This document shows, piece by piece, positions 1 to 64,000 of a stretch of DNA of 64,000 nt (positions within the stretch are counted from its first letter, which is position 1; every line of letters begins with the position of its first letter). Source of the DNA: a virus; the IMG/VR virus record IMGVR_UViG_3300037237_000386, positions 12,919 through 76,918 of that record. One strand, written 5' to 3'. The position numbers were made by a program, and so were the translations under genes. The notes beneath the pieces are model-generated. The model searched no databases. It was not told the origin of the DNA and saw nothing but the letters and a program-made list of their open reading frames with translations.

Positions 1-16
1 ACGCCGGGCTGGTGGC

Positions 17-259
17 GTGATGAACAACGAGTCCGGCGCGGACGAGCTCCGCAAGATCGTGAACGTCCTGAACAACACGCGGGAGAGCGCCCTCGACGGG
101 CACACCGCGGAGCGACTCATCCAGCTGGTGCGGGCGTGCCGGGCGAGCCCCTGGGACCTGACGCCCGACATGCTGACGCTGAACGAGGCGACCTACGCGA
201 GCAGGACGGGGAAGCTGTCGGCCGCGTGCGTAGCGCGGCTGACGAAGGAGTTGGGGTGA
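17..259 (+). CDS. hypothetical protein
   Basis: ORF with typical phage codon usage; its stop overlaps the next start (GTGATG). Confidence 0.6.
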   Translation: MMNNESGADELRKIVNVLNNTRESALDGHTAERLIQLVRACRASPWDLTPDMLTLNEATYASRTGKLSAACVARLTKELG

Positions 260-660
260 TGGTGAAGCCCAGGCGCGCGGAGAACCTGCAGGAATCGACC
301 GAGCGGCTCAACCGGCTGCTCGCGAAGGCGGAGGAGATATTCAGCGCCGCGAACGCAGAGGACGGGGCGACGGCGCAGGTGGAGCTCGCCCCTTTCCTCA
401 GCTCGGGCAAGGGCGGGGCGCGGCTCCACTGGAAGCGACACGACAGCACGTGGGGCTTGTGGGTGGAACGACAGGGGACCGATGTGCTGGTGCGCCTCGC
501 CAAGGTAGCGCGCCACGTGCGCGTCCTCGCGGCGAGCAAGCTGGAGGCCCTCTTCGACGCGCTCGCGGACGAGCAGCTCGCCCAGGGCGATGACGTCGCC
601 AGGGCGGTGCAGGACGCGGAGGCGTTCGTCGAGGAACACGAGGGACCCACGAGCGCCTGA
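259..660 (+). CDS. hypothetical protein
   Basis: 3' part of ORF 136..660; ATG at 259 is coupled to the upstream stop. Confidence 0.6.
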   Translation: MVKPRRAENLQESTERLNRLLAKAEEIFSAANAEDGATAQVELAPFLSSGKGGARLHWKRHDSTWGLWVERQGTDVLVRLAKVARHVRVLAASKLEALFDALADEQLAQGDDVARAVQDAEAFVEEHEGPTSA

Positions 661-661
661 G

Positions 662-677
662 GGAAACCCGGGTTTCC
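662..677. repeat. 16-bp palindrome GGAAACCCGGGTTTCC, copy 1
   Basis: Read directly; 1 nt after the TGA at 658-660. Confidence 0.97.
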
Positions 678-698
678 CCCGGGGCGAGTAGAAAGCGG

Positions 699-727
699 TT
701 TACAAGTATCGCGGTAGGGAGCAGATT
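699..727 (+). promoter_or_regulatory. sigma70-like promoter TTTACA-N17-CAGATT
   Basis: Shares ACAAGTATCGCGGT with the promoter at 23040; lies upstream of the sigma factor gene. Confidence 0.55.
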
Positions 728-768
728 GCAGGACCCGGGCGCAACCGGGATCACGGAGGCCGAAGGCC

Positions 769-1425
769 ATGGGACACCCGGTGTTGGAGCGTGGATTGTT
801 GGCGGTGCGTGACGGACGCGAGACGTTCGACAGCTTCGCGAGAAGGACGATGCCGCATTGGGAGCGGCTGGCGCAGTACATCCTCCGGCGCTGGAGGCAG
901 CCGGCTTGGGTGAGCGACGCGGACGTGGTGCAGGACCTGCTCGTGGCCGCCTACGACGCCGTCTGGACGTACGATCCGAGCAAGGGTCCGACCATCGAGG
1001 GGTACGCCGTGTACTCGGCCGTCGATCACGCGAAGAAGCGGGCGCACAAGGCGCGCGGTGCCAAGCTCCACCGGACCGCGGACCGGAACCCGAGCCGGAT
1101 GGAGCTGGGGACGGTCACTCTTTGGGGCGAGGACGCTCCCAGGCGCGTCGAGGAGGCGCTGCAGCAGGAACCCACGCAGGAGGACGCCCTGACGCAGCGG
1201 GAGGCCCTCCAGAGGGCGCTGGCGGTGTGCAGGAGCGAGGGGGAGCGGTGCGTCATCCGGACGCTCGCCCAGGCGGCGGACCTCGTCGAGGGAGCCATGA
1301 TGCTGTACGCGGACCCGGAGGCGAGGCTAGCGTGCCGGCTGCTCAACGAGACGCACGCGGCACGCGTGACGACGGAGGTTGTGCTGGAGGTGGCTGAGCG
1401 GCTGCAAGATGGGGCCGCGGCTTGA
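769..1425 (+). CDS. phage RNA polymerase sigma factor (sigma70 region 2-like)
   Basis: DADVVQDLLVAAYDAVWTYDPSKGPTIEGYA resembles the region 2 pattern D(L)xQ...A...(F/Y)DP.(K/R)G..F..YA. Confidence 0.75.
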   Translation: MGHPVLERGLLAVRDGRETFDSFARRTMPHWERLAQYILRRWRQPAWVSDADVVQDLLVAAYDAVWTYDPSKGPTIEGYAVYSAVDHAKKRAHKARGAKLHRTADRNPSRMELGTVTLWGEDAPRRVEEALQQEPTQEDALTQREALQRALAVCRSEGERCVIRTLAQAADLVEGAMMLYADPEARLACRLLNETHAARVTTEVVLEVAERLQDGAAA

Positions 1426-1495
1426 GGGCAGGACGCCCGGGAGCCGAGGTGGCGACCGGGTGAGGACGAGGACGAAAGACGGAGGCGCGAATCAC

Positions 1496-2665
1496 ATGGG
1501 AACAGCGGCGGCGAAGAAGCAGGAAAAGGGAACGGTCATCAACGGGGTGCTCCTCGACAAGGCGAAGGAGGCCATCATCCTCAAGTCGCTGAAGGCGCAG
1601 AAGCTGGAGGGCAAGAAGGGCGAGCCGCTGGATACGCTCGTCATGCGCCTGGCGATGCACTTCAAGGAGAAGGGCAATGGCACGGACGACGATCCGAAGG
1701 AGCTGATGGAGTGCGATGCGGAGGCGGGTGGTTGTGGAGGCGGGAGCTTCCGCGAGCTGGCGGCGTGCCCCTTCTGCGGGATGGTGAACGACGACGCGGG
1801 TAGCGGCAGCGGCAGCGACAGCAAGGACGACCGTCCGAGCACGCCCAGCGCGCTCGCGGGCACGAACCCGAAGGCGCAGGAGCCCGAGGCGGCGCGGAAG
1901 ACGAGCGCCATCGCGAGTGCGAAGAAGCTCGACGAGGCGGTGGCCGAGGTGCAGCGCCTGAAGGGCGCGTACGCCGGGAGCAATTGGGACCTCGGCAAGA
2001 AGGTGCTCGAGATTTTCACGGAGGGCACGTGGAAGCTGCGCCTCGACGACAACGGCAAGGCGCGGTGGAAGGGGTTCGACAGCTTCTGCCACGCGGAGCT
2101 CGGTCTCTTGCCGAATCAGGCGTTCGACGTGATGGACCTCGCCAAGAACTTCACGCGTGAGCAGATGCTGACGCTCGGCAAGGCGAAGCTGAAGCTCATC
2201 GCGCAGGCGCCCGAGGAGGACAAGCAGAAGCTCCTGGAGCAGGCAGCCAAGGGCGGCAAGGACGGCAAGGGCGCTACGAAGCGCGAGATCGAAGCCGAGG
2301 TGCGGCGCATCAAGAAGGAGAAGGGACACCGTCGCGCGAGCCGCGGCGGCCAGGCGAAGGGCAGCACTACGGCGGGCGCGGGTGGTGGCAGGAAGCCCAA
2401 GCCGGCGGAGGACAAGGTCACGGTCAGCCAGATGGTGGGCAAGGTCACCGTCAAGCTGTTCCAGAAGCCGGCGAACGTGAAGAAGTTCGACCCGAAGGAG
2501 CTGAAGCGGGCCAAGACGGTCGGCAAGGTGCCGTGGGGTCGGAACGTGCTGCTGAACGGCGTCGTGCAGTCGTTCACGGTGCGGGAGAACGGGGCCGGGG
2601 AGCTGGAGCTCGTCGTCGAGACGGCGCGCGAGGAGGCACCCGAGCCGACGAAGGCGGCGAAGTAG
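1496..2665 (+). CDS. Lys-rich putative DNA-binding protein (Zn ribbon plus DUF3102-like helical domain)
   Basis: Cys pairs CDAEAGGC...CPFC; segment WDLGKKVLEI...WKGFDSFCHAELGL..NQAFDVMDLA; GGAGG RBS before ATG 1496. Confidence 0.5.
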   Translation: MGTAAAKKQEKGTVINGVLLDKAKEAIILKSLKAQKLEGKKGEPLDTLVMRLAMHFKEKGNGTDDDPKELMECDAEAGGCGGGSFRELAACPFCGMVNDDAGSGSGSDSKDDRPSTPSALAGTNPKAQEPEAARKTSAIASAKKLDEAVAEVQRLKGAYAGSNWDLGKKVLEIFTEGTWKLRLDDNGKARWKGFDSFCHAELGLLPNQAFDVMDLAKNFTREQMLTLGKAKLKLIAQAPEEDKQKLLEQAAKGGKDGKGATKREIEAEVRRIKKEKGHRRASRGGQAKGSTTAGAGGGRKPKPAEDKVTVSQMVGKVTVKLFQKPANVKKFDPKELKRAKTVGKVPWGRNVLLNGVVQSFTVRENGAGELELVVETAREEAPEPTKAAK

Positions 2666-2837
2666 TCGTGGGAGCGAGGCTCAAGGTCGTCAAGGGGAGG
2701 GAGACGAAGCAAGAGCGCGAGGACAGGGAGGCAGACGAAGCGGTGGAGGAGGTTGTTCGCGTCTGCCTCCGGATGAGTGGGCGAGGACGGCTGGAGTACC
2801 TCGCGTCGCTCATTGATTCCGTCGCAAGGCGGGCGCG

Positions 2838-3122
2838 ATGAGCGACGACATGCCGTGCACGGCGTGCGACGGACACGGGCGCGTGCCCCTGAGCCAGGAG
2901 TTGCAGGACAGCCTCGACAAGGTGCGCGAGGGCGGTGTGGAGACGGCGGAGGACCTCTGGAAGACGATGGCGAAGGGGTTGTGGAAGACGGCGGCCGTCA
3001 ATCGTCTGGAGAGGCTCCGCACGCTCGGGTACTTGGAGCGGACGAAGCGAGGCCGCACGTGGCATTACTCCGCGAGGACCGCGGCGCAGGTGGTCGAGGT
3101 GAAGAAGCGACAGCGGCGCTGA
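2838..3122 (+). CDS. Zn-finger/winged-helix protein
   Basis: CTACDGHG motif plus NRLERLRTLGYLERTKRGRTWHY, a wHTH recognition helix and wing. Confidence 0.55.
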   Translation: MSDDMPCTACDGHGRVPLSQELQDSLDKVREGGVETAEDLWKTMAKGLWKTAAVNRLERLRTLGYLERTKRGRTWHYSARTAAQVVEVKKRQRR

Positions 3123-3145
3123 CGCGCGCCAAGACGGGCGTCATC

Positions 3146-6100
3146 ATGGGAGACGTGTACGGCGCCGGGTACGTGAACGGGTACGTGGATGGGAGCAGGG
3201 TGACCCTGCTCTCGCGCGGGGCAGGCGGCAGGCTGCAGCGCAGCCAGGTGCCCGCGGAGCACGTCGCCTACTTCCGCAAGGACGAGCTGCCGCCGGAGCT
3301 GGAGAAGCTCCTCCTGCGGAACTGCGCCGGCGCGAAGCTCGAGGACGGCGGGTGGATGCGGTTCGCGCTGCCCGAGCACGTGCGCCGCAACGTGTGCATC
3401 GAGGACGTGTGGAAGAACGCCAGCGGCGAGAAGCGGGACAACCCGTTCGCGGCGGTGCCTAGCTACGAGGGAGACGTCGACCCGGTGCGGCGGTTCCTGA
3501 CGGACAGCAAGGCGACCGTCGCTCGGCCGAGGCGCGCGTACACGGACATCGAGACCGACTCCAGGGTCCCCTTCAACCGGAAGCACGAGATGCGCGTGCT
3601 CAGTTGGGGGCTGCAGGCGCACGACACGGGCGAGATGCGCGTGGGCGTCCTCCAAGCCGACACGGACGGTGCGGAGGCGGAGCTGCTCGGGCAGTGGTGG
3701 GAGGCGATGGAGGAGTTCGACCAGGTGGCCGCCTGGAACGGGGGCGAGGCGGACCCCGACGGCGACGGGTTCGACTTCCCGGTCATCATGGCCCGCTCGG
3801 AGCACGTGAAGCTCCGTGGCGTGGACCCGAGGAGGTTCCTCTACGTCGACCAGCTGGAGGCGTTCCGGCGGATGAATCAGCACGCGTCGGAGAGCGGCGA
3901 GGAGAAGCAGAGCATGAAGCTCGACTCCATCGCGCACATCCTCCTCGGCGCGGGCAAGGACGACTTCGACGCGAGCCACACGTGGGAGGCTTGGGCGGCG
4001 GGAGGACCCGAGCGCAGGCGCCTCGTGAAGTACATGATGCGGGACGTCGACTTGCTGCGGCAGATCGAGCTGAAGACGCAGTTCCTCGATCTCTTCTCGA
4101 CGCTCTGCGGCGTCTTCCACATGTTCGCGGACACGCGAGGGCTGAACCCGACGCAGCAGGTGGACGCGTACATGCTCGGGTTCCTCCGCGAGCGCGGACT
4201 GCACCGCCCGACGAAGAAGCGCATCGAGAAGGGCGAGAAGTTCAAGGGCGGGTACGTGATGAACCCGCCGCGCTTCGTCGGCGTGGAGAAGGACATTCAC
4301 GTGGCGGACTTCGCGGGGATGTACCCGAGCATCATCCGCTCGTGGAACATGAGCCACGAGACGAAGGCGGCGAACGCACCGGTGAACGGGCCCGTGCCTG
4401 AGGGGTTCTGCCGGTGCCCCAAGACGGGCACGAGCTTCACGACGGCGGAGGAGGGGCTGCTCAGCATCGCGGTCGGCAACCTCATCGAGAACCGGAAGAA
4501 GTACCGGAAGCTGAAGGCGAGCCTGGCGCCGGGGTCGCCGGAGTTCGCGGACGCGGACCGCCTGAGCGACTCGTACAAGGTGGCCACGAACATCTTCTTC
4601 GGGGTCGTGGGCAGCCCGTTCAGTCCCTACTTCGACAAGCAGATTGCGGAAGGCATCACGCAGAACGGCGTGTGGCTCATCGAGCACACCATCGCCGCGG
4701 CGGAGAAGCGCGGGTGGTTCGTCGGCTACGGCGACAGCGTCACGGGGGATCGAACTGTCGTCTTACGCTCGCCTGCAGGAAGGACCGTCATCAAGCCGGT
4801 GGAGGAGGTGTTCGAGGACGGGTGTGACGTGGTGCGCGCACGCGACAAGGAGTTCGTCTTCATGCAGGGGTGGGAGGCACTCGCCCGAGACGCGAAGGGT
4901 CGCGAGGGCTGGTATCCGCTGACGCAGGTTGTCCGTCATCGCACGTGCAAGGAGCTCGTGCGCATCTCGACGAAGCGCGGCGAAACGGAGGTGACGAGTG
5001 ACCATTCGATCATGTCCGGCGGACGCGAGGTGAAGCCCGACGAGTTCCTGGCGGCAGGAGCGCGGTTCGAGAAGGTCGACGCCCAGGAAGGCAGGAAGCT
5101 AGAGCGTGTTGACCTGTTCGAGTACCTGACTGACTTCAAGGTTTCGTACGCGTCCCGAGGACGTGTGAGGGTGAAGGAGTTCTTCGTTACGGCGGACGGC
5201 GAGTGGGTCGGGTTGAGAATGCGAGGTTCGACGAAGCAGTACATCCGGCGGTTTTATGACGCGGGATCGGAGCGGTTCAGGGCGCTGCTGCGCGTGATGG
5301 GGGCGTATCTGGCCGAGGGGAGCGCGAGTATCCGCAAGCTGACGGCGACTCGTGACATGTTCTCTATCGGGCAGTCCGACCCGGACTGGCTCGCCCCGTT
5401 GCAGAAGGACTTGGCTTCGTTCACGCAGGGGGTTGAGACGGACCTGATGCCGACTGGGGGAGGGATGTGGGCAATTCGTTCGGGAGCCGCGCTGCTGCCG
5501 TACGCGTTCGCTGCACTCTGCGGATTCAGGTCGAGTGGCAAGCGGTTTCCGGACTTCGTGTACGACCTGGCGGATGACGACTTTGCGGAGATGAAACGTC
5601 CCATGGTGGAGGGGGATGGACACGTCGTGGAGCCGGACGTGTGGAGGAGCAGGGCGCTGCGGCGAAGCCCCGGGCACGAGTTCTCGTACACAACGAAGTC
5701 GCAGGTGCTGATGGCGGGGTTCTCGTATGCGCTGGACCAGCGTGGGTTCGAGCACGCGATCCACTACAGACCGGAGAAGCGGTGTTGGACGTTGAGGACA
5801 AGGCCGACGGGGACAGAGCGACCGAACAGGCAGCGGGTGCTCGTCTCGCGGCGGAAGGCTGAGGACGAGTGGGTGTACGACTTGACGGTGGAGGGGGCAC
5901 ACACGTTTGTCGATGGCATCGGTAGGGTGCTTCTGCACAACACCGACAGCATCTACGTGAAGGGACCGACGAAGGCGGAGTTCGAGGCGTTCACGAAGTG
6001 GTGCAACGAGGAGCTCTACCCGCCGCTGATGAAGCAGGTGGGGTGTCCGCGCAACGTCGTGAACTTGGAGTACGAGAAGGAGTTCGAGCGCATCGTCTTC

Positions 6101-7027
6101 GTCACGGCGAAGCGCTATGCCGGCTGGTACAAGCACTTCAAGGGCAACGCGCCGAAGGCGGACGCGAAGCCCGAGGTGAAGGGCCTGGAGTACAAGCGGG
6201 GCGACAGCACGAAGCTCGCGCGCGACCTGCAGGTGCGCGTCGTGGAGATGCTGATGAAGGGCGAGGAGGGGATGGAGGCGTTCCATGAGCTGCTCTCGCA
6301 CGCGCGACAGCACGTGCTCGAGGACGCGCTGCCCCTGGCCGAGGTGGTGATGCGCAAGGAGCTCAGCAAGGCGCTGCGCGAGTACGCGGTGAAGAAGAAG
6401 AAGGACGGCGAGGACGCGGCGCAGTCGCCGCACGTGGTCGTGGCCAAGATGCTGAAGGCCCGCGGCCAGGACGTCAGTGCCGGCACACGCGTCGGCTACG
6501 TGGTGCTCGACGACGAGGCGGAGGACCCGGCGAAGCGGTTCATGCCGGAGGAGGACTACAAGGGCGAGTGCGACCGGCACTACGTGTGGCAGTCGCTCGT
6601 CTACCCGCCGACGATGCGCCTCCTCGAAGCAGCGTTCCCCGATGCGGACGCGGTGAAGCATTGGGAGGCTTGGGCCAAGAGCCGCCCGAGCAAGAAGGCC
6701 CTGAAGGCGCTGGAGCAGGGGCAGGGAGCTCTCTTCAAGTCGGAGGAAACCCGGGTTTCCCCCACGGGTCTGCGGACGACAGCGCCTCCCACGCTGGCGA
6801 GCACTCAGCCTTACGAGGCGGTCGTCGACCAGGACAAGTTGGAGGCGGCCGGGGGCCTGGAGGTGCTGCTCGCGGTCGCGCAGCGGCATCCGGGCAAGCG
6901 GATGCTCAAGCTGCGGCTGCGTCTCGACACGGGGGCGGAGGCGGCGATGGACACGGCGGTGCGCGTGGATGGTGGCGGGGCGCTGGCGCGGAAGCTCGCC
7001 CTCTTCCGGCACGTTGCTGCGTCGTGA
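3146..7027 (+). CDS. family B DNA polymerase containing an intein
   Basis: Exonuclease motifs DIETD, WNG...FDFP, YMMRDV; polymerase motifs DFAGMYPSII, KVATNIFFG, YGD/TDS, KRYAG, VKGLE. Start placed at ATG 3146 because the upstream in-frame region overlaps other genes. Confidence 0.95.
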   Translation: MGDVYGAGYVNGYVDGSRVTLLSRGAGGRLQRSQVPAEHVAYFRKDELPPELEKLLLRNCAGAKLEDGGWMRFALPEHVRRNVCIEDVWKNASGEKRDNPFAAVPSYEGDVDPVRRFLTDSKATVARPRRAYTDIETDSRVPFNRKHEMRVLSWGLQAHDTGEMRVGVLQADTDGAEAELLGQWWEAMEEFDQVAAWNGGEADPDGDGFDFPVIMARSEHVKLRGVDPRRFLYVDQLEAFRRMNQHASESGEEKQSMKLDSIAHILLGAGKDDFDASHTWEAWAAGGPERRRLVKYMMRDVDLLRQIELKTQFLDLFSTLCGVFHMFADTRGLNPTQQVDAYMLGFLRERGLHRPTKKRIEKGEKFKGGYVMNPPRFVGVEKDIHVADFAGMYPSIIRSWNMSHETKAANAPVNGPVPEGFCRCPKTGTSFTTAEEGLLSIAVGNLIENRKKYRKLKASLAPGSPEFADADRLSDSYKVATNIFFGVVGSPFSPYFDKQIAEGITQNGVWLIEHTIAAAEKRGWFVGYGDSVTGDRTVVLRSPAGRTVIKPVEEVFEDGCDVVRARDKEFVFMQGWEALARDAKGREGWYPLTQVVRHRTCKELVRISTKRGETEVTSDHSIMSGGREVKPDEFLAAGARFEKVDAQEGRKLERVDLFEYLTDFKVSYASRGRVRVKEFFVTADGEWVGLRMRGSTKQYIRRFYDAGSERFRALLRVMGAYLAEGSASIRKLTATRDMFSIGQSDPDWLAPLQKDLASFTQGVETDLMPTGGGMWAIRSGAALLPYAFAALCGFRSSGKRFPDFVYDLADDDFAEMKRPMVEGDGHVVEPDVWRSRALRRSPGHEFSYTTKSQVLMAGFSYALDQRGFEHAIHYRPEKRCWTLRTRPTGTERPNRQRVLVSRRKAEDEWVYDLTVEGAHTFVDGIGRVLLHNTDSIYVKGPTKAEFEAFTKWCNEELYPPLMKQVGCPRNVVNLEYEKEFERIVFVTAKRYAGWYKHFKGNAPKADAKPEVKGLEYKRGDSTKLARDLQVRVVEMLMKGEEGMEAFHELLSHARQHVLEDALPLAEVVMRKELSKALREYAVKKKKDGEDAAQSPHVVVAKMLKARGQDVSAGTRVGYVVLDDEAEDPAKRFMPEEDYKGECDRHYVWQSLVYPPTMRLLEAAFPDADAVKHWEAWAKSRPSKKALKALEQGQGALFKSEETRVSPTGLRTTAPPTLASTQPYEAVVDQDKLEAAGGLEVLLAVAQRHPGKRMLKLRLRLDTGAEAAMDTAVRVDGGGALARKLALFRHVAAS
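4736..5941 (+). mobile_element. intein with LAGLIDADG homing endonuclease, inserted in the YGD|TDS motif (402 aa)
   Basis: Starts SVTGD after YGD and ends VYDLTVEGAHTF...LLHN before TDS; block B TSDHS; LAGLIDADG-like GAYLAEGS and MVEGDG; codon usage differs from the extein. Confidence 0.93.
6745..6760. repeat. 16-bp palindrome copy 2 (in the polymerase C-terminal linker, ETRVS)
   Basis: Read directly. Confidence 0.97.
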
Positions 7028-7998
7028 AGGGACCGGCGTGCCTGCGGTGTGGCAGGGGCCTCGACAAGGGCTACTGCTACCCGAGCGCCGCGTGGCTCGC
7101 GCGGAACCCGGCGGATCTCGGGGTGGGAGGGCACACGACGGACCCGGAGCTCACGAGCCACACGGCGCGGCATGACGCTTCGACGATGAAGAAGCGAAGC
7201 GAAGTGAAGAAGCCGAAGATGGTCCTGCACTGCGCCGACTGCGGAGCCGAGCAGTTCGACACCCCCTCGGGGATGGTGTGCAAGAACGAACACGGGGGAG
7301 CCGCGAGCATCAGCGCGGCGGAGGCGTTCGCCATCTTCCCGTCGAGGGAGACGGTCGTACCGGAGAACGCGCAGCCCCCGGCGAAGAAGCGCAGGACGGC
7401 GCGCGACGTCGTCGACAACGCGACGCGCGAGCTCGCCCAGGCCATCGACGAGGAGGGCGCGAAGGCGGCGGGCACCGTCCCCGATCCGCTGAAGTGGAGC
7501 AGCGCGAACGAAGCCAAGGAGGCGAACCTCGATCCGGCGTTCGTGAAGATCATGGAGACGCTGGTCGTGGACGATCCCGCGGGCTGCTACGAGCAGCTGG
7601 AGCGCATCCTCGTCATCGGCGACAAGCGGACCGACTACGGGACGGTGACCAAGCACCTCGACGAGGCGGAGCACAACGCGCGCCTGGCGCACCGGCTCTG
7701 GCAGGCGGCCATCATCGAGCGGAAGCGCTGGGAGCTGGAGAACGAGGTGGTGTTCGGCGCGATGCGGCGCGAGGCGACGCGCTCCTTGCAGCACGAGAAG
7801 GACAGCGGCAGCCGGAGCAAGCAGATCACGGACGCGGACGTGGAGAGCCGAGTCTCGACGATGTACCCGGACGAGTACTCCGCCCAGGAGCGCAAGCGGG
7901 TGCGGGTGAAGTCGATGGTCGACTCGATGCAGAACCTCTCGGATATGTGGGCGAGCCGGTGCAAGAGTCTGCAGACGATCCTGAGCAAGCAGCGGTAG
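7024..7998 (+). CDS. putative recombination mediator (UvsY-like C-terminal helical domain) with N-terminal Cys motifs
   Basis: KQITDADVESRV...DEY and a helical C-terminus; sits before SSB and RecA; GTG start overlaps the polymerase stop. Confidence 0.5.
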   Translation: MKGPACLRCGRGLDKGYCYPSAAWLARNPADLGVGGHTTDPELTSHTARHDASTMKKRSEVKKPKMVLHCADCGAEQFDTPSGMVCKNEHGGAASISAAEAFAIFPSRETVVPENAQPPAKKRRTARDVVDNATRELAQAIDEEGAKAAGTVPDPLKWSSANEAKEANLDPAFVKIMETLVVDDPAGCYEQLERILVIGDKRTDYGTVTKHLDEAEHNARLAHRLWQAAIIERKRWELENEVVFGAMRREATRSLQHEKDSGSRSKQITDADVESRVSTMYPDEYSAQERKRVRVKSMVDSMQNLSDMWASRCKSLQTILSKQR

Positions 7999-8065
7999 GG
8001 ACGCGGCATCACCAAGGGAACCCACAACCCATCCGGGTAAAGGCCCGGACCCACGGAGAAGACAC

Positions 8066-9307
8066 ATGGCAGGCGCGCACGAGATGGACTCGATGGACGA
8101 GTTCCTGAATCACAAGAGCACGGACCGGGGCGGGAGCTTCCTCGGCAACTGGAAGAAGGACGGCAAGATCGTCGTCTGGATGCACCGCAAGCAGATGCCC
8201 GTGGCGGTGTGGCAGCACAAGCTGCCGAAGATCGTCGTGCGCGAAGAGGGCGACGACGACGAGAGCGTGACGCACGTGTGGACGGGCGAGTACGTCTGCC
8301 ACGAGGACGAGGCTGTCCTGAAGAAGCAGTACAAGCGCGACCGGGAGAGCGGCGAGCGCGAGGTGCCCCCGCGGCGGTGCCCGGTGTGCAAGCTCGTCGA
8401 GCACGTGCGCGCGCTGGTCGACGAGGGGAAGATCGACGAGACGGCGGAGTTGTTCCGGTTCGAGGCGGACGACGACGACGAGACGCGGGTCGTCCACGCG
8501 GCCGGCATGTACGGCGGGTTCCCCAAGAACCTGAAGGAGGCGACCGACGAGCAGAAGGAAGCGTTCAAGAAGGCGCACATTCGGCTCAGCGACGTGTGGG
8601 CGGAGAACGGGATGGCGAAGCTCTCCTACGTGTTCGCGGTCGTCAGCGACGAGGACGTGGGTGAGGGAGTGCAGATCGCCAAGGAGACGGGCCTGCTGGG
8701 CGACAAGGTCAAGGACGTCATCGCGGACGCGATGGAGAGCCTCGGGCGCGAGGCGGGCAACCCGCAGCTCAACCCCTTCGCCATCCAGTGGGTGTACCTG
8801 GAGAACGAGAAGGAGTTCGGCAAGAAGTACAAGGCGCGGCGCATGGAGAACATCAAGCTGACGCCCGAGATCGACAAGGCCATCAGCGGGCCGAAGCCGG
8901 ACCTCTCCGGGGTCACGGCAGCGTTCGAGATCGACACGCTGAAGGCGCTGCTGCAGCGGGCGTACGTCGGACCGAAGCAGGCCATCCCCTGGGACGAGCT
9001 GTTCGTGAAGCCGGTGAAGGGTGCGGCGGACGAGGAGCCCGACGAGGACGAGGTGAGCGACAAGGACGCGACGCCCGACGACGACGAGGACGACGGGATG
9101 GTGAAGTGCGACGTCTGCGAGAAGCCGATGCCGGACGACGTCGAGGAGTGCCCGACGTGCCATTCGAGGTACGACCTCGACACGGGCGCGCTCGTGAAGA
9201 AGGGTGCGGTGCCCCCGCCGGCACCGGCGCAGCAGCCGAAGAAGCGGGGAGCGCGGAAGAAGGCGAAGGACGGCGGCGGCGAAGGGGCGGACGAAGGACC
9301 CTTCTGA
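8066..9307 (+). CDS. putative single-stranded DNA-binding protein (gp32-like) with Zn ribbons and acidic tail
   Basis: CPVC, CDVC and CPTC motifs, acidic linker, C-terminal ADEGPF resembling the SSB DDDIPF tail; replication context. Confidence 0.6.
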   Translation: MAGAHEMDSMDEFLNHKSTDRGGSFLGNWKKDGKIVVWMHRKQMPVAVWQHKLPKIVVREEGDDDESVTHVWTGEYVCHEDEAVLKKQYKRDRESGEREVPPRRCPVCKLVEHVRALVDEGKIDETAELFRFEADDDDETRVVHAAGMYGGFPKNLKEATDEQKEAFKKAHIRLSDVWAENGMAKLSYVFAVVSDEDVGEGVQIAKETGLLGDKVKDVIADAMESLGREAGNPQLNPFAIQWVYLENEKEFGKKYKARRMENIKLTPEIDKAISGPKPDLSGVTAAFEIDTLKALLQRAYVGPKQAIPWDELFVKPVKGAADEEPDEDEVSDKDATPDDDEDDGMVKCDVCEKPMPDDVEECPTCHSRYDLDTGALVKKGAVPPPAPAQQPKKRGARKKAKDGGGEGADEGPF

Positions 9308-9458
9308 GGACCACGCTCGCGTTCCCTTTGGACCGCGCGAGCAGGCGGCGGTGCCGGTCACGCCTGGCTTCACCTGAGTAGGGCAGGTTGAGGCGAAGGG
9401 GCATCCCCCAAAGGGGTCCCGACCGGCTGCATCTTCCACGACACGAGCAGAGGCGCGC

Positions 9459-10673
9459 ATGGCCAGGCACAAGATGAGGACGGCGGACGCGAGCTCACCC
9501 CTGAGGGAGAGCCCGCTCGCGGCGGTGGCGGCGCGCTTCAAGGACTTCCGTCCGGCGCGCGAGGTGATGAAGGTGGTGCGCGCGGTGCCGACGCGCTTCA
9601 TCCAGTTCGACCACGCGACGCGGGTGGGTGGACTGCCCGTCGACCGCATCTCGGTCGCGCACGGTCCGAGCAACGAGGGCAAGACGCTGCTCGCGCTCGG
9701 GCTCATCGACAGCTTCCTCGCGCTCGACCACTTCGGGCTGTTCGTGGACGCGGAGCGGACGACGCCGATCACGTGGGCGCGGGAGCTGATGGGCGAGCGG
9801 GCGGACTACCCGGGGTTCTTCGCCACCCGCCCCGACACGTACGAGGAGACGATCAAGCAGGTGCGGGCGTTCCTGAACCTGCTCATCGACATGAAGGCGA
9901 AGGGCAAGGTGCCCAAGGAGACGAGCGCGGTCGTCGTCGTGGACAGCCTGCGTAAGCTCGTGCCGGCGGACCTGATGGCGGAGATCCTGAAGGCGGCGAA
10001 GGAGGAGGCCGAGGAGCGGAAGAAGGGCAAGAAGGGCAAAGGCATCACGACGGGCCGGGACCGGCGCGCGCAGCTGCAGGCGAAGATGAACGCGGGGTGG
10101 ATGGACGAGCTCGTGCCGCACCTGGAGCACGCGGGAGCGGCGATGCTGCTCATCGCGCGCGAGATGCAGGACCCGGACGCGGACCCGATGGCTCGGAAGT
10201 TCGGCACGGACTACAAGGTCGGCGGCGGCGGAGCCATCATCTACGACAGCAGCCTGCGCCTGCGTGTTGAGCGCGCCGCGTGGGTCGTCGACAAGAAGGA
10301 AGAGGGCCGCAAGCCGGTCATCTTCGGGGAGCGGCACCGCGTCACCATCAAGAAGACGAAAGTGGGCGGAAAGGACGACAAGGCGAGCGTGGCCTACTTC
10401 CACTCGAGCAACGGCGTGCTGGTGCCGGCGGGGTTCGACCGCGCCAGGGACGTGCTGGAGCTCGCGGTGCGCTTCGGCGTGGTGCAGGCGGGCGGGGGGA
10501 GCTACCGCGTGGGGAGCACGCGCAGCGGCGTCCTCGGGCGCGGGGAGCACAACGTCGTGAAGCGGCTGACGGCGGAGCCGGCGACGCTGGCGAAGTTGGA
10601 GGCGGAGGTGCGCGAGCGGTTCAAGGACCAGACGCCGACGGAGTTCGACGAGATCACCGGAGAAGTCGAATGA
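9459..10673 (+). CDS. recA: RecA/UvsX-family recombinase
   Basis: GGLP..RI...HGPSNEGKT Walker A, FVDAE, VVVDSL Walker B, GGGAIIYDSSLRL. Confidence 0.92.
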   Translation: MARHKMRTADASSPLRESPLAAVAARFKDFRPAREVMKVVRAVPTRFIQFDHATRVGGLPVDRISVAHGPSNEGKTLLALGLIDSFLALDHFGLFVDAERTTPITWARELMGERADYPGFFATRPDTYEETIKQVRAFLNLLIDMKAKGKVPKETSAVVVVDSLRKLVPADLMAEILKAAKEEAEERKKGKKGKGITTGRDRRAQLQAKMNAGWMDELVPHLEHAGAAMLLIAREMQDPDADPMARKFGTDYKVGGGGAIIYDSSLRLRVERAAWVVDKKEEGRKPVIFGERHRVTIKKTKVGGKDDKASVAYFHSSNGVLVPAGFDRARDVLELAVRFGVVQAGGGSYRVGSTRSGVLGRGEHNVVKRLTAEPATLAKLEAEVRERFKDQTPTEFDEITGEVE

Positions 10674-11233
10674 GCGGGAGCATCCTCACGGACGTGGCAA
10701 TCAGCAGAGCGGTGGCGAATCAGGACATTGTCATCGACCCGTACAGAGCGTCGCATGTGAACCCGGCGAGCTACGATCTGACGTTGGGCGACCAGGTGCT
10801 CGTGTACGCGGCCGACTCATTGTCGGTGTACGACGTGAAGCAGGAGCCGACGAAGTTTCGGCACGCACTCATCGGCGATGAGGGGTTCGTCATCCACCCG
10901 GGCGTCGGCTACCTGATGCACACACATGAGAGGGTGCTCACGGAGTCGTACGTGCCGGTGCTCGACGGCAAGAGCAGCATCGGACGGCTGTTCATCAGCG
11001 TGCATTCGACGGCTGGTTATGGCGATCCGGGGTTCGATGGACAGTACACGCTGGAGGTGACGGCTCACCACTTCAGCGTGCGGCTCTACGCGGGCATGCG
11101 CATCGCGCAGATGCGGTTCCACACGATGGAGGGCAAGCTGGCCAAGACATACGAAGGGAACTACCGAGGAGCGACGGCGAAGGGTCCGGTGCCGAGCGCT
11201 GCGTGGCGACAGTTCGCGGAGAAGAAGCCGTGA
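10670..11233 (+). CDS. dcd: dCTP deaminase
   Basis: NPASYDLTL, GKSSIGRLFISVHSTAGYGDPGFDGQYTLEV, GMRIAQM. Confidence 0.93.
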   Translation: MSGSILTDVAISRAVANQDIVIDPYRASHVNPASYDLTLGDQVLVYAADSLSVYDVKQEPTKFRHALIGDEGFVIHPGVGYLMHTHERVLTESYVPVLDGKSSIGRLFISVHSTAGYGDPGFDGQYTLEVTAHHFSVRLYAGMRIAQMRFHTMEGKLAKTYEGNYRGATAKGPVPSAAWRQFAEKKP

Positions 11234-11991
11234 GAGCCCTGTTCACGGGGGACTGGCATAGCGACGCTTCCACCTACGGCGTGAGCCGGCACGACGACGT
11301 GGTGAAGGCGGTGAAGCAGACCGTCGAGGCGGCTGTCAGCCAGAAGGTGGATCTCTACTGTTTCGGGGGCGACCTCTGCGACCCGGACGATGCCATCGCG
11401 TGCCTGAGGGCGTTGAAGCTCGCGATGTGGGCGGCAGGAACGCTCGCGCGGGCGGGCATCCCACAGGTGTGGCAGGCGGGCAATCACGACGTCTTCGAGG
11501 ACGGGAGCGGAGACACGACGTTGACGCCGCTCTACTCGATGGCGAGCACGCTCGCGCAATGGATGTGGGTTGTGGAGATCCCGACGACGGTGCGCGTGAG
11601 GAACTGCTCGCCCGTCTACACACTTCCCTTCACGGCGAGCAGTCATCCCTACGATCCGGCGAAGGAGCTGCGGACGATGTGCACGGAGCAGGAGACGAAC
11701 AACGGTGCGCACGGCGAGGGCTTCGTCATGAGTCACCTGGCGTTCCCGGGCATCCAGCCGGGCGAGGAGACGACGGAGATGCCGAGGGGGCGGGAGGTGG
11801 TGTTCCCGGTCGACGAGCTCGCACGCCTCCGCCCGGACAGGCGGGACGACTGGCTCGTGGCGCAGTTCCACTACCATCGGCGGCAGACGCTCCGCCTCCC
11901 CTTCGCGACGGTGCTGGTGCCCGGGAGTGCGGCCCGGCTGGCGTTCGGGGAGGAAGACAACACGCCGGGCTTCCTGCTGGTGGACCTCTGA
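11230..11991 (+). CDS. Mre11/SbcD-like metallophosphoesterase nuclease
   Basis: GDWH, GGDLCD, GNHD, SHL, HYH, PGS...FGE motifs. Confidence 0.88.
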   Translation: MRALFTGDWHSDASTYGVSRHDDVVKAVKQTVEAAVSQKVDLYCFGGDLCDPDDAIACLRALKLAMWAAGTLARAGIPQVWQAGNHDVFEDGSGDTTLTPLYSMASTLAQWMWVVEIPTTVRVRNCSPVYTLPFTASSHPYDPAKELRTMCTEQETNNGAHGEGFVMSHLAFPGIQPGEETTEMPRGREVVFPVDELARLRPDRRDDWLVAQFHYHRRQTLRLPFATVLVPGSAARLAFGEEDNTPGFLLVDL

Positions 11992-12467
11992 TGGCCCGCC
12001 GCAAGCTCAGGAGCCCCGCCCAGGCGTCGCCCGGCGAGGGGGGCCCGGAGGTAGCCCCCCAGGGAAGCAACGCTCAGGAGGGGCGCGTATGCGTTTCCTT
12101 CGTGCCGTTCGAGGGGAGCCGGAAGCTCCGGACGGTGGACGAGACGGCGCTGGTCTGGGCGGAGGACCCGAAGTTTTGGCGACCGGGTCACGTGCAGGAC
12201 GAGATCCTGCGCCTGCAGCCGCCGGGGGACGTGGCGGAGGGGCGCGTGGAGCACGTGCGCCGGAAGATGGTGGAGATGGGAGCGGCGGCGGTGCGGGTGC
12301 AGCCCGGGCGCAAGGCGCAGGTGCTCCCGAGGGAGAAGACGCGGCACGTGGCCCCGAGGGCGAGGGCGCGCGAGGCGGCGATGGGGCTCGTCGAGAAGGC
12401 GACGACGAAGGACCGGGCAGCGTTGAAGACAGCCGTCGAGCGGTCGCTGGCGGAGGCGGGGTTGTGA
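11991..12467 (+). CDS. hypothetical protein, possibly a separate SbcD C-terminal/capping region
   Basis: Coupled (TGATG) to the short SbcD gene and lies before SbcC. Confidence 0.45.
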   Translation: MARRKLRSPAQASPGEGGPEVAPQGSNAQEGRVCVSFVPFEGSRKLRTVDETALVWAEDPKFWRPGHVQDEILRLQPPGDVAEGRVEHVRRKMVEMGAAAVRVQPGRKAQVLPREKTRHVAPRARAREAAMGLVEKATTKDRAALKTAVERSLAEAGL

Positions 12468-12883
12468 CGACGGAGGAGGACTTCCTGACGTTGTCGCCTG
12501 AGTCGTTCGTTTCGATTGCGCGGGACATGGAGTGGCTGAGGACGAAGTCAGACGCGATGTGGAGGAAGGCGATGGAACCGGAAGTCGAGAAGTGGGACGC
12601 GATTCTCAAGAAGCTGATGGCCGTCGACACACTCGACTCTTCGCAGACGGTGCGTGTGGAGCCGCATTCGCTGGCGTTGCTCATCGCGGAGAACACGCGC
12701 CTGAGTGCCCAGGTGGACGAGCTGCAGACGCGGGGCACGGAGATGGCGGCGGAACGCCAGCGTTGGCGCGACCCGATGCGCATCGCGAAGATCGCGGCCA
12801 AGCTCACGACCAGTGCGGCACTCGGAGAGGACCCCGAGGACATCGCGGTCCGGGCGATGCGCGAGCTCGTCGAGGCGCCGTGA
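12464..12883 (+). CDS. hypothetical coiled-coil protein
   Basis: GTGA overlaps at both ends. Confidence 0.55.
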   Translation: MTTEEDFLTLSPESFVSIARDMEWLRTKSDAMWRKAMEPEVEKWDAILKKLMAVDTLDSSQTVRVEPHSLALLIAENTRLSAQVDELQTRGTEMAAERQRWRDPMRIAKIAAKLTTSAALGEDPEDIAVRAMRELVEAP

Positions 12884-14787
12884 GAATCGCGCGCCTGCAG
12901 CTGGAGAATTGGGAGCCGTTCAAGGGTACGCACGTCCTCGAGCTGCGGCCGCAGGCGTACGCCGTCTTTGCGAGGTACGAGGACGACCCGGACCGCTCGA
13001 ATTGGGCGGGCAAGAGCAGCCTGCTCGGAGCCGTTCGGTTTGCGCTCACCGGGGACCACGACCATCGGCTGGAGGACGAGTGGATCTCGAACGGTGAGGA
13101 GCGCGGCGCGGTGACGCTGGTGCTCGACGATGGGACGGTCATCGACCGGAGCCGGAAGCGCGGCAAGGCGACGCAGTTCGTCGTGGGCAAGGCGAAGGGC
13201 GACGACGCCCAGGCGCTGCTCTGGAAGGCGATGGGTCTCGCCAAGGAGGACTGGCTCGCCACGTGCTGGTGGGAGCAGGGGGCGACGTCGCGCCTCGTCA
13301 CGGCAGATCCCGCGGAGCGCACACGCATCGTCACCGGCTGGCTGGAGCTCGGACCGCTGCAGGCGGCCGAGGGGCACAACGCGCGGCGCCTGGGCGAGGT
13401 GGTGGCGAAGGTGGAGCGGCTCGAGATCGACGCGCGTGGCTGGGAGGCCGTCGAGGCGGAGCAGCTCGGCGGGCAGTCGGTGGACGTGCTGGCGAACGCG
13501 CTGACGACGGCGGAGGGGCAGCTGGAGAAGGCGCGGGCGGAGCGGCAGGTGGCACGCGCCCGGGTGGACGAGCAGGGCGCGGCGGCGGCCAGGCGGGAGA
13601 AGGCGGCGGAGTACGCGCGGCTCGTCGAGGACGGGGTGCGGCTCAAGGCGGAGCTGGCCGAGGAGGACAAGCCGGCGCTGGTGGCGGAGAGGGACAACGC
13701 GCGCGCGACGCATGACGCGGCGGTGGGTAAGCTGACGACGACGAGCCGCGAGGCGGAGCAGCGTCGGAAGGTGGCGCTCGGGGAGTTCGACGGCAAGTGC
13801 CCGGTGGCCGGCATCGCGTGCCCCGCGAAGGACGCGATCAACGCGGACGTGAAGACGAACCGGAAGCGGAGCCAGGCGGCCGACGCGGCGCGCGACCAGG
13901 CACGCGAAGAGGCGCTCGCGGCGACGAACACCTTGGACGCGGCGGAGGGGGAGCTGCAGGCACACGACCGCAAGGCGGAACGGCTGAAGCTACTGCGCGA
14001 CCAGGCGCTCAAGCTGCAGCCGGCGGCCGAGGCGAGTGCGTCGGACCCGGAGCCCGATCCGAAGGCGGGCGAGAAGCTCGCTGCGGCGGAGCGCAAGGAA
14101 CACGAGTGGGTGGAGCGCGTGGGCGCGCTGGGCGAGCGAGTCCGGCGGATCATGGACGCACGGCGCATGCGGGCCGAGGCGCTTGCGAAGATCGTGGTGC
14201 TCGACGGCGAGCTCGCGGCGCTGCGGGAGGCGGCGCTCGTCCTCGGCAAGAACGGGGCGCAGCGGGACGTCGCCCGGGGAGCGCTGGAGGACATCGAGCA
14301 GGGGGCGAACGAGCGCGTGCGTGCGGCGGGTGTGGATCTCGAGGTGAGGGTGCGCTGGGAGCACGAGAGCAAGATGCTGGCGAAGGCGTGCGGCGCGTGC
14401 GGCTGGCCGTTCCCGGAGAGCACGAAGGTCAAGGAGTGCCCGCGGTGCAAGGCGGAGCGGGGACCGCACTACGTCAACCGGCTGGAGTTCGAGAGGAGCC
14501 GTAAGAGCGGCGGTGCCGACGACATGATGGGAGTGGCCCTGCAGCTCGCCGGGAGCGCGTGGCTGCGGGACGCCCGAGGCAGCGCGTGGGCGACGGGGCT
14601 GCTCGACGAGCCGACGAGCCAGATGGACGCAGCGAACCGGCGGGCGCTCGCGCAGATGCTCCGGGCGGAGAAGGGCTTCGAGCAGCTGCTGGTGGTCAGC
14701 CACCATCACGGGACACTCGACGCGCTGCCCGGGCGAATCCTCATCACGAGTGACGGCACGTGGGCACGCGCCGAAGTGGCGGCATGA
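12880..14787 (+). CDS. Rad50/SbcC-like ABC ATPase
   Basis: SNWAGKSS Walker A, EQG Q-loop, coiled coil with central CPVAGIACP, KSGG signature, LLDEP Walker B, VVSH H-loop. Confidence 0.9.
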   Translation: MRIARLQLENWEPFKGTHVLELRPQAYAVFARYEDDPDRSNWAGKSSLLGAVRFALTGDHDHRLEDEWISNGEERGAVTLVLDDGTVIDRSRKRGKATQFVVGKAKGDDAQALLWKAMGLAKEDWLATCWWEQGATSRLVTADPAERTRIVTGWLELGPLQAAEGHNARRLGEVVAKVERLEIDARGWEAVEAEQLGGQSVDVLANALTTAEGQLEKARAERQVARARVDEQGAAAARREKAAEYARLVEDGVRLKAELAEEDKPALVAERDNARATHDAAVGKLTTTSREAEQRRKVALGEFDGKCPVAGIACPAKDAINADVKTNRKRSQAADAARDQAREEALAATNTLDAAEGELQAHDRKAERLKLLRDQALKLQPAAEASASDPEPDPKAGEKLAAAERKEHEWVERVGALGERVRRIMDARRMRAEALAKIVVLDGELAALREAALVLGKNGAQRDVARGALEDIEQGANERVRAAGVDLEVRVRWEHESKMLAKACGACGWPFPESTKVKECPRCKAERGPHYVNRLEFERSRKSGGADDMMGVALQLAGSAWLRDARGSAWATGLLDEPTSQMDAANRRALAQMLRAEKGFEQLLVVSHHHGTLDALPGRILITSDGTWARAEVAA

Positions 14788-15137
14788 TGGGGACCATGAG
14801 CGGCAAGACGAACGGCACGACGGGACCGGCGACTCACAAGCCCGTGGAGGAAACCCGGGTTTCCCTCAAGACGGTGCGCTACCGGGTGGAGGGCAAGCGT
14901 GTCTTCGTCATCTACGCGGCGGACGCGAGCGAGGCCCTCGACAAGATCAACGAGGCCTGCGCCTCGGGGACGAAGGTCGTGCATGGGTTCGACGAGGTGG
15001 CCCTGGCGACGTTCGCGCCGTTCCACGTCCTCGGGTCGGAGGGAGGGATCACGGACGAGGGTGAGCTCAGCTTCGGGCTCGGGGGCGAGGCGATGCTCTG
15101 CGCGGACAATGCGCCCGCGCGCGAGACGCGAAAGTGA
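14784..15137 (+). CDS. hypothetical protein
   Basis: ATGA overlap; contains ETRVS. Confidence 0.55.
   Translation: MMGTMSGKTNGTTGPATHKPVEETRVSLKTVRYRVEGKRVFVIYAADASEALDKINEACASGTKVVHGFDEVALATFAPFHVLGSEGGITDEGELSFGLGGEAMLCADNAPARETRK
14849..14864. repeat. 16-bp palindrome copy 3
   Basis: Read directly. Confidence 0.97.
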
Positions 15138-15658
15138 ACGGCCGGCGCAAGGGCTCGCGCGCGGAGCTGGAAGTCGCGGGCATCATCAGCGAGTGGTGGA
15201 AGCGGCTGGAGATGACGGCGCGCTTCGTCCGCATGCCGCTCTCTGGTGGGTGGGGTGAGCGCGGGGCGCGCGAGGGCTTCAAGGCGAGCGGGGACCTCGG
15301 CACGACGGCGGAGAGGTTTCCCTTCACCGTCGAGGTGAAGAGGCGCGAGGGTTGGAACCGGGAGCGCTTTTTCGCAGGCAAGGCGAGCCCCGTGTGGGCG
15401 TGGTGGAGGCAGGCGCAGTCGCAAGCCGTCGAGGCGAATGCAGAGCCGATGCTCTGGCTGCGGCACAACGGCGACAAGGAGTGGGTCGTGGTCGTGCGCG
15501 AGGAGTACGCCAACAAGATCCGCCTCAAGCCCGAGTGGCACAACAAGTGGGACGCGTGGCCCGCCAGAAGCGGGTGGAAGCCGTTCGCGTTCGGGCACCT
15601 GCTCCTCGTCGGCTTGGACCCGGCGCAGTTCGCGCTGGAAGCTGCTACGAAGGGGTGA
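15134..15658 (+). CDS. Holliday junction resolvase, PD-(D/E)xK (Hjc-like)
   Basis: RRKGSRAELEVA...GDL...VEVKRRE. Confidence 0.8.
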   Translation: MNGRRKGSRAELEVAGIISEWWKRLEMTARFVRMPLSGGWGERGAREGFKASGDLGTTAERFPFTVEVKRREGWNRERFFAGKASPVWAWWRQAQSQAVEANAEPMLWLRHNGDKEWVVVVREEYANKIRLKPEWHNKWDAWPARSGWKPFAFGHLLLVGLDPAQFALEAATKG

Positions 15659-15673
15659 GCGGAGGCGCGCAAC

Positions 15674-16369
15674 GTGAGGAAGAAGGCGAAGAGGGCCCCG
15701 GCGCAGAAGCCGGCGGGCAAGGCGGCGCCGAGTGTTGTCGGCAAGGTGGAGATGGCGGCGCTCGACCTCGTGCGCCCGAACACCTGGAACCCGAACCGGC
15801 TGACGCCCTTCGAGAAGCGAGCGCTCAAGCACGGGCTCGAGCACGACACGTGGCTGCCGAGCCACGCGCTCACGATCTGGAGGACCGACGAGAAGGGCAA
15901 GAAGAAGATGCTCGTCATCGACGGCGAGCACCGCTGGACCGCCGCCCGGGAGCTCGGCCTGAAGGAGGGACCGATGGTGTTCCTCGACGGGCTGACCGAG
16001 GCCGAGGCGAAGGCCTGGACCGTGAAGCTCGACGCGAAGCGGGGCAAGTTCGACGAGGACAAGATGGGCCCCCTCCTCCGGAGCCTGGAGCCGACGATGG
16101 ACGTGGAGACGCGAGCGCTCGACCTCGGCATCGACGAGGACCGCCTCGTGCGGTACCTCGACGACGAGCCGGACAAGGCCGTGGTCGGCGAGCTGCCGAG
16201 CGGGCAGCGGGCGAGCGTGCGGCAGGTGCAGCTCTTCTTCCCGCAGGCGCGCTACGACGAGTTCCAGAAGATGGTGCGGGAGATGGCGGGGAGCCTGAAG
16301 ACGAAGAACGTGACCGACACGGTGCTGGAGGTGGTCCGCCGTGCGGGCGCAGCTGCAGCTCCGAAGTAG
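15674..16369 (+). CDS. ParB/Srx N-terminal-domain protein, paralogue A
   Basis: VRPNTWNPNRL...LVIDGEHRWTAARELG (GxxR patch); C-terminal strand-helix-helix. Confidence 0.85.
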   Translation: MRKKAKRAPAQKPAGKAAPSVVGKVEMAALDLVRPNTWNPNRLTPFEKRALKHGLEHDTWLPSHALTIWRTDEKGKKKMLVIDGEHRWTAARELGLKEGPMVFLDGLTEAEAKAWTVKLDAKRGKFDEDKMGPLLRSLEPTMDVETRALDLGIDEDRLVRYLDDEPDKAVVGELPSGQRASVRQVQLFFPQARYDEFQKMVREMAGSLKTKNVTDTVLEVVRRAGAAAAPK

Positions 16370-16391
16370 CCACCCGGACGCCCACGTGAGG

Positions 16392-17260
16392 ATGCTCGTG
16401 GGCAAGAGGGGTGTGGCCGAGGACGCGCCGGTGCTGCTTGCGGGCGACGCCAGCGCGTTCAAGCCGAACGGCGAGCGCCTCCTGACGCTCGTGCGCGGGG
16501 CCATCGATCGGAGGGTGATCGACGCGGCGTGGCCCTTCATGTGGGGGCTGCGAAAGCACGTCAGCACGAACCGGGGAGCCTACGGCGGGGACGACGCGCT
16601 CGACGACGGGCGCGCGAAGGTGAAGTCGGGCGGGGTGCGGTACAGGGCCGTCAAGCAGGATGGGACCGTGAGCAAGACGAACCACGCGAACCCGGTGCGG
16701 AGCGTGGTCGCGGGGGCGTTCGACCGCAGCCCGCGCATCCCCTTTTGCCGGCAGACGGCGTACAGCACGGACGAGCCGGAGAAGTGGGGCGCGGCGCTGC
16801 CCTTCGTGCAGGCGGTGGGGGAGCTGTTCCGCGACGTCGTACCGGACCGGGCTGCGGCGCAGCGCGAGCAGGCGGAGAAGACGCACCCGGCGTACGTGAT
16901 CCCGGGCACACCCTTCACGACCATCACCGTGAACAACACGGTCGCCGGCACGTACACACGGACAAGGGGGACTTTCACCAGGGGTTCGGTGTGATGGCGG
17001 TCATGCGCCGGGGTCACTACCGCGGGGCAGAGCTCGTGTTCCCGAAGTACGGCGTGGGTGCGGACCTGCAGCACGGCGACGTCATCTTCTTCGATCCGCA
17101 CGAGGTGCACGGCAACCTGGCGTTCCGTGAGGGCATCGGCGTGGAGGCGGAAGATTGGGCTCGGATCTCGATGGTCATGTACTTCAGGACGCGCATGGTC
17201 GATTGCCTGGAGCCGAGGGCGGAGTTGGAGCGCGCCAAGGGCGTGCGAGGAGAGGTGTGA
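16392..17260 (+). pseudogene. TET/JBP-family 2OG-Fe(II) dioxygenase split by a -1 frameshift near 16955 (pseudogene, recoding or sequence error)
   Basis: Frame 1 gives PFCRQTAY...GTPFTTITVNN..GTY; frame 2 continues HTDKGD (HxD), GAELVFP, GDVIFFDPHEVHGN (distal His), RISMVMYFR (2OG Arg). Confidence 0.8.
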
Positions 17261-17907
17261 TGGGCAAGCGGAAGAAGCCGACGGTGAGTGCGGTGGTCAA
17301 CTCGCCGCTGACGGGCGTGAAGCCGAATCCGTGGAATCCGAACCGACTGACGGCGTTCGAGAAGGAGAGCCTGAAGTTCGGCATCCGTGAGGACGGGTGG
17401 CTCGCCAGCCACGCGCTCACCATCTGGCGCACGGACGAGAAGGGCAGAGAGAGGAACCTGGTCATCGACGGCGAGCACCGGCTGGTGGCGGCGCTGGAGC
17501 TCGGGATGACGGTCGGCCCGATGTGCTTCATCGACGGGATGAAGGAGAGCGACGCGAAGAAGCTCACCATCAAGCTCGACGCGAAGCGCGGCAAGTTCGA
17601 CCAGGAGCTCCTGCAGACGCTCGTCAGGAGCATCGCGGATGGCCTCGACCTGGAGACGAGGAGCCTGGCCCTCGGCATCGGTGAGGACGTGCTCGGGGAG
17701 ATGCTCGACACGACGCCGGATACACCCGTCGTCGGGGAGCTCGGCAGTGGCAGGACGAGCGACACGAAGGTGGTCACGTTGTTCTTCACGCCCGAGGGAC
17801 ATGACGAGTTCCTGAAGGTGGCCAAGGAGCTGGCGGTGCGCTTCAAGCAGCAGACGACGAGCGACACGGTGTTCGAGGCGGTGCGAAGGGCGAACGCCGC
17901 AAGATAG
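17260..17907 (+). CDS. ParB/Srx N-terminal-domain protein, paralogue B
   Basis: KPNPWNPNRL...VIDGEHRLVAALELG...KLDAKRGKFD; aligns by eye with 15674..16369 over its full length. Confidence 0.85.
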   Translation: MGKRKKPTVSAVVNSPLTGVKPNPWNPNRLTAFEKESLKFGIREDGWLASHALTIWRTDEKGRERNLVIDGEHRLVAALELGMTVGPMCFIDGMKESDAKKLTIKLDAKRGKFDQELLQTLVRSIADGLDLETRSLALGIGEDVLGEMLDTTPDTPVVGELGSGRTSDTKVVTLFFTPEGHDEFLKVAKELAVRFKQQTTSDTVFEAVRRANAAR

Positions 17908-17912
17908 TCGCC

Positions 17913-18863
17913 ATGCGCGTGACGTACCGGAGGATGAGCGGGGCCGTCGGGCTGACGGACATGGAGCGCGGCAGCCGCGGGATGTGGCTGGAGAAGAGGC
18001 GCGCGCTCCTCGCCGAGCTCGCGCGCCGGGGGCACGGGGTGAGCATCGTCAACCGGATGACGAAGTTCAGCATGCCCCCCGAGATCCCGCCGTGGGACCC
18101 GAAGCGGTGCGACCTCTTGATGATCGAGTTCGGCAGCTCGAACGCGAAGTTCTATGGCGAGGATCTCGACGGCACGAGCAGGATGATCGACTCGCACGAG
18201 GGGAACATCGTGTTCCTCTGCGACGACCCGGACCTCCCCTACACGTGGAAGACGGTGACGAAGAAGATCGGGCGCTGGGTCGTGTGGATGAACGCGACGC
18301 GGGGCGAGGCGTTCGGCGGGCAGCCGGCGGGGATGGTCGTCCGGGATGCGCCGTTCGCGGCGCTGCTGCCCAAGCCGCTGACGCCCATCCCGCTCGACCG
18401 CATGGAGCCTGCCGTCTACATCGGCAGGCCCAAGGGGCGCGAGAAGGCGCTGCGGGGCATCTTCGAGGCGGGTGTGGAGCTCGAGGTGTGCGGGCGCGCG
18501 AAGGAGTGGGAGGGGTTCGACGTGCGGGTCATCGACGCGCCGGACCAGGGCGCGCGCGGGGCCTTCTATCGGAGGCGGCTGGCGAGCGTCGTCGTCGCGG
18601 ACCGGAAGCACAAGCGCATGGGCTGGAGGACGGGGCGCGCGTACCACGCGCTTTACGCGGGGACGCCGGCCGTCGTCGAGGCGGACCACGAGGCGCTGGC
18701 GGAGACGTTCACTGTGTTCCACGAGCCGGGGGATCTGCGAGACACGCTCACCGCGTGGAAGACGGACCCGCGGTTGCGCGCGAAGGCGTGGGACGCGCAG
18801 ATGAATGCCCAGGTGCGGGACAGAGTGACCATGGACGAGACGCTGCGGGCGTCGGGCTTGTGA
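17913..18863 (+). CDS. GT-B glycosyltransferase resembling T4 DNA beta-glucosyltransferase
   Basis: FLCDDPDLPY (cf. BGT YLFTDIRLPF), AVYIGRPKGR, VVVADRKH...RTGRAYHAL (cf. LIIGDKNY...TLRVWETM); next to TET/JBP. Confidence 0.65.
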   Translation: MRVTYRRMSGAVGLTDMERGSRGMWLEKRRALLAELARRGHGVSIVNRMTKFSMPPEIPPWDPKRCDLLMIEFGSSNAKFYGEDLDGTSRMIDSHEGNIVFLCDDPDLPYTWKTVTKKIGRWVVWMNATRGEAFGGQPAGMVVRDAPFAALLPKPLTPIPLDRMEPAVYIGRPKGREKALRGIFEAGVELEVCGRAKEWEGFDVRVIDAPDQGARGAFYRRRLASVVVADRKHKRMGWRTGRAYHALYAGTPAVVEADHEALAETFTVFHEPGDLRDTLTAWKTDPRLRAKAWDAQMNAQVRDRVTMDETLRASGL

Positions 18864-19309
18864 CGGTCGCGTACGACCTCGACGGCGTGCTGGCGGAAGC
18901 GCCGCCCGAGGGCAGCAAGGCGTGGCGCAGGATGAAGGGACCGGAGCGCGCGGAGAGGCGCGCCTTCCTCGGGCGCTGGTACCTGACGGCGAAGGGCCTC
19001 CACAAGCCGACGGAGCACGGGTTCCACGTCGTCACGGCGCGCTCGACGTGGGCCAGGGAGACGACGCTCGACTGGCTGGCGGCGCGCTACGGCGACCGGA
19101 TGCTGGGCCTGCACATGCTCAAGGGAGGCAGGACCATCGAGCGCGTCGTCGCGTTCAAGGCGGGCGTGCTGCGGGAGCTCGGGGCGACGGACTACTCGGA
19201 GGACAACAGGACCGTCGTCGTGGCGCTGCGTAAGGCGGTACCCGAGTGCCGCATCTGGCACTACAAGGGCGGTCGCATGAACCTCGACTACCCGGAGGCA
19301 CCGCTTTGA
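18860..19309 (+). CDS. HAD-superfamily phosphatase
   Basis: YDLDGVL motif I, VTAR motif II, FKA motif III, YSEDN motif IV. Confidence 0.8.
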   Translation: MTVAYDLDGVLAEAPPEGSKAWRRMKGPERAERRAFLGRWYLTAKGLHKPTEHGFHVVTARSTWARETTLDWLAARYGDRMLGLHMLKGGRTIERVVAFKAGVLRELGATDYSEDNRTVVVALRKAVPECRIWHYKGGRMNLDYPEAPL

Positions 19310-19665
19310 CGCCGGTGCTGCGGTTCCTCAAGCGTCAGGTGGAGCACTACTTGGGATCGTTCTACGAGGGCCCGGAGCCTCCGCGCCGGTTGCGGAGGAT
19401 GGTGCTCCTCTTCGCGAACGCGCATCCCAAGGCGACGCGGAGGGAGTGGGCAGAGTTCGCCGCGGCGCACGCTGCCGAGGCGTACCAGAGCGGGTACACG
19501 CGGGGGTGGGAGCGGAGCGAGCGAGACGCGGACGCGATGCCGTGGCTCGTGCAGGAGCCGGAGATCGTCGCGGACGCGCTTGACCCTGGGTGGAGGGACG
19601 GGCCGAACGCGCTGCTGGTGAACGCGGAGGACGTGGTGGTGAGCGCTGCATCACGGGAGGCATGA
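19306..19665 (+). CDS. hypothetical protein
   Basis: TTGA and ATGA overlaps with its neighbours. Confidence 0.5.
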   Translation: MTPVLRFLKRQVEHYLGSFYEGPEPPRRLRRMVLLFANAHPKATRREWAEFAAAHAAEAYQSGYTRGWERSERDADAMPWLVQEPEIVADALDPGWRDGPNALLVNAEDVVVSAASREA

Positions 19666-20480
19666 GCGACCAGACGGCAGGAGCAACGGACGCGCCCATC
19701 TATCTCCTCGACCACGGCTACCTGCGGCTCGTGGAAACTTGGGGCAACGACGAGCGCATCGTCGAGGCGGCGCGCATGAGCACGGGCAAGGGCTTCCTCG
19801 GGTGGGGCGTCGAGGAGACGTGCGACAAGTGCCGGGGGAGCGGTACGAATGAGCCGGAGAACGGACCGGGCTCGCTCTGCAAGCAGTGCTCGGGGAGGAC
19901 GCGCTGGGTGAACAAGCCCGGCGACGAGAAGCTGCTGAAGTACCTCTACGACAACCGGCACATGACGCCGTTCGAGATGGCGGGTGCGACCTTCGAGGTG
20001 CAGGCGCCGATCTTCGTGTTCCGCGAGTGGCACCGGCATCGGACGCAGAGCTACAACGAGGCGAGCGCGCGCTACATGCCGCTGCCGGACGTGAACTACG
20101 TGCCGACGGTGGAGCGGTTGATGATCGGGGGCGGGCACCTGACGGCGCAGGCGGGCGCGGTGAAGGGAGCGGCCGAGTTCACGAGGGAGAGCGCGGAGAC
20201 GTTCCAAACGCTCCTTCGCACGCAGTACAACGAGGCGCAGGGGCTCTATCAACTGGCGCTCGACAACGGTGTACCCAAGGAGCTCGCGCGGCTCTGCCTG
20301 CCGGTGGGGCGGTACAGCCGGATGCGCGCGAGCGCGAACCTGCGCAACTGGATGCAGTTCCTGACGCTGCGGGACGACCCGCACGCACAGTACGAGATCC
20401 GGGTGTACGCCGCGGCGGTGCGCGACGTGTTGGCGACGAGCTTCCCGAGGACGATGCGCATCTTCAAGGGAGGCACGTGA
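19662..20480 (+). CDS. thyX: FAD-dependent thymidylate synthase
   Basis: HMTPFE, APIFVFREWHRHRTQSYNEASARY, ELARLCLP, NLRNWMQFLTLR, HAQYEIR. Confidence 0.95.
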   Translation: MSDQTAGATDAPIYLLDHGYLRLVETWGNDERIVEAARMSTGKGFLGWGVEETCDKCRGSGTNEPENGPGSLCKQCSGRTRWVNKPGDEKLLKYLYDNRHMTPFEMAGATFEVQAPIFVFREWHRHRTQSYNEASARYMPLPDVNYVPTVERLMIGGGHLTAQAGAVKGAAEFTRESAETFQTLLRTQYNEAQGLYQLALDNGVPKELARLCLPVGRYSRMRASANLRNWMQFLTLRDDPHAQYEIRVYAAAVRDVLATSFPRTMRIFKGGT

Positions 20481-22663
20481 TGCCGAATCCCGACCAGGTG
20501 CAGCTCAAGGTCAACGAGGCGCGCGGCGGCGTGAAGCGGCTGAAGGAAGCAGTCGCCACGCGGGCGCAGGTGCAGCGTGTGCAGGACGGGGACGACGAGC
20601 TCACGCTGCTCGGGCAGATTGCGTTGCACCTGGCGGAAGCCATCGAGGCGCTCGCCGGGGAGCTGCAGGGACACCGGGACAGGCACGCGGCTGGAAGGGG
20701 ACGATGATGAACGACCGAGCGGCGTGGAGCGTGAGCGAGCTGGCGGAGAGAGGTGGCTACGTCATCCACGAGGAGACGGGGACCGTCGGCCGGGCGAAGC
20801 GGATGTGGTCGGGGGACGACGGCGACGCGTGGGTGAGCCCCGTCAACGGGCAGTCCGTGAAGGCGCCGGTGCTCGAGCTGCAGACGGGCGACGCCTTCGT
20901 GCTGAAGGACGCGGACACCTTCACACCGCTGACGGCGAAGGAGGTGGAGGTGTTCGAGGGGTTGCAGCAGATGGTGACGCACGCCACGACTATCGCGGGG
21001 AGCCTCGCCGCGGCCTCTGGCGTGCCCCTGGAGCAGTTTGCGCGCCTGGGGGCGGCAGTGCTCCGGGCGCAGCAGCTGGCGCTGGAGAGGGCCGTCCTCG
21101 GGGTGGTAATGGCCCAACTGGACGTGCCACTGTCCCCCGAGGCCGAGGCGGCGCTGCAGGCGGGCATGGAGAGCGCGAGGCGGGGCGAGGTGGCACCGCT
21201 CGTGCTGCCGGAGGCGAAATGAGCCAGGACCAGGGACCGAGCCTCACGCGTAGCGCGGCGCACAACGCGGCGGCTGCGCTGGTGACGATGTACGCGGGAG
21301 CAATCGCGGACGCGGAGCGGGAGATCGCGCAACTGCGGGCGATGGTGGAGCGGACCTCGACGCTGCTCGGGCAGACGGTGAAGCAGCGGGACGAGGCGCA
21401 GGAACGGGCCTCCGACGCAGCCGCGACGACGCAGCGTTGGAAGGACGACTACGCACGCGAGGCGCAGGCGTACGCCGCCGTCTACTCGGTCGTCGAGGAG
21501 GTGAGGGAGGCGATGCCGCGGCTGCGTGAAGCGGGGTTCACGAGGCTCGTCGAGATGTGGGACGCGGCGAGCAAGCCGTATCCGAAGCCTGGGGAAACCC
21601 GGGTTTCCCCCGAACCCGAGCACGTGGCAGGCTGACGTCCATGGCGACGATGAGACACGGACGGGCAACGGGGCTGGCGGCGCTGCTGTCGGTGGTGAGC
21701 ACGCAGCCGGTCGTGCGCAACGACAACGAGCCCGGGCCCTCGAAGCCGGACCCCGACGGTGGACCCACGATCCTGAAGCAGGTGGACGTGACGCGGGGCA
21801 CGGCGGAGTTCATGAACCGCTATCGGAAGCACCTGCACCGGTACGGGTGCGTCGAGTTCGAGGTGCCGCGAGGCATCACGTTGCCGCCTTGGATGCACGT
21901 CGTCCTCGACACGCTGCGCATGCGCGAGCGGAACTGGCGCGTGGTCACACTCGTTGGCAAGAAGGGCGCGACGCTCCACCGGGTCGTGTGGAAGCACTGG
22001 TGCAAGCAGCTGCGCACCCGGGGCTTGCCCTTACGGGTCGTGCACGGTGCCTGAGGAGCCCAAGCTCGGGCAGCGGCACGAGTGGAGCCCCCCTTGGGCG
22101 CTCCACGTCGAGGGCTGGTACCACGACAGGCTGCCGCCCGAGGAGCCGGGACTGCCGCCCGAGGCAGCGCCGTGGGGGGCGACCTGTACGACGTGCGGCG
22201 AGACGATTCAGCGCACGTGCGCGAGCGGCATGATGCGGGGGTGGATTCAGTCGTTTGCGCGGGCGCACCTGCACCGTAGCCCGCTCGACGAGGCACCGAG
22301 GAAGGACCCGAACACGTGATGCGACTGATGGAGTTGGGATTCTTGGGGATGTGCGCGACGATGGCGCTGACGCTCGTCTTCGAGGGGGGCGTCGCGAGTG
22401 GCAAGCACGCGCAGCAGGACCCGGTGGACGACGCGCTGCTTGGGGACCTGAAGGCGTGCACGGCGAGCCTGAACGAGACGGTGGCGACGCTGCGGCGGCG
22501 CAACGACGAGGACCCGCAGATCACGTACTCGCTGCAGCACATGGCCGGCGAGATCGACCGATGCAACTCGAGGTTGCAGTGCTGCACGGCGTTCAACGTC
22601 ACGTGTGTGGAGCGGGGGTTCACGTACCAGTCGCTGCAGCAGCTGCAGGCGGGGCAACCGTGA
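20480..22663 (+). CDS. run of small coupled hypothetical genes (20480-20707, 20704-21222, 21219-21635, 21641-22054, 22047-22319, 22316-22663)
   Basis: Consecutive ORFs with overlapping or adjacent stop/start codons and typical codon usage; no recognisable motifs. Confidence 0.5.
21593..21608. repeat. 16-bp palindrome copy 4 (extends to 20 bp)
   Basis: Read directly; ETRVS near the C-terminus of 21219..21635. Confidence 0.97.
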
Positions 22664-23043
22664 AGACGAAGCGCACGACGGAGCACGCGACGGGCGACGC
22701 GGTGAATCACCCGGACCACTACAACGCGCACCCGAGTGGGGTGGAGTGCATCCGGGTCGTCGAACATATGAGCTTCAACGTCGGCAACGCGGTGAAGTAC
22801 GCGTGGCGCGCGGACCACAAGGGCACGAGCCCGGTGGAGGACCTGAAGAAGGCGGCTTGGTACATCGCGCGCGAGATCGAGCGGCTGACGAGTCCGAGCA
22901 CGATCCCGGGAGGACCGCACGCACTGGCGACGCAGGTGGTGGAGTCGTTCGTGCGGCGCTACGGGAGGCTCCCGCCGCAGGTTCGCGTGGGGGAAACCCG
23001 GGTTTCCCCCGTCCGCCGGCGGAAGGCCAAGAAACATAGTTGA
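22660..23043 (+). CDS. DUF3310-like protein
   Basis: DAVNHPDHY...ECI...FNVGNAVKYAWRADHKG...EDLKKAAWY. Confidence 0.85.
   Translation: MKTKRTTEHATGDAVNHPDHYNAHPSGVECIRVVEHMSFNVGNAVKYAWRADHKGTSPVEDLKKAAWYIAREIERLTSPSTIPGGPHALATQVVESFVRRYGRLPPQVRVGETRVSPVRRRKAKKHS
22992..23007. repeat. 16-bp palindrome copy 5 (extends to 22 bp)
   Basis: Read directly. Confidence 0.97.
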
Positions 23044-23068
23044 CAAGTATCGCGGTTGGATTCATACT
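23040..23068 (+). promoter_or_regulatory. sigma70-type promoter TTGACA-N17-CATACT; leaderless ATG at 23076
   Basis: Consensus -35, 17-nt spacer, near-consensus -10. Confidence 0.75.
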
Positions 23069-23075
23069 GCTCGGT

Positions 23076-23300
23076 ATGGACGAGACGACGCGCAAGGCTC
23101 GGGCGAAGGCGGCGGGGTACAAGTTCTGGCTCGCGTTCACCCGGGAGTTCCTCTTCGGGCAGACGCTCGCGGGCACGCGGCACGAGGACGGGCTGCCGTT
23201 CTGCCGCCTGGGCGACGGCAAGGCCTGGGTCAACGCGATCAACGCGCGCCCCGCCCGCGTCGGGTACAAGGTCATCAGCTACCGCGTGGTGGCGCTTTGA
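23076..23300 (+). CDS. hypothetical protein
   Basis: ATG lies 7 nt after the -10 element. Confidence 0.55.
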   Translation: MDETTRKARAKAAGYKFWLAFTREFLFGQTLAGTRHEDGLPFCRLGDGKAWVNAINARPARVGYKVISYRVVAL

Positions 23301-23878
23301 ACCCCCTCGACAGAGCGACCGCGCTCGCGCCCAACGCGAAGGAGCTGGCGGTCCTCCGCATCTTCGTCTCGACCGACGAGACACGTCCCAACCTGGCCAC
23401 GCTGTACGCCTACGAGAGCGACGGCGGCACCACCTACGTCGCGACCGACGGGCACACCATCGTCGTGCGCCGGGCAGGCACGCACCGCACGATGGCACTG
23501 CACGACGTGTTCAAGCTCGCCACGCTGGCGGTCGGCGACGATGGCACGGCGAAGCCCACGGACAGGTTTCCGCCCAAGTGGGAGCAGGTGCTGCGCGCGG
23601 GCGCGACGGGCGGAGCGCTCGCGAAGGCGTACAGCATCTCGCCGCTCTACATGATGCGGTTGGCGGACGTGGAGAAGGCAGCAGGGCAACGCGCCGCGGA
23701 TGACTACGTTCCGCCCGCCGGGCTGTCGAAGAAGGACGCGGCGGCGATGCGAGCGAACCTGAAGGGCAGCGCGCTGACGTTGCTGACCATCCCGAGCGAC
23801 CCGCTCGACGGATGGTTCTGGAAGGCGGAGACCACGGCGGCGCTTTGGGAAGGTGTCGTCATGCCGAGGAGGATCTGA
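23297..23878 (+). CDS. truncated DNA polymerase III beta-clamp-like protein (central domain)
   Basis: FVSTDETRPNL...YVATDGHTIV...FPPKWEQVL resembles DnaN D.TRP.L / VATDGHRL / FPDY..V. Confidence 0.6.
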   Translation: MNPLDRATALAPNAKELAVLRIFVSTDETRPNLATLYAYESDGGTTYVATDGHTIVVRRAGTHRTMALHDVFKLATLAVGDDGTAKPTDRFPPKWEQVLRAGATGGALAKAYSISPLYMMRLADVEKAAGQRAADDYVPPAGLSKKDAAAMRANLKGSALTLLTIPSDPLDGWFWKAETTAALWEGVVMPRRI

Positions 23879-26644
23879 TGAACCGCATCAAGATCGCGCA
23901 GGCGGTGAACGACGCAGGAGCTTCGGTTGGCCGGGGCTTCCCGAAGTTGGTGGAGGGTTCCTCGCGCGAGACGCTCATCGCGTGGCTCGCGCACAACGAC
24001 CCGTCCGGCATCTACACGGACGAGGACCTGCGGGCGGAGGGCGAGGAGCCCATGACGCTCGACGAGGCGTGGAAGCAGGTGGCCGAGGGTTGCGACTACA
24101 GCGAGGCGCCTCCCGAGCCGAAGAGGGCGCTGGCCTGGGCGCGGTTCACGAAGGGCGATTGGGCGGGGTTCTCGGGCGCGGAGAAGTTCCCGAACGGCGA
24201 CGAGCCGCTCAGCGCGGAGCTGAGCGTGGACGGACGCCCGGCTGTTGCCGTGTGCGACCTGACGGGGCTCGGGCTCTACGTCGAGGGTGAGGACAGCCGC
24301 GAGGGCCAGGACGGCGACGCGTACTGGTCGTTCTTCGCGGAGTACCGCACGGGCGAGCAGAAGCTGCAGTACGCGCTGAACGCGATGTTCGCGCTCGCGT
24401 CGGTGATGACGAGCGACGAGCTGCGCAAGCTCGGGTTCACGAAGGACGGAGAGAGGTGAGCGCCATGACGACGGGCATCTCGGAAGCACGGTTGCGGGAG
24501 CTACTCATCAGGAGGCCGAAGGCCATGGACGACGACGGGAAGATCACGCTGGAGCCGGAGGAACGCGCGCTCCTCGCGGACGTGCACAACGCAGGCGCGC
24601 GCGAGTTCGAGGTGGTGAAGGAGAAGGGCAAGAGCACCGCACGCTTCGACGCTGCGCACACTCTGGAGAAGCGGGGCCTCATCACGTGGGTTCGCTGCGC
24701 CGGGTCCGCGGGCCGGGACGTGGCGATGCTGCGGGTCAGCTACCGGCTCACGCCGCAGGGCGCGGAAGTCGCCCGGACGGTCGGTGCGTCGTGAGCTGCC
24801 CGGGCTGCGGGAAGGACTTCCGCAAGGGGACGACGGTGACGCTGCAGGACCCCGCGGTGGGCCCAGGAGGGCGCAGGGCACGCGTTTGCGGCGAGTGCCT
24901 CGCCCGGGCCCTCGTCGTCGTGGCGCCGCGCCTGGCGCCCGTCCTGAAGCAGGTGACGGGCAAGGAGGACAACGAGGTAGTCATCCGACAGCTGCGGGTG
25001 CTCGCGAAGGCGGCGGAAGGCGGCGGAGAAGGACGCGAGGCCGGACGTGCACAACGCGCTCTACCATCAGGGCAGGGCGGAGGGCTTCGAGGGAGCCATC
25101 GAGCTGCTGAAGGGGCGCAAGTGATTCACGAGCAGGTGGAGTACTCCGTGGAGGACCCCCACGGGCAGGAGCGCATCTTCAAGGACCCGAAGGAGGCGCA
25201 GTTGTTCGTGCCGAAGGGCACCACCGGGACCGTCAGCGACAGCTGCAAGGACGGGGTGCTCGTGAAGGTCGATGGCAGGGTGCCGGGCCTGACCGACTCA
25301 GACGAGTGGGAGGGCGAGTTTCAGTGGCTCGATGCCCACGTCGAGGCTGGCGAGCCCGAGTGCCGCGAGGACCGCCAGCCAGCGATTCTCGCCCGCGCTC
25401 TGGCCGCGAGGGCGACGTGACCGAGGCGCACTGGACGAAGATGGCGATCAAGGTGCTCTGCAACCAGCTCGACTCGTGGTGGATCACGAACCGGCCGCTC
25501 GACTTCCGGAAGCTCGCCGAGCTGACCGAGAAGGCGCACGAGATGCTCGCGAATCCGAGCCACCGCAAGGAGATCGTGCTCGCAGGCATCCGCTCGTCAC
25601 GCGCCAGACACGCGAAGCGCTACAGCGAGTGCTGCGAGACCATCGGCAACCAGCTGGTCCGGTTCACCGAGTACGGGCAGCCCGACGAGCTCATCGAGCG
25701 CTTCACGAGGCTGGCGCGCGAAGAGGACAAGGCGGACAAGACGCTCGAGAAGCTGCTTCACCGCGTGCTCGACGAGGGTCTGCCGCCAGAAGTCGAGGCG
25801 TACGACCCGACCACACCGAAGGGATGACGAGGATGCCGACGCTGGTGCTTGGACGAGACGGGATGGGACCGAACAGCGAGGAGGCCGACTTCAAGGCCTT
25901 CGTCAGCTACGCGCTCGACCAGGCGATGAGCCGCGGCGAGGCGACGCTGGACGTTCTCATCTGGGACGAGGCCGGGGCGCTCACGTACGGGGGAGACGAC
26001 GCGGTGGAGCGCTACAGCGAGGACCCGGAGGCGAGCGTGTTCGAGCGGTTCGAGATCAAGGTCAACTGCGCAGGGAGGGTGCCGTGAAGGTCAGCCTGCA
26101 CCTGACGGACGGGGGAGCGCACGTGGCGAAGGTGCCATTCAACGGGGCGGCGCACGTAGTCGTGCTCATCGCTTGCCCGGCTTGCAGCGCGGCGGCGCCC
26201 ATCCTCGTCGCGATCTCGAGCCACGACCACGACACCTATTACGCGGACGCGCGTGCTCAACGGTCGCGCCCGGGTCTACTGATGAAGACGTACGGGACCG
26301 TGAACGTGATGCGGCTGACGCAGAGGGCGCGGAGCAGGAAGCCTGACGTGTACGAGATGGTGCCGGCGCTCGCGCTCACCCCGACGGACAAGCCGTTGGT
26401 GGTGACGGAGCTGGAGCCCTTCACGGGCGAGGACCCGACGCCCGAGTACACGGTGACGCACGTGCCCACGGGGCAGGCCATCGGGCACTACAAGAACGCG
26501 AAGAAGGCGAAGGCAGCGCTCGAGGACTTGGTGCCGTTGACCGACTGGACGCGGTCGAAGGCGGAGATCAGCGCGGACGTCGCGCTCGGGGCGATGGTGC
26601 GGGCGGTGAAGAAGAAGCACGGAGACACGAAGGACGAGCGATGA
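23878..26644 (+). CDS. run of small hypothetical early-type genes (23878-24459, 24456-24794, 24791-25420, 25417-25827, 25824-26087, 26084-26644)
   Basis: Coupled ORFs; several look chimeric. Confidence 0.45.
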
Positions 26645-26706
26645 AGGCAGTCATCAGCAAGAGCATGGGCCGGCGCATCACGATGGCGGCGGTGTGCAAG
26701 GAGTGA

Positions 26707-26895
26707 GTGATGAAGTTTTACGTGTACGAGCTGCGTGATGACGCCGGGAAGCCGTTCTACGTCGGTAAGGGTTCCGGCAAGAGAATCGCCGCTCATCAGC
26801 GCCGAGCCCGAAAGGGTGACACGACACACCGGGCGAACAAGATTCGGAGCATTTGGCGCAAGATATCTGAGACGAAGCGGGGGGTGCGGTCGTGA
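26707..26895 (+). pseudogene. GIY-YIG endonuclease N-terminal fragment
   Basis: FYVYELRD...PFYVGKGSGKRIAAH; only 62 aa; more AT-rich than its flanks. Confidence 0.65.
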
Positions 26896-28838
26896 TCGTC
26901 ACTGCTGCATATTCTCCCGAGGACGACAAGATCCGCATGCGCGCGAGCGCCCGTCTCGACAAGGAGCTCTACGAGCGCGTGAAGGCGGCAGGCTTCCGCT
27001 GGGCACCGAAGCAGGACCTGTTCTTCACGGTGTGGGGGCCGGCGGCGGAGGATCTGGCCCTCGAGCTCGCGGGCGAGATCACGGACGAGGACACGAGCCT
27101 CGTCGAACGGGCCGAGGAGCGCGCGGAGCGGTTCGAGGAGTACCAGGGCAAGAGGACGCACGAAGCGGAGCGCGCGCACGCCGCGGTCGCTGCCATCGCG
27201 GACAACATCCCCCTCGGGCAACCCATCCTCCGCGGACATCACTCGGAGCGGCACGCACGCCGGGACAAGGAGCGCATCGAGACGGGGATGCGCAAGGCCA
27301 TCAAGCTCTGGGACACGGCGAGCTACTGGCAGGACCGCGCGAAGGGCGCGCTCCGGCACGCGAAGTACAAGGAGCTGCCCGCGGTCCGGTACCGGCGCAT
27401 CAAGACGTTGGAGGCCACCCGCCGCAAGTGCATGCGCAGCCGCGACGAGGCGATGACGCTCATCAAGTTGTGGGCGCCCGGGCTCGTCGACGACGGGATG
27501 ACGCGCGAGCAGGCGCTCCGAATCGCCGGTGCAGGTCGGGGCTACGGCGTGTGGTCGGACCTCGACAAGGCGACCATCACGGTGCGCGAGGCGGCCGAGC
27601 GGCTGACGGCGAGCGGGACGCGCGCGTGCGAGCACTCGGAGCGGTGGATCGCGCACCTCGACAACCGGCTGGCCTACGAGAAGGCGATGCTGGGCGAGCA
27701 GGGGGATATCGTCGCGAGCAAGTTCGACATCGAGGTGGGCGGCCAGGTGCTGGGGCGATGGGGCTGGGCGGTCGTCCTGCGCGTGAACAAGAAGGACGGC
27801 AAGGTGCTGAGCTTCACGACGGCGGCGCGCTTCGCGGGCGTCATCGGCGTGGAGGAGGTGAAGGACTACAAGGCCCCGGAGCCCGGCGACGCGGAGAAGG
27901 TCAAGGCAGCCACGAAGCTCGGGCCGCTGGTGAACTACCCGGGCGAGGGGTTCCGGCACATCACGGCGGCCGAGTGGGCGCGGTTCTCGAAGTGGACCGA
28001 CCAGGGGCGCGCGCATCGCGTGAAGGCGACGGAGAAGCACGGGGCGCACCGCCTGCGCATGGTCCCGAAGGAGGGCAGGCCCTACTACGACCAGGTGGGC
28101 GCCTACATCACGGACCAGAAGCGGGTGGACCCCCCTCCGCCCGAGGGAGGCGAGAAGGCATCGCTGCCGGCCCTGACAGCCCCGCCAGAGCGTCCGTTCG
28201 CCGGGACCAGGGAAAGGGCCCCGGACCCCGCCAAGGCGCTCAGGGAGGCGCTGAAGGCCGGCGTGCAGGTGGTCGTGGCGGACCAGCTGTTCCCGACCCC
28301 GGAGCCACTGGCCCGGAGGATGGCGGAGGAGCTGGACGCGAGGAGTGGCGAGCGGGTGCTGGAGCCGAGCGCCGGCACGGGGAACCTCATCAGGGCGGTG
28401 TTCGCGCACTGGCAGGAGGCGCGCAAGGACGCGACCGAGCTCACGAAGCCCAGGGTGGACGCCGTCGAGGTGAACGCGCGACTGGCGGACCAGTTGCGGC
28501 GGAGCTGGGGGAATAACGAAGTGTTCGTGAGCGAGGGCGACTTCCTCGAGATGGCGTTCCGCGAGGACTACGACTGCGTGATCATGAACCCACCGTTCAA
28601 GAACGGGCAGGACATCGAGCACGTGAAGTGGGCGCTGAAGTTCCTGCGCCCTGGTGGAGTGCTCGTCGCGCTCGTGGCCAACGGTCCGAAGCAGAACGCG
28701 AAGCTGCGTCCGCTCGCGGAGGCGAACGGGAGTTGGGAGGAGCTGCCGGAGGGGAGCTTCGCGGAGCAGGGGACGAACGTGCGGGTGGCGATGCTGGTCA
28801 TCCGACTGGAAGCAGCGCGCGCCATGACGGGGGCATGA
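26892..28838 (+). CDS. DUF3560 domain fused to an amino (N6-adenine-type) DNA methyltransferase
   Basis: IPLGQPILRGHHSERHARRD (DUF3560); LFPTP, VLEPSAGTG (motif I), MNPPF (motif IV). Confidence 0.88.
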   Translation: MIVTAAYSPEDDKIRMRASARLDKELYERVKAAGFRWAPKQDLFFTVWGPAAEDLALELAGEITDEDTSLVERAEERAERFEEYQGKRTHEAERAHAAVAAIADNIPLGQPILRGHHSERHARRDKERIETGMRKAIKLWDTASYWQDRAKGALRHAKYKELPAVRYRRIKTLEATRRKCMRSRDEAMTLIKLWAPGLVDDGMTREQALRIAGAGRGYGVWSDLDKATITVREAAERLTASGTRACEHSERWIAHLDNRLAYEKAMLGEQGDIVASKFDIEVGGQVLGRWGWAVVLRVNKKDGKVLSFTTAARFAGVIGVEEVKDYKAPEPGDAEKVKAATKLGPLVNYPGEGFRHITAAEWARFSKWTDQGRAHRVKATEKHGAHRLRMVPKEGRPYYDQVGAYITDQKRVDPPPPEGGEKASLPALTAPPERPFAGTRERAPDPAKALREALKAGVQVVVADQLFPTPEPLARRMAEELDARSGERVLEPSAGTGNLIRAVFAHWQEARKDATELTKPRVDAVEVNARLADQLRRSWGNNEVFVSEGDFLEMAFREDYDCVIMNPPFKNGQDIEHVKWALKFLRPGGVLVALVANGPKQNAKLRPLAEANGSWEELPEGSFAEQGTNVRVAMLVIRLEAARAMTGA

Positions 28839-29962
28839 CGCGAGGCGACTTCTTCCTGATGTGCGTGCAGACGGCGGTGCTGAGGACGAGCATCACCATG
28901 CACCAGGCGCTTTCGGTCCTCGGGGACGCGTCGCGCGTGCCGGAGGAGGCGCTCGGCACGATGGCCCCGGCGGAGGCGGCGATGCACTTCGTGTACTGGA
29001 CGCTCGCCAAGCAGCAGGGCAAGGAGGGCGAGCGAGGGCAGTGGAAGAAGCCCGAGTGGCTCGAGGCGTGGGAGGAGGGCAGGAAGAACCGCCGCCTCAT
29101 TCGCGCGAACCCCGCCGCGGCCGGCGGCATGTGGTGGGCGAACGCGGAGGAGGTGCTGCTGAAGGTGACCGAGCAGGACGTCGAGGACGACGTCATCCCG
29201 TTCCCGAAGGAGTGCGTGCCGCTGATGACGAGCCGGCGCGAGCTCGTGGTCTCGACGGAGGGAGCGCGCCTCTTCGAGGCGTGGACGCAGACGATCCCGG
29301 GGCACGAGGAGGAGCCGTTCTTCTACGGCGACCCGCCGGGGGACGCGTGAGGCCGACACGTAAGCCGGGGACGGTGACGCTGGAGACGCGATGGAACTGC
29401 GACTGCTTCCACGCGCCCGAGGAGCACGGACCGGAGGGCTGCAACATCATGGGCGCAATGAGCGGCCCTTGTCCGTGCAAGAAGGCGAACCCGTGACGCT
29501 CCGCCTCGTCAAAGGCAACCGTCCGCCGCCGGAGTTGCCCACGGCGATGCGCCTGCACCGCGACGCGCTCAAGGCCCTGCTCGACGAGCGCGACTACCGG
29601 AAGGCGGAGGCCCTCGCGCGCGAGCTCAGGCAAGCCCCGGGCTTCCGCGAGGAGGGTGCGGCCATCATCGAGTGGGCCCGCCTGGCGAGCACGCGCGTGG
29701 TGGGCATCCCGAGCTACAGGCAGCCTTGGTGGGCGGGGCCTGCTATCGGTCCGTGACCATACCCGCCGTCCCTTGCAACGACTGCGCGCAGGACCGCGAC
29801 TGCTACGCGAAGCACCTCGTCACCTGGGACGTCGCCTCGTGCCACGACGTGCCGGCGGACCACACGTGGCTGCCCATCGCACGGAGCGAGGCGCAGGTGC
29901 ATCGGTGGTGGGCGCACGGCGTCGCCTGGGCGCTCTACGCACGAACCCCGAGGGCGTCGTGA
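28835..29962 (+). CDS. small hypothetical genes (28835-29350, 29347-29496, 29493-29756, 29753-29962)
   Basis: Coupled ORFs. Confidence 0.45.
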
Positions 29963-30064
29963 AGACGGGACACATGGCGTGCCTCTCGGCGTTGCGCGGG
30001 GAGCTCAAGAAGTAAGGGGCTGGCTTCACCCGAGGGTCCGGCGTTACGTTGATCGGGATCGGGC

Positions 30065-30724
30065 ATGAGGCGCAAGAAGACCAGCACGAAGGACGTGGCC
30101 CCGGAGCCGCGGGAGCGAGGGCGCGCGAAGGGGCACGACCCGACGCGACCCATCGGCCCGGGCAATCCACCGAACCCCGCCACGGCGGTTGTGTGGACGG
30201 CTGAGGAGGACGCGCGCCAGCTCGAGATCGTGCAGGAGCTTTGGCTGCAGTACGGCACACGCCAGCAGATCAGGAACGCGTTGCGGGGCGAGTTCCCGAC
30301 CATCCACGACAACCGGGTGGGGGAACTGTTCAAGCGGGTGCGCGAGCTCGCCGTCACCCAGGGCGAGGACGACCGCAAGCACGCGCGGGAGCTCGCCATC
30401 AACGCGGCGAAGCGGACCATCACGAGCATCGACGTGCAGATCGCGGAGGCGAAGAAGAAGGGCAAGCCGTTTCGCGGTTGGATACAGACGAAGCTCGCGT
30501 GGTGCCGGCACCTCGCGGACATCGAGGGGACCAGAGCACCGCTCGACGTGAACGTGCACGTGAACGTGGACCTGAGCGTCACGGTGCAAGCCATCATGGC
30601 GACGATGACGGCGGACCAGGTGGCGGAGATCGTCGAGGAGGAGCGGCGCCGGGACGAGATCGTGATGAACGCGGAGCCCAGGTTGCTGAGCGAGCACTCG
30701 CGCCCGGACGGGAGCGCGGAGTGA
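30065..30724 (+). CDS. putative terminase small subunit
   Basis: Helical basic protein with a C-terminal VNVHVNVDLSV strand, upstream of the large terminase; mainly positional. Confidence 0.4.
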   Translation: MRRKKTSTKDVAPEPRERGRAKGHDPTRPIGPGNPPNPATAVVWTAEEDARQLEIVQELWLQYGTRQQIRNALRGEFPTIHDNRVGELFKRVRELAVTQGEDDRKHARELAINAAKRTITSIDVQIAEAKKKGKPFRGWIQTKLAWCRHLADIEGTRAPLDVNVHVNVDLSVTVQAIMATMTADQVAEIVEEERRRDEIVMNAEPRLLSEHSRPDGSAE

Positions 30725-31381
30725 AGCGGCGTAAGCTCTGCGTGGGCACGAGGGAGCGCGACCTCGAAGGCCTGGTCAGCAACCAGGTGGTCACGGACGT
30801 AGAGCGCCGGCTGAAGCTGGGCGAGGAGTTCTGGAGAGCGCTCAAGGGAGCCCTGGTCACGGCGATGGGCGCGACGCGCGAGGGGGGTGTCAGCGTGGAG
30901 CGCCGGGGTCCTCAGGGTGCGGTGGGCGTCGAGGAGGGCATCCCGCGGGTGCTCTGCCTGCTGAGTGTCCAGGGTGGCAACGTGACGGTGCGAGCGGGGC
31001 TCGAGCTCGTGCCGGGCAAGGAGCGCACGAGGCCGGGGACGGTGACGAGCATGGTGGGTCGGAGTCGGGGGAAACCCGGGTTTCCCCCAAAGCAGTGAAC
31101 CGAAGGAGGCAGTGATGGACGACGACAAGATCGTGTTGGGTGGTGTGGAGCACAACTTGGTGGACGTGATGCGGGCGGTGGGCGCGCAGCTTGCGGCGAG
31201 GAGGAAGCAGAACGCGGGCAGCATCGGGATGTCCAAGGTGAAGGTGGAGCAGTCGGTGACGGTGCGGCTGTCGGAGTGTGACGACGCCGTGCTGGCGGTG
31301 AAGGTGCAGCTCGTCGACGACTACCCGCCGAACGTCGGTCCGATCTGCTTCGCGACGAGGCCCGTCGAAGCGCGAGCCTGA
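30721..31381 (+). CDS. two hypothetical genes (30721-31098, 31112-31381)
   Basis: ORFs between the putative terminase subunits. Confidence 0.45.
31070..31085. repeat. 16-bp palindrome copy 6 (extends to 22 bp)
   Basis: Read directly; read as GKPGFP at an ORF end. Confidence 0.97.
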
Positions 31382-31385
31382 GACG

Positions 31386-33038
31386 ATGCCCACGGGCGAG
31401 GAGCTGCTGAAGGGGGACGACGCAGCCGCGGTCAAAGCGGTGACGAAGCGCCTCCTCGCCCGGGCTGCGGCCGCACGTCACGACTTCAAAGCCTTCTTCG
31501 AGTTCGTGATGGAGGAGGAGAAGACGAAGGAGCGCGTGACCATGGCGGCGCATCAGCGCGTCGCCTCGGACTTCATGCTCGACCATCGACGCGCGGTGCT
31601 GATGATGCCCCGCGAGCATTCCAAGAGCTTCCTCATCGTCGCCCTCTTGCTCTGGCTCATCGGCCAGGACCAGAACTTCCGCGGCGCCATCGTCAGCGCG
31701 ACCGAGGGCCAGGCGGCCAAGATGGTGCGGGCGGTCGCGGACTACATCATGTACTCGGCACGGCTCCGTCTCGTGTTCCCGCACCTGCGCCCGAGCCAGC
31801 GCAGCAACGAGAAGTGGACGCAGACAGCCATCACCATCGACCGCCCGCACGGCACGCGCGATCCCACGCTCGTCGCCTTGGGCCTCCTCGGCGCCGTCCT
31901 CGGAGCTCGCCTCAAGGTCGTGGTCGTCGACGACATCCTCACGCAGGAGAACACCGCGACCGAGGAGCAGCGGCGGAAGACAATCGAGTGGATCGATGGC
32001 AGCGTGCTCGGCACCCTCGACAAGAAGGGCGACTCACGGGCCTACCTCGTGGGTACGGCGTGGCACCCGGCGGACCTCCTGCACGAGGCGACGCGCAAGG
32101 GCTGGGCGACACTCAAGATGAACATCGTGGGCGACGTCTTCGTGCAGGACGACGAGGACGAGACGAACCGCATCGGCAACGACAACGCGGACTGCTGGGA
32201 CCACGAGGAGCTGCGCCTCGGCAAGCATCCGTACCTGCGGCTCAAGAGCCACGATCCAGATCCGAAGGACGAGGTGCTGCTCTGGCCCGAGGTGTTCGGC
32301 AATCAGAAGGATCTGGCGAAGCTCCGGCGCTCCAAGCTGCCGACCGTCTTCCAGCAGATGTACATGATGATCGCTCGCGACCAGGCGAGCGCGCTGTTCC
32401 AGGACGAGTGGTTCCGCACGTGCATGAAGAAGGCGCGCGAGGCGGGCGTCTATCGGCTCGTCGACAAGTACGAGGGGCCGGAGCTCGTGTTCGTGGGCGT
32501 CGACCTCGGCATCGAGGTGGGCGAGCACAACGACGACACGAGCTACTTCACGTTCATGGTGCTGCAGAGCGGGCACCGGGTCATCCTCGACATCGAGTTC
32601 GGCAAGTTCGACGGGGCGCAGAAGGTGCAGAAGGTCATCGAGAAGTGCCAGCGCTACAACGCCGCCTGCTGCATCGTGGAGAGCAACGGCGGGCAGAAGC
32701 TCCTCGCAGAGTGGGCCCTCGACAAGAACATCAGCTTGCCGGTGAAGGCGGTGCAGACGACAGCCGCCAAGGCGCACCCGGAGCGAGGCATCCCGGGCCT
32801 GGCGCTCGAGTTCTACAACGGCGCGTGGATGGTCCCGAACGACGAGCATGGCCAGGAGGACGAGCGCGTGGCGCGGTTCCATTCGGAGTGCATCAACTAC
32901 GTTCCCGACAAGCACACGGGCGACGTGCTCATGTCCGCTTGGCTCGCGTTCGAGGGAGCGAGGCAGTGGGGCATCGGCACGGGGGCCCAGGCGGTCAACG
33001 ACGGGAGCGCGGGACTCGCGAGCTTCATGGACCGCTGA
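31386..33038 (+). CDS. terL: terminase large subunit
   Basis: PREHSKS Walker A, VVVVDD Walker B, VGTAWH coupling motif, FQQMYM, GVDLG / VESN / HTGDVLMS nuclease acidic motifs. Confidence 0.9.
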   Translation: MPTGEELLKGDDAAAVKAVTKRLLARAAAARHDFKAFFEFVMEEEKTKERVTMAAHQRVASDFMLDHRRAVLMMPREHSKSFLIVALLLWLIGQDQNFRGAIVSATEGQAAKMVRAVADYIMYSARLRLVFPHLRPSQRSNEKWTQTAITIDRPHGTRDPTLVALGLLGAVLGARLKVVVVDDILTQENTATEEQRRKTIEWIDGSVLGTLDKKGDSRAYLVGTAWHPADLLHEATRKGWATLKMNIVGDVFVQDDEDETNRIGNDNADCWDHEELRLGKHPYLRLKSHDPDPKDEVLLWPEVFGNQKDLAKLRRSKLPTVFQQMYMMIARDQASALFQDEWFRTCMKKAREAGVYRLVDKYEGPELVFVGVDLGIEVGEHNDDTSYFTFMVLQSGHRVILDIEFGKFDGAQKVQKVIEKCQRYNAACCIVESNGGQKLLAEWALDKNISLPVKAVQTTAAKAHPERGIPGLALEFYNGAWMVPNDEHGQEDERVARFHSECINYVPDKHTGDVLMSAWLAFEGARQWGIGTGAQAVNDGSAGLASFMDR

Positions 33039-33836
33039 AGCGCGGCATGACGCGGAGCATGGCTGTCATCTCGGAGAAGCTGAAGGAGCGGTACGGGTGG
33101 GTCACGCAGGAGATGTTCACGGAGAAGCTGGGGAGCATCCACACGCGCATGAAGAAGGCGAGGGGCTGATGGTGGCGACACCGGAGCAGATGCTGCAGAA
33201 CATCGAGAAGCTGGAGCGCATGAAGGACACGATGACGCGGGAGGCGAAGAAGTGGGTCGCCTACCTCGCGTCGCTGCCGAACGACGAGGAGCGCGCGAAG
33301 GAGCTCACCCGGAAGTTCCTCGAGGTGGCGCTGGAGGCGCGCATCGACCGATGAAGCCCGAGGACGAGTACGTGGCGATGGCCATCGCGCAGGCGCTGGA
33401 CCGAGATGCAGAGGAGCGGTTCACCAGGTTCCTCAGCCGGCGTTCCGTGGCCGAGCAGAACGCCGCGAAGCTCGCGCAGAAGCACCACGAGGAGCTCATC
33501 GCGAACATCACGAGCCTGTTCCAGGAGACGGCACCCGGACAGATCGCACGAAGGACGCGGTAGCGAGGAAGGCCACGGAGGCGTTCGACGCCGCAGCCAA
33601 GACGTACGAGGGCAAGGAGGAGGCGAAGGACGTCATGCGCGCGAAGGAGAGCGCGATGGCAGCCATCTCGGAGGGGGCCGCGTACGGCAACGGCTTGAGC
33701 GTCGAGGCGAACGGCTCGCGCTCGCAGGGGTACGTGAGCCTGAACCTCACCGTGAAGGGCGTGCAGCTCGCCCTCGACGAGGCCCCGCCCGCGCCCCCGG
33801 CGACGTGAGGCCCCGCGTCGCGCTAAGCTGGTCCCC

Positions 33837-34295
33837 ATGAACGGCAACCCGGTGGACCAGCTCAGCGACGACGCGATGGCGGCCAGCAAGGCGGCGCAGG
33901 CCAGCCACACCCCGGCGCTCCATCAGGACGCCAGCAAGAAGCACCAGGCGGCGCACATCGGCGCGCTCTCGGGCAACCGACCGAGCCTCGCTCAGCACCA
34001 CCTGCAGCAAGCCGCCCTGCACGACCGGCACGGCGACCCCACGACGCCCGAGGGCAAGACGACGGTGGCTCACCAGGCGAGCGCCATCGCGAACGCGAGC
34101 GGCAAGGCCCCGGACCACGAGGCGGCGGCCAACGCGCACGGGGAGGCGGCCGATGCGCGTTGGCAGGACGGTAACGGCAAGCTCGGGTTCGGCCATCAGG
34201 AGAAGCAGCACGAGCACCGGATGAAGGCCGAGCGCATCAAGAATCCGCCCCCGGGCAGCCGGCAGATGGACGGTCCCGGCCCGATGCCGGGCTGA
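33837..34295 (+). CDS. His/Ala-rich hypothetical protein
   Basis: Repeated HxxAAxAH-like units; leaderless start after TAAGCT. Confidence 0.6.
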   Translation: MNGNPVDQLSDDAMAASKAAQASHTPALHQDASKKHQAAHIGALSGNRPSLAQHHLQQAALHDRHGDPTTPEGKTTVAHQASAIANASGKAPDHEAAANAHGEAADARWQDGNGKLGFGHQEKQHEHRMKAERIKNPPPGSRQMDGPGPMPG

Positions 34296-34297
34296 GC

Positions 34298-35999
34298 GTG
34301 CAGTTCGATCCCGCATCCGTCGCGGCGCTGCAGGCGACGCTCCTCGCGCGGGCGGTGGCGCAGCAGTTCGCGTTCACGACGACGGCCACGGCGCAGCTGT
34401 ACATCCAGCACTACGCCGTGAGCGCGCCGAGGCCGGTCTCGAGCTCGCGCGTGATCATCACGTGGAGTGCGGTCTATCGGAGCCCGACGAGCACCGTCTA
34501 TCAGCCGGACGGCAAGAGCGTGGCCTACGTCACGGGAGGCGTGGAGCGGGGCTTCGGTCCGGAGAGCATCGTGGTGGACGCGGCGCAGCAGCTCGTCGGC
34601 CAGGGCCTCCTCCTGCAGCACGCCAAGGCGTGCTTCGACCAGCATGACCAGCGCATGAAGAACGTGGGCCTGGTGCCGCAGCGACTGCCCTGAGGGGAAA
34701 CCCGGGTTTCCTCCGGCGGCATGACGCCCGGCATGGCTGAGGACTGTCAGCACGGGGACGTGCAGCGGGAGGTGGTCAACGCGGGAGGCGAGCGCACGTG
34801 CGTGTGGTGCGAGGTGGCGCGCCTTCGAAGGGAGCTCGCGCTCGTCCACGGGGACAGAGCCATCTTCGAGCAGCGAGCCGGTGACGCGGAGCGGGAGCTC
34901 ACAGCCACGAAGCGAATGCTTGGCCAGGAGATCGCGGCGCGCGCGAGGGCGGAGCAGCGCGCCAATGATGCGGAGAGGAGGACGACGCGATGAGCCGGTC
35001 GAACAAGGCGAGGCACGGGACTGAGTGCAAGACGCGGAAGGACACGATGTACGCGGCGAGGTGCCAGGCCCGTGCGAGGGCGAAGCGTAAGCAGCGGGAG
35101 CATCAGCAGGACAGGGCGAAGGCCAAGCGACAGGAAGCGCGAGAGGTTGGTCGATGAGCTGGTGGGAGTGGTGCTCGAGGGTGGTCGCGGGGGTGGCGCT
35201 GATTCTGTTCATCGCGGAGCTGCGCCGCCGCGCGAAGGCCAAGGGGTACGCCGAGGGCTACGCGAAGGGCATGGCGGACGAGCAGGTGCTGCGCGCCCAG
35301 GGGGTGCCCATCGGGGTCACGATGCGTGTGCTCCCGGGCAAGGAGACGGTCGCGGACAAGGAGGCGGAGCTCCGCATGCACGCGGGTTTGCCGCCGAAGA
35401 AGGAGAGGACCAATTGAAGTCGCTGCTGGAGTTCAAGTGCGAGGACAGGATCGGGACGAACCCGGACGTGGCGGCAAGCATCGTGTGGCACGTCGTGAAG
35501 AAGGCGGGCGACCAGAAGCTGCACGTGACGGAGGTGCGCATCGCGATCAGGAGCGTGTTCGTGGAGATCGAAGTGCCCGACGAGCTCTCGCGGTTCGACG
35601 CGGACGCGTACTCGAGGGTCGTCGGCGAGCAGTTGAAGGACGCGGTAGTGGAGGGGGCGAGGGTGGCGACGACACTCTCAAGGCGGACCGATGAAGGCCG
35701 GGGTGAGGCGATTTTGGTGGGTCATGCAACATCGTCGCCCATCCGCTGATGGTGGTGTGGCCTCGGGTGGGCGAGAGGCTTCACGAGTGGACCGGACGGA
35801 GGATGTGATGGCTGAAGAAAAGTACCCGTGTCCGTGTGGCCGTGCACCGTTCGGGCAACCCATCATGGTGCCGTGTCGGTGTGGCGCGAACTGGTGTGAG
35901 GCTTGTGCTCACACGAAGTGCCACGTCGATCCACCCGTCGCCGGTACGACGATCCCGAACGGCGGTGACTGGCGAGGGGCAGCCGGAGGCCCGTTTTGA
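34298..35999 (+). CDS. small hypothetical genes (34298-34693, 34721-34993, 35154-35417, 35414-35749, about 35808-35999)
   Basis: Consecutive ORFs; 35154 has an N-terminal hydrophobic helix. Confidence 0.4.
34696..34711. repeat. 16-bp palindrome copy 7
   Basis: Read directly; 2 nt after a TGA. Confidence 0.97.
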
Positions 36000-36035
36000 C
36001 ACTCGGCATTGTGCGCGCGGCGTGAGGGAGAGACC

Positions 36036-36914
36036 ATGAGCAAGCGGACGACCGAGTTTCTACCACCCGTCACCTACCAAGGCGGCAAGGGCCGCCTAGC
36101 AGCGCAGATCGTCGAGACGATGGGGCTCCCCATCGCCGGTCGATTCTATGACCTCTGTTGCGGCTCGGGCGCCATCTCAGTTGCCGCAGTCGAGCGGGGC
36201 CAAGACCCGAGCCGCATCACAATGGTCGACCTCTCGCCATGGGGTCTCTTCTGGAAGTCGATTGGCGACGGGTCCTTTGACGTTTCTCAATTCGAGTTGC
36301 ATGCAGCGCGAGTGCCACGCGACCCCTGGAAGATAAAAGAATACGTAGAAGCCCTTTCGCGAGAGCGCGTGGGCGACGATCGCGTCTATGTGTTCCTGAT
36401 CTTGCAGGCTGCACGGTTTGGCGGCGCGGCGATCTGGATTGACGGAGAGAAGTGGTGTGGCGGCGGCTTCCGTCAATACTGGACATCGGCGTCGTCGAAA
36501 AAGGAACCGACACGCGGTCGAGAGAACCCCAATTCAACACCGCCCATGTGCCCCATGCCCGACGTCATCGTAGCGCGGTGCCGATCGCTCGCTCAGAGGA
36601 TGCGAGGGGTACGAGCCATCTGCGACGACCTTGGCAGACCGGGATTCGACCTGCGTCTAGTCGTTGGGGACGGAGATGTTGCTTACATCGATCCCCCCTA
36701 CGCAGGGACGTCGAAATATGGCTACGAAGTTGACGCCTCAAAACTGGCCTCGTCGCTCGGCGTGCCGTGTTGGGTTTCTGAGGGACGCGGACTTACACCT
36801 GGCGCCATCTGTCTCTCGCGTGGACGCATGAAGGGCGGCATGTCCGGCACCCGAACACGCGCTCCGAACGAAGAATGGATCAGTCCGTTCGGAACCGAAA
36901 AAGTGCGGACATGA
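36036..36914 (+). CDS. Dam-like (D12 class) DNA adenine methyltransferase
   Basis: YQGGKGRLA, FYDLCCGSGAIS, YIDPPY; atypical codon usage. Confidence 0.82.
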   Translation: MSKRTTEFLPPVTYQGGKGRLAAQIVETMGLPIAGRFYDLCCGSGAISVAAVERGQDPSRITMVDLSPWGLFWKSIGDGSFDVSQFELHAARVPRDPWKIKEYVEALSRERVGDDRVYVFLILQAARFGGAAIWIDGEKWCGGGFRQYWTSASSKKEPTRGRENPNSTPPMCPMPDVIVARCRSLAQRMRGVRAICDDLGRPGFDLRLVVGDGDVAYIDPPYAGTSKYGYEVDASKLASSLGVPCWVSEGRGLTPGAICLSRGRMKGGMSGTRTRAPNEEWISPFGTEKVRT

Positions 36915-36933
36915 CACTCGCGCTTTTGCGCGC
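36903..36933 (+). repeat. 31-bp direct repeat GTGCGGACRTGACACTCGCGCTTTTGCGCGC, copy A
   Basis: Matches 38839..38869 at 30 of 31 positions; a degenerate core lies at 35997..36018. Confidence 0.9.
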
Positions 36934-36965
36934 GTGTAGCGACGAACAGCAGGAGAGGTGAGACC

Positions 36966-38040
36966 ATGTACCGAATCGAGAGGCAGCACGAGGGACCGAC
37001 GCGGGGGCACTGGCTCCCGGTCAAGGGGGCAACGTACGGGACGCGCGAGGAGGCCGCCACGGCGCTCAGGGAGACCATGGCGAACGAGCTGCGGCGGGCG
37101 AAGGCAGAGGGCCGGAGCAAGACGGAGCGGTTCAGGATTGCGCTGGCGGTCACGGCGGCGTGCATGGTGCTCCAGTGAGCAGGGGGTCGACGCCCATCTC
37201 GGGCTCTCCCGAAGAAGTGGCCGAGCTGCGCGTGGTGGCCAAGGCGCCACCTCAGATGCTGGAGCAGAAGGCCGAGCTGGAGGCCGCGTATGCCCGCATC
37301 AAGGAGCTGATGGCTGAGGCCGAGAAGGAAGAGGTGCGCTGGCAGGAGCGCATCGCGGCGGTAATCACGTCCGCCGGCCTGACGCCAATCGATGCGAGCG
37401 GAAACGAGTCGGGCGACCCGCTCGATTGGACCGCGGATCAAGTAGCGGCAGCACTAGGGGAGTTGAATGCAGCAGCCGACGAATCGCGCGCCCACGACGG
37501 GGCGCTTTCCGCGTTCTCCCCCGAACAGCGCGCCGAACTGGAGAAGCCGATTGCTCCCGCCCCCGCACTGGATCGGTGGGACGGTACGTTCCTGAACTGC
37601 TGTGGCCTTCGGCAGCTCGCGGCGACATGGTGTCGACTCTGCCGCCTCGACAGGGACGGAAAGCCACACGGGAGGGGGGCGTAATGGGGCAGTACAGGGA
37701 GCGACACGGACGAGATGGTGAGAAGATTCAGCTCGTCCTCACGTCGGATGAGCAGAAGCGCATCTGGGCGAATGCGGAGCGAACGGCTGAGCGCGTGCGG
37801 CAGTGGCCTGAGTGGAAACGCGGCGGGCATCAAGGGCGATTTGTGCTCGCCCTCACGTGCTGCGGCCGAGACGACGGCGAAGCCTCATTCGATACGTGGG
37901 ATGATGCGGACGAGTTCCGTGAGCACTACCTGTCCGGTCCCGGCGTCGGTCTCCCGACAGAGACACGCTTCGGCCGTGGAGGTCATTCGAGGAGCGCGAT
38001 CATCGTCGTTTGCGCTGTACGTACTGAACGCCCGTCTTAG
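36966..38040 (+). CDS. small hypothetical genes (36966-37178, 37175-37684, 37684-38040)
   Basis: Coupled ORFs in a lower-GC cassette. Confidence 0.45.
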
Positions 38041-38056
38041 AATCGACACCAGGCCC

Positions 38057-38085
38057 TTGCGCTGTACGTACGGAGCACGTATAGT
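38057..38085 (+). promoter_or_regulatory. sigma70-type promoter TTGCGC-N17-TATAGT with a repeated TTGCGCTGTACGTAC operator-like element
   Basis: 17-nt spacer; the same 15-mer recurs about 47 nt upstream. Confidence 0.7.
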
Positions 38086-38089
38086 CTAG

Positions 38090-38352
38090 TCATCAGACAG
38101 CGACGACGCCCGCTGCGGGGATGGGCTCCCGGTAAGAAGGGCTGAGAAGAAGGTGCGTACCTACAAGGAACGCGCGGGACTGCGGTGGCTAAGAGCCGAG
38201 CGAGCGCGGGAAGGTGAAAGTAGGGCTTGCACCGAAAGCCCCCTAATGGCCGCGAGGCAGGACGAAGGGGTGAGTAGGCGGCCGTCCGAAATGCCCTAAC
38301 CTGTACGTCTCCGTAACCGCTCGGCGCTTCAAGCCGCCTCGACGTTCGGCTC
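38090..38352 (+). ncRNA. candidate structured RNA or long 5' leader
   Basis: ORF-free on +, follows a promoter, contains several hairpins (GGCT-AAG-AGCC, GGGCTT-N7-AAGCCC, GCC-GCGA-GGC). Confidence 0.4.
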
Positions 38353-38359
38353 AGGAGAG

Positions 38360-38680
38360 ATGACGCACGCACCTTCTTCTCAGCCCTTGAGAGGACGAGA
38401 GATGGACTTCACGGCAATCGACCTGTTCGACGGAGAGTTTTCGTTCCTGCCGTTCGAGGCGGGCGTTCGCTACGGCGAGGTCCCGCTCTACCCGACCAGC
38501 GAGGACTTCCACAACTTCGTCAGCACGAAGTGTCACGAGCAGCGTCCTGCGGCACACTGGCACCTGGAGGCCGTCCGCTGGCGCCGTCAACACCCTGGCA
38601 AGCCGCTGAACGATGGCCTCAAGGAAATCGCCATCGCGACCGCAGCGGCCATCCACAAGACGCTCGACGAGGACCGATGA
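38360..38680 (+). CDS. hypothetical protein
   Basis: AGGAG RBS before the ATG. Confidence 0.5.
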   Translation: MTHAPSSQPLRGREMDFTAIDLFDGEFSFLPFEAGVRYGEVPLYPTSEDFHNFVSTKCHEQRPAAHWHLEAVRWRRQHPGKPLNDGLKEIAIATAAAIHKTLDEDR

Positions 38681-38850
38681 CGCGCTCCGGCACCCCGACG
38701 ACGCCCAACGGCCGGCGCAAGCGTCCGATGGTGACGCTGACGCTCTCGCCGGAGGCACTTGCCCGGCTGGACGACCTCGCAGCCGAGCGCGGGCAGACGC
38801 GCAGCGGTGCCGTCGAGGCCCTCATCCGCAACGCGCGCGTGCGGACGTGA
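38677..38850 (+). CDS. ribbon-helix-helix (CopG-like) regulator
   Basis: RPMVTLTLSPEALARLDDLAAERGQTRSGAVEALI. Confidence 0.8.
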   Translation: MTRSGTPTTPNGRRKRPMVTLTLSPEALARLDDLAAERGQTRSGAVEALIRNARVRT

Positions 38851-38869
38851 CACTCGCGCTTTTGCGCGC
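38839..38869 (+). repeat. 31-bp direct repeat, copy B
   Basis: See copy A. Confidence 0.9.
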
Positions 38870-38891
38870 AAACCGAGAGGAGACGACCGAG

Positions 38892-41139
38892 ATGAGTGAA
38901 GGTGGAATCCGAAGTGCCGTCACCGTGCACCTGTCATTCTGGGACCGCGTCCGTGTGCTCTTCGGGGCGCGCATGGTCGTGTACCTGGACACGAATGTGG
39001 AGAAGGACCCGGGTCGCCTCGTGAGCGAAGAGTCGCACGTGTGCATCGGTGAGCCGAAGGGTGGGCAGTTGATAGCGGAGTGCCGCGCTAGCCTGCGCGC
39101 GAAGAGGAACGGAACGAGGAGGACGTGATGGATCAAGCCGAGCTGGATGAGCAGGAACGATTCGACCGCCGTAAGGCGCGCGAGAAGGTGGAGACACGTC
39201 GCCAGGAGTTGAGGTCGGCCGTCGTGCGGCGGGCACGTGACCTGCGCGACAAGTCATCGGGCGACCCGGATCTGGCGCCGGAGTGGGAGGCGCTGGACGA
39301 CGCCCTCCACGCACTCGACGACTTCGCCGCGAGTCAGGAGCCGATGCCGTGAAGCGTTCGGGACGTGTGGCGTCTGTCGGCTCACGGTGAGGGCGTGCGA
39401 GCGCGACGGCGCCGAGGGGCGCGATCTGGTGTGCGGCGGGTACGCGCTGCGCAGGGGTGCGCGGTTGGACGATCTGAAACGCGCCGAGTGATGCGCGCTG
39501 CACCCTACGGATGTGCACGACGAGCGCGGGTGCTGCATCATGGGAGGCATGCCATGCAAGCACGGACTGAACCCGCAAGCGTGCCTCCCCTGCTTCCACG
39601 AGAAGCGAAACGCGGCCCCCACGTCGAAGCCGGCGGAGCGTGCGCCGGTGCCCAAGAACAACGTCATCGACGCGGTGAAGCAGGCTCGCCTCGACGCGCA
39701 GCAGGCGGAGGGAGCCGTCAACATTCGTCTGAGGGCCGCTGGGCTACCCAATCTGCCGCCGGGCACGGACGTGCTCGAGCCGACGGTGCACGTGGGTCCG
39801 ACGCGTGTGGGCTACGAGAACGACGGCACGCCCATCGCGCAGCCCAAGCAGGAGGACCCGGAGCTCGGCAGGCCCAAGGTGAGGGGCAAGATGCCGGTGC
39901 CGGTGCTGCACGGGGGAGCGGTCGCGGGTCAGGCGCAGAAGACGCTGGAGCCATTTAGCTACGCGAGCGCGAAGCCTTGGCACACGAAGACTGTCACTGT
40001 CGCGGGCGTGCAGCAGACCATCGCGGTGCCCCCGCGACACGGGAGCATCATCGACAGTCTGCCGAGGCACCCGAACCCGGAGCCAGCGCTCCGGCGCTGA
40101 CGGAAACCCGGGTTTCCCCCGCGGCATGACCCTTCGCATGGAAGACGGGGACCGGAAGCGGCTGAAGCTCCTGATGACGGCGATGAACGAGGCGCTGGAG
40201 CACAACAAGCTGCTCGACGCGCTGGCGGAGCTGGCACCGCTACTGACAGAGGACGACGAGCTGCAGGCGGCCGGGGCGTTCGTCGGTGCGGCGAGCGCGT
40301 TCGCGGCGGCGAGGAAGGCGCTGCTCGACGTGGTGGCGCAGCCGCACGTGACCAAGCTGCGGCAGAAGCTGCAGTCGTGAGCAACATCGTACCGATCAGG
40401 AAGTGCAGGACCTGCGGGAAGCCAGCGACCCGGAGGACGCTTGCCCTGAACGATGTGCCGGTGGTCGACTTCAACTCGTGCGATGAGTGCGTGGGGGAGA
40501 CGGATGCCGAGCTCGCGCGAGCGAGGCCGGTGTTCGATGCGATGATCGGGGCGGGTGTACCGAGGGATGTGGCCAACGACGCGATGACGTTCTTGCTCGA
40601 TCGGTGGAAGCCGTGAGGCGAGCCTGGAAGACGGGCGACTGGGCGGACCGCGGGGGCATGGCGAGCTACCTGCACATGGTACGTGCGCCGGATGACCCGG
40701 AGAGGACACCGCCGAACGGCAAGGACAGGACGGCGCTCTGGCGCAGGCAGCTGAAGAAGGCGAGCGTCGAGGTGTGGATGGAGCGGCTGCTCATGCACCT
40801 GGCCGAGCACGGCGCGATGACGTTCAACAGGGCGTGCGTGGAGCTCGTCGACAAGACGGCGGACGTCGTGCACGGGACGGCACTCGACGAAGCTCTTTGG
40901 ACGCTGGTGAGCCGGGGACACGTGGAACACACGACCAAGACACCCATCAAGTTCAGGGCAAGGAGGACAGTCTGATGCCGACCTTGGAACAGATGGAGCG
41001 GTGGACGCTGATGATGGAACGGTTTGCCGCGCACACGGGGGCGGAGATGCGCCAGGAGACGCTGCGCATGCAGAGGGAGTCGGTGCGGGAGCGAGAGGTC
41101 AAGGAAACCCGGGTTTCCCTGGAGACCACGGACGGCTAG
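38892..41139 (+). CDS. small hypothetical genes (38892-39128, 39125-39352, 39513-40100, 40126-40380, 40377-40616, 40613-40975, 40975-41139)
   Basis: Mostly coupled ORFs with typical codon usage. Confidence 0.45.
40102..40117. repeat. 16-bp palindrome copy 8
   Basis: Read directly; 1 nt after a TGA. Confidence 0.97.
41103..41118. repeat. 16-bp palindrome copy 9
   Basis: Read directly; ETRVS. Confidence 0.97.
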
Positions 41140-41149
41140 TCTCCACCCC

Positions 41150-41797
41150 GTGGGCGAGTTCAACGAGGACGACCACCCGCGAGGGGATGGTGGCAAGTTT
41201 GCGACTGGGGGAGGAGCCGTCCACGCCAGCAAGGCGCGCCACGAGGCCAGGCAGGCGAGCAAGGGAGCCGCCAAGGCCTCCCACGGCGCCACCACGAAGG
41301 CCGAGCACGAGGGGGCGGCCCAGGCCCACGGGGCAGCCGCCAAAGCGCATCAGGAGGCATCCTCGGCGCACGGCAAGGCAGCCGAGCACGCGCCCCCGGG
41401 CGAGCGCGGCGACCATCAGGCAGCCGCCAACGCCCACGCAGCCCAGGCCAAGGAGCACGAGGGCAAGGCGGAGCACCACGCGGGCGAGGCCAAGGCAGCA
41501 CCCGAGCACAAGGGAGCAGCCGCCTGGGTGGCCGGGCGCATCAAGGGCCTGGGCGAGAAGCTGGAGAAGGCGAAGGAGGGGCTCGAGGAGCGTGGGGAGA
41601 AGGCCCAGGAGCTGGAGGAGCAGGCTCTCGAGGGCGACCCCCTCAAGGTCGTGGAGGAGGCGGGTGGCGCGGTCGCTCAGCGGATGGTGCCCGGCGCGGG
41701 CCTGGTCCGGGGAGCCGGCATGGCGGCGGGCGTCGCGGGGCGGGTCACGGGCAAGCACGAGAAGGGCGAGAAGCAGCACGAGGGCCACGAGGAATGA
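41150..41797 (+). CDS. His/Ala-rich protein with N-terminal FNEDDHPRGDGGKF motif
   Basis: F.E..HPR...G.F motif of the kind seen in phage head-associated proteins; leaderless GTG after TAGTCT. Confidence 0.55.
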   Translation: MGEFNEDDHPRGDGGKFATGGGAVHASKARHEARQASKGAAKASHGATTKAEHEGAAQAHGAAAKAHQEASSAHGKAAEHAPPGERGDHQAAANAHAAQAKEHEGKAEHHAGEAKAAPEHKGAAAWVAGRIKGLGEKLEKAKEGLEERGEKAQELEEQALEGDPLKVVEEAGGAVAQRMVPGAGLVRGAGMAAGVAGRVTGKHEKGEKQHEGHEE

Positions 41798-42234
41798 GCG
41801 CGCTCGTCTTCGCCCGGAGCCGGGGCAGTCGGCAGAAGGCAGAGCAGGCGCTCGCCAGGATGCCGCAGAGCACGACGGGACACGGGACGGCTGTGCCCTT
41901 CCCCTACGTGGACCGGGAGGCGTTCAAGAAGGCGCACGACAACGCGACCATCAACGCGGCCATCGAGAAGGCGCACGTGACCACGGTGCCGCTGGAGGGC
42001 TTGCACGCCATCCAGCACTCGGTGAAGCCGAAGAGGGTGCTGCAGTACCTCGACGAGCCGCACCTGCGGCCGCCCGCGGACCTGCACCCGGCGGCCAAGA
42101 CGCCCGTCGACTTCCCGGTGGTCATGGACTGGAAGGGGCGGCGGCTCATCTGGGACGGTCATCATCGGCTGACGGCGGCGAAGCTCAGCGGGGCGAAGGA
42201 GGCGAACGTGCGCCTGGTCCGCTTCGATGACTGA
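41794..42234 (+). CDS. stand-alone ParB/Srx-fold protein
   Basis: LHAIQHSV...PVVMDWKGRRLIWDGHHRLTAAKLSG. Confidence 0.75.
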   Translation: MSALVFARSRGSRQKAEQALARMPQSTTGHGTAVPFPYVDREAFKKAHDNATINAAIEKAHVTTVPLEGLHAIQHSVKPKRVLQYLDEPHLRPPADLHPAAKTPVDFPVVMDWKGRRLIWDGHHRLTAAKLSGAKEANVRLVRFDD

Positions 42235-42523
42235 ACGCGACATGATGGGGGACGTGAAGGCAGACGACACGATCCCGCCGGACACGCTGACGAGCACAAT
42301 CCCGAGCCCGCCGGAGTTCGTTGTGGGTGTGGACCTCGGGTACGGCGACGACTGCATGACGGCGACGATCCTACGCCGGGAGGGCGAGCGGTACGTGGTG
42401 GAGGGCGTCGAGTTGGAACCCCCGCAGACGACCTTGGAGCGATTCGCGCTGAGGGAAACCCGGGTTTCCCTCGAGGGCTTCGAGGACATCGACCTGGCGG
42501 CGGAGCACCTCGACGACGAGTGA
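42227..42523 (+). CDS. hypothetical protein
   Basis: Contains VGVDLG and ETRVS. Confidence 0.45.
   Translation: MTERDMMGDVKADDTIPPDTLTSTIPSPPEFVVGVDLGYGDDCMTATILRREGERYVVEGVELEPPQTTLERFALRETRVSLEGFEDIDLAAEHLDDE
42454..42469. repeat. 16-bp palindrome copy 10 (extends to 22 bp)
   Basis: Read directly. Confidence 0.97.
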
Positions 42524-42536
42524 TACGCTCTGCTCC

Positions 42537-43028
42537 ATGCCGCACTGGTGGGAACACGAGAAGTACGACGAGCACTTCGGCCGGGAGCGCAGCTGCCTCG
42601 TGAGGCGCAAGGCGACGCGCGGCGACACGGTGCAGTTTCAGGTGCAGGTGTTCCAGCCAGCGCCGCCCGTCGGATTCCAGCCGCAGAGCACGCAGCCGGC
42701 GAAGGTGCCGCAGAACATCGCGGGTTGGTACGCGTGGGCGACGCTGAAGTACCAGTGGCCGGACGTGGACGCCCAGGCCATCGCGCAGGTGACCAGCCTG
42801 CCGAGGGGCACGCCGCCCGGCGGCAGCATCGTGTTCACGGAGGCGGGCAGCGGGATCATGCTCGTGACCTTCCCGCCGTTCGCGACGCAGAGCTTCCCGG
42901 ACGGGGAGTTCGACGTCGTGTACGACGTGCAGACGCAGGACACCTCGAGTCCGGTCGTGACGACGACGCAGGAGCGAGGCGTCTTCACCTTCAGCCCGGA
43001 CGCGACCCGGAGCATCACGCAGCCCTGA
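42537..43028 (+). CDS. BppU-N-like virion protein
   Basis: RGDTVQFQVQV...YDVQ...G.FTFSPDATR beta-sandwich pattern. Confidence 0.5.
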   Translation: MPHWWEHEKYDEHFGRERSCLVRRKATRGDTVQFQVQVFQPAPPVGFQPQSTQPAKVPQNIAGWYAWATLKYQWPDVDAQAIAQVTSLPRGTPPGGSIVFTEAGSGIMLVTFPPFATQSFPDGEFDVVYDVQTQDTSSPVVTTTQERGVFTFSPDATRSITQP

Positions 43029-43050
43029 GCCTCGTGGTACCTTCCGGGGC

Positions 43051-43554
43051 ATGAGTCGCAAGACGCTCGCGCTCCTCTCGTTCCTCACCCTCGCGTGCCT
43101 GGCGGCGTGCGCGGGTCACGCCCCGGCTCAGGTGGAGCCGAACACGCCCAAGCACCATGTGCTCGGGGCCTCGACAGCGACGCCCATCGGCCCGAGTCCG
43201 GTGCTGGGAGCGGCCAGGCAGTACGACAGCCAGGGCTACATCAACAGCGACGTCGTCAAGGCGAGCTCGGGGTCCTTCCTCGGGGCGATGGGATCGAACA
43301 AGGGTGCGTCGCAGCTCTACTTCATGTGGTTCAACGCCACGAGCTTGCCGGCGAACGGGGCGACGCCGTCGATGATGCCGATCCCGATTCCGGCGGGAGG
43401 GACGTTCTCGCTGGTGAACACCATCGCCACGGCGAACGCGGTGGCCTTCGGCCCGGTCATGTCGACGGGTCTCGTGTGGGCGGCGTCCACGACGGCGACG
43501 ACGCTGACGGTGGACTCGACGAATAGCGTGTGGGTGACGGTCCAGTACTACTGA
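43051..43554 (+). CDS. predicted lipoprotein with a virion-like beta domain
   Basis: MSRK, hydrophobic stretch, LAAC lipobox. Confidence 0.55.
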   Translation: MSRKTLALLSFLTLACLAACAGHAPAQVEPNTPKHHVLGASTATPIGPSPVLGAARQYDSQGYINSDVVKASSGSFLGAMGSNKGASQLYFMWFNATSLPANGATPSMMPIPIPAGGTFSLVNTIATANAVAFGPVMSTGLVWAASTTATTLTVDSTNSVWVTVQYY

Positions 43555-43567
43555 GGGAGCGACGACG

Positions 43568-45007
43568 ATGAAGACGAGTTGCCTGGTCCTCTTCGCGGCG
43601 CTGCTCGCGCTCGCGGGGTGTGCGCGACCGACGAGCGTGCAGGCGCCCCCGCGAGCGACGCCCGCGGCGACGGCGGACGTGCTGCACTGCGCGGAGCCGC
43701 TGCCCGAGTCGAGCTCGAAGCCGCCGCACTGCGCGAGGTTCGAGTGGGTGTCGATGAAGCCGGGCGGTGAGCCGGCGCACAAGCTCGGGCAGCAGCTCGT
43801 CATCACGGGTGGGAGTGCCTCGCCCTCGACACCGCTCGCGGGCGACGTCGGCGGGACGCTGGGCGCGAACGTGGTCAACAAGATCAGCGGGTCGACCCCC
43901 ATCCTCATCACTCCCAACGTGCTTGAGTGGATCGCCGCTGCCTCTGCTCCGACCCACATGCAAGCCACGCCGACCTCCGACGTCGCGACGGTGCCGCTGC
44001 TGATTCAGAGTCAGGCGCCGTGGGCGAGCGCGGTGACGAACGTCAAGGGCGGCAATGTCGTCCTTAGTGTCCCGCTGTCCCTGAGTGGCACACCGCAAGC
44101 CTTCGTCCAGTTCAACTCGGGCGCCAACATCATCGGCGGCATCGGGCCGTTCTGGGGCGCTCCGGCGAGCAACACCAATCTCTGGCTACTCCCGGCTGGG
44201 ACCGCGGCAACGGCAGGGAACTACTCGCTCACGGCCAGCGCGTCGGCGCTCGTGTTGAACGGCACGTCATCGGTCAACGTGAACGTGAACGGCTCGGCCG
44301 TGAACACCACCAGTGCCTCCGTTTACTCGTGGGGCAGCGCAGTAGCCGCGCCTCTCTTCACACAGACCGCCCTCGCCTCCACCTCCGCCGGCTCCGGCGC
44401 CGCGGGTCAGCCGCTCGCAGTGACCGCGCAGGCGGGGCAGGCGGCGACGGGGGGCGGCAACAACGGCGGGGCGGGCGGGGTCCTGACGCTGGCCGCGGGC
44501 GCTGGCGGCACAAGCGGCAGCGCGACAGCCGGCGCGCGCGGTACCATCGGGCTACTTGGGCTCATCGGCGGCAGCGGCACGACGCCGCTTGGATTCGTCG
44601 GCCAGACCTCCCCCAACACCGTCGCCTGCGGCACGGGCGGCACTCAGACGATCTCGGCCGCGCAGGCGGTCATTCCGTTTTTCCTCCTGACATCGGGCAC
44701 GCTCACGTCGAACTGCATCGTCGACTTCGGGACGAACGCCGTCACCGGAGCATTCATCATCGACGTGTCGGGCCTCGGGGCACTTGGCGCGTTCACGGTG
44801 GGATTCAAAAACGGCACGACCACGAAGACGATCTCTGCCACGCAACTCACGAACCTGATCGCCACGGGGGCCAGCGCCGCTCAGGTGTACACATTCGGCA
44901 CGAATAACATCACGATCGTGGACTTCGCCATCGTCATCGACGACGAGATGCTCGAGGCAGCCGATGCCGCGAACGACAACACGTGGAAGCACGCAGCAGG
45001 GGAGTGA
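43568..45007 (+). CDS. tail-fibre-like Gly/Thr/Ala-rich protein with a lipoprotein signal
   Basis: MKT, hydrophobic stretch, LAGC lipobox; LAGDVGG and GGAGG..L.AGAGG fibre-like repeats. Confidence 0.55.
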   Translation: MKTSCLVLFAALLALAGCARPTSVQAPPRATPAATADVLHCAEPLPESSSKPPHCARFEWVSMKPGGEPAHKLGQQLVITGGSASPSTPLAGDVGGTLGANVVNKISGSTPILITPNVLEWIAAASAPTHMQATPTSDVATVPLLIQSQAPWASAVTNVKGGNVVLSVPLSLSGTPQAFVQFNSGANIIGGIGPFWGAPASNTNLWLLPAGTAATAGNYSLTASASALVLNGTSSVNVNVNGSAVNTTSASVYSWGSAVAAPLFTQTALASTSAGSGAAGQPLAVTAQAGQAATGGGNNGGAGGVLTLAAGAGGTSGSATAGARGTIGLLGLIGGSGTTPLGFVGQTSPNTVACGTGGTQTISAAQAVIPFFLLTSGTLTSNCIVDFGTNAVTGAFIIDVSGLGALGAFTVGFKNGTTTKTISATQLTNLIATGASAAQVYTFGTNNITIVDFAIVIDDEMLEAADAANDNTWKHAAGE

Positions 45008-45030
45008 GCGACTGCGCCATCATCGGTTCC

Positions 45031-45522
45031 ATGAAGACGCGCTACTTCGCAGTCCACCTGTCGTTCCTCGCGGTGTTCTCCCTGTTCGGAGCATGCGTCA
45101 CGCGGGAGGTGTCCACGTACCTGCCCCCGCGCGAGGACGCCTCCGCGCCGCTTCCACCGATGCCTGATGCAGGAGCCCGCGAGGCGCAGCCTTCGGCGCC
45201 GCCCGCGACGTCCATCACCGATCCTCGCGCTCAGGTGCCGGCGTCGAGCTACCGCCCCGGCGACTTCCGCCAGAGCCTCCCGAGCGGGACGCTCACGCTC
45301 CCATCGCTCATCGACGGAGGAGCGCCGCTGCGCATCCACGACGGCAACGACAGCCCGTGCATGTACGGGTGCGTGGCTTTCTACAGCAAGGTGCTCGACG
45401 GCGAGCGCCAGCAGACGGGGGCTTTGGTCGACGCGCAGGAGATCCTGAAGGACGCGACCGCGTGCGTGCACATGTGCCAGGAGCGCGCGAAGGCCGCGAG
45501 CTGGCCGGGGAGCGAGCGATGA
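45031..45522 (+). CDS. predicted lipoprotein
   Basis: MKTR, hydrophobic stretch, FGAC. Confidence 0.5.
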   Translation: MKTRYFAVHLSFLAVFSLFGACVTREVSTYLPPREDASAPLPPMPDAGAREAQPSAPPATSITDPRAQVPASSYRPGDFRQSLPSGTLTLPSLIDGGAPLRIHDGNDSPCMYGCVAFYSKVLDGERQQTGALVDAQEILKDATACVHMCQERAKAASWPGSER

Positions 45523-45788
45523 AGGCGTTCGTCTTCGTTACCCTGGCGCTCGTCACTGCCTGCTCGGCGCATTGGAACGATCCGTTGCCCGTGACGCCGG
45601 TGCCGGGCAACCCGTGCGGCGAGACGGGCGTCTCCTGCAGGCCCGTGCGCGCGTGCTGCGAGGAGGGGGAGGTGTGCGGTGGGCCGCGGCCGGCGTCGTG
45701 CCCCGAGGGTCAGTGCTGCTACGTGGGCAGCGACGACGGGCGGGTGGGCGCGCGGAGGACGCACTCGCAGAGGCCCGAGGCGCCATGA
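45519..45788 (+). CDS. small Cys-rich predicted lipoprotein
   Basis: MKAFVFVTLALVTAC followed by 8 further Cys. Confidence 0.55.
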   Translation: MKAFVFVTLALVTACSAHWNDPLPVTPVPGNPCGETGVSCRPVRACCEEGEVCGGPRPASCPEGQCCYVGSDDGRVGARRTHSQRPEAP

Positions 45789-45905
45789 AGGACAGCATGT
45801 GTCGATGCTTGTTCCGAGAAGCAGCCTCGTACGCGCTGCTCCCGTTCGTCCTGCTTTTCCTCGTGCTCATCCCGCCGCAGTACGAGGAGTGGGACGAGTA
45901 CTGAG

Positions 45906-45921
45906 GGAAACCCGGGTTTCC
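45906..45921. repeat. 16-bp palindrome copy 11
   Basis: Read directly; 1 nt after a TGA. Confidence 0.97.
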
Positions 45922-45952
45922 CCCGACCCGGGGAGCGCGTAGGCTGCTCTCC

Positions 45953-46546
45953 ATGGCGGACATGAAGGGCACGAGGGAGCTGCTGGGCGCGGGCCGGACG
46001 ATTCCGGCGAGCCACACGATGGCGCATCACGTGGACCGCGCGCTGCTCGACACGGGCACGTCGGCGCAGGTGCTCGACCTGGCGCTGTCGACGCGCGCGA
46101 GGGCGACCAAGCAGCCGGAGCCCGAGCGATGGGCAGCTCATCTCGTCGGAGAGAAGCTGGAGGACGTCGCCCACGAGCTCCACGAGCTTCACCACGAGGA
46201 CGACGCACTCGCGCCGATGAAGGGCGTCTACCGTGTCGTCGGGGGCGCGCAGGAGATGCTGGCGGACGTGCGCCAGGCGCTGATGCACGACCACCCGGTG
46301 GCGGTCGGGCTGCTCGTCGGCAAGGACTTCCTCGCGGCGGACGGCAAGAAGACGCTCGAGCCGACGGACCAGCCCGAGGAGGAGCGGAGCTACCTCGTCG
46401 TGGGCTACGACGACCAAGGGCGGTTTGAGCTCGTGGGTCCCAAGGGGTGGGGCAACGGCGGGAGCGCGTGGGCGAGCGGCGAGTGCCTGATGCGGGCGAC
46501 CTACGCGTGTGTGCCGGTCGCGGCGATGCCTGCTCCGAAACAGTGA
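45953..46546 (+). CDS. papain-like (C1) fold protein, probably inactive
   Basis: ALMHDHPVAVG...LVVGYDD...WGNGG.AW; catalytic His, NSW and Cys are not apparent. Confidence 0.5.
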   Translation: MADMKGTRELLGAGRTIPASHTMAHHVDRALLDTGTSAQVLDLALSTRARATKQPEPERWAAHLVGEKLEDVAHELHELHHEDDALAPMKGVYRVVGGAQEMLADVRQALMHDHPVAVGLLVGKDFLAADGKKTLEPTDQPEEERSYLVVGYDDQGRFELVGPKGWGNGGSAWASGECLMRATYACVPVAAMPAPKQ

Positions 46547-46600
46547 TGGTCGGCGGGGGACTCCCCGGGTAGTCTCCGCAGCAAGGGAGCACGAAAACGC

Positions 46601-47671
46601 ATGGCCTCGCTGATCCTCATCAACGACACGAAGGCGCAGTCTCCGCAGGGCGGACCGCAGATGTTCCGGGCTGGCTCGACCATCGCGGACGCTGCCACGC
46701 AGGCGGCCATCGCGCAGGAGGGTGGGCTGCTCTGGCCGGCGACGGACCCCGTGGTCCTGGCGCAGTCGGTGCTGGTGCAGAAGCTGCGGTCGCAGGGGAT
46801 GGACGAGGGCTTCTGCTCGAGGGCGATGCTCGCGGGGGCTGTCAGCTCGCTGAATCAGGGAGCCGAGGGCGCGAGTCAGGTGGGCGTGACCCGGACGGTG
46901 CGCCTGGCGACGACGGCTGCGCTGGCGACGGGCACTTTCACGGCGGGGACGGGCGGGGCGCCGGATACGTTCGCCATCACGGCGACGGGGACGCTTACGG
47001 TCGACGGTGCGGTGACGGCACTGAACGACCGGGTTCTCGTGAAGAACCAGGTGACCGGCTCGCAGAACGGCATCTACTACGTGTCGACGGCGGGTGCGGT
47101 GGGAGTGGCAGCGGTCCTGACGCGCGCCCCGGACGCGGCGGCGAGCGCGGACTTCGTGTCGGGCATGAACGTGATGACGAGCCCGGACGGGACGACGAAC
47201 CCGACGGCGACTTCCATGCTGACGACGGCGGCGCCCCTCACGCTGAACACGACGTCGCTGACGTTCTCGAAGATCGAGAGCCTGCAGGAGTTCACGAACG
47301 GGCAGATCCTCCAGTCGCCGCAGGCGGTGAGCACGATCTCTCTCGTGGAGATCGCCATCGGGGGGATGATCGGTTCGGGGACGATCATCGGTGTCTACTA
47401 TCTGCCGAACGCGACGAGCACCCCGGCGGCTGGGTCGAACAGCCAGGCCATCGTCATCAACATCTACAACGCGTCGGGTGTGCTGGTGGGCCAGTTGGCC
47501 GCGGCGAGCATCGCGAACGCGACAGCGATGACGAAGTGGGTGAGGTTCAACCTCGGGACCATCACGAACGGCGTGTACGCTGACGGCTACACGCTCACCG
47601 CGTCGTCGACACTTACGGGCACGGCGACTCTGCCGGCTGGTACGTGGATCATTGTTTCGACTCCGAACTGA
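46601..47671 (+). CDS. virion structural / tail-fibre-like protein
   Basis: VRLATT...LTVDG...NDRVLVKNQ..GSQNGIY...LTRA.D, a common phage fibre/decoration motif. Confidence 0.7.
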   Translation: MASLILINDTKAQSPQGGPQMFRAGSTIADAATQAAIAQEGGLLWPATDPVVLAQSVLVQKLRSQGMDEGFCSRAMLAGAVSSLNQGAEGASQVGVTRTVRLATTAALATGTFTAGTGGAPDTFAITATGTLTVDGAVTALNDRVLVKNQVTGSQNGIYYVSTAGAVGVAAVLTRAPDAAASADFVSGMNVMTSPDGTTNPTATSMLTTAAPLTLNTTSLTFSKIESLQEFTNGQILQSPQAVSTISLVEIAIGGMIGSGTIIGVYYLPNATSTPAAGSNSQAIVINIYNASGVLVGQLAAASIANATAMTKWVRFNLGTITNGVYADGYTLTASSTLTGTATLPAGTWIIVSTPN

Positions 47672-47672
47672 C

Positions 47673-48239
47673 GTGGGCGCGGCGACCTGGGCGAAGAAGC
47701 GGACGGGGGCGAGCAGCGCCTCCGCTCCGCCGCCCAAGCAGGTGAAGCCGAGCGCTACGGCGATGAGCAGCGTCTCGGACCCGGGCTCGGAGAGCTTCCC
47801 CGACGACAAGCACCACCTGCCCAGCGACCATCGTCCGCTCATCCTGCTGCAGGGCTGGGACAAGCCCCCTCTGCCGCCTCCGATGCCCGAGGAGCCCGGA
47901 GGGAGCGGGTCGGGGTCCGGAAGCGAGGACGGGGCATCCTCGGCGAAGGAATCGGGGTCCGGGGGGAGCGGCTCGGGAGACAGCAGCAGCCAGCCACCTG
48001 CACCTCCCCCGCGGGAGCCTGGGTTCGCCTGTTGCGACTGCGCGTTCTTCCGGGCGACCGGGAACGGCACGTTCGAGTGCAGCTCGAAGGACTACCAGCG
48101 GTGGGCAGGCACGAACGTGCTCGTGGAGACCAAGGGTGGCAGACCCGTGGTCAACCCGGAGAAGGCGAGCTCCGACTGGTTCCAGCCAGCGACGGGTCCG
48201 AGCAGGACGCCGGTGCCGACGCGCCACAATGCCGGCTGA
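47673..48239 (+). CDS. hypothetical protein with a Ser/Gly linker and Cys-containing C-terminal domain
   Basis: 3' part of ORF 47652..48239. Confidence 0.45.
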   Translation: MGAATWAKKRTGASSASAPPPKQVKPSATAMSSVSDPGSESFPDDKHHLPSDHRPLILLQGWDKPPLPPPMPEEPGGSGSGSGSEDGASSAKESGSGGSGSGDSSSQPPAPPPREPGFACCDCAFFRATGNGTFECSSKDYQRWAGTNVLVETKGGRPVVNPEKASSDWFQPATGPSRTPVPTRHNAG

Positions 48240-48259
48240 CCCGTAGGAGGGGTCAGCCG

Positions 48260-48718
48260 ATGGAGAAGCTGAACGACGAGCGCATCGTGGACGCGTGCGC
48301 AGTGCACGCGTGGGAGACGAACAGGTTGTTCGTGTGGGCGCTGACGCCCCCCGAGGGGAATCAGGCAATCCCCACGTGGGGGAACGACGGGCCGGACGAC
48401 GAAGATCGAATGCGTCGCATGGCGCGCGCGGATCGAATGCGTCGCATGGCGCGCGCGGTGCTCGAGGAGGACCTGACGGCTGAGGACAAGCATCAGCAGT
48501 GGGTGACGCACATGCTGGCCTGCGGTTGGACGAGGGGCCCGGGGCCCGACGCGGAGAACAAGAAGCACCCGATGCTGGTGCCGTTCGCGGAGCTGCCGCA
48601 CACGCAGGCGATGAAGGAGTCGCTCGTGGTCGCGAGCATCAACGCGATGGCGACGGCGCTGGGCCATTCGCGTAGGCCGATGGCGACGGCTACGGTGGAG
48701 ACCAAGAAGGAAGGGTGA
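48260..48718 (+). CDS. RyR-domain protein
   Basis: HQQWVTHMLACGWTRG..PDAENKKHPMLVPFAELP; AGGAGG RBS. Confidence 0.8.
   Translation: MEKLNDERIVDACAVHAWETNRLFVWALTPPEGNQAIPTWGNDGPDDEDRMRRMARADRMRRMARAVLEEDLTAEDKHQQWVTHMLACGWTRGPGPDAENKKHPMLVPFAELPHTQAMKESLVVASINAMATALGHSRRPMATATVETKKEG
48404..48457 (+). repeat. perfect 27-bp tandem duplication (DRMRRMARA x2)
   Basis: GATCGAATGCGTCGCATGGCGCGCGCG occurs twice. Confidence 0.95.
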
Positions 48719-49437
48719 GCGCAATGACGACGTACGGCGGCGTGGACATCGTGGGGGACTGCTGCGGCATCGACACGGCCATCGCGGGGGCGCTGACGGA
48801 CGAGCAACTGCAGAAGATGTTCACGACGCCGTTCGGCGCTGCAGCGGGTCCGTTGGCGGGCAAGTACCCTGAGTTCATCTGGGGGTACGTGCGGTACTCG
48901 GGAGGGGCAGCCAGCAAGTGGGACATGACGGGGGCGCGACTGCGCGCCATCGCGGACATGACGAACGGCGCGGGCGTGCCGGTGAAGGCGGGTCTCGTGC
49001 AGCACTGCCGCGGTGGCGCGTGGGCAGCGAGTGCGCAGCTCGGCGCGGACGACGGCAAGGTGGCGGCGGATCTCGCCTCGGACATGGGCTACACGAGCGA
49101 CTGCAACCTCGCGGTCGACGACGAGTCGCTCAAGAACCCGGGACCCGATGCCATCGCGCACTTCGTGGCGTGGTGCCAGCAGTGGCAGTCGGCGTGCCTG
49201 TACGAGGGGTTCGATCCGGGCATGACCCCGGAGCAGGAGTACGAGAACCCTGGCGTGAAGCGGTATTGGGGCGCGGTCGGGCCATGGGACGTGGCGGTGC
49301 GTGGGGTGTGCTGTCGGCAGGGGATGCAGTTCACGCACGCGGGCGTCGTCATCGACCCGGACCGCGCGTTCCCCGACAAGCTGGGCGGGACACTGCGGCT
49401 CTACGGCCGGGTGCCCGACGTGAACGTGTCGACCTGA
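48715..49437 (+). CDS. putative glycoside hydrolase / endolysin (DUF1906, GH25-like barrel)
   Basis: GYVRY...GADDG..A..LA..MG...LAVDDE...LYEG...IDPD pattern. Confidence 0.55.
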   Translation: MSAMTTYGGVDIVGDCCGIDTAIAGALTDEQLQKMFTTPFGAAAGPLAGKYPEFIWGYVRYSGGAASKWDMTGARLRAIADMTNGAGVPVKAGLVQHCRGGAWAASAQLGADDGKVAADLASDMGYTSDCNLAVDDESLKNPGPDAIAHFVAWCQQWQSACLYEGFDPGMTPEQEYENPGVKRYWGAVGPWDVAVRGVCCRQGMQFTHAGVVIDPDRAFPDKLGGTLRLYGRVPDVNVST

Positions 49438-49476
49438 TATCGTCGGAGACGGGCACTCCCTCGGGCCCCGCTTAGA

Positions 49477-49538
49477 TCGAAGCCCCCGCGCAAAGCACCC
49501 TGTCTCCTGGGCAGGGAAAGAGGCGCGGGGGCTTTCGA
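49477..49538. terminator. inverted repeat between convergent genes
   Basis: AAGCCCCCGCGC...GCGCGGGGGCTTT. Confidence 0.6.
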
Positions 49539-49546
49539 CTGTTCGC

Positions 49547-50290
49547 TCACTCCTGCGGCAGCTCGCGCGGGATGAAGCGGCGAGCGAAGTCGAGGCGCTC
49601 GTCAGCCTTGGGGTGGAAGGAGGCGCTCTCGCCGGTGTAGTCGACGAGGGAGCCTGTGCGCGCGAGCGAGCGGCAGACCATCGACAGACCGATGCTGGCG
49701 GCGTAGGCGGTGTACTTCATCTTCTCGGGCGTGACCCCCTCGGGATCGAAGGCGAGCAGCCCACCGTCGAGGTGCACCTGCCAGAAGGAGAAGGCGAGCC
49801 CGCCGTCGCAGTGGCCGCCGACGTGGATGGTGCGACGACCCTCGGGCGACGCGCGCCACGCGCGGTCGTTGCAGCGACCGTCGTCCACGTAGGAGGCGAA
49901 GCGTGCGCCCTCCCACCACCCGAGCGCGAGCGCGAGGACACCGCGGGACTCGGGCGTGTCGGTCATGCGGTGGGGTCCATCGTTCATCGGGACGGGGCAC
50001 GTCGGCTCGCGGCTCCACGAGACGGCGAGGGCGACGTCGTACGCGACCGCGGCGAGATCGGCGTGGGGCAGGGAGGCCTCGGGCCAGGTGTGCGCGGCGT
50101 CGACCAGGCGCATGGCGAGGGAGACGACGTTCATGTCCGGCGGAGCGTCGGTCACGGGCTCGTCCACGGGAGCTCTCTGCGCGCGAGGCGGGGAGGACGG
50201 TGCGAGGGGCTGCGCGTCGGCGGAGATGCCAGCGAAGGCGCAGACGCCCGCGAACGTGAGCAGGGCGAGGAGGGGCAGGTAGTTCTTCAT
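49547..50290 (-). CDS. secreted lysozyme/transglycosylase-like protein (only credible minus-strand gene)
   Basis: Signal peptide MKNYLPLLALL; WWEG...DGGLAFSFWQVH resembles the catalytic Glu and G..Q motif; minus-strand codon bias. Confidence 0.55.
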   Translation of the reverse strand: MKNYLPLLALLTFAGVCAFAGISADAQPLAPSSPPRAQRAPVDEPVTDAPPDMNVVSLAMRLVDAAHTWPEASLPHADLAAVAYDVALAVSWSREPTCPVPMNDGPHRMTDTPESRGVLALALGWWEGARFASYVDDGRCNDRAWRASPEGRRTIHVGGHCDGGLAFSFWQVHLDGGLLAFDPEGVTPEKMKYTAYAASIGLSMVCRSLARTGSLVDYTGESASFHPKADERLDFARRFIPRELPQE

Positions 50291-50323
50291 GGGACGGGAG
50301 CCTGCCCCGGAACGGCTCCTGAG

Positions 50324-50339
50324 GGAAACCCAGGTTTCC
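50324..50339. repeat. 16-bp palindrome copy 12 (variant GGAAACCCAGGTTTCC) in a divergent intergenic region
   Basis: Read directly; one mismatch. Confidence 0.93.
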
Positions 50340-50383
50340 CCCACCCGGGATGCCTGCTACGCGTGGAGGCGGAGGCGCAACCC

Positions 50384-50956
50384 ATGAACGTTGTGAGCAG
50401 CTTGCCGCATTGGGTGGTGGTGGACGATCCGCGGGGGGAGTTCTGGGAGGGGGCTGTCGTGGACGCGACGCGAGCTCGCGTGCTCGAGGCGCGCGGCGCG
50501 TGCGTGATGCCGTGCATGCCGGACCTCTTCCGCATGAGCGGGTGCGCGGGCTTCAGCAAGCGAGCTTGGGGCGCGGGCCTCGCGCTGCCGGCTGGCGCTC
50601 CCGTCCTGCTCGCCCCGCTGACGATGTATCTGTCGACGGAGGCGCGCGGCGTCGTGTGGCGGTGTCGCCTGGTGCCGGACGGGCAGAGGCGCGAGCGGTA
50701 CGAGGGGTTCGTGCGGTTTGCGGCGGACAGCGGGCAGCGCTCGCCGCTGAAGGGTGCGTACACGGAGGCGCAGGAGGACAAGCCGGTCATGACCCGGGAC
50801 CTGCCCGCCCCTGACGAGGACGGCGGCTGGACGGTCGGGGGCAAGGGCCTGGCGGGCTTCAGCGTCGAGGGGCACTACGGGTTCGGGATCTACGGGACCG
50901 CCCCGGGGCTTCGTGTAGTCTGGGTTGCGGCGACGACGGTTCCCGTCAAGGCCTGA
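50384..50956 (+). CDS. hypothetical protein
   Basis: GGAGG RBS before ATG 50384. Confidence 0.5.
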   Translation: MNVVSSLPHWVVVDDPRGEFWEGAVVDATRARVLEARGACVMPCMPDLFRMSGCAGFSKRAWGAGLALPAGAPVLLAPLTMYLSTEARGVVWRCRLVPDGQRRERYEGFVRFAADSGQRSPLKGAYTEAQEDKPVMTRDLPAPDEDGGWTVGGKGLAGFSVEGHYGFGIYGTAPGLRVVWVAATTVPVKA

Positions 50957-50976
50957 GACCCCGGAGGACGACGGCG

Positions 50977-51753
50977 ATGACGGTGGCGGCGCTCATCCAG
51001 TTCTCGCAGGGGGGAGGGCCGCTCGATTCGGCCGGGCGCGCGTGCTTCGGAGCAGCGGGTAGCCTGGTGACCGTGAGCAACGGGGCGCCCGTGCCGGGGG
51101 TCATCGCCAAGAGCGACTTCACGATGTTCGACGTGCCCTACAACAGCGCGCTCGCGACGGGGCTGCAGCAGAGCGGGCTCGGGTCGACGTACGCATTCAC
51201 GCCGGACGTCACGGGCACGTACCTGCTGCTGCTCACGGTCACGGGGACGGACGGCACGACGGCGACGGACTCGCGTTGCTTCACCGTCAAGCGGAGCCCG
51301 AGCGGGCGGTACATCGTGTCGTTCACGGCGACGGCGCCGATGCTGAACTACGCGGGGCAGACGCGCGGTTGGGCGCCGTCGATGGAGGGGTGGCTCACGT
51401 ACCTCGACTCGATGGACGCGCCGGTGAGGTTCGGCATCGGGACGGCGAGCGCGACGCTGACGAGCCCACTGCAGAGGATCATCTACACGGACACGTCGAG
51501 CGGCTCGCCGACGCTGGCGACCATCACGCTGCCGAGCGTGGCGAACGCGGTCGACGGGCAGTACGTGGAGTTCCATGACGAGACGGGGATGTGGGCGACG
51601 AACCCCCTGACCATCGCGGCCAACTCGACGCAGAACCTGGTGCAGCAGGGAGCCTCGTTCGGGACGGTGGCGGCTTCGCAGGTGCTGAACATTGCGCGTT
51701 CGAGCATCGCTTGGCGCTACAGCGCGCCCGCGAAGCTCTGGCTGCCGGCGTAG
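50977..51753 (+). CDS. virion structural protein (PKD/Ig-like plus fibre-tip-like domain)
   Basis: FTPDVTGTYLLLLTVT; DTSSG...ITLP...G....DE.G.WATNPLTI. Confidence 0.55.
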   Translation: MTVAALIQFSQGGGPLDSAGRACFGAAGSLVTVSNGAPVPGVIAKSDFTMFDVPYNSALATGLQQSGLGSTYAFTPDVTGTYLLLLTVTGTDGTTATDSRCFTVKRSPSGRYIVSFTATAPMLNYAGQTRGWAPSMEGWLTYLDSMDAPVRFGIGTASATLTSPLQRIIYTDTSSGSPTLATITLPSVANAVDGQYVEFHDETGMWATNPLTIAANSTQNLVQQGASFGTVAASQVLNIARSSIAWRYSAPAKLWLPA

Positions 51754-51762
51754 GAGGACGAG

Positions 51763-52860
51763 ATGGACAAGGCGTGGAAGTGGGCGACTGTGACTCTGTT
51801 CGCGTGGTGCGTGGCGATGACCGCGCTCGTGTTGGACCACCACACGGGTCCTCTTCCGCAGGAGCCTGCGACGCACCCGCCCTCGGGCGCGACGTATCCG
51901 CAGGTGCCCAACTCGGGGGACGCGGGCTACGCGCTCATCAGCCTGGGCGTGAACCTCGGCTACCAGAACCAGCCGATCAACGCGGCGGGTGCGGGTACGG
52001 GTATCGGCATCTACGGAGACGGCAGCGACGGCGCCGTTGTCGCCGACGGGGCGGCTACGGTGACGTGCCTTGGGGCGCCATCGTCGAACGTCTACACGCA
52101 GACGAGAGATTGCTACTTCCAAAACCTGACTGTCAACGTAGGTGTGACCGTCAAGGCTGCGGGGTTCCGAGAATTCTCGAACGGGACTGCCACGATCAAT
52201 GGTCACATCAGCGTGGACGGGGCTGCGGCGGTCGCTGGCGGCTCGTTCCCTGGCGCTGGCGGCGGCTGGGACATCCAGGGCGCGACAGCTCTAGGCAGCC
52301 TGGGTGGTGGTCGTGGCGGCGCGAACGGTGGCGCGTCGCTGTCAACCGTCCTCAACTCGATGGGCGGCGCTGGCGGCGCTGGCGGGTCCGGCGGACCCTA
52401 TGGAGTCACGAGGCCGCTCGCGGTTCTAGGGTCGCCGCACGAGATGCTGGCCGCGGTTCGTGGCTCTCTGATCGGTAATGGCGGCGGAAGCGCAGGCACG
52501 AACGCACCTGTTCTCGCCACCCTCGTGGGAGGAAACGGAGGCGCTGGTGGCGCCAATGGTACCACCAACGGGGACGGTGGTGGTGGTGGTGGTGTGGCAG
52601 TGTGCGCATTCTTCAATCTCGCCGGGACCGGATCGATCACGGCTAACGGTGGGGCTGGCGCATGCGGCAATGCCGGCTCCGGTCTGTGTTTGCCGTCTGC
52701 GTCCTCTACGCTGAACGGCGGCGGCGGCGGCGGCGGATTGGTAGCCATCATAACGCGTACGAATTCCGGCGGTGTAACGGTCTCCGCAACAGGCGGCGCT
52801 GGCGCTGGCGGCACCAGCACGGCGGGCGCGAGTGGCACCGTGCTCCAGTTCACCGAGTGA
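51763..52860 (+). CDS. Gly-rich fibre-like protein with an N-terminal hydrophobic segment
   Basis: YGDGSDG, GGGGGG runs, GSITANGG.G. Confidence 0.65.
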   Translation: MDKAWKWATVTLFAWCVAMTALVLDHHTGPLPQEPATHPPSGATYPQVPNSGDAGYALISLGVNLGYQNQPINAAGAGTGIGIYGDGSDGAVVADGAATVTCLGAPSSNVYTQTRDCYFQNLTVNVGVTVKAAGFREFSNGTATINGHISVDGAAAVAGGSFPGAGGGWDIQGATALGSLGGGRGGANGGASLSTVLNSMGGAGGAGGSGGPYGVTRPLAVLGSPHEMLAAVRGSLIGNGGGSAGTNAPVLATLVGGNGGAGGANGTTNGDGGGGGGVAVCAFFNLAGTGSITANGGAGACGNAGSGLCLPSASSTLNGGGGGGGLVAIITRTNSGGVTVSATGGAGAGGTSTAGASGTVLQFTE

Positions 52861-53073
52861 GGCTGACGACCAATGGGTAACGAGAGCGCGCATAACGGCA
52901 ACGGAGACGAGCCGATGGACGACGAGGCCTCGTCCTCCCCGCACGTACGGTCGACCGATCCCCGACCCGGAACCAGAACGACGCGCTCATGCTCGGACAG
53001 AGGAAGTTCACGCTGGTGCTGAGGGGCCCAGAGCCTCGACTCGGCCAACGAGGCGCATCACGAGATTGGCGAC

Positions 53074-53235
53074 ACGAACGATGGTGGTGGAGGTGGTGGT
53101 GGGTTCGAGGTGGTGGTGACCCGGACGATGAGCGCTTGGTCGGGGACGGTCACCGCGGCGGGTGGCGCTTCGGGTGGCTCGGGAGGCGGCGCGACGGGTG
53201 GCGACAACGGGACCGTCATCTTCTTCGTCGAATGA
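53074..53235 (+). pseudogene. orphan alternative C-terminus of the Gly-rich protein
   Basis: NDGGGGGGGFEVVVTRT...GTVIFFVE* parallels NGGGGGGGLVAIITRT...GTVLQFTE*; in-frame stop upstream at 53020-53022. Confidence 0.7.
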
Positions 53236-53501
53236 GCGCGCTCTCGAGGCTGAGGGAGCGCGCGGGGGCGGCGCTCGTGCGCGCGGGCGTGAGGCTGATG
53301 GGTCTGCGGCCCGGCGATGAGCTCGACCTGGAGGAAACCCGGGTTTCCCCCGAGCCGACGGTGCCGCTCGGACCCGGCGCAGCGCTCACCGCGAGCTCGG
53401 CGCGGATGATCGAACCGATGGTCGTGCAACCCGAGGCTGCGAAGGACGAGCAGGTGGACGAGCCGCTGCGTGGTAGCTTGGAAGCGCGCGGCGAGCGATA
53501 A
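53232..53501 (+). CDS. hypothetical protein
   Basis: ATGA overlap; contains ETRVS. Confidence 0.5.
   Translation: MSALSRLRERAGAALVRAGVRLMGLRPGDELDLEETRVSPEPTVPLGPGAALTASSARMIEPMVVQPEAAKDEQVDEPLRGSLEARGER
53333..53348. repeat. 16-bp palindrome copy 13
   Basis: Read directly. Confidence 0.97.
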
Positions 53502-53507
53502 GGGACC

Positions 53508-55337
53508 ATGGCAGCCGTGCAGAACATGCAGCCCGCGGGGGGCACGATCTTCGGCTCGGGCGACGACGCGCCCACGGGCAAGGTGTTCAGCGCGCGCGCC
53601 TTCGTGGACGGCGAGCGGTTCCGCAACCTCGACCGGCGGCAGCAGTACTACGACTGCACGCAGCACAACGGAAAGACGTTCGACTTCGACGGGCGGATCA
53701 TCGACGTGAAGTCGGGCAGCTCGATGGCGTACACGCAGCCGCTGCTCAGCGAGAAGGCGGCGTTCTACGTGCCGCTTCGGTCCAGGCGACCGAGCGCGCC
53801 CTATCGACTCTCGAGGGCCATCGTCAACGCGTTCTCGAACTTCGTGTTCGGAGAGGGGCGCTTTCCGGTCATCCGCGTGCCGGGCGACGACGACAGCCAG
53901 GACTTCCTGCAGACGTGCAGCAAGGTGGGGCAGCTCCCTCTCAAGATCGTGCGCGCCCGAAACCTCGGCGGCGCGGTGGGCACGGTGGGCCTCAGCTGGG
54001 CGTTCGTCGAGGGCAAGCCGCGCTTCCAGGTGCACAACGGCAAGCACCTGTTCGTGCACGAGTGGGACGACCGCGAGGCACTCATCCCGCGGCACGTGAC
54101 GGAGTGCTACCAGATCGTGAACGAGGAGTACGACGAGGAGAAGAAGCGCGTCGTCACGAATCGCTACTGGCTGCGGCGCGACTGGACCAAGCAGGCGGAG
54201 ATCGTGTTCCTGCCGGCGCTCGTCGAGCCGGAGAAGAACGAGGAGCCGGACTGGCAGCCGGACGTGGACAAGAGCGTCATCCACAAGGACGATGACACGC
54301 ACTTCGTGTGGGTGCAGAACCTGCCGAGCGATGAGCAGGACGGCGTCCCCGACTGCGAGGGCCTCTACGAGAGTCTCGACGAGATCGACGTGCTGCTGTC
54401 GGTCATGCTGCGCGGCGCGAAGCTGAACCTCGATCCGACGCTCGTCATCAAGGACGACAAGCTGTTCGTGCAGCGGATGGGCATCAAGAAGGGATCGGAG
54501 AACGCCATCGTCGTCGACAAGGAGGGCGGCGACGCGAAGTACCTGGAGCTCACGGGTTCGAGCATCGAGGCAGGCATCAAGCTGTTCAACGAGCACCGCC
54601 GCACGATCCTGGAAGTCGCGGAGTGCGTCATCCCCGACCCGGACACCATCGCTGCGCAGGGCCAGAGCGCAGCGGCGCAGAAGATGGTGTTCAGCCGGAT
54701 GCTCTCCAAGGGAGGCATCCTGCAGGAGCAGTACGGCACGGCGCTGCAGCGGCTGATGGAGCCGGTGCTCTACATCGCCCAGCAGCGCGTGCAGGTGCCG
54801 GTGCAGGTGGTGGACGAGAACGGCGAGCAGCAGGACGTGGACCAGAGCTTCGATCTCCCCAAGCGCGTCGAGAATCAGGACGTCGTGGGTGACGACGGGC
54901 AGCCGACGGGTGAGCAGACGCCGGAGGTGAGCGAGCGGCACCCGGGCGAGGGCGAGGACGTGGAGCTCGACTGGCCGCCGCGCTTCCCGCCGACGAGCCT
55001 CGACCAGCAGCAGCTCATCACGTCGCTCTCCACGGCGGTCGCCGCGGCGCCCATCCTCAGCGTGCAGACGGCGACGGAGCTCGTCAGCGCAGCCTTCGGG
55101 CGGGAGGGTTCGGACGAGTGGCAGCGGGTCCAGGGCGACAAGAAGGACCAGGAGGCCAAGGAGAGCCAGATGATGGCGGACCAGAACGGGGCCGCTGGGG
55201 GCAAGCCAGGGACGCCCGGAGCTCCGGGTGGGGGCAAGCCGCCGGGCGGCGGGAAACCGCCTGGAGGGGGCGGTGGAGGGGCAGCAGGGGGCGACAGTGA
55301 CCCCGATCCGAAGGACAAGCCGGCGCCTGCGCCATAA
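53508..55337 (+). CDS. portal protein
   Basis: YYD...RAIVN....FVFGEG..P, GGDAKYLE, AQSAAA.K, V.LDWPP.FP, ILSVQTA; directly upstream of MuF. Confidence 0.8.
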   Translation: MAAVQNMQPAGGTIFGSGDDAPTGKVFSARAFVDGERFRNLDRRQQYYDCTQHNGKTFDFDGRIIDVKSGSSMAYTQPLLSEKAAFYVPLRSRRPSAPYRLSRAIVNAFSNFVFGEGRFPVIRVPGDDDSQDFLQTCSKVGQLPLKIVRARNLGGAVGTVGLSWAFVEGKPRFQVHNGKHLFVHEWDDREALIPRHVTECYQIVNEEYDEEKKRVVTNRYWLRRDWTKQAEIVFLPALVEPEKNEEPDWQPDVDKSVIHKDDDTHFVWVQNLPSDEQDGVPDCEGLYESLDEIDVLLSVMLRGAKLNLDPTLVIKDDKLFVQRMGIKKGSENAIVVDKEGGDAKYLELTGSSIEAGIKLFNEHRRTILEVAECVIPDPDTIAAQGQSAAAQKMVFSRMLSKGGILQEQYGTALQRLMEPVLYIAQQRVQVPVQVVDENGEQQDVDQSFDLPKRVENQDVVGDDGQPTGEQTPEVSERHPGEGEDVELDWPPRFPPTSLDQQQLITSLSTAVAAAPILSVQTATELVSAAFGREGSDEWQRVQGDKKDQEAKESQMMADQNGAAGGKPGTPGAPGGGKPPGGGKPPGGGGGGAAGGDSDPDPKDKPAPAP

Positions 55338-55345
55338 GGTAGGTC

Positions 55346-58096
55346 GTGTCCACGAAGGCGCTCGAGCGCGCGCAGGAGGTGCTCGCGAGGGACAGGCGCC
55401 TCAGCCTCGGGTTCGTGCAGCAGGCGGGTGCGCACCGCACGCAGCAGCTCCTGCAGGAGACGGCGCGCGACCTGGAGCTCCGGCTCAAGAGCGCGGAGCT
55501 GCTCCGCGGACCGGGCAAGGACACGTTCAGCATCGCGCAGATGCGCGCGACGCTCGCCCAGGTGCGGAGCGTCCTCAAGCCCCTGATGGGGGGAGTGAAG
55601 GACACGCTGCTGACGCACGGGCCGGCGACGGCAACGGAGGGGGCGGAACACGCGGCGAAGTACCTCGTGGCCGCGGACAAGGCGTTCAAGGGCGTGGGTC
55701 AGCAGCCGCTCGCGCTCCGCACGGCGCTGATGCTGGAGGCGGCGGGCAAGGGTAGCGCGGCGAGCATCCTCGCGCGCCTCGCGGGCGAGCCCGGACACCC
55801 GGGGCACCTGGGCGTGCTGCAGCGGTACGGTGTGGAGACCATCGGTCACTTCGAGGGGGTGCTGCAGCGGGGCCTCCTCGGTCGCAAGAGCTGGGCGGAC
55901 GTGCGCCAGGACCTGACGGCGAAGAGTCCGTTCCTGCAGGGAGCCCCGGCGTTCTGGGCGCACCGCATCGTGCGCACGGAGATGATGGCGGCGCAGAACC
56001 GCGGGCAGCACGAGGCAATCGTCGAGGCGGACGAGCAGCTCGGGGACATGTGCAAGATCGTCAGCTGCGTGTTCGACGACAGGACGGGCGCGGACAGCGT
56101 CGCCATCCACGGGCAGATCCGGCGACCGGAGGAACCGTTCGAGAGTTGGAACGGGGCGTTCCAGCACCCGCCCGACCGTCCGAACGACCGCGCGAGCGTG
56201 ACGCCGCACCGGCTCTCCTGGCCAATCCCGCCGTACCTCGCCTGGGCGAGCGCGGAGGAGATCGAAAAGGCGTGGAAGCGGGACGGGCGGAAGGGTGCGC
56301 CGCCGGAGCGGCCGCTGATGACGACTATCCCGCTCGACAGCTTCGGCAAGAGGCAGGGGAAGAAGCCCGAGGAGGAGCAGGAGAGCGCGAGCGTCAACGA
56401 GGACCACGGTGAGCCCGAGGTGCCCGAGCGCGAGGCCGCGGAGTCGCAGGCGCCCGTCGAGGAAGCGCCGTGGCACGATCCGGGCATCCCCGAGATCCCG
56501 GAGCGGGGACCCGTGGAGCCGCAGGCGCCCATCGAGGAGGCGGAGTTCGAGAAGCCGCCGGAGCCGATCCTCGTGCCGCCTGCCGAAGAGGCGCCCGAGC
56601 CGGAGCCCGAGAAGCCCGAGCTCACCGCGGACGAGATCCTCGCGACGAAGGACGCGGGTGCGAAGGGATCGAACCTGGGCGGGTTCTACACGGGCACGGA
56701 CGGCGTGCAGCGGTACGTGAAGTTCTACCAGGACCCGGCGCAGGCGTTCTGCGAGCACCTGTCGAATCAGATGTACCGGGACCTCGGGTTCGAGGCGCCC
56801 GAGTCGACGACGTTCGGCCGCGAGGACGGGACGACGGCGTACGCGAGCAAGATCGTGGACGGGCTGAAGACGGTGAAGGACGTGGGCCTCACCGTGACGA
56901 CGGCGAAGCAGGTGATGCACGGCTTCGCAGCGGACGTGCTCCTCGGGAATTGGGACGCGGTGGGCACGGGCTTGGACAACGTGGGAGTCGTCGGCGACAA
57001 GGTCATGCGCGTCGACAACGGCGGCTCGCTCCTCTTCCGCGCGAAGGCGGGGCGCAAGCCCATGGAGCTGCTGAATCAGATCACGGAGTGGGACAAGTTC
57101 CTGAGCTCGTCGGCGAACCCGTACTACTCCCAGGTGGCGAGCAAGGCGGGGGTCGCGAAGGCGACGGACCTCGGCAAGGATCTCGTCGCGCAGATCGGCA
57201 ACATCAAGAACCTGCAGAAGGAGTCGGGGGGCTGGGCCAAGTACGTCGAGAAGCACGCGGCCGACATGCCCGAGGCGGACAAGAAGCGCGTCGTGGAGAT
57301 GCTCGAGGCGCGGACGAAGCTCCTCGCGGCGAAGGTGAAGGAGACGAAGGCCGCGGCCAAGCAGGCGAAGGTGGACGCGAAGGCGCAGAAGCTCGCGGAC
57401 AAGGAATCGAAGCTGCAGGCCAAGGAGTTCGCGAAGATCGCGAAGAAGTTGGGCGGAGCACCGCCGCAGAACTACGACGACATGCCGCGCGACGACGCCG
57501 CGGCGCAAAAGCACTTCAAGACGGAGAACGACTTCGGGCTGGGTGAGATCGGCTACCGGCACATGGCGGAGAAGTCGGTTGCCTTGGCGCAGGAGCACCA
57601 CAAGGGACCCGTTGAGTTCACGGGTTCCGCCTACGGAGCCATCCGTGAGTACGAGAAGAACCCGACAGCAGGCGCGAGTAACAACGCGAAGAAGTACGCG
57701 AAGGACATCGAGCAGTTCATGGCGAAGGCCACGCCGGCGCCGCCGGGAACCATCTACCGCGGGATCACGGACATCGGCGACGAGACCCTCAAGAGGTTCT
57801 GCACCGGCTCGCACTTCACGTTCGACGCGACGTCGAGCTGCTCTCGCACGGGCGCAAAGGCGAAGTCGTTCGGCGGGGGCGCGCGCGAGCGCGGTCAGGT
57901 GTACTTCGTGCTGGACCACAAGACAGCGGTGCCGGTGGAGACCATCTCGCAGCACGGTTCGGAGAACGAGCTGTTCGTGCGGAAGGGGACGTCCTTCTGG
58001 GTGACGAGGCGCTACCGCCACGAGGGGGCGGTCGTCATCGAGGCGCGGGAGATGACGGCGGAGGAGCTGGACAAGGTGCGGAAGAAGGCGCCATGA
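55346..58096 (+). CDS. MuF/gp7-like head morphogenesis protein fused to a HipA/PI3K-like kinase and an R-S-E ADP-ribosyltransferase
   Basis: RIVRTE, DDRTG.DS..IHGQ, HPPDRPNDR (MuF); GSNLGG...YVK...E...DVLLGNWD...DN...VDNG (kinase); IYRG...SSCS...ENE (ART). Confidence 0.82.
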   Translation: MSTKALERAQEVLARDRRLSLGFVQQAGAHRTQQLLQETARDLELRLKSAELLRGPGKDTFSIAQMRATLAQVRSVLKPLMGGVKDTLLTHGPATATEGAEHAAKYLVAADKAFKGVGQQPLALRTALMLEAAGKGSAASILARLAGEPGHPGHLGVLQRYGVETIGHFEGVLQRGLLGRKSWADVRQDLTAKSPFLQGAPAFWAHRIVRTEMMAAQNRGQHEAIVEADEQLGDMCKIVSCVFDDRTGADSVAIHGQIRRPEEPFESWNGAFQHPPDRPNDRASVTPHRLSWPIPPYLAWASAEEIEKAWKRDGRKGAPPERPLMTTIPLDSFGKRQGKKPEEEQESASVNEDHGEPEVPEREAAESQAPVEEAPWHDPGIPEIPERGPVEPQAPIEEAEFEKPPEPILVPPAEEAPEPEPEKPELTADEILATKDAGAKGSNLGGFYTGTDGVQRYVKFYQDPAQAFCEHLSNQMYRDLGFEAPESTTFGREDGTTAYASKIVDGLKTVKDVGLTVTTAKQVMHGFAADVLLGNWDAVGTGLDNVGVVGDKVMRVDNGGSLLFRAKAGRKPMELLNQITEWDKFLSSSANPYYSQVASKAGVAKATDLGKDLVAQIGNIKNLQKESGGWAKYVEKHAADMPEADKKRVVEMLEARTKLLAAKVKETKAAAKQAKVDAKAQKLADKESKLQAKEFAKIAKKLGGAPPQNYDDMPRDDAAAQKHFKTENDFGLGEIGYRHMAEKSVALAQEHHKGPVEFTGSAYGAIREYEKNPTAGASNNAKKYAKDIEQFMAKATPAPPGTIYRGITDIGDETLKRFCTGSHFTFDATSSCSRTGAKAKSFGGGARERGQVYFVLDHKTAVPVETISQHGSENELFVRKGTSFWVTRRYRHEGAVVIEAREMTAEELDKVRKKAP

Positions 58097-58302
58097 ACAG
58101 GGGCATGGAACCCGACGAGCCGACCCGGTGCCGATTCCGAGGCAAGGAGATGGACATCGCTGACGCCCGGATGATCCTGAGCAAGGACGAGCTCCCGGAG
58201 GTGGAGGTGACGATGGCGGACGGCTCGGTCGTCCGACCGTTCCGCTTCTGTGAGGTGGACCCGGAGGTCACGGTCGACGAGCACGGCGGGCTGCACCTCT
58301 GA
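58093..58302 (+). CDS. small acidic protein, possible immunity or partner of the MuF toxin
   Basis: ATGA-coupled to the MuF stop. Confidence 0.4.
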   Translation: MNRGMEPDEPTRCRFRGKEMDIADARMILSKDELPEVEVTMADGSVVRPFRFCEVDPEVTVDEHGGLHL

Positions 58303-58303
58303 C

Positions 58304-58319
58304 GGAAACCCGGGTTTCC
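58304..58319. repeat. 16-bp palindrome copy 14
   Basis: Read directly; 1 nt after a TGA and 11 nt before TTGACA. Confidence 0.97.
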
Positions 58320-58330
58320 CTCGAAAGAGG

Positions 58331-58359
58331 TTGACAACCTTGCGGGTAGGATTCAAGAT
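58331..58359 (+). promoter_or_regulatory. sigma70-type promoter TTGACA-N17-CAAGAT; leaderless ATG at 58366
   Basis: Consensus -35; spacer ends GGATT as in the 23040 promoter. Confidence 0.65.
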
Positions 58360-58365
58360 CAGAGC

Positions 58366-58728
58366 ATGTGGATATTCGCGTTGGAGGGGTTCGTTTCGGT
58401 GGTGGCCATCAACGGCACGAGCGACCAGCTGATGGTGCGCGGGCGGGTGCAGCAGGACGTCGAGGCCTGGCACAAGGTGGCGGGGGGCAAGTCGAAGGTC
58501 GGGCAGGTTCGGCACACGCCGAAGGCCGACTACCCATGGCGGTTCAGCACGACGCGCAAGCGGTTCGCGGAGGGGCTCGCCAAGATGGCGCTGAAGGGCC
58601 TGAAGTACGGCAACTTCAAGGGGGCCGTCGGCCATGGCGACGAGGAGCGCGCGCGGGCGTACATGAGCGTGTGGTCGACGATGGGTGCGTTCGGGGACGG
58701 GGCGGAGCACGGCGTCTCGTTCGAGTGA
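58366..58728 (+). CDS. conserved-looking hypothetical protein (moron-like)
   Basis: MWIF...GFVSVV...LMVRGR...ADYPWR...YGNFK; has its own promoter. Confidence 0.6.
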   Translation: MWIFALEGFVSVVAINGTSDQLMVRGRVQQDVEAWHKVAGGKSKVGQVRHTPKADYPWRFSTTRKRFAEGLAKMALKGLKYGNFKGAVGHGDEERARAYMSVWSTMGAFGDGAEHGVSFE

Positions 58729-58731
58729 GCG

Positions 58732-58836
58732 TTCGGACGCTCTGAAAGTGGCACGAGGTGGCGCGGGATCGCGCTCACTCGGACGCGAGCAAAGCCTCCA
58801 AAGGGCGAGCCTCGTGCGACCCTCAGAGCGGCCGAA
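58732..58836. ncRNA. candidate multi-branched structured RNA
   Basis: Three nested stems close three small hairpins (see findings). Confidence 0.5.
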
Positions 58837-58873
58837 GGTTGCGCCCCCACGGGTCCGCCCGTAGTCTCCAGGC

Positions 58874-59107
58874 ATGGCGAAGGCCCCGGCTCGCATCATC
58901 CAGCAGACGCCGCACTCGGTCGTGGGCTCGCGCGAGCAGAAGGCCGCGGGACCCCACGGCTCGGAGACGAGCACCGAGGGAGCCGCGGCGCTGCGCGACC
59001 GCAAGCCGCTGCCGACCCCGCGTACGGGCACGCCCTGCCACTCGAAGCCGGAGCCGATGCCGCCGCTGAAGAACGACCGACCCCCCTTCAAGAACATGAA
59101 GGGTTGA
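58874..59107 (+). CDS. small basic hypothetical protein
   Basis: Leaderless after TAGTCT; C-terminal DRPPFKNM resembles DKRPFKNL of 59653..59976. Confidence 0.5.
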   Translation: MAKAPARIIQQTPHSVVGSREQKAAGPHGSETSTEGAAALRDRKPLPTPRTGTPCHSKPEPMPPLKNDRPPFKNMKG

Positions 59108-59625
59108 AGAGGGTGGTCTGCTGCAGATGCAGCGACCCGATTGAGCACACGCGTTCTCACGGGTGGCGAATCTGCGAGGTGTGCTTCCGGGTGTGGCAGT
59201 CGAGAAACTACGCGAAGAAGCGCGAGAAGAAGATCGCTTACCAAGCTCGGTACCAAGTCGAGCATCACGTGGCGATTCTGCTGCGGCAGAGGAGGTACCG
59301 TGTCGCTAACAGGCGTTTCATTGTGTTGAGGAATCGCTCCTACTACTTGGCCCACAAGGAGGAGTTTTTCGCAGCAGCGAGGAACCGCGCGGCCATGAAA
59401 CGAGGAGCGGTCGACCGGCTCACGGCGGCGCAGTGGCGGGAGATCGTCGAGTTCTTCGACTACCGCTGCGCTTACTGCCTGCAGCGGCTCCCTTTGACGC
59501 AGGACCATGTGATTGCACTTTCCAGGGGTGGGACGCACACTGCGGAGAACGTCGTCCCGGCTTGTTTGCCGCACAATCTGGAGAAGTCGACGAAGCCGGT
59601 TTTTTTCATGACCCAAGCGGCGTAG
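59104..59625 (+). mobile_element. HNH endonuclease
   Basis: CAYC...LTQDHVIALSRGGTHTAENVVPAC..HN.EK; atypical codon usage. Confidence 0.85.
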
Positions 59626-59652
59626 ATTGCAAGAGAGGCAAGAGGCACGACC

Positions 59653-59976
59653 ATGGCAGCAAGCAAGCAGAACCCCCCGTTCGCGACGAGTGACGGCAAG
59701 CCCACGGGACAGGGCAAGACGTCGAGCGGAGCGGTGAACCTGCTCGTGGACCCCACGGGCGGCGGTGACAAGAGCGGTGGCCGGGACTTCACGAAGGAAA
59801 GCCGCGCGCAGCCGGCAGCCAAGACGCAGGTGGGCTTGCCGAACAGTGCGAGCATCCCGGCCGGCGGCAAGGGCCTGGAGTTCGCGGACCCCAAGGGAGT
59901 CAGCAAGAACGCCAGCGGCACGAGCGAGGACAAGCGACCGTTCAAGAACCTGTCGTCGCCGTCGAAGGGGAAGTAG
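59653..59976 (+). CDS. small basic hypothetical protein (head module)
   Basis: ORF with a GAGG RBS. Confidence 0.55.
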   Translation: MAASKQNPPFATSDGKPTGQGKTSSGAVNLLVDPTGGGDKSGGRDFTKESRAQPAAKTQVGLPNSASIPAGGKGLEFADPKGVSKNASGTSEDKRPFKNLSSPSKGK

Positions 59977-59988
59977 CTTCCCTTCGCC

Positions 59989-60396
59989 ATGAGCGAGACG
60001 GTCACCATCCAGGGCTCGGCCATCAGTTCGGGGCCGAGCCCCGTGAGCGACGGGAGCGTGTTCCCGGCTGGTGCGACGGGTATCCCCATCGACCTCAACC
60101 CGGCGCAGAAGACGTACAACGTCTCGACGGGAAGGCAGACGCCCGCCATCAACAGCACGAACGCGCCGCAGACACTGAGCGGCATCGGTGCAGGGCAGAC
60201 CGTGACGACGGCGCACACGCTCTACATGCGCACGACGGGCGTGATGACGGTGGTCATCACGTACCAGACGCTGGGTGCGGAGAGCATTCCGCTGAGCGGC
60301 TTGCTGCTGCTGGAGGCGGACCCGAACCGGCTCATCACGGGAGTGACGGTGCAGGGGGCAGGGCAGCTCGAGTTCCAGGCTTGGGGAGCGCAGTAG
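59989..60396 (+). CDS. virion structural protein
   Basis: Thr/Gly/Ser-rich beta protein in the head module. Confidence 0.5.
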   Translation: MSETVTIQGSAISSGPSPVSDGSVFPAGATGIPIDLNPAQKTYNVSTGRQTPAINSTNAPQTLSGIGAGQTVTTAHTLYMRTTGVMTVVITYQTLGAESIPLSGLLLLEADPNRLITGVTVQGAGQLEFQAWGAQ

Positions 60397-60495
60397 CTTC
60401 TCCTGGCGGGAGCGGGTAGCTTCTTCTCGAACACACCCCGGAGGACGCCCATGGTGGGCGAGATGCCGGACCAGTGAACGCAAGGAGAAGCGTCA

Positions 60496-61371
60496 ATGTC
60501 CCTCGCCACCCTCACGGGAGCCACCACGGGCAGCGCCACGTCGCTCGCCCAGATGCTCAACCGAATCCTCATCGGCCAGCTGCCGAGTGCCCTGAATCAG
60601 CTCGCCCTCGGGCAGATGCTGCGGCAGCAGATGCCCATCACGCTGCGGCGCTGCAACCCGGTCATCGCGGCGACAGCGCCGATCCCGAACCCGTATTTCG
60701 TCGCGGGGCAGAGCGTCGCGGAGAACACCGTCGCGAACCCTGCAGGACCCGGCGGGAGCGGCGGCTCGGCTCCCCTCGTGCCCACGGCGGCTTCGGTCAC
60801 GCCGGGCGCGAACATCCTCGGGCAACTGCCCGACGACGCGAAGTGCCTGTCCATCGTGCGGGCCGTGCCCGTGGCGGGCACCGGGACGCTCATCGACCTG
60901 GTCATCGACCTGCCCCCGGCGAACGTGACGAGCTTCGCCACGGGCGGCACGGGCCCCGGCGCGGGGCACATCGGTGTCAGCCCGAGCGGCGACATCGTGG
61001 CGAACGCGACGGACGCGTGGACGAGCCTCGACGTCACGTACATCCCCGACCACAACGATTGCATCGAGTACGCGGCGCTGTCGGTCGTGGCGGCTTCGGG
61101 CATCTGCGCGCTGCCGGTGGCGGCGACCACGCAGGGAGTCGTCATGCTCATGGAGGCGGAGAGCCTCGCCGGCACGGTGACGGGCAAGTTCGCCATCCTG
61201 CCGCCCAGCGCCAGCAACCCGGGTGCGACGAAGCAGTGCAACCTGACGGCCATCAAGACGGGCGTCCTGTTCAAGGCGTCGGACGCGGTGACCAGCGCAC
61301 GCATCAAGCTGGGCCTCGTCAGCGCGGTGAACCAGAACCAGCTGCTGGAAGCGGCGAGCACGTTCGTCTAG
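60496..61371 (+). CDS. virion structural / head decoration-like protein
   Basis: AAGGAG RBS; Ala/Thr/Gly-rich; followed by a terminator. Confidence 0.55.
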   Translation: MSLATLTGATTGSATSLAQMLNRILIGQLPSALNQLALGQMLRQQMPITLRRCNPVIAATAPIPNPYFVAGQSVAENTVANPAGPGGSGGSAPLVPTAASVTPGANILGQLPDDAKCLSIVRAVPVAGTGTLIDLVIDLPPANVTSFATGGTGPGAGHIGVSPSGDIVANATDAWTSLDVTYIPDHNDCIEYAALSVVAASGICALPVAATTQGVVMLMEAESLAGTVTGKFAILPPSASNPGATKQCNLTAIKTGVLFKASDAVTSARIKLGLVSAVNQNQLLEAASTFV

Positions 61372-61386
61372 GGCACGGACAACGCG

Positions 61387-61422
61387 AGGGGGAGGCCGGC
61401 TCGGTGCCTGCCTCCCCCTTTT
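61387..61422 (+). terminator. intrinsic terminator
   Basis: AGGGGGAGGC...GCCTCCCCCTTTT. Confidence 0.7.
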
Positions 61423-61443
61423 CACGTCTGAAGGGAGAGCGAG

Positions 61444-62370
61444 ATGGCTGAAGCAGCAGGGGCGCAAGGTACGGAGCAGCAGGGAACGCCGGGGACCGCG
61501 GGAACGCCTCCTCCGGGCACGAACGGGGCGCCGCCGGCAGGAGCGGCGGGGGCAGGCGGGGGGACGCAGCAGACGCCTCCCAAGGCCAAGGAGGACCCGC
61601 CCGCGAGGACGGAGCCGAAGAGGCACAAGCTGGAGGCGGACGGTGAAGTGCCGGACGACGCAGAGGTGCTGGAGCTCTCCCCGAGGGCGCTCAAGAGCAG
61701 GCTGGCGCGCAGCACGGCGACGGAGCTGAAGAAGAAGTTCGGCACTGACGACGTGGACAAGATCGCGGCGGACCTGAAGGAGCTCGCCACCTACCGCGAG
61801 GAGAAGGAGAAGAAGCGCAAGGCGGAGCTGTCCGATCTCGAGCGCGAGCGCGAGGAGCACGAGAAGACGAAGGGTCGGGCGACTGCGGCCGAGGCGAGAG
61901 CGCGCGAGGTGAGCGAGCTGCGCGTGTTCGACAAGGAGGACCGACGCATCAGCAAGGTGGCCGGCAAGTACATCGACGAGGACTACGTCGATGAGGAGAT
62001 GAACAAGTTCGCCGCACACCTGACCAAGACGTTCACGGACAAGGAGCTGAAGAAGCTCCGCGGCGCGGGCTTCGAGGAGGAGGCGGAGAAGTACTTCAAG
62101 GGACGCGTCGAGAAGAAGCCCAAGCTCGCGAAGGACTACGAGGAGACGCGGAGCAAGGAGATCGCCCAGGAGCTCAAGGACATCGCCGCGGGCCGGACAC
62201 CGAAGAAGAAGGTGACGAACGGGGCGGACGTGAGCGGGCGCAAGAAGCCGGAGCCCACGGAGGACACGGGCGGTCCCAAGACGTTCGCGCCGGGCAAGAA
62301 GAACAGCATGAGCGACAAGGAAGTCCGCGACGAGCTGAAGAAGCGGAACGGCGGGCGGATGCCGTACTAG
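61444..62370 (+). CDS. capsid scaffolding protein
   Basis: Low-complexity N-terminus, highly charged coiled coil (AELSDLERERE), directly before the capsid gene. Confidence 0.7.
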   Translation: MAEAAGAQGTEQQGTPGTAGTPPPGTNGAPPAGAAGAGGGTQQTPPKAKEDPPARTEPKRHKLEADGEVPDDAEVLELSPRALKSRLARSTATELKKKFGTDDVDKIAADLKELATYREEKEKKRKAELSDLEREREEHEKTKGRATAAEARAREVSELRVFDKEDRRISKVAGKYIDEDYVDEEMNKFAAHLTKTFTDKELKKLRGAGFEEEAEKYFKGRVEKKPKLAKDYEETRSKEIAQELKDIAAGRTPKKKVTNGADVSGRKKPEPTEDTGGPKTFAPGKKNSMSDKEVRDELKKRNGGRMPY

Positions 62371-62386
62371 GGAAACCCGGGTTTCC
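62371..62386. repeat. 16-bp palindrome copy 15
   Basis: Read directly; abuts a TAG. Confidence 0.97.
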
Positions 62387-62389
62387 CTC

Positions 62390-62430
62390 AAGCCCCGGAC
62401 GGGCCCTCGCTGGGCTCCTCCGGGGCTTTT
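62390..62430 (+). terminator. intrinsic terminator
   Basis: AAGCCCCGGA...TCCGGGGCTTTT. Confidence 0.7.
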
Positions 62431-62432
62431 CC

Positions 62433-62462
62433 TTGCACGGGTGCCGAACTGGCCCGTATGCT
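62433..62462 (+). promoter_or_regulatory. promoter TTGCAC-N18-TATGCT upstream of the capsid gene
   Basis: Near-consensus hexamers right after the terminator. Confidence 0.55.
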
Positions 62463-62621
62463 CCGCGGAGTCAGCGTAGTGGCAGAGCGAGTACCCGACA
62501 CGGGGCACACCGCCGGTCAACAGGTGGAACACGGGGCAAGCCGAGCTGCGAAGTCGACGGATGGGCGCAACGCCGTGGTGGCGAGCCCCGCACGTGAGCA
62601 CTCGCAGAAGGAGAACACCCC

Positions 62622-64000
62622 ATGGCCGGCGGCATCCTCGTAGGAGTTCCCGCCATCGTCGCGTCGCTGCAGCAGCAAGGTCTGCTCGAGCGCGCGTTCC
62701 ACGATGGTCTCTTCCCCAACCTCGCGTACCGCGCCGAAGCGATGCCCGAGGAGTGGCCGCTGCAGAGCGGGCAGCAGATTTTCATGACGCGCCCGGGGCT
62801 CATCACCCCGCAGGTGAGCGCGCTGCAGCCTGGCTCGGACCCCGTCGGCAAGACGGTGCCCTTCGAGCAGTGGGTCGCGACCCTCCAGCAGTACGCCGAC
62901 AGCGTGGACGTCCACATGCCGACGGCTGTCACCACGAACGCGAACCTGTTCCTGCGGTACATCCACCAGCTCGGGCTGCAGGCGGGCCAGAGCATCAACC
63001 GCATCGCGCGGAACGCCCTCTTCCAGGCGTACCTCTCCGGGCAGACCGTGACGACCACGGCGCCGGTCACCTCGGATACGACGCTGCAGGTGGCGAGCTG
63101 CAACGGGTTCACGAGCGTGGTCATCCCCGGTGGCAACGTCGCGCCGCAGCCGGTGAGCACGGCCTTCCCGCTGCCCATCAACATCTACACGTCGACCGGG
63201 ACCATCATCACGGCCAACGTCATCGGGTACACGCTGAACAACCCGAACGACCCGAACGGGCCGGGTACCCTGAACCTGCAGGCGGCCATCGGCACCTCGG
63301 GCCTCAGCTCGCGCACTGCCGTCAAGAGCCAGTACGCCCCGCTCATCCTCCGCAGCGCGGCGGGTAACAGCGTGGACGGCATCGGCTCGGGCGACACGCT
63401 CGTGCTGCAGCAGGCCATCAACGCGGTCGGGTTCCTCCGGCTCGCGAACGTGCAGCCGCACGAGGACGGTTTCTACCACGCGCACATCGCGCCCACGGCG
63501 AACAGCCAGGTGTTCGCGGACCCCGTGTTCCAGCGGCTGAACCAGAGCCTGCCGGAGCACGTCGTGTACAAGGAGGGCTTCATCGGGACCATCGCGAACG
63601 TGATGTTCTTCATGAACAGCGAGTCGCCGCTGGCCTTCAACACGGGCACGCAGGTGGCCACTGCAAACTCGGGCATCTACGGCACCGAGATCGGAGCCGA
63701 GGTGGTGAACGGCAACGGCGTCGCCATCGGGCGCACGATCATCACGGGCCGCGGGGCCTTCTACGAGAAGTACCTGGACGAGTCGGCCTACGTGACCGAG
63801 GCCGGCACGGTCGGGAAGATCGGGGAGTTCGACGTCGTGAACAACGGCATCAGCATCATGACGGAGCGCATCCGCATGATCCTGCGCGCACCGCAGGACA
63901 AGCTGCAGCAGGTGGTCACGTGCAGCTGGAGCATCACGACCAGCTTCCCCGTGCCCAGCGACATCACCGCGGCGAGCGGACCGCAGCTCTTTAAGAGAGC
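62622..64000 (+). CDS. major capsid protein (partial; runs off the window end)
   Basis: AAGGAG RBS; open frame MAGGILVGVPAIVASLQQQGLLERAFHDGLFPNL...LGLQAGQSINRIARNAL...; follows the scaffold gene; missing from the ORF track because it has no stop. Confidence 0.75.
   Translation, partial: MAGGILVGVPAIVASLQQQGLLERAFHDGLFPNLAYRAEAMPEEWPLQSGQQIFMTRPGLITPQVSALQPGSDPVGKTVPFEQWVATLQQYADSVDVHMPTAVTTNANLFLRYIHQLGLQAGQSINRIARNALFQAYLSGQTVTTTAPVTSDTTLQVASCNGFTSVVIPGGNVAPQPVSTAFPLPINIYTSTGTIITANVIGYTLNNPNDPNGPGTLNLQAAIGTSGLSSRTAVKSQYAPLILRSAAGNSVDGIGSGDTLVLQQAINAVGFLRLANVQPHEDGFYHAHIAPTANSQVFADPVFQRLNQSLPEHVVYKEGFIGTIANVMFFMNSESPLAFNTGTQVATANSGIYGTEIGAEVVNGNGVAIGRTIITGRGAFYEKYLDESAYVTEAGTVGKIGEFDVVNNGISIMTERIRMILRAPQDKLQQVVTCSWSITTSFPVPSDITAASGPQLFKR

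Follow-up and report, generated by a model that had tools for sequence, protein, structure and literature searches.

The Palindrome Array and Its Surroundings

The window analysed here is a stretch of 64,000 nucleotides (bases 12919–76918) of a 76,918-bp IMG/VR virus contig, which represents an uncultured phage from peat and permafrost metagenomes. The window carries 14 exact copies and one one-mismatch copy (GGAAACCCAGGTTTCC, at 50324) of the 16-bp palindrome GGAAACCCGGGTTTCC, dispersed among genes for an ECF-like sigma factor, a family B DNA polymerase (PolB), ParB-like proteins, terminase and a portal-like protein, and a structural-module gene (Table 1). A sequence-only reading of this DNA had described an array of 15 copies, all of which were recovered at the same coordinates. 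Two further copies lie upstream of the window, giving 17 on the whole contig, and 16 of the 17 are identical in sequence. In a shuffled window, 0.02 matches are expected at up to two mismatches, and none of 100 shuffles reached 15. The half-site GGAAACC occurs 18 times, 17 of them within full sites; lone half-sites are nearly nil. Contigs of four independent peat metagenome runs span the sites, and no base differences at palindrome positions were reported across those contigs. The copies are genuine and not an assembly artefact.

Table 1. Palindrome copies, candidate binder genes and a sigma factor gene in the window (window coordinates).
Feature	Position	Strand	Context
Palindrome copy	662..677		1 nt past stop codon; promoter-like TTTACA box starts 21 nt downstream
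ECF-like sigma factor	769..1425	+	Present in 8/8 genomes
Candidate binder, 401 aa	1460..2665	+	All 8 near-complete genomes, between sigma and PolB genes
Palindrome copy	6745..6760		ETRVS in frame; family B DNA polymerase, C-terminal tail; stop 267 nt further on
Palindrome copy	14849..14864		Called in ORF; between SbcC-like gene end (14787) and possible GTG start ~9 nt downstream
ParB N-domain-like protein, paralogue 1, candidate binder	15674..16369	+	
ParB N-domain-like protein, paralogue 2	17257..17907	+	
Palindrome copy	21593..21608		Stop of upstream gene 27 nt further on
Palindrome copy	22992..23007		36 nt before stop; conserved promoter-like element starts 32 nt downstream (23040)
Palindrome copy	31070..31085		GKPGFP frame; stop 13 nt further on. 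Terminase large subunit gene (31386-33038) lies 315 nt downstream, beyond an 88-aa ORF (31115-31381)
Palindrome copy	34696..34711		2 nt past stop, 9 nt before next ATG; occupies entire spacer
Palindrome copy	40102..40117		1 nt past stop, ATG 8 nt further on
Palindrome copy	41103..41118		Small gene, 21 nt before its stop
Palindrome copy	42454..42469		Stop of upstream gene 54 nt further on
Palindrome copy	45906..45921		1 nt past stop; next gene 31 nt further on
One-mismatch copy	50324..50339		Sole divergent (start-start) gap, between single minus-strand gene and gene 50363-50956
Palindrome copy	53333..53348		In small ORF, 159 nt upstream of portal-like gene
Palindrome copy	58304..58319		1 nt past stop; TTGACA-N17 promoter-like element starts 11 nt downstream
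Palindrome copy	62371..62386		Directly after TAG stop of gene 61444-62370 (structural module)

Position Relative to Genes and Promoters

Fully intergenic copies make up 9 of the 17 even though the genome is 93% coding (P = 5e-7), five more lie in the final 4–18 codons of a gene, and three sit deeper inside called ORFs. The sequence-only reading had placed six copies of the window 0–2 nt past a stop codon, one in the only divergent gap and eight within ORFs, where seven read ETRVS and one GKPGFP, and these placements all hold. Five of the eight ORF copies are found 13–54 nt ahead of the stop codon and are therefore still gene-boundary copies, and the true start of its gene may be downstream of the copy at 14849. 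The codons that the site imposes are unusual for this genome, as had been proposed for GAA and GTT: GAA accounts for 6.8% of Glu and GTT for 3.0% of Val codons, and TCC for 6.7% of Ser codons.

The same preference for gene borders is seen in all the genomes, with most copies 0–25 nt past a stop codon. Sites are spaced more evenly than random gene boundaries in seven of the eight genomes (gap CV 0.45–0.69 versus 0.9–1.0). They are enriched in divergent start–start gaps, 8 of 25 of which hold a site, compared with 100 of 990 tandem junctions (P = 0.003); convergent gaps, with sites in 2 of 25, show no enrichment. In this phage, a conserved TTKACA-N17 promoter-like element occurs in four copies, each 11, 20, 21 or 32 nt after a palindrome. 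Family-wide, TTGAC boxes are no commoner after sites (10/153) than in other spacers (19/338).

DNA Duplex or RNA Hairpin

The conserved information is limited to a sharp, symmetric block of 20–24 bp. The bases that flank the core (TT/AA, ATT/AAT, AAT/ATT, GTC/GAC or G.G/C.C) are conserved within each genome and differ between genomes. Two relatives use more than one half-site: G004 combines GGAAACCC and GGAATCCC as 3 pure, 4 hybrid and 6 pure sites, and G003 combines GGAAACCC and GTAAACCC as 9, 13 and 1 sites, respectively. In both genomes the variants assort independently (chi-square ~1.6 and ~1.9). Under a hairpin model hybrid sites would be disfavoured, and their occurrence at chance frequency indicates that there is no pairing constraint. 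Nor was covariation found just outside the 20-bp site of a third relative, G178 (8 of 17 pairs versus 9.1 expected).

Where transcripts end, the palindrome might instead work as a hairpin in RNA (or in single-strand DNA) that terminates transcription with the help of a factor, marks a processing site or stabilises the 3′ end, and that an RNA-binding protein possibly recognizes. The location of most copies just past stop codons is in keeping with such a role, as are the 6–8 bp stem with a CCGG loop that the palindrome is able to make and the promoters that follow several sites in what resembles a terminator–promoter arrangement. Moreover, six sites of G004 are perfect 28-bp palindromes with compensatory changes in the outer flanks, which hints at a structural constraint and speaks against a pure duplex-site reading. 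However, 36-nt RNA folds of the sites (−9.5 to −19.5 kcal/mol; z +0.3 to −1.8) are no better than those of shuffled sequences, the best fold at 45906 leaves the palindrome unused, no T-run follows the palindrome hairpin, and no Rfam family matches it. Canonical terminators with a hairpin and a T-run are present separately in the genome, one of them right behind the copy at 62371 (z = −4.3). The enrichment in divergent gaps, where no transcripts end, the lack of enrichment in convergent gaps, and the pair-breaking hybrid sites also argue against a hairpin, and a purely structural role would leave the sequence identity of all copies unexplained. A hairpin function of this kind is considered very unlikely.

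Turnover of Palindromes among Related Phages

The same core is found in five very diverged relatives (GC 55–72%) with 7–23 copies each, which align to this phage over only 0.2–20% of its length at ~68–70% identity; core proteins of genomes that keep this core are only 30–47% identical. Three other relatives (G178, G179 and G180) carry 16–21 copies of other palindromes of 18–20 bp in the same contexts, and across 26 loci ~20 distinct half-sites were counted, many of them with a ACCCGGGT centre in common. Positions recur despite the differing palindromes. A site lies upstream of the SF2 helicase gene in six of eight genomes, the site ahead of the portal gene is also present in G002, G005 and G180, and the copy in the PolB tail has a counterpart at the same relative place in G002, while in G179 a site directly follows the PolB stop codon. 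On the phage tree of core proteins the shared core is polyphyletic (AU p = 4e-74), and sister phages bear different palindromes. Such polyphyly is not predicted by a vertically inherited binder, unless an ancestral core was replaced at least three times.

Wholesale turnover between sister lineages, together with identical copies within a genome and the extended perfect palindromes of G004, would also be expected of a small REP- or MITE-like palindrome that spreads selfishly in phage genomes, is tolerated solely in spacers and gene tails, and is displaced by new elements over time. Other selfish elements are present, namely inteins with homing-endonuclease domains in a UvrD-like helicase and probably in PolB. 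A selfish origin is nevertheless quite unlikely given the more-even-than-chance spacing, the positions kept across lineages with different palindromes, the retention of one core at such low core-protein identity, and the in-frame PolB copy at the same place in two genomes. Neither a Y1/RAYT transposase nor an integrase or tyrosine recombinase was found on the contig, and target-site duplications are not apparent in the listed flanks.

Candidate Binding Proteins and a Possible Host Factor

The 401-aa candidate consists of an N-terminal domain, a four-cysteine zinc ribbon, a basic linker, a ParB-type HTH DNA-binding domain and a C-terminal beta domain. Its predicted DNA-binding domain resembles parS-bound ParB DNA-binding domains with a Foldseek probability of 0.99–1.0 (rmsd 2.6–2.8 Å over ~130 columns), at E-values of just 0.05–0.2. 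The two ParB N-domain-like paralogues are candidates as well, and the first of them may, from its alignment, have a strand-helix-helix tail. Proteins of this ParB-N-like type occur in seven of the eight genomes, being absent from G003 and weak in G179, and their sub-groups do not follow palindrome type. The ParB-like parts are divided over separate proteins; a canonical three-domain ParB is not encoded, and no ParA-type ATPase was found in the phage.

None of these proteins tracks the palindrome. In the eight universal proteins, residues common to GGAAAC-type genomes and changed elsewhere amount to 0–2 columns, as in control partitions. Across the 26 loci, similarity of the half-sites has no significant correlation with that of the ParB-DBD-like protein, nor with that of the sigma factor, once PolB identity is removed (partial rho 0.09–0.15, p 0.05–0.14). 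The sole gene family with a matching distribution across genomes is that of ThyX, an enzyme. The sequence-only reading had proposed binding sites for a dimeric phage protein: the dimer on DNA is the best-supported part of that proposal, given the symmetric block, the free mixing of half-sites, the weak hairpin and the separate terminators, while its phage origin is weakened by the polyphyly of the motif and by the failure to find a phage protein with the right distribution or with palindrome-tracking residues.

These observations would fit a host factor that reads the sites, or sites that copy a host repeat; different phage lineages in hosts with the same factor would converge on one palindrome, and those moving to a new host would have to change theirs. 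Phage-borne sites of host regulators are known, those of CtrA being one example (PMC9437464). In five Chloroflexaceae/Chloroflexales MAGs, the hairpin GGAAACC-N-GGTTTCC occurs 272–2182 times per ~5-Mb genome (control pattern, 0). Loci from these MAGs have a phage-like GC content (63–69%), and the repeat is limited to 7 of 61 genomes sampled from the family of the MAGs. The sequence-only reading had counted a motif equally common in the host chromosome, as a generic repeat, against its proposal; the Chloroflexaceae hairpin bears on this in sharing the 7-nt arms, but it is almost always a 15-mer. This 15-mer is never found in the phages, which contain only the 16-mer with a CCCGGG centre, the exact 16-mer accounts for just 4–6 among the MAG copies listed for G006 and G007, and the MAG flanks (TGG...CCA, covarying stems) are unlike every phage flank. 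The match comprises just seven independent bases, and the same hairpin also recurs in unrelated bacterial repeats and a tRNA spacer, so that chance convergence is plausible. Furthermore, the phage comes from peat and permafrost metagenomes, phage DNA has no meaningful match in those MAGs, and a scan of metagenome contigs revealed no peat bacterial contigs with several 16-mers. The ~20 private palindromes of one phage family would also require equally many host factors. A host origin of the binder or of the sites is rated as rather unlikely.

Comparison with Known Systems

The Chloroflexaceae hairpin family and other REP/BIME elements resemble the phage sites in being short, extragenic and located after stop codons, and the Chloroflexaceae repeats, of which some MAGs have as many as 2182 copies, have identical arms (GGAAACC/GGTTTCC). 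The bacterial copies are, however, 15-mers whose centre varies and whose lower stems are long and covarying, and they sit in tandem mosaic clusters, in contrast to the single, exact 16-mers with fixed flanks of the phage, which is without a RAYT. The comparison with parS/ParB and NBS/Noc made in the sequence-only reading stands as to format, a 16-bp perfect palindrome with a protein of ParB-type DNA-binding fold encoded nearby. It does not extend to the sequence, which is different, to the dispersed rather than clustered arrangement, or to the partner proteins, as ParA was not found and the phage has ParB-like parts on different proteins and no canonical three-domain ParB.

Plasmid RK2 carries 12 KorB sites on 60 kb. 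Like these operators, the phage sites are short palindromes scattered through a mobile genome, about one to every 5 kb, and a ParB-type DNA-binding domain is also encoded in this phage family. The KorB operators (OB) are read by a ParB-family CTP-dependent sliding clamp, and they lie at, near or far from promoters in a system of global gene-expression control (PMC11790492). KorB combines its CTPase N-domain, HTH and dimerisation domain in a single protein and has the ParA partner IncC, whereas in the phage the ParB-like DNA-binding and ParB-N-like domains are on separate proteins, neither of which tracks the palindrome, and no such ATPase was found.

In Cluster A mycobacteriophages and in the Streptomyces phage phiC31, one phage repressor binds many sites, the stoperators and conserved inverted repeats (CIRs), respectively, and silences the genome. 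These, too, are many copies of one short site in short spacers beside stop and start codons, genome-wide. Stoperators are asymmetric and oriented with transcription, unlike the perfect palindromes described here, and Cluster A phages and phiC31 are temperate, whereas no integrase was found in this phage.

Cluster O mycobacteriophages (Corndog and relatives), whose description also mentions stoperators, have a 17-bp dyad repeat in 34 copies, the predicted target of a dimeric protein (PMC4351075). In both systems one short inverted repeat with invariant arms recurs tens of times across a ~70-kb phage genome, with many copies between genes or close to gene ends and about one in three in coding DNA, and both lack an integrase and possess ParB-domain proteins (PMC4351075). 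The Cluster O repeat has 7-bp arms around a variable 3-bp spacer, whereas the phage site is a perfect palindrome of 16 bp whose centre is fixed; its 34 copies are denser at one genome end in contrast to 17 evenly spaced copies here, and one motif serves five close relatives, compared with ~20 motifs in a very deep family.

Proposed Role of the Sites

We give roughly even chances to the palindromes being operator-like sites for a dimeric DNA-binding protein. What is shown is how the sites are built, how many there are, how they are conserved and where they lie; we infer that a dimer binds them, that it has a regulatory role and that it is encoded by the phage. Each site would be a double-stranded DNA target of a sequence-specific homodimer, with each half of the dimer reading one half-site, and the full site would span ~20–22 bp, comprising the 16-bp core and 2–3 lineage-specific flank bases. 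The sites are placed at transcription-unit borders roughly every 4–6 kb, in many cases with a promoter or gene start shortly downstream. Their binder would organise or regulate phage gene expression across the whole genome, much as happens through the KorB sites on plasmid RK2 or the stoperators in Cluster A mycobacteriophages. Because related phages bear ~20 private palindromes at partly the same positions, the pair formed by site and protein appears to be replaceable in the evolution of this phage family.

The palindrome in the window phage

The site, GGAAACCCGGGTTTCC, reads as a perfect palindrome with likewise symmetric flanks. The sequence-only reading had placed 15 copies in the window, and a pattern search found each of them where it had been placed, 14 exact and one, at 50324, with a single mismatch, against the 0.02 matches expected from shuffles. 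Two additional copies lie upstream of the window, giving 17 in the whole 76,918-bp contig (65–70% GC throughout; estimated completeness 83%), or about one per 4.5 kb. Lone half-sites are nearly absent, as 17 of the 18 occurrences of GGAAACC fall within full sites.

Genes were called with our own codon-usage model, and nearly all of them lie on the plus strand. The contexts described for the copies stand: six begin 0–2 nt past a stop codon, one lies in the sole divergent gap, and eight are within ORFs, translated as ETRVS in seven cases and as GKPGFP in one. Of these eight, five sit 13–54 nt ahead of the stop codon and therefore still occupy gene-boundary positions, and nine of the 17 copies fall wholly between genes although 93% of the genome is coding (P = 5e-7). 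Of the codons imposed by the site, GAA and GTT had been called unusual for this genome, and they are, as is TCC: GAA, GTT, and TCC account for 6.8%, 3.0%, and 6.7% of their respective codon families.

The phage was encountered in peat and permafrost metagenomes of 16 different studies, and contigs of four independent peat runs span the sites, with no base differences reported at site positions. An assembly or adapter artefact is rejected, since the motif is present in six independent assemblies and the contigs of the four peat runs cross the sites. The sites are real, are under strong selection at the DNA level, and are part of a family-wide system.

Placement, spacing, and promoters

Across nine genomes, sites are found in 8 of 25 divergent (start-to-start) gaps, 2 of 25 convergent gaps, and 100 of 990 tandem junctions, an enrichment of divergent over tandem positions (P = 0.003) in counts that are approximate because some minus-strand gene calls are weak. 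The gaps between sites are more even than those between random gene boundaries in seven of eight genomes, with coefficients of variation of 0.45–0.69 versus 0.9–1.0 (P from <0.001 to 0.02).

The window phage (G000) carries four copies of a conserved promoter-like element of about 30 nt, consisting of TTKACA, 17 nt, and a −10-like box such as CATACT, and all four trail a palindrome, by 11, 20, 21, and 32 nt. The palindrome centres thus lie at about −55, −64, −65, and −76, roughly on one helix face, a phasing that is suggestive in these four cases only. Across the family, TTGAC boxes are not commoner after sites than in other spacers. The palindrome as a −35 box for the phage's sigma factor was rejected, as no genome has a conserved −10 box at a fixed distance from it, and no recurrent small gene family that would hint at autoregulation was found directly downstream of the sites.

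Relatives with the same core

An exact 16-mer scan of 2.9 million viral contigs recovered the site in only nine others, five of which have many copies (21, 18, 23, 13, and 7 at up to two mismatches). These five relatives, which share the GGAAAC-type core with G000, are distant: 0.2–20% of G000 aligns, at about 68–70% identity, their GC contents span 55.5–71.6%, and core proteins among the GGAAAC-core genomes are 30–47% identical. Their sites mostly begin 0–25 nt past a stop codon and lie 10–60 nt ahead of the next start. Each genome has flanks of its own, symmetric and conserved within it (G.G/C.C, TT/AA, ATT/AAT, AAT/ATT, and GTC/GAC), information content falls to zero beyond about ±11 nt, and no second element occurs at a fixed distance. 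In G004, six of the 13 sites are perfect 28-bp palindromes, whose outer three bases vary between sites yet remain complementary.

Among the relatives, G004 has a variant half-site, GGAATCCC, and G003 another, GTAAACCC; with the standard arm these combine as pure, hybrid, and pure sites at 3/4/6 and 9/13/1, respectively, which fits independent assortment (chi-square ~1.6 and ~1.9). Hybrids at this frequency would be compatible with two separately read half-sites, whereas a base-paired stem would disfavour them. The anatomy is best explained by operators for a dimeric, sequence-specific DNA-binding protein, a reading to which we give an even chance; such operators would presumably serve to organise the transcription units of the phage.

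As RNA, the palindrome could form a stem of 6–8 bp with a CCGG loop, so that the sites might instead act in the transcript. The 36-nt windows fold no better than shuffles (z +0.3 to −1.8), and the best fold of the copy at 45906 leaves the palindrome unused. No copy is followed by a T-run, a consensus scan found no terminator-like sites on the coding strand of the first 20 kb, and the covariance models of Rfam 15 gave no meaningful match to the window or to the bacterial look-alike loci described below. The intrinsic (rho-independent) terminator is rejected on the missing T-runs, the weak folds, and the presence of real hairpin terminators elsewhere, and an RNA-level role is very unlikely.

A family of private palindromes

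More distant relatives were reached with profiles of the terminase large subunit (TerL, A1) and the family B DNA polymerase (PolB, A7), which led to 80 and 45 loci, respectively, and three of them, fetched whole, have the same architecture with different palindromes: ACGGATGATCGATCATCCGT in G178 (17 exact copies; 18, the count used in the spacing test, with one mismatch in the 16-bp core), TGTTCACCCGGGTGAACA in G179 (21 copies), and CCGCGCCGCGCGGCGCGG in G180 (16 copies). About 20 different half-sites were counted in 26 PolB-anchored loci; many have a common ACCCGGGT centre, such as CCCAAACCCGGGTTTGGG, GGGAACCCGGGTTCCC, and GACGGAACCCGGGTTCCGTC, and others, such as TCTTGAGGTCGACCTCAAGA and ACCGCAACACGTGTTGCGGT, are unrelated. 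No such repeat was seen at 13 loci, so the trait is common but not universal. The 91,125-bp, 68% GC genome of G178 (L292–L296) contains no CCCGGG and no GGGCCC at all, which looks like strong restriction-site avoidance.

Several positions are shared across different palindromes. A site lies upstream of the SF2 helicase gene in six of eight genomes, another precedes the portal gene, and a third follows one gene and its orthologues in G000, G004, and G178 (Table); PolB has a site at its end, which is read in frame in G000 and G002 but comes right after the stop codon in G179. In a concatenated tree of six core proteins (2602 columns), G003 groups with G179 (support 100/100) and G004 with G178 (99/98), and monophyly of the five genomes in this tree that have the GGAAAC core is rejected (AU test, p = 4e-74). 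One possibility is that the GGAAAC core is ancestral and was replaced on three or more occasions; the other is that its identity depends on some factor that phages exchange or that resides outside the phage.

Gene content and candidate readers

The window phage encodes an SF2 helicase, a DnaB-like helicase, a DnaG-like primase, a family B polymerase, a UvsX-like recombinase, and an SbcC-like protein for replication and recombination, together with ThyX, a methyltransferase, a terminase, a portal-like protein, a MuF-like protein, and an ECF-like sigma factor (CnrH match at 7.7e-7 in a profile search against solved structures). A TET/JBP-like oxygenase lies between two ParB-N-like paralogues; marking linked to this enzyme is unlikely as a general role, because in the first clustering, of six genomes, the gene came up in G000 and G002 alone. 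In the 83%-complete contig, no Phage_integrase, Y1_Tnp (Y1 transposase), or ParA-type ATPase (AAA_31) match was obtained and no immunity repressor was recognised, and GenBank yielded no close or near-identical phage. The TerL of G002, at 996 aa, may carry an insertion.

Features of the window phage and of G004 (plain positions refer to the window; L205 is the contig of the window phage)
Feature	Position	Remark
Promoter-like elements	699; 23040; 58331; L205:9596	Each 3′ of a palindrome
Canonical hairpin and T-run terminators	61372–61443; 49438–49546; directly behind site 62371	Second in a convergent gap; third with z = −4.3
UvrD-like helicase	L205:9954–12918, into window 1–20	Intein with Hint and LAGLIDADG domains
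Zinc-ribbon protein	1460–2665	ParB-type DNA-binding fold, no N-domain
PolB	3059–7027	1322 aa; weak intein-splicing match
PDDEXK endonuclease-family phage protein	15134–15658	Just upstream of the ParB-like, TET/JBP, ParB-like run
ParB-N-like paralogues	15674–16369; 17257–17907	ParB-N-like domain
TET/JBP match	16341–16994	Weak (E = 2.5e-4), under the Pfam cut-off
ThyX	19662–20480	Zinc-finger-like insertion; Anti-TRAP and DnaJ CXXCXGXG matches at residues 50–94
Stretches without a called gene	35750–36965 (1216 nt); 37685–38401 (717 nt)	Very negative predicted folding energies; genome otherwise tightly packed
Gene followed by a shared site	61444–62370
28-bp palindromes of G004 (L060–L064), examples	2814, 18874, 26825, 59673, 65601, 80614	Oriented positions

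The eight near-complete genomes have eight protein families in common, namely the SF2 helicase, a 165-aa protein, DnaB, DnaG, the sigma factor, a protein of 355–477 aa, PolB, and TerL. In the 355–477-aa protein, the zinc-ribbon protein of the Table, a four-cysteine zinc ribbon is combined with a basic low-complexity linker, a helical domain, and a beta domain at the C-terminus. Neither Pfam nor the sequences of the PDB match it, and a profile search of the latter returned zinc-ribbon noise only. Within the ESM Atlas, clusters of DUF3102 and HTH_ParB are similar to the helical domain, and its best Foldseek matches are parS-bound ParB DNA-binding domains (6s6h, 6t1f, 4umk, and 1vz0; probability 0.99–1.0, rmsd 2.6–2.8 Å over about 130 columns), but with E-values of only 0.05–0.2. 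ParB-N-like proteins are present in seven of the eight genomes, with none in G003, and the alignment of their tails suggests a putative strand followed by two helices.

Co-variation with the palindrome was examined for three proteins at 26 loci. Mantel correlations of half-site similarity with protein identity are weak (0.30 for the sigma factor, 0.25 for the zinc-ribbon protein, and 0.16 for PolB) and lose significance once PolB identity is removed, and no universal protein shows alignment columns invariant within the GGAAAC group but different outside it. The ParB-N-like paralogues are unsupported as the reader, since their sub-groups cross palindrome types and G003 has none; in the putative strand region of these proteins, G001 clusters with G178 and G180 despite different palindromes. 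Only the ThyX family has a matching distribution, with a member in each of the five GGAAAC-type genomes and none in G178, G179, or G180.

A bacterial look-alike and the question of the host

The sites could be read by a host factor, which we consider doubtful, and the palindrome does recur in bacteria. Among the matches listed from an exact 16-mer scan of 185,579 species genomes, most are scattered singles at about the number expected by chance; the exception is 11 of the 120 stretches listed, which come from five metagenome-assembled genomes (MAGs) of Chloroflexaceae/Chloroflexales. These contain 27–130 copies at up to one mismatch, and 272–2182 copies of GGAAACC-N(1–2)-GGTTTCC versus none of a control pattern. 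The copies are the tops of hairpins of about 34 nt with covarying lower stems, arranged in mosaic clusters that fit the description of REP/BIME elements, and the repeat is limited to a sub-clade (7 of 61 family genomes and 3 of 121 class genomes sampled). At loci L081, L110, and L187–L204, the mosaic is built of the hairpin modules GGGGAAACCNGGTTTCCCC, the first of them with up to 2182 copies per genome, GAGGGCGCAGCCCTC, and CCGCGGGCGGGG, often bounded by inverted CTAACGTGAACATAGG.

The bacterial form is a 15-mer that the phages never use, its flanks differ too, and the palindrome match amounts to only seven independent bases. Unrelated repeat families from soil contain the same hairpin, as does a tRNA spacer, and CRISPR and DNA comparisons of the phage with the Chloroflexaceae MAGs matched at the motif only. 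Together with the peat habitat of the phage, these observations mean that the look-alike does not establish a host link, and for host prediction in general they caution that little weight attaches to an identical short palindrome shared with a bacterial repeat family as evidence of a phage–host pair. In the tRNA spacer (metagenome loci L315, L316, L359, L383, and others), the same 18-mer lies between two tRNA genes of a bacterium with about 55% GC, where a shifted hairpin, AAACCCGGG-GAAA-CCCGGGTTT, is possible, followed by a T-run. A prophage relative in a 9.4-Mb 'delta proteobacterium' MAG was rejected, as no other gene of the phage family matched; its two copies flank a DnaB homologue that is probably the host's own.

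Comparison with known systems

The sites differ from parS, whose consensus TGTTNCACGTGAAACA is not matched by GGAAACCCGGGTTTCC; among the palindromes of the family, only TGTTCACCCGGGTGAACA of G179 resembles parS half-sites. In ParABS systems, a single ParB combines the CTPase N-domain, the HTH, and the dimerisation domain and works with ParA, whereas in the phage the ParB-type DNA-binding fold and the ParB-N-like domains are on separate proteins. Stoperators of Cluster A mycobacteriophages are asymmetric and have a single orientation relative to transcription, in contrast to the perfect palindrome with symmetric flanks, and these phages are temperate, with an integrase or partition system and an immunity repressor, of which the phage contig has no recognised equivalents.

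Among published cases, the nearest is the 17-bp repeat of the Cluster O mycobacteriophages (PMC4351075), itself unexplained, which, like the phage sites, is one short inverted repeat in many copies with invariant arms, mostly at gene borders and with no link to rearrangements, although it has another sequence and another spacer format. For a mechanism, the nearest model is offered by KorB and its operators (OB) on plasmid RK2 (PMC11790492), where a palindromic operator is spread at, near, and far from promoters and a ParB-family protein bound to it controls transcription. The phage sites are distributed in the same manner, as 4 of the 17 are 11–32 nt upstream of a conserved promoter-like element and the remainder lie elsewhere; no co-variation with the palindrome supports any candidate reader.

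Dispersed palindromes may also be selfish elements. The RAYT-associated REP/BIME elements are imperfect, covarying palindromes in mosaic clusters of hundreds of copies that are associated with a Y1 transposase, whereas the phage copies are single and exact, without covariation in G178 and with some in G004. A selfish origin is quite unlikely.

The palindromes might also form an evolvable address system that defines lineages, although this is unlikely. Each lineage of a large soil and peat phage family would own a private 16–22-bp palindrome, placed about every 5 kb at fixed landmarks, and its reader would be a split-ParB machinery of fast-evolving parts, namely a ParB-type DNA-binding protein and separate ParB-N CTPase-like proteins. 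This machinery would load on self DNA and license transcription by the phage sigma factor or DNA hypermodification, and swaps of palindrome and reader would separate lineages in the manner of immunity or incompatibility groups.

For a decade, phages, Cluster O among them, have been known to carry dispersed dyad repeats to which no function is assigned. The present family is a natural experiment on such repeats, with dozens of related genomes of 85–115 kb, each with about 16–23 copies of a private palindrome at partly the same positions. This diversity suits a co-variation search for the reader protein and should show how evolution rewrites a whole set of cis sites, and the family allows the recruitment of a ParB-type DNA-binding module for genome-wide control to be tested in lytic phages.

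Follow-up and report, generated by a model that had tools for sequence, protein, structure and literature searches.

The window analysed here is a single 64,000-nucleotide stretch of phage DNA, and on its plus strand lies the gene for a family-B DNA polymerase, hereafter PolB, whose features are collected in Table 1. The open frame that contains the gene runs in translation from position 2777 to position 7027 on the plus strand, and the ATG at 3146 fits the N-termini of the homologues as a start. Residues are numbered along the whole frame, residue n beginning at 2777+3(n-1). The GC3 of the gene is 0.87. Against Pfam, PolB scores 118.2 bits with PF00136 (cut-off 23) and also matches the exonuclease family PF10108, and it matches PHROG 262, 'DNA polymerase', at 2e-47. 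Its translation shows DIETD, FDFP, Y..RD, DFAGMYPS and KVATNIFFG, so that Exo I-III and the polymerase motifs A and B are present.

Polymerase motif C, YGDTDS, is interrupted by an intein with the junction residues S654...H1054-N1055/T1056; in homologues that have no such insert, the consensus reads DTDS uninterrupted. When the two exteins were tested separately against Pfam, the N-extein matched PF00136 at positions 14-202 together with PF10108, and the C-extein matched PF00136 at positions 262-418. The intein itself reaches E 4.7e-5 with the Intein_splicing model PF14890, its 23.7 bits lying under the cut-off of 35.8, and a sequence search of the PDB with it returned no match. This stretch is also lower in GC (0.64). 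From these observations we infer that motif C is made whole through splicing of the intein, and PolB is, by the motifs that it carries, a primer-dependent, proofreading family-B replicase.

As judged from its domain content, PolB is not a DnaE. A Pfam scan found none of the PHP, Pol3 core, finger or HhH domains of DnaE in it, and the same kind of scan on a true DnaE (P0234) shows PHP, Pol3, finger and HhH; the DnaE-derived part of PolB would be its last 73 residues only. A preliminary description of this sequence had called the protein a chimera of families B and C. We retain this in so far as a docking module has been added to a family-B polymerase, but not in the sense of a family-C enzyme, as the PHP, the Pol3 core and the OB domain of DnaE are all absent.

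Table 1. Position of the PolB gene and its parts in the window
Feature	Position	Strand	Remarks
PolB gene, family-B DNA polymerase	3146..7027	+	probable ATG start at 3146
N-extein: 3'-5' exonuclease, motifs A and B, first half of motif C (..YGD)	3146..4735	+	
Intein, 402 aa, inside motif C (YGD/S...HN/TDS)	4736..5941	+	direct reading of translation
C-extein: remaining motif C (TDS), palm, thumb	5942..6721	+	
QGALF, β-clamp-binding-type pentapeptide, residues 1316-1320	6722..6736	+	fits Qxx[LM]F
Flexible linker, 23 residues, Pro/Thr/Ala-rich	6737..6805	+	predicted disordered
16-bp perfect palindrome GGAAACCCGGGTTTCC	6745..6760	.	in linker, encodes E-T-R-V-S
73-aa C-terminal domain, almost certainly homologous to the τ-binding CTD of Pol III α (DnaE)	6806..7024	+	

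The clamp-type motif and the linker

After the thumb (...YPPTMRLLEAAFP...) comes EQGQGALF, at residues 1313-1320 (window positions 6713-6736), then a linker that bears a palindrome and then the C-terminal tail; this arrangement is as the preliminary description gave it, and the translation agrees exactly. The description had also likened the peptide to the QxxLF-type motif by which proteins bind the bacterial β clamp, and conservation among orthologues bears this out. Of 94 homologues, 33 carry a Qxx[LM]F match downstream of the thumb, where shuffled sequences lead one to expect 0.5. In the family alignment, the motif columns hold Q in 80/86, L, M or F in 75/77 and F or L in 57/73 of the sequences that have a residue at the column concerned. 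Many of the PolB relatives that have no tail terminate precisely at a Qxx[LM]F-type motif. Both the occurrence of the clamp motif and the recurrence of the tail exceed chance, and we consider it probable that PolB uses the β clamp.

Among the tail-bearing homologues, the linker ranges from 3 to 73 residues (median 19) and is variable in sequence too. The closest homologue was modelled at full length: its polymerase body is confident until about 10 residues ahead of the motif, the motif and linker (residues 788-846) have a pLDDT below 50, and the C-terminal domain (CTD) is folded. An OB domain was looked for between the motif and the CTD of PolB and no match was found; the interval comprises 23 residues only, predicted to be disordered. 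The palindrome is a genome-wide element, present in 15 copies in the window where 0 are expected, and it recurs at the equivalent place of the PolB linker in related phages (L003/L020/L091 and L052).

Relationship of the C-terminal domain to DnaE

The tail, LEVLLAVAQRHPGKRMLKLRL...VRVDGGGALARKL, reaches the stop codon at 7025-7027. Searched as a single sequence it was assigned to no Pfam family, because Pfam is without a model of the DnaE CTD; such a model had to be purpose-built in an earlier study (PMC3919608). A phmmer search of the PDB with the single tail gave only noise (E of at least 0.24), and a single-tail search for related loci found one locus. As single-sequence searches came back empty, a profile was required. 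Tail homologues were drawn from viral and metagenome loci, an earlier profile comprising 10 sequences and the later one, A3, 22 tails from PolBs only.

When A3 was run against the PDB, Pol III α chains ranked first and were matched at their extreme C-termini: residues 1110-1177 of 1184 in M. tuberculosis DnaE1 (7PU7, E 3.8e-7) and residues 1131-1173 of 1220 in T. aquaticus (Taq) α (2HPI/4IQJ/3E0D, E 7e-5). The corresponding values for the 10-sequence profile were 3.5e-5 and 1.4e-3, so the signal increases with the depth of the profile. Against 1.84 billion representative proteins, the tail profile gave 712 matches at E<=1e-3. The best 150 of these 712 include 144 that were new, namely 40 DnaE sequences, C-termini or C-terminal fragments, in which the OB region lies upstream, a further 28 that are PolBs, and 76 sequences too short to be classed. 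One full DnaE among the matches (P0234, 1162 aa, with PHP, Pol3, finger, HhH and OB domains) is matched at 1077-1136, directly after the OB domain, and another (P0226) at 1535-1606; two of the DnaE fragments carry the JGI name 'DNA polymerase-3 subunit alpha'.

The reciprocal search gave the same picture. A profile built from DnaE only, run against 15,130 ORFs from all loci and the whole phage, matched PolB C-termini and nothing else, and it found the PolB of the window at residues 1342-1410 with E 5.2e-7. Comparison of the PolB tails with the DnaE CTDs by hhalign yielded 99.4%, with E 5e-22 for an alignment of 73 columns. AF2 modelled the tail with a pLDDT of 88, and the fold of the domain is β-α-β-β-α. 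With this model, the top five Foldseek matches are Taq α chains (probability 0.94-0.99, TMq 0.6, E 0.03-0.16). VIA superposes the tail on Taq α 1129-1195 with Z of 7.1, 6.8 and 6.5 (rmsd 2.1-2.6, 63-65 residues aligned) and on E. coli α 1082-1151 with Z of 4.4 and 4.2, the next unrelated fold having 3.2. The tail profile also matched two proteins with PKD repeats according to Pfam (P0143 and P0188), which are false positives, and the look-alikes of the tail in the ESM Atlas were Ig-like clusters only, with scores <=0.83, which are uninformative and belong with the PKD repeats as false positives of one kind.

From the profile searches in both directions and the agreement of the AF2, Foldseek and VIA results, we conclude that the tail is almost certainly homologous to the DnaE CTD, as the preliminary description had proposed. 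That proposal would have been untenable with a tail dissimilar to the DnaE CTD and a QGALF that orthologues do not share; we examined both points, and found the similarity and the conservation alike.

Distribution of the tail and gene content of the phages

The tail pattern is present in 28 of 121 homologues and in about 24 distinct loci. It is confined to one clade of PolB, where 28 of the 55 members carry it, and is never present in the sister half of the family; within its clade it has been lost at least some 10 times. The PolB tails cluster apart from the DnaE CTDs, with 4 label changes where shuffles give 30.7, and a single clade of PolB tails is not rejected (p-AU 0.77). Some of the tails bear an additional Trp-rich C-terminal helix, which DnaE does not have. 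The grafting thus looks old and specific to the clade, and does not look like a recent capture from the phage's own host. The phages that have no tail are also without a clamp loader, so that the CTD serves as an accessory which these phages do not require.

Among the genes of the phage are those for a DnaB-like helicase, a DnaG-like primase, UvrD and RecA. Neither DnaN nor DnaX, PCNA or gp45 was found in its contig, which is 83% complete, so a clamp gene could sit in the missing part; DnaN and DnaX are absent from ten related phage genomes as well, of which eight have a completeness of 95% or more. A search of the phage for τ domain V, with a weak model, found none. Within 5 kb on either side of PolB, in about 130 loci, there is no second protein with a complementary τ-like or CTD-like module, and across the same neighbourhoods no gene for a stand-alone DnaE-type CTD was found, nor any other phage protein that carries one.

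A tblastn search with the C-terminal 375 aa of PolB gave no match among 50,697 phage records, and hence no cultured relative of the lineage is among those 50,697. The closest cultured relatives of the portal come from Komagataeibacter and Ralstonia phages and are 25-28% identical, and all PolB relatives from a genome scan belong to MAG bins whose phyla are mixed. A related PolB (L134) is encoded on a 103-kb contig that falls in the bin of a 'Methylocystis' MAG; its tail was co-folded with the C-terminal 170 residues of the DnaX of that MAG (L174), with a score of 0.30 for a mark of 0.32, which we count neither for nor against binding.

Possible docking of PolB onto the host replisome

In Pol II, Pol III α and other clamp clients, a peptide of the Qxx[LM]F kind sits in the pocket of the β clamp, and the CTD of α is the domain that holds the τ subunit of the DnaX clamp loader. 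We hypothesize that PolB ends in a docking module of two parts, by which it would attach to the bacterial replisome. The Qxx[LM]F peptide, on its disordered tether, would lodge in the hydrophobic pocket on the β clamp of the host, and about 20 residues beyond it stands a domain that almost certainly descends from the CTD of a DnaE-type Pol III α. The host clamp loader would put host β on phage primers, the contact between τ and the CTD would retain the phage polymerase at the fork, and PolB would take over the place of Pol III α. A mechanism that relies on the host loader is proposed because the phage has a DnaB-type helicase, a DnaG-type primase and a polymerase of its own and no clamp or clamp loader; it is from this gene content, together with the homology, that we derive the use of the host β clamp and the docking on τ. 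In the DnaE of E. coli, the OB domain moves rigidly with the CTD and τ; PolB is without that OB domain, which counts against the mechanism, as does the repeated loss of the tail in phages that likewise have no clamp loader.

The CTD of α binds τ (PMC3919608), and in E. coli the τ-binding domain is residues 1079-1160 of α (PMC4703070). The C-terminal domains of τ (τ-c) in E. coli and in Taq are not homologous to each other and lie on opposite sides of the α tail (PMC4703070); as these domains differ by lineage, homology of the CTD does not by itself fix its partner. On balance, we favour docking onto both the host clamp and τ as the overall explanation, and lean, with slightly less assurance, towards τ as the partner of the PolB CTD; binding to β and τ would then benefit phage replication. 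A stronger version, which we put forward only tentatively and regard as rather doubtful, is that PolB replaces Pol III α in the holoenzyme through CTD-τ and QGALF-β contacts, that α is competed off τ, and that replication is switched to the phage. The resulting hybrid replisome would combine a family-B polymerase with the DnaB-type helicase and the primase of the phage and with the clamp and clamp loader of the host.

Three other readings have to be weighed against docking on the host clamp and τ. The resemblance to DnaE could be due to chance or convergence, the tail being a small β-α-β-β-α unit with an 'HPG' turn and QGALF an accidental pentapeptide. Empty single-sequence searches (Pfam, PDB), Foldseek E-values of only 0.03-0.16, a Z of about 7 that is common among small domains, and a tail profile that also catches PKD/Ig repeat proteins would all suit such a reading, but the profiles, run in both directions, are specific, and their significance stands even for a search of the whole library, the matches in DnaE are always at the extreme C-terminus and directly after the OB domain, sequence and fold searches converge on one domain, and the motif column is conserved. 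Chance is therefore exceedingly improbable, and we consider it ruled out by the reciprocal profiles, the C-terminal placement, the agreement of folds and the conservation of the motif. The tail might otherwise be chiefly a decoy that fills the α site of τ, evicts Pol III α and stops host replication, any benefit to the phage being secondary. The homology evidence serves this reading as well as it serves docking, and a tail bound at the same site of τ would necessarily compete with α; fusion to a replicase behind a clamp motif would, however, be needless for a decoy, and around PolB these phages never have the domain as a gene of its own or as part of a different protein. We think a decoy role quite improbable, although present evidence does not separate it from docking.

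In a further reading, the tail is a true homologue of the DnaE CTD that has been re-tuned to a partner other than τ, in a phage-only replisome that uses a host protein via Qxx[LM]F only. Candidate partners are the phage DnaB-like helicase, the DnaG-like primase, the tail of SSB or, for dimerisation, a second copy of the polymerase. The phage does own a helicase and a primase, the separate grouping of the PolB tails implies a long independent history with room for a change of partner, and the Trp-rich helix of some tails has no equivalent in DnaE. Partners of the CTD are also specific to lineages, as the unrelated τ-c domains of E. coli and Taq indicate (PMC4703070). In B. subtilis it is the C-terminal tail of SSB, rather than τ, that retains DnaE3 at the fork, although DnaE3 possesses a CTD (PMC3919608). 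Against this, phages without a clamp loader would need that of the host anyway, no complementary τ-like or CTD-like module lies near PolB, and τ domain V was not found in the phage by the weak model. We know of no documented function of the DnaE CTD besides τ binding, which likewise argues for τ, and we hold the re-tuned tail to be unlikely.

The replisomes of bacteria and those of archaea and eukaryotes use unrelated polymerases, of family C and family B respectively, and the accessory contacts of replisomes are usually considered specific to each system. In the docking hypothesis, a family-B replicase has acquired a clamp hook and a τ-binding domain, the module that ties the family-C replicase to its clamp loader, and PolB would be a natural B-family enzyme run by bacterial C-family accessory machinery. 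If the contact is real, a phage can supply polymerase, helicase and primase only and borrow the remaining machinery, and nature has provided a test of the modularity of the τ-α interface. It would also offer a small, self-folding τ-binding domain, in many diverged versions, with which to study or inhibit that interface. The annotation can be corrected as well, since these tails are at present unannotated and the domain has no Pfam model.

PolB and Pol III α (DnaE1/DnaE3) are both replicative polymerases in which a clamp pentapeptide is followed by a CTD at the extreme C-terminus, and their CTDs are homologous by sequence profile and predicted fold. E. coli α has an internal clamp motif, 920-QADMF-924, and an OB domain at 960-1071. 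PolB differs in that its body belongs to family B and not to family C, with no PHP, Pol3 core or HhH, and in that a disordered linker (3-73 residues) replaces the OB domain between motif and CTD. Within family B, E. coli Pol II (group G1) and uncharacterised bacterial G3 PolBs bear a β-clamp-binding motif (PMC12926913), which in Pol II is QLGLF (PMC5731819). These are likewise proofreading family-B enzymes that use the bacterial β clamp through a Qxx[LM]F-type peptide at the C-terminus, but they terminate at or soon after the motif, and a DnaE-type CTD has not been described in them. None of the surveys of PolB or Pol III α diversity that we consulted mentions the architecture of PolB, and one survey of PolB diversity makes no mention of DnaE, τ or Pol III (PMC7544198). 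The gp43 of T4 and RB69 resembles PolB as a phage family-B replicase with a short C-terminal clamp peptide on a flexible tail. Whereas T4-like phages encode a PCNA-like clamp, gp45, and a clamp loader, gp44/62, the present phage shows no gp45- or loader-type genes in its 83% complete contig, and its PolB adds a domain that appears to derive from a bacterial replicase.

The polymerase gene and its C-terminal end

The window covers bases 12919-76918 of a linear IMG/VR virus contig of 76.9 kb, estimated to be ~83% complete, which has a G+C content of ~68% and carries nearly all of its genes on the + strand. One of these genes encodes a family-B DNA polymerase (PolB) with a 3'-5' exonuclease (PF00136 in Pfam, 118 bits; phrog_262 in PHROGs, 2e-47). 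Its translation likely begins at the ATG at 3146, a start that lies 24 nt past the stop of the preceding small gene and fits the N-termini of the homologues. Motif C is interrupted by an intein; in homologues lacking this insert, DTDS is unbroken. The intein contains a LAGLIDADG-like segment (..AYLAEGSA..), is lower in G+C (0.64) and matches the Pfam Intein_splicing model below the cut-off only; a sequence search of the PDB gave no match.

Features of the polymerase gene and its neighbourhood (window positions unless a locus is named)
Feature	Position	Strand	Remarks
Sigma-70 region 2-like small protein	769-1425	+	two genes upstream of PolB; weak match, 6.8e-5, just under cut-off
Open frame ending in the tail domain (PolB)	2777-7027	+	residue n starts at 2777+3(n-1)
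Intein in PolB motif C	4736-5941	+	402 aa, YGD/S...HN/TDS; read in frame
Perfect 16-bp palindrome GGAAACCCGGGTTTCC in PolB linker	6745-6760	.	translated ETRVS
RecA-like protein	9459-10673	+	404 aa; downstream of PolB
UvrD-like helicase with own intein	L132 (the contig): 9732-12938 = window -3186..20	+	just upstream; Hom_end_hint 1e-17 and LAGLIDADG_3
DEAD/ResIII helicase			upstream of PolB
DnaB-like helicase			upstream of PolB
DnaG-like primase			upstream of PolB

Translated in frame, the thumb of PolB is followed by ...RPSKKALKALEQGQGALF and then by a linker of 23 residues, and the last 73 residues (the tail) contain LEVLLAVAQRHPGKRMLKLRL...VRVDGGGALARKL. This is exactly the arrangement of the preliminary description, which had also predicted that the pentapeptide QGALF would act as a motif that binds the beta clamp. 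Searching a word index with the last 357 residues yielded more than 120 PolB homologues of 778-1300 aa, many of which terminate at a Qxx[LM]F peptide or a few residues beyond it. Downstream of the conserved ...LLEAAFP anchor this pattern is present in 33 of 94 homologues, against 0.5 expected when each tail is shuffled; when 121 sequences are aligned with MAFFT, the positions matching the window's Q-G-A-L-F contain Q in 80/86, L/M/F in 75/77 and F/L in 57/73 of the sequences having a residue there. The pentapeptide is therefore conserved among orthologues as expected, and on these alignments the clamp motif is a conserved feature of this PolB family. A clamp hook on a family-B enzyme is already known, since a survey of bacterial polymerases gives a beta-clamp-binding motif for PolB groups G1 (Pol II) and G3 (PMC12926913).

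Between the motif and the tail domain, tail-bearing homologues have an unconserved linker, rich in Pro/Ala/Ser, whose length ranges over 3-73 residues (median 19). The palindrome within the window's linker, GGAAACCCGGGTTTCC, has 15 copies in the window versus 0 expected (the 14 further sites running from 662 to 62371), 18 in a related 100.6-kb phage, 9 in another and none in two other tail-bearing relatives. Related phages (loci L003/L020/L091 and L052) have the linker copy at the equivalent position, and the ETRVS peptide is also retained in the homologues P0003, P0007 and P0013. GAA and GTT are among the codons of this copy, the gene's GC3 being 0.87. It looks like a conserved DNA-level site tolerated within a disordered linker.

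Relationship of the tail to the DnaE C-terminal domain

The tail had been likened to the C-terminal domain (CTD) of DnaE, the Pol III alpha subunit. Pfam holds no model of this CTD, and Timinskas et al., who needed an HMM of their own, describe it as 'poorly conserved' (PMC3919608); accordingly, single-sequence searches of Pfam and the PDB with the tail gave no match. We therefore used profiles of tails drawn from PolB genes only, taken from viral and metagenome loci (A2, 10 sequences; A3, 22 sequences). Against the PDB, A2 placed Pol III alpha subunits as its top three distinct sequences, and the deeper A3 gave better E values: 3.8e-7 for Mycobacterium tuberculosis DnaE1 (7PU7, residues 1110-1177 of 1184) and 7e-5 for Thermus aquaticus (Taq) alpha (2HPI/4IQJ, 3E0D; residues 1131-1173 of 1220), with the remaining entries at 0.015 or above. 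Against 1.84 billion cluster representatives, A3 matched 712 proteins at E <= 1e-3. The best 150 of these include full DnaEs with the Pfam order PHP, Pol3 alpha, finger, HhH, OB, in which the match lies directly after OB (residues 1077-1136 of 1162 in P0234 and 1535-1606 of 1611 in P0226). BLAST assigned 40 of the 144 new matches in the best 150 to DnaE C-termini or C-terminal fragments (including the two full DnaEs) and 28 to PolBs, 76 being pieces too short for classing; two DnaE fragments bear the JGI name 'DNA polymerase-3 subunit alpha'. Two PKD-repeat proteins among the A3 matches were rejected as false positives, their matches being composed of many partial stretches. P0226, a bacterial-type DnaE, has an intein of its own, of the LAGLIDADG/Hom_end kind, in its PHP region.

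In the reverse direction, an HMM made from the 40 DnaE pieces only, searched against 15,130 ORFs (all fetched loci and the whole phage), matched PolB C-termini exclusively, the window's PolB at E 5.2e-7 over residues 1342-1410; hhalign paired A3 with the DnaE CTD alignment over 73 columns (99.4% probability, E 5e-22). AlphaFold2 run on A2 gave a model of high confidence (pLDDT 88), its topology being beta-alpha-alpha-beta-beta-alpha, whose best five Foldseek matches in the PDB are all Taq Pol III alpha chains, the alpha-tau-c complex 4IQJ included (probability 0.94-0.99, TMq 0.6, identity 29-32%). VIA-align superposed the model on Taq alpha 1129-1195 with Z scores of 7.1, 6.8 and 6.5 (rmsd 2.1-2.6 Å over 63-65 residues) and on E. 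coli alpha 1082-1151 with 4.4 and 4.2, the first unrelated fold scoring 3.2. Because sequence and fold evidence single out one small domain at one position of DnaE, the proposed likeness is upheld, and profiles and predicted structure together indicate that the PolB tail is homologous to the DnaE CTD.

For the overall architecture we modelled the full length of P0002, the closest intein-free homologue (78% identical in the core), with AlphaFold2. The polymerase body is confident to about residue 787, residues 788-846, containing the GQGALF motif and the linker, have a pLDDT below 50, and the CTD (851-917) is folded and shares its topology with the tail model. The window's PolB is a proofreading family-B replicase in which a disordered tether bears a conserved peptide of the clamp type, with a DnaE-derived CTD after it. 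In DnaE the order is clamp motif, OB domain, CTD, whereas the phage PolB has no OB domain. A subset of PolB tails (L056:2839-3096, L057:2558-2815, L059:6548-6808 and L134:6434-6688) continues past the CTD for another 15-30 residues; this Trp-rich extension (W..A..S..WE..C), absent from DnaE CTDs and from the window's tail, is probably helical and might provide one more contact for interactions.

The viral replicase surveys PMC4889955 and PMC3201878 do not mention any family-B polymerase with a DnaE tau-binding domain; the words DnaE, tau and PolIII never occur in a PolB diversity survey (PMC7544198), the survey of Pol III alpha (PMC3919608) mentions neither phage nor a CTD-bearing PolB, and the 2026 bacterial polymerase survey (PMC12926913) does not mention such an enzyme. 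A full-text literature search returned no instance of the combination, its incomplete coverage making this no proof of absence.

Distribution and history of the tail

A tree built from the PolB core, leaving out inteins and the columns of the tail, puts all 28 proteins that bear a tail into a single well-supported half (55 rows, support 99); the 66 proteins of the other half all lack one. About 10-11 changes of the trait are needed inside the first half. The 'tail-less' rows P0088, P0083 and P0025 there look like diverged tails under the HMM threshold. The window's PolB and P0002 have tails; their nearest neighbours, P0003-P0008, end ~20 residues past the motif. A poorly resolved tree of the domain only (56 PolB tails and 40 DnaE CTDs, 75 columns) requires 4 changes of PolB/DnaE label versus 30.7 in shuffles, and a tree grouping all PolB tails is not rejected (p-AU 0.77), the DnaE sequences having themselves been picked by the PolB-tail profile. 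This pattern does not resemble repeated recent acquisition from present-day hosts. The simplest history suggested by these trees is that a DnaE CTD was captured once, long ago, at the base of the PolB clade and was then lost repeatedly. Within ±5 kb at ~130 loci, the search met neither a stand-alone ORF for the CTD nor a different protein carrying it.

Host dependence and a proposed role for the tail

The phage that carries this replicase also encodes a helicase and a primase. The ~83% complete contig contains no DnaN, DnaX/RFC-type clamp loader, PCNA, gp45-type clamp or tau domain V; control genomes matched as expected with every model but PF02916 (gp45) and PF12170 (tau domain V), which detected few controls. 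Neither DnaN nor DnaX was found in five tail-bearing and five tail-less related phage genomes (8/10 at least 95% complete), which argues that the whole phage group needs its host to supply the clamp and to load it, the CTD probably being an extra tether in one clade.

It is established that the beta pocket accepts Qxx[LM]F peptides. We propose that the host DnaX complex would load host beta onto phage primers and that contact between tau and the CTD would retain the phage polymerase at that complex; as a side effect, the phage polymerase and host alpha would be rivals for tau. Tau, held by the CTD of alpha, has a further contact with the replicative helicase and organises the replisome (PMC3919608, PMC4703070). 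The tau C-terminal domain is lineage-specific, the E. coli and Taq versions being unrelated and using different faces of the alpha tail (PMC4703070), and B. subtilis DnaE3 is retained via the SSB C-terminal tail although it has a CTD (PMC3919608); both weaken the case for the proposed tau-CTD contact, and that the tail is dispensable in many relatives is another weak point.

The intein of the UvrD-like helicase, together with that of PolB, brings the intein-bearing replication genes of this phage to two or more. In the RecA-like protein, the RecA core match stops at residue 171 and RecA_C begins at 331; the ~160 unassigned residues between them may be an insertion.

Follow-up and report, generated by a model that had tools for sequence, protein, structure and literature searches.

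The window analysed here is a stretch of 64,000 nucleotides (positions 12,919 to 76,918) of the viral record IMGVR_UViG_3300037237_000386, a peat-soil phage record of 76.9 kb that is 83% complete. It contains a run of genes on the plus strand which encode, in order, a ParB-like protein (ParB1, 15674–16369, 231 aa), a TET/JBP (5mYOX) dioxygenase, a second ParB-like protein (ParB2, 17260–17907, 215 aa), a GT-B glycosyltransferase (GT, 17913–18863, 316 aa), a predicted capless HAD phosphatase (18860–19309, 149 aa) and the flavin-dependent thymidylate synthase ThyX (19590–20480; Pfam Thy1, E 2e-42). The dioxygenase gene is split by a 1-nt deletion at 16953–16957 into a 5' part in frame 2 (16392–16955) and a 3' part in frame 1 (16955–17260). 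The start codon of ParB2 overlaps the stop codon of the dioxygenase (ATGA) and that of the HAD overlaps the stop codon of the GT (GTGA), in agreement with the coupled run described in the initial annotation, which had also correctly placed ThyX after this run and a dCTP deaminase nearby (window 10682–11128, corresponding to 23600–24046 of the record, G000; plus strand; PF22769, E 2.8e-40). Directly 5' of the cassette lies a phage PDDEXK endonuclease (15134–15658, plus strand; PF24608, E 1.1e-22), which is regarded as a neighbour only. For the small ORFs at 19321–19665 and 20704–21222, neither homologues in related loci nor family matches were found, and a megablast search of the cassette against cultured phages returned no match.

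The Tet_JBP family (PF12851) is recognised on both halves of the dioxygenase. In frame 2 (16341–16994) the match covers profile positions 10–85 (E 2.5e-4, 20.8 bits), and in frame 1 (16529–17260) it covers positions 87–163 (E 3e-11, 43.3 bits, with a curated cut-off of 34.9). The assignment of the 5' part is further supported by a match to phrog_24024 (E 3e-26) and by the GC3 frame plot, and the related-locus search found no relatives of this 5' half. The HxD...H...R motifs of the initial annotation could be located in frame 1, where the iron triad and the 2OG-binding arginine (HTD at 16955–16963, EVHGN and the arginine of RISMVMYFR) align with those of the relatives. The 3' part shares 86% amino acid identity with the close relative L081, and the dioxygenase locus is single in the whole record, with no second copy.

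With regard to the two ParB-like proteins, neither is stated in the initial annotation, nor is the break in the dioxygenase frame. They are 54% identical to each other and match PHROG ParB-like families (ParB1, E 3e-15, with a weak Pfam ParB_N match; ParB2, E 1.2e-14). ParB1 has an N-terminal ParB/Srx nucleotide-binding domain, while residues 8–103 of ParB2 align to the nucleotide-binding domain of Spo0J (residues 19–108), with GEHR in the place of GERR. Neither gene gave a helix-turn-helix family match in Pfam or PHROG. ParB2 is 78% identical to the ParB of L081, and two ParBs are also present in two other related loci. In a phylogeny of the dioxygenases, an analysis that had been proposed with the initial annotation, the ParB-linked enzymes, that of the window among them, are set apart by a branch with 97% support, in a quick IQ-TREE run where the branch of the window is long and its composition atypical. 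A C-terminal extension past the last conserved cysteine has been reported as a mark of ParB-dependent T-dioxygenases (PMC13229309); 17 residues follow this cysteine in the window, compared with 1 to 37 in the ParB-linked relatives and 66 to 89 in the ParB-less ones, the latter being proteins of about 435 aa with additional N- and C-terminal regions.

The GT matches no family in Pfam (E 0.01 or better) or PHROG, BGT was not retrieved when PDB sequences were searched with a profile, a search that gave nothing meaningful, and tblastn against cultured phages was negative; its closest homologues, P0007 and P0008, are found on 100-kb contigs. Its AF2 model (pLDDT 95.6) has T4 BGT as the best Foldseek match (E 2.7e-11, TM 0.71). 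In VIA comparisons, T4 BGT reached Z 23.9 with 299–304 of the 316 residues aligned (rmsd 3.3), followed by T4 AGT at Z 19.5 and by other GT-B enzymes at 18.4 or below, with a sequence identity to BGT and AGT of only 12–14%. The protein is thus modelled as a GT-B fold closest to T4 BGT which, by sequence, lies outside the BGT family. The resemblance to T4 BGT initially proposed is borne out by the predicted structure, whose best matches are DNA glycosyltransferases. Among 60 homologues the motif DDPD (residues 104–107) is invariant; D104-D105-P106-D107 follows the strand 98–103 and holds candidate equivalents of the catalytic D100 of BGT.

The HAD protein begins with the motif VAYDLDGVLAE, and across 35 family members D6, D8, K100, E114 and D115 are invariant and S59 is nearly so, which accounts for HAD motifs I–IV. 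Pfam scans of these 35 sequences gave no significant family and no direct HAD_PNKP match, nor did a profile search of PDB sequences give anything meaningful. The AF2 model (pLDDT 92.6) is most similar to the phosphatase domain of T4 Pnkp (Z 12.1, 117 aligned residues, rmsd 2.8, 18% identity), followed by Pnkp1 (Z 11.9), T4 PNK (11.3) and the next HAD (10.1). Foldseek likewise ranks Pnkp phosphatase domains first (E 1.2e-4), and neighbours in the ESM Atlas carry PF25109 (HAD_PNKP). The model therefore points to a capless Rossmannoid HAD fold nearest to Pnkp 3'-phosphatase domains, in line with the HAD phosphatase of the initial annotation.

A relative of the GT is encoded in 108 viral loci, of which 80 were kept for counts; the dioxygenase is found in 75 of these and the HAD in 73. 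Loci with the dioxygenase, GT and HAD occur on more than 100 viral contigs of 29–68% GC, with 29–65% GC among the 12 kept loci that were sampled, and the adjacency of GT and HAD is kept where the dioxygenase moves. In three genomes devoid of the dioxygenase, a ThyA-like hydroxymethylase adjoins GT-HAD, a MilA-like ThyA homologue with asparagine at the TS-N177 position (Asn-type, that is, uracil-type). A metagenome scan found one 1.6-kb locus only, L081, and a genome-contig scan two MAG contigs only. These results define a compact and widespread module in which a TET dioxygenase accompanies a BGT-like GT and a HAD of the Pnkp type, in some cases together with ParB.

Because the dioxygenase, GT and HAD are conserved together and an Asn-type ThyA-like enzyme replaces the dioxygenase in three genomes, 5hmU appears to be the sugar acceptor, and the conversion of T to 5hmU and then to sugar-5hmU is the best reading of the chemistry of this cassette family. 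In intact relatives, the TET/JBP enzyme and its ParB-like partner or partners would hydroxylate thymine in phage DNA to 5hmU after replication, and the BGT-like GT-B would flip the base out and add a sugar to the hydroxymethyl group, yielding a base J-like product. The Pnkp-like HAD would act with the GT, either by taking a phosphate off DNA or off the sugar bound to it, or by trimming a sugar phosphate in donor synthesis, while ThyX and dCTP deaminase could supply dTMP. The locus in the window is accordingly read, with somewhat better than even confidence, as a ParB-associated thymine dioxygenase cassette with a two-gene tailoring module, whose first step was most likely switched off by a recent mutation. 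A bolder proposal, offered tentatively at a low probability, is that the GT may attach a phosphorylated sugar to 5hmU and the HAD, being of a Pnkp-like capless type suited to polymers as substrates, may then trim the phosphate on the DNA itself, the phage of the window being a natural first-step mutant. If this is true, intact relatives would carry a sugar or phospho-sugar derivative of thymine that has not yet been seen chemically, and only the tailoring enzymes would survive in the window.

The mutation itself is the loss of one nucleotide directly before the histidine codon of the HxD motif, where TAC-CAC has become TACAC. L081 reads TAC CAC ACG GAC in one frame, and the gene is uninterrupted in L081 and 54 other relatives. 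In the window, the 5' frame leaves the register after the tyrosine codon at 16953–16955 and ends at a stop codon at 16992–16994, giving a predicted truncated product of about 200 aa beside intact genes for both ParBs, the GT and the HAD. The frameshift is real and not an artefact, as the deletion is also present in contigs from four other peat runs (X2–X5) of different samples and studies, and the release dates of the runs with this lineage extend from 2018 to 2025. The break is probably recent, since the 3' part, whose frame is open with a GC3 of 0.88, shows the lowest dN/dS in the cassette when compared with L081 (0.13, versus 0.28 for ParB2 and the GT). With the oxidase gene cut, the phage probably makes no modified base now. 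Thus, the glycosylated hmU proposed in the initial annotation, there with a hypothetical anti-restriction or anti-CRISPR role, holds as the best reading of the cassette family, but probably not for this genome. An oxidase broken in a natural population also means that the presence of the cassette alone does not predict modified DNA.

An alternative to a recent loss is that the cassette still functions in this phage, through a minority intact allele or an unusual −1 recoding at the deletion, and that its DNA carries glycosylated 5hmU. A minority allele with the gene intact would go unseen in contigs and could coexist, and the low dN/dS of the open 3' part also fits expression through some recoding. 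Furthermore, the GT, the HAD and both ParBs keep every family-invariant residue, and the persistence of the deleted lineage over several years of releases points in the same direction. However, no slippery heptamer of the form X XXY YYZ and no homopolymer run was seen by eye at 16940–16960, and there is no frame 1 start codon near the HxD motif. Only the deleted form is present in all four independent assemblies, and a recent mutation accounts for the low dN/dS equally well. Continued function thus appears unlikely.

The second question concerns the substrate, as the dioxygenase family could act on 5mC whose source would be a Dcm-type enzyme of the host or a methyltransferase gene in the 17% of the genome not covered by the record. 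The GT would then make glycosyl-5hmC, as happens in published C5-MT/TET/GT clusters. The preference for T or 5mC cannot be read from the sequence of the dioxygenase. In vitro, both 5mC and T are substrates of the published phage 5mYOX enzymes (PMC13229309), and T4 BGT, the closest solved structure to the GT, works on 5hmC. The absence of a C5-methyltransferase, initially claimed for the window, extends to the whole record, which has no PF00145 match and no ThyA homologue of its own. Because the record is 83% complete, a C5-methyltransferase could still lie in the unsequenced part, or a host Dcm could take its place. The two methyltransferases of the window are amino-type, as initially annotated, with NPPF in the gene at 26892–28838 (MTS/N6_Mtase match) and DPPY near 36690. 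Among the records of 40 relatives, PF00145 is matched in one (G001, locus L001), about 30 kb from the cassette; the other 39 have no such match, including the two complete dioxygenase-bearing genomes G005 and G025. The uracil-type ThyA homologue used by the dioxygenase-less relatives also argues against cytosine, and methyltransferase-free clusters have been reported to yield 5hmU. In assays, phage 5mYOX enzymes whose genes have no C5-methyltransferase next to them proved to be T-dioxygenases, some of which require ParB (PMC13229309). The premise of the initial annotation that characterised phage TETs act on 5mC together with a linked C5-methyltransferase is outdated, as TET89 was found to oxidise T in 2021 (PMC8256090). 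Action on 5mC is, on this evidence, likewise an unlikely account of the family, and thymine is retained here as the probable substrate.

It seems very improbable that the GT and HAD act on something other than DNA, such as a small molecule or a glycan on the host surface, their place next to the dioxygenase being incidental. GT-B folds are common, many GT-B/HAD pairs make sugar phosphates, and sucrose-phosphate synthase is among the weaker structural matches of the GT; however, BGT and AGT, the two DNA glucosyltransferases with solved structures, head its list of matches in this order, ahead of all other GT-B enzymes by 4 to 5 and by 1 Z units, respectively, polynucleotide phosphatases are the nearest structures to the HAD, and the module is tied to an enzyme that makes a hydroxymethylpyrimidine (TET or ThyA-like) in 78 of the 80 loci. 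Least credible of all is an assembly or sequencing artefact in an intact gene, since, although one C of a CC pair is often lost by error, the contigs of X2–X5 span 16940–16960 with 0 gaps and 0 to 1 substitutions relative to the window, and an assembly error is ruled out by the same deletion in four other runs.

The idea is not new, as phage T-dioxygenases, with a subclass that depends on ParB, and the BGT-like GTs that accompany such oxidases have been published (PMC8256090, bioRxiv 2023.12.21.572611, PMC13229309). The T-dioxygenases and their ParB activators were first described only between 2021 and 2026, the full class in 2025–26. Among the papers searched, none reports a phage GT acting on 5hmU made by a 5mYOX enzyme. 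The locus resembles the ParB-dependent system 5mYOX176/ParB176 (O'Toole et al., PNAS 2026, PMC13229309), with which it shares an enzyme of TET/JBP fold and about 290 aa next to a short ParB in which a nucleotide-binding domain but no helix-turn-helix was detected, in a hypermodification gene cluster with no neighbouring C5-methyltransferase. It differs in that two paralogous ParBs flank a frameshifted oxidase, that a BGT-like GT and a HAD lie downstream in the place of the kinases, GATases and amino-acid:DNA transferases of that subclass, and that the C-terminal extension is short. The clade C2 ParB-independent T-dioxygenases (5mYOX89/97) also have a GT neighbourhood without a C5-methyltransferase, but the dioxygenase of the window groups with ParB-linked relatives. 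The C5-MT/TET/GT-B clusters of subclass III (bioRxiv 2023.12.21.572611) combine a 5mYOX with a BGT-like GT-B and sometimes HAD-type enzymes; unlike the present cassette, they carry a C5-methyltransferase and modify cytosine, and their HAD is part of a kinase fusion that cooperates with a cytidylyltransferase to make the donor, whereas the HAD here is small, stand-alone, Pnkp-like and coupled to the GT.

The proposed logic of the cassette is that of kinetoplastid base J (JBP1/2 and JGT), in which post-replicative hydroxylation of T by a TET/JBP enzyme is followed by glycosylation of 5hmU, and the module, which provides concrete enzymes, stands out as a candidate for the phage equivalent of the base J system. 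The cassette departs from that system in that its glycosyltransferase is a GT-B enzyme resembling BGT, whereas JGT is GT-A-like, in that a J-binding domain is missing, and in the presence of ParB partners and a HAD. Compared with the T4 beta- and alpha-glucosyltransferases, the GT is similar over the whole chain, notwithstanding the low identity and the lack of a profile match. In T4, 5hmC is made before replication via gp42, whereas here the acceptor, probably 5hmU, would be made on DNA by the dioxygenase. The HAD shares with the 3'-phosphatase domain of T4 Pnkp (HAD_PNKP) a capless core and a DxD nucleophile motif, but has no kinase domain. Additionally, ThyX carries a zinc-ribbon-like insert, with an Anti-TRAP/DnaJ CXXCXGXG match at residues 74–118.

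The base J-like route that the initial annotation proposed for this cassette, from thymine through its oxidation product 5hmU to a sugar-bearing base, holds as the best reading of the cassette family, but in this genome a real deletion has disabled its first enzyme, the TET. The 76.9-kb IMG/VR virus record, of which the window takes up bases 12919-76918, is linear, with an estimated completeness of 83% and a GC content of 68%, and nearly all of its genes lie on the + strand; in view of this composition, gene calling relied on third-position GC. The same sequence recurs across many metagenome runs from peat and permafrost. The cassette, on the + strand, comprises ParB-like protein 1 (window positions 15674-16369), the TET/JBP dioxygenase, split over two frames (16392-17260), ParB-like protein 2 (17260-17907), whose ATG overlaps the TET stop, a 316-aa glycosyltransferase (GT) without Pfam or PHROG family (17913-18863) and a 149-aa HAD protein (18860-19309), which starts VAYDLDGVLAE and whose GTG overlaps the GT stop. 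A PDDEXK endonuclease (15134-15658, +) adjoins it upstream, and a small unknown ORF (about 19321-19665) and ThyX (19590-20480, +) follow. Domain, fold and motif matches located the TET/JBP, GT, HAD and ThyX run, so that the genes first listed are real. Further upstream lie RecA-like (9459-10673), calcineurin-like phosphoesterase (SbcD-like; 11203-11991) and SbcC/Rad50-like ATPase (12532-14787) genes, which places the cassette inside a replication and recombination module.

The Pfam Tet_JBP profile matches the TET at positions 10-85 in frame 2 and at positions 87-163 in frame 1. In L081, a closely related 1.6-kb metagenome locus (amino acid identity of 86-93% for the TET, 78% for ParB-like protein 2 and 69% for the GT), a single frame runs across ...NNTVAGTY HTD KGD..., and the TET genes from 54 further loci are each in one frame. 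One C is missing in the window, where TAC CAC has become TACAC (16953-16957), immediately 5' of the iron-binding His codon. Contigs of four other peat metagenome runs, from different samples and studies, align across the site ungapped, with 0 or 1 substitutions. The deletion is thus a feature of the phage population rather than an error of assembly. Inspection by eye of the sequence at the site revealed neither a slippery site nor a homopolymer run nor an internal start by which the frameshift might be rescued, and no second TET was found in the record. Compared with L081, dN/dS is 0.13 for the 3' part of the TET and 0.28 for ParB-like protein 2 and the GT, and this low TET value indicates a break that is young compared with the split between the two phages, or one that is somehow tolerated.

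All 60 homologues of the 316-aa protein lack annotation, and tblastn against a cultured-phage collection returned no homologue. Its AF2 model (pLDDT 95.6, from a 43-sequence alignment) has T4 beta-glucosyltransferase (BGT) as all of its top six Foldseek matches (best E 2.7e-11, TM 0.71). Structural re-alignment gave a Z of 23.9 with T4 BGT (299-304 residues aligned, rmsd 3.3), above T4 alpha-glucosyltransferase (19.5) and all other GT-B enzymes (at most 18.4). By modelled fold, the protein is a BGT-like DNA glycosyltransferase, though outside the BGT sequence family; the resemblance noted from sequence was borne out.

All four HAD motifs are conserved in the 149-aa protein, with D6, D8, K100, E114 and D115 invariant and S59 nearly so. 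Polynucleotide 3'-phosphatase domains rank first for its model (pLDDT 92.6) both in Foldseek and in an independent all-against-all structural search (Z of 12.1 for T4 Pnkp, 11.9 for Pnkp1 and 11.3 for T4 PNK; next HAD 10.1), and its ESM Atlas neighbours carry HAD_PNKP. The modelled Pnkp-like fold, devoid of a cap domain, suggests a polymer-borne phosphate as substrate, either at a DNA end or on a phosphorylated adduct. Alternatively, the HAD might trim a sugar bisphosphate during donor synthesis, as a GmhB-like HAD does in phage arabinosyl-cytosine pathways (PMC13326640); the neighbouring genes of the GT-HAD module here include no accompanying nucleotidyltransferase or kinase.

Searching IMG/VR with the GT alignment brought up 108 loci encoding a relative, with a GC content of 29-65% over the 12 measured. 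Among the best 80 of the 108, which were kept and analysed, neighbour-gene clustering recovered a TET at 75, a HAD at 73 and a ParB at 20, with two ParBs at two loci; GT-HAD adjacency is kept even when the TET sits on the opposite side. The window's two ParB-like proteins share 54% identity, and the N-terminal domain of both aligns with the Spo0J nucleotide-binding domain, with GEHR replacing GERR. In a quick maximum-likelihood TET/JBP tree, the ParB-linked TETs, including that of the window, all fall on the same side of a branch supported at 97%. The ParB-less TETs linked to GT-HAD (about 435 aa; L002:8610-9923, L067:8583-9911 and about 40 other loci) lie directly 3' of the PolB-RecA-DnaB genes of a replication module in low-GC phages. 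They have about 100 extra N-terminal residues and a conserved C-terminal extension of 66-89 residues (LGSxEYE...RRxNxxHP..LWNGVS..MW..EWY), regions which may stand in for ParB function. At L020, L030, L056, L074 and L075 the gene order is ParB, GT, HAD, TET; the TETs there end 1-3 residues past the conserved C-terminal position and form their own long-branched clade.

With regard to the modified base, the lack of a C5-methyltransferase extends to the whole 76.9-kb record (83% complete), in which no ThyA homologue was found either, and to two complete TET-bearing genomes (145 and 160 kb, terminal repeats). One of 40 relatives' records has such a gene, distant from the cassette. This record, G001, a complete 38.6-kb genome, encodes it at 2107-2760 (E 2e-41), with the ParB-TET-GT-HAD cassette about 30 kb away. 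Three TET-less GT-HAD records, one of them a complete genome, each encode a divergent ThyA-superfamily protein of 356-423 aa 1-2 kb downstream (L083:1087-2358; L085:1132-2202, - strand; L084). Among proteins of solved structure, MilA, a CMP hydroxymethylase, matches it best (E 4e-18). At the ThyA-family pyrimidine-discriminating position, Asn is the uracil-type residue (Asn177 in thymidylate synthase; Asp in MilA), and both proteins checked have Asn. Given this residue, 5hmU would most simply be the shared GT-HAD acceptor, and the ThyA-superfamily protein is probably, judging from sequence, a dUMP hydroxymethylase that feeds the same module before replication.

The proposed chemistry has been published before. 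With phage TET89, about 10% of the T in E. coli DNA became oxidised (Burke et al. 2021, PMC8256090), and two phage T-dioxygenase subclasses have been shown, one requiring a short ParB homologue (O'Toole et al., bioRxiv 2025; PNAS 2026, PMC13229309), so that the premise that characterised phage TETs act on 5mC with a linked methyltransferase is out of date and the earlier hypothesis matches published work. Domains co-occurring with these enzymes include GTs (31%), ParBs (27%) and HADs, with a C5-methyltransferase in only 6% of pathways (O'Toole et al., PMC13229309). BGT-like GT-B enzymes have been described in association with TET/JBP-type 5-methylpyrimidine dioxygenases (5mYOX) in a 2023 preprint, which also noted that a methyltransferase is missing from most 5mYOX contigs, making these probably 5hmU-synthesising (bioRxiv 2023.12.21.572611). 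No published report was found of a phage GT acting on 5mYOX-made 5hmU.

Other features of the window include a perfect 16-bp palindrome, GGAAACCCGGGTTTCC, just 5' of the cassette (14849-14864), and a CXXC-type zinc-ribbon insert at residues 74-118 of ThyX, with Anti-TRAP and DnaJ CXXCXGXG matches both under curated cut-offs. A DUF3560 domain is fused to an NPPF amino-methyltransferase domain (MTS/N6_Mtase) in a 648-aa protein (26892-28838), and a lower-GC stretch near 36690 holds a separate DPPY (Dam-like) motif.
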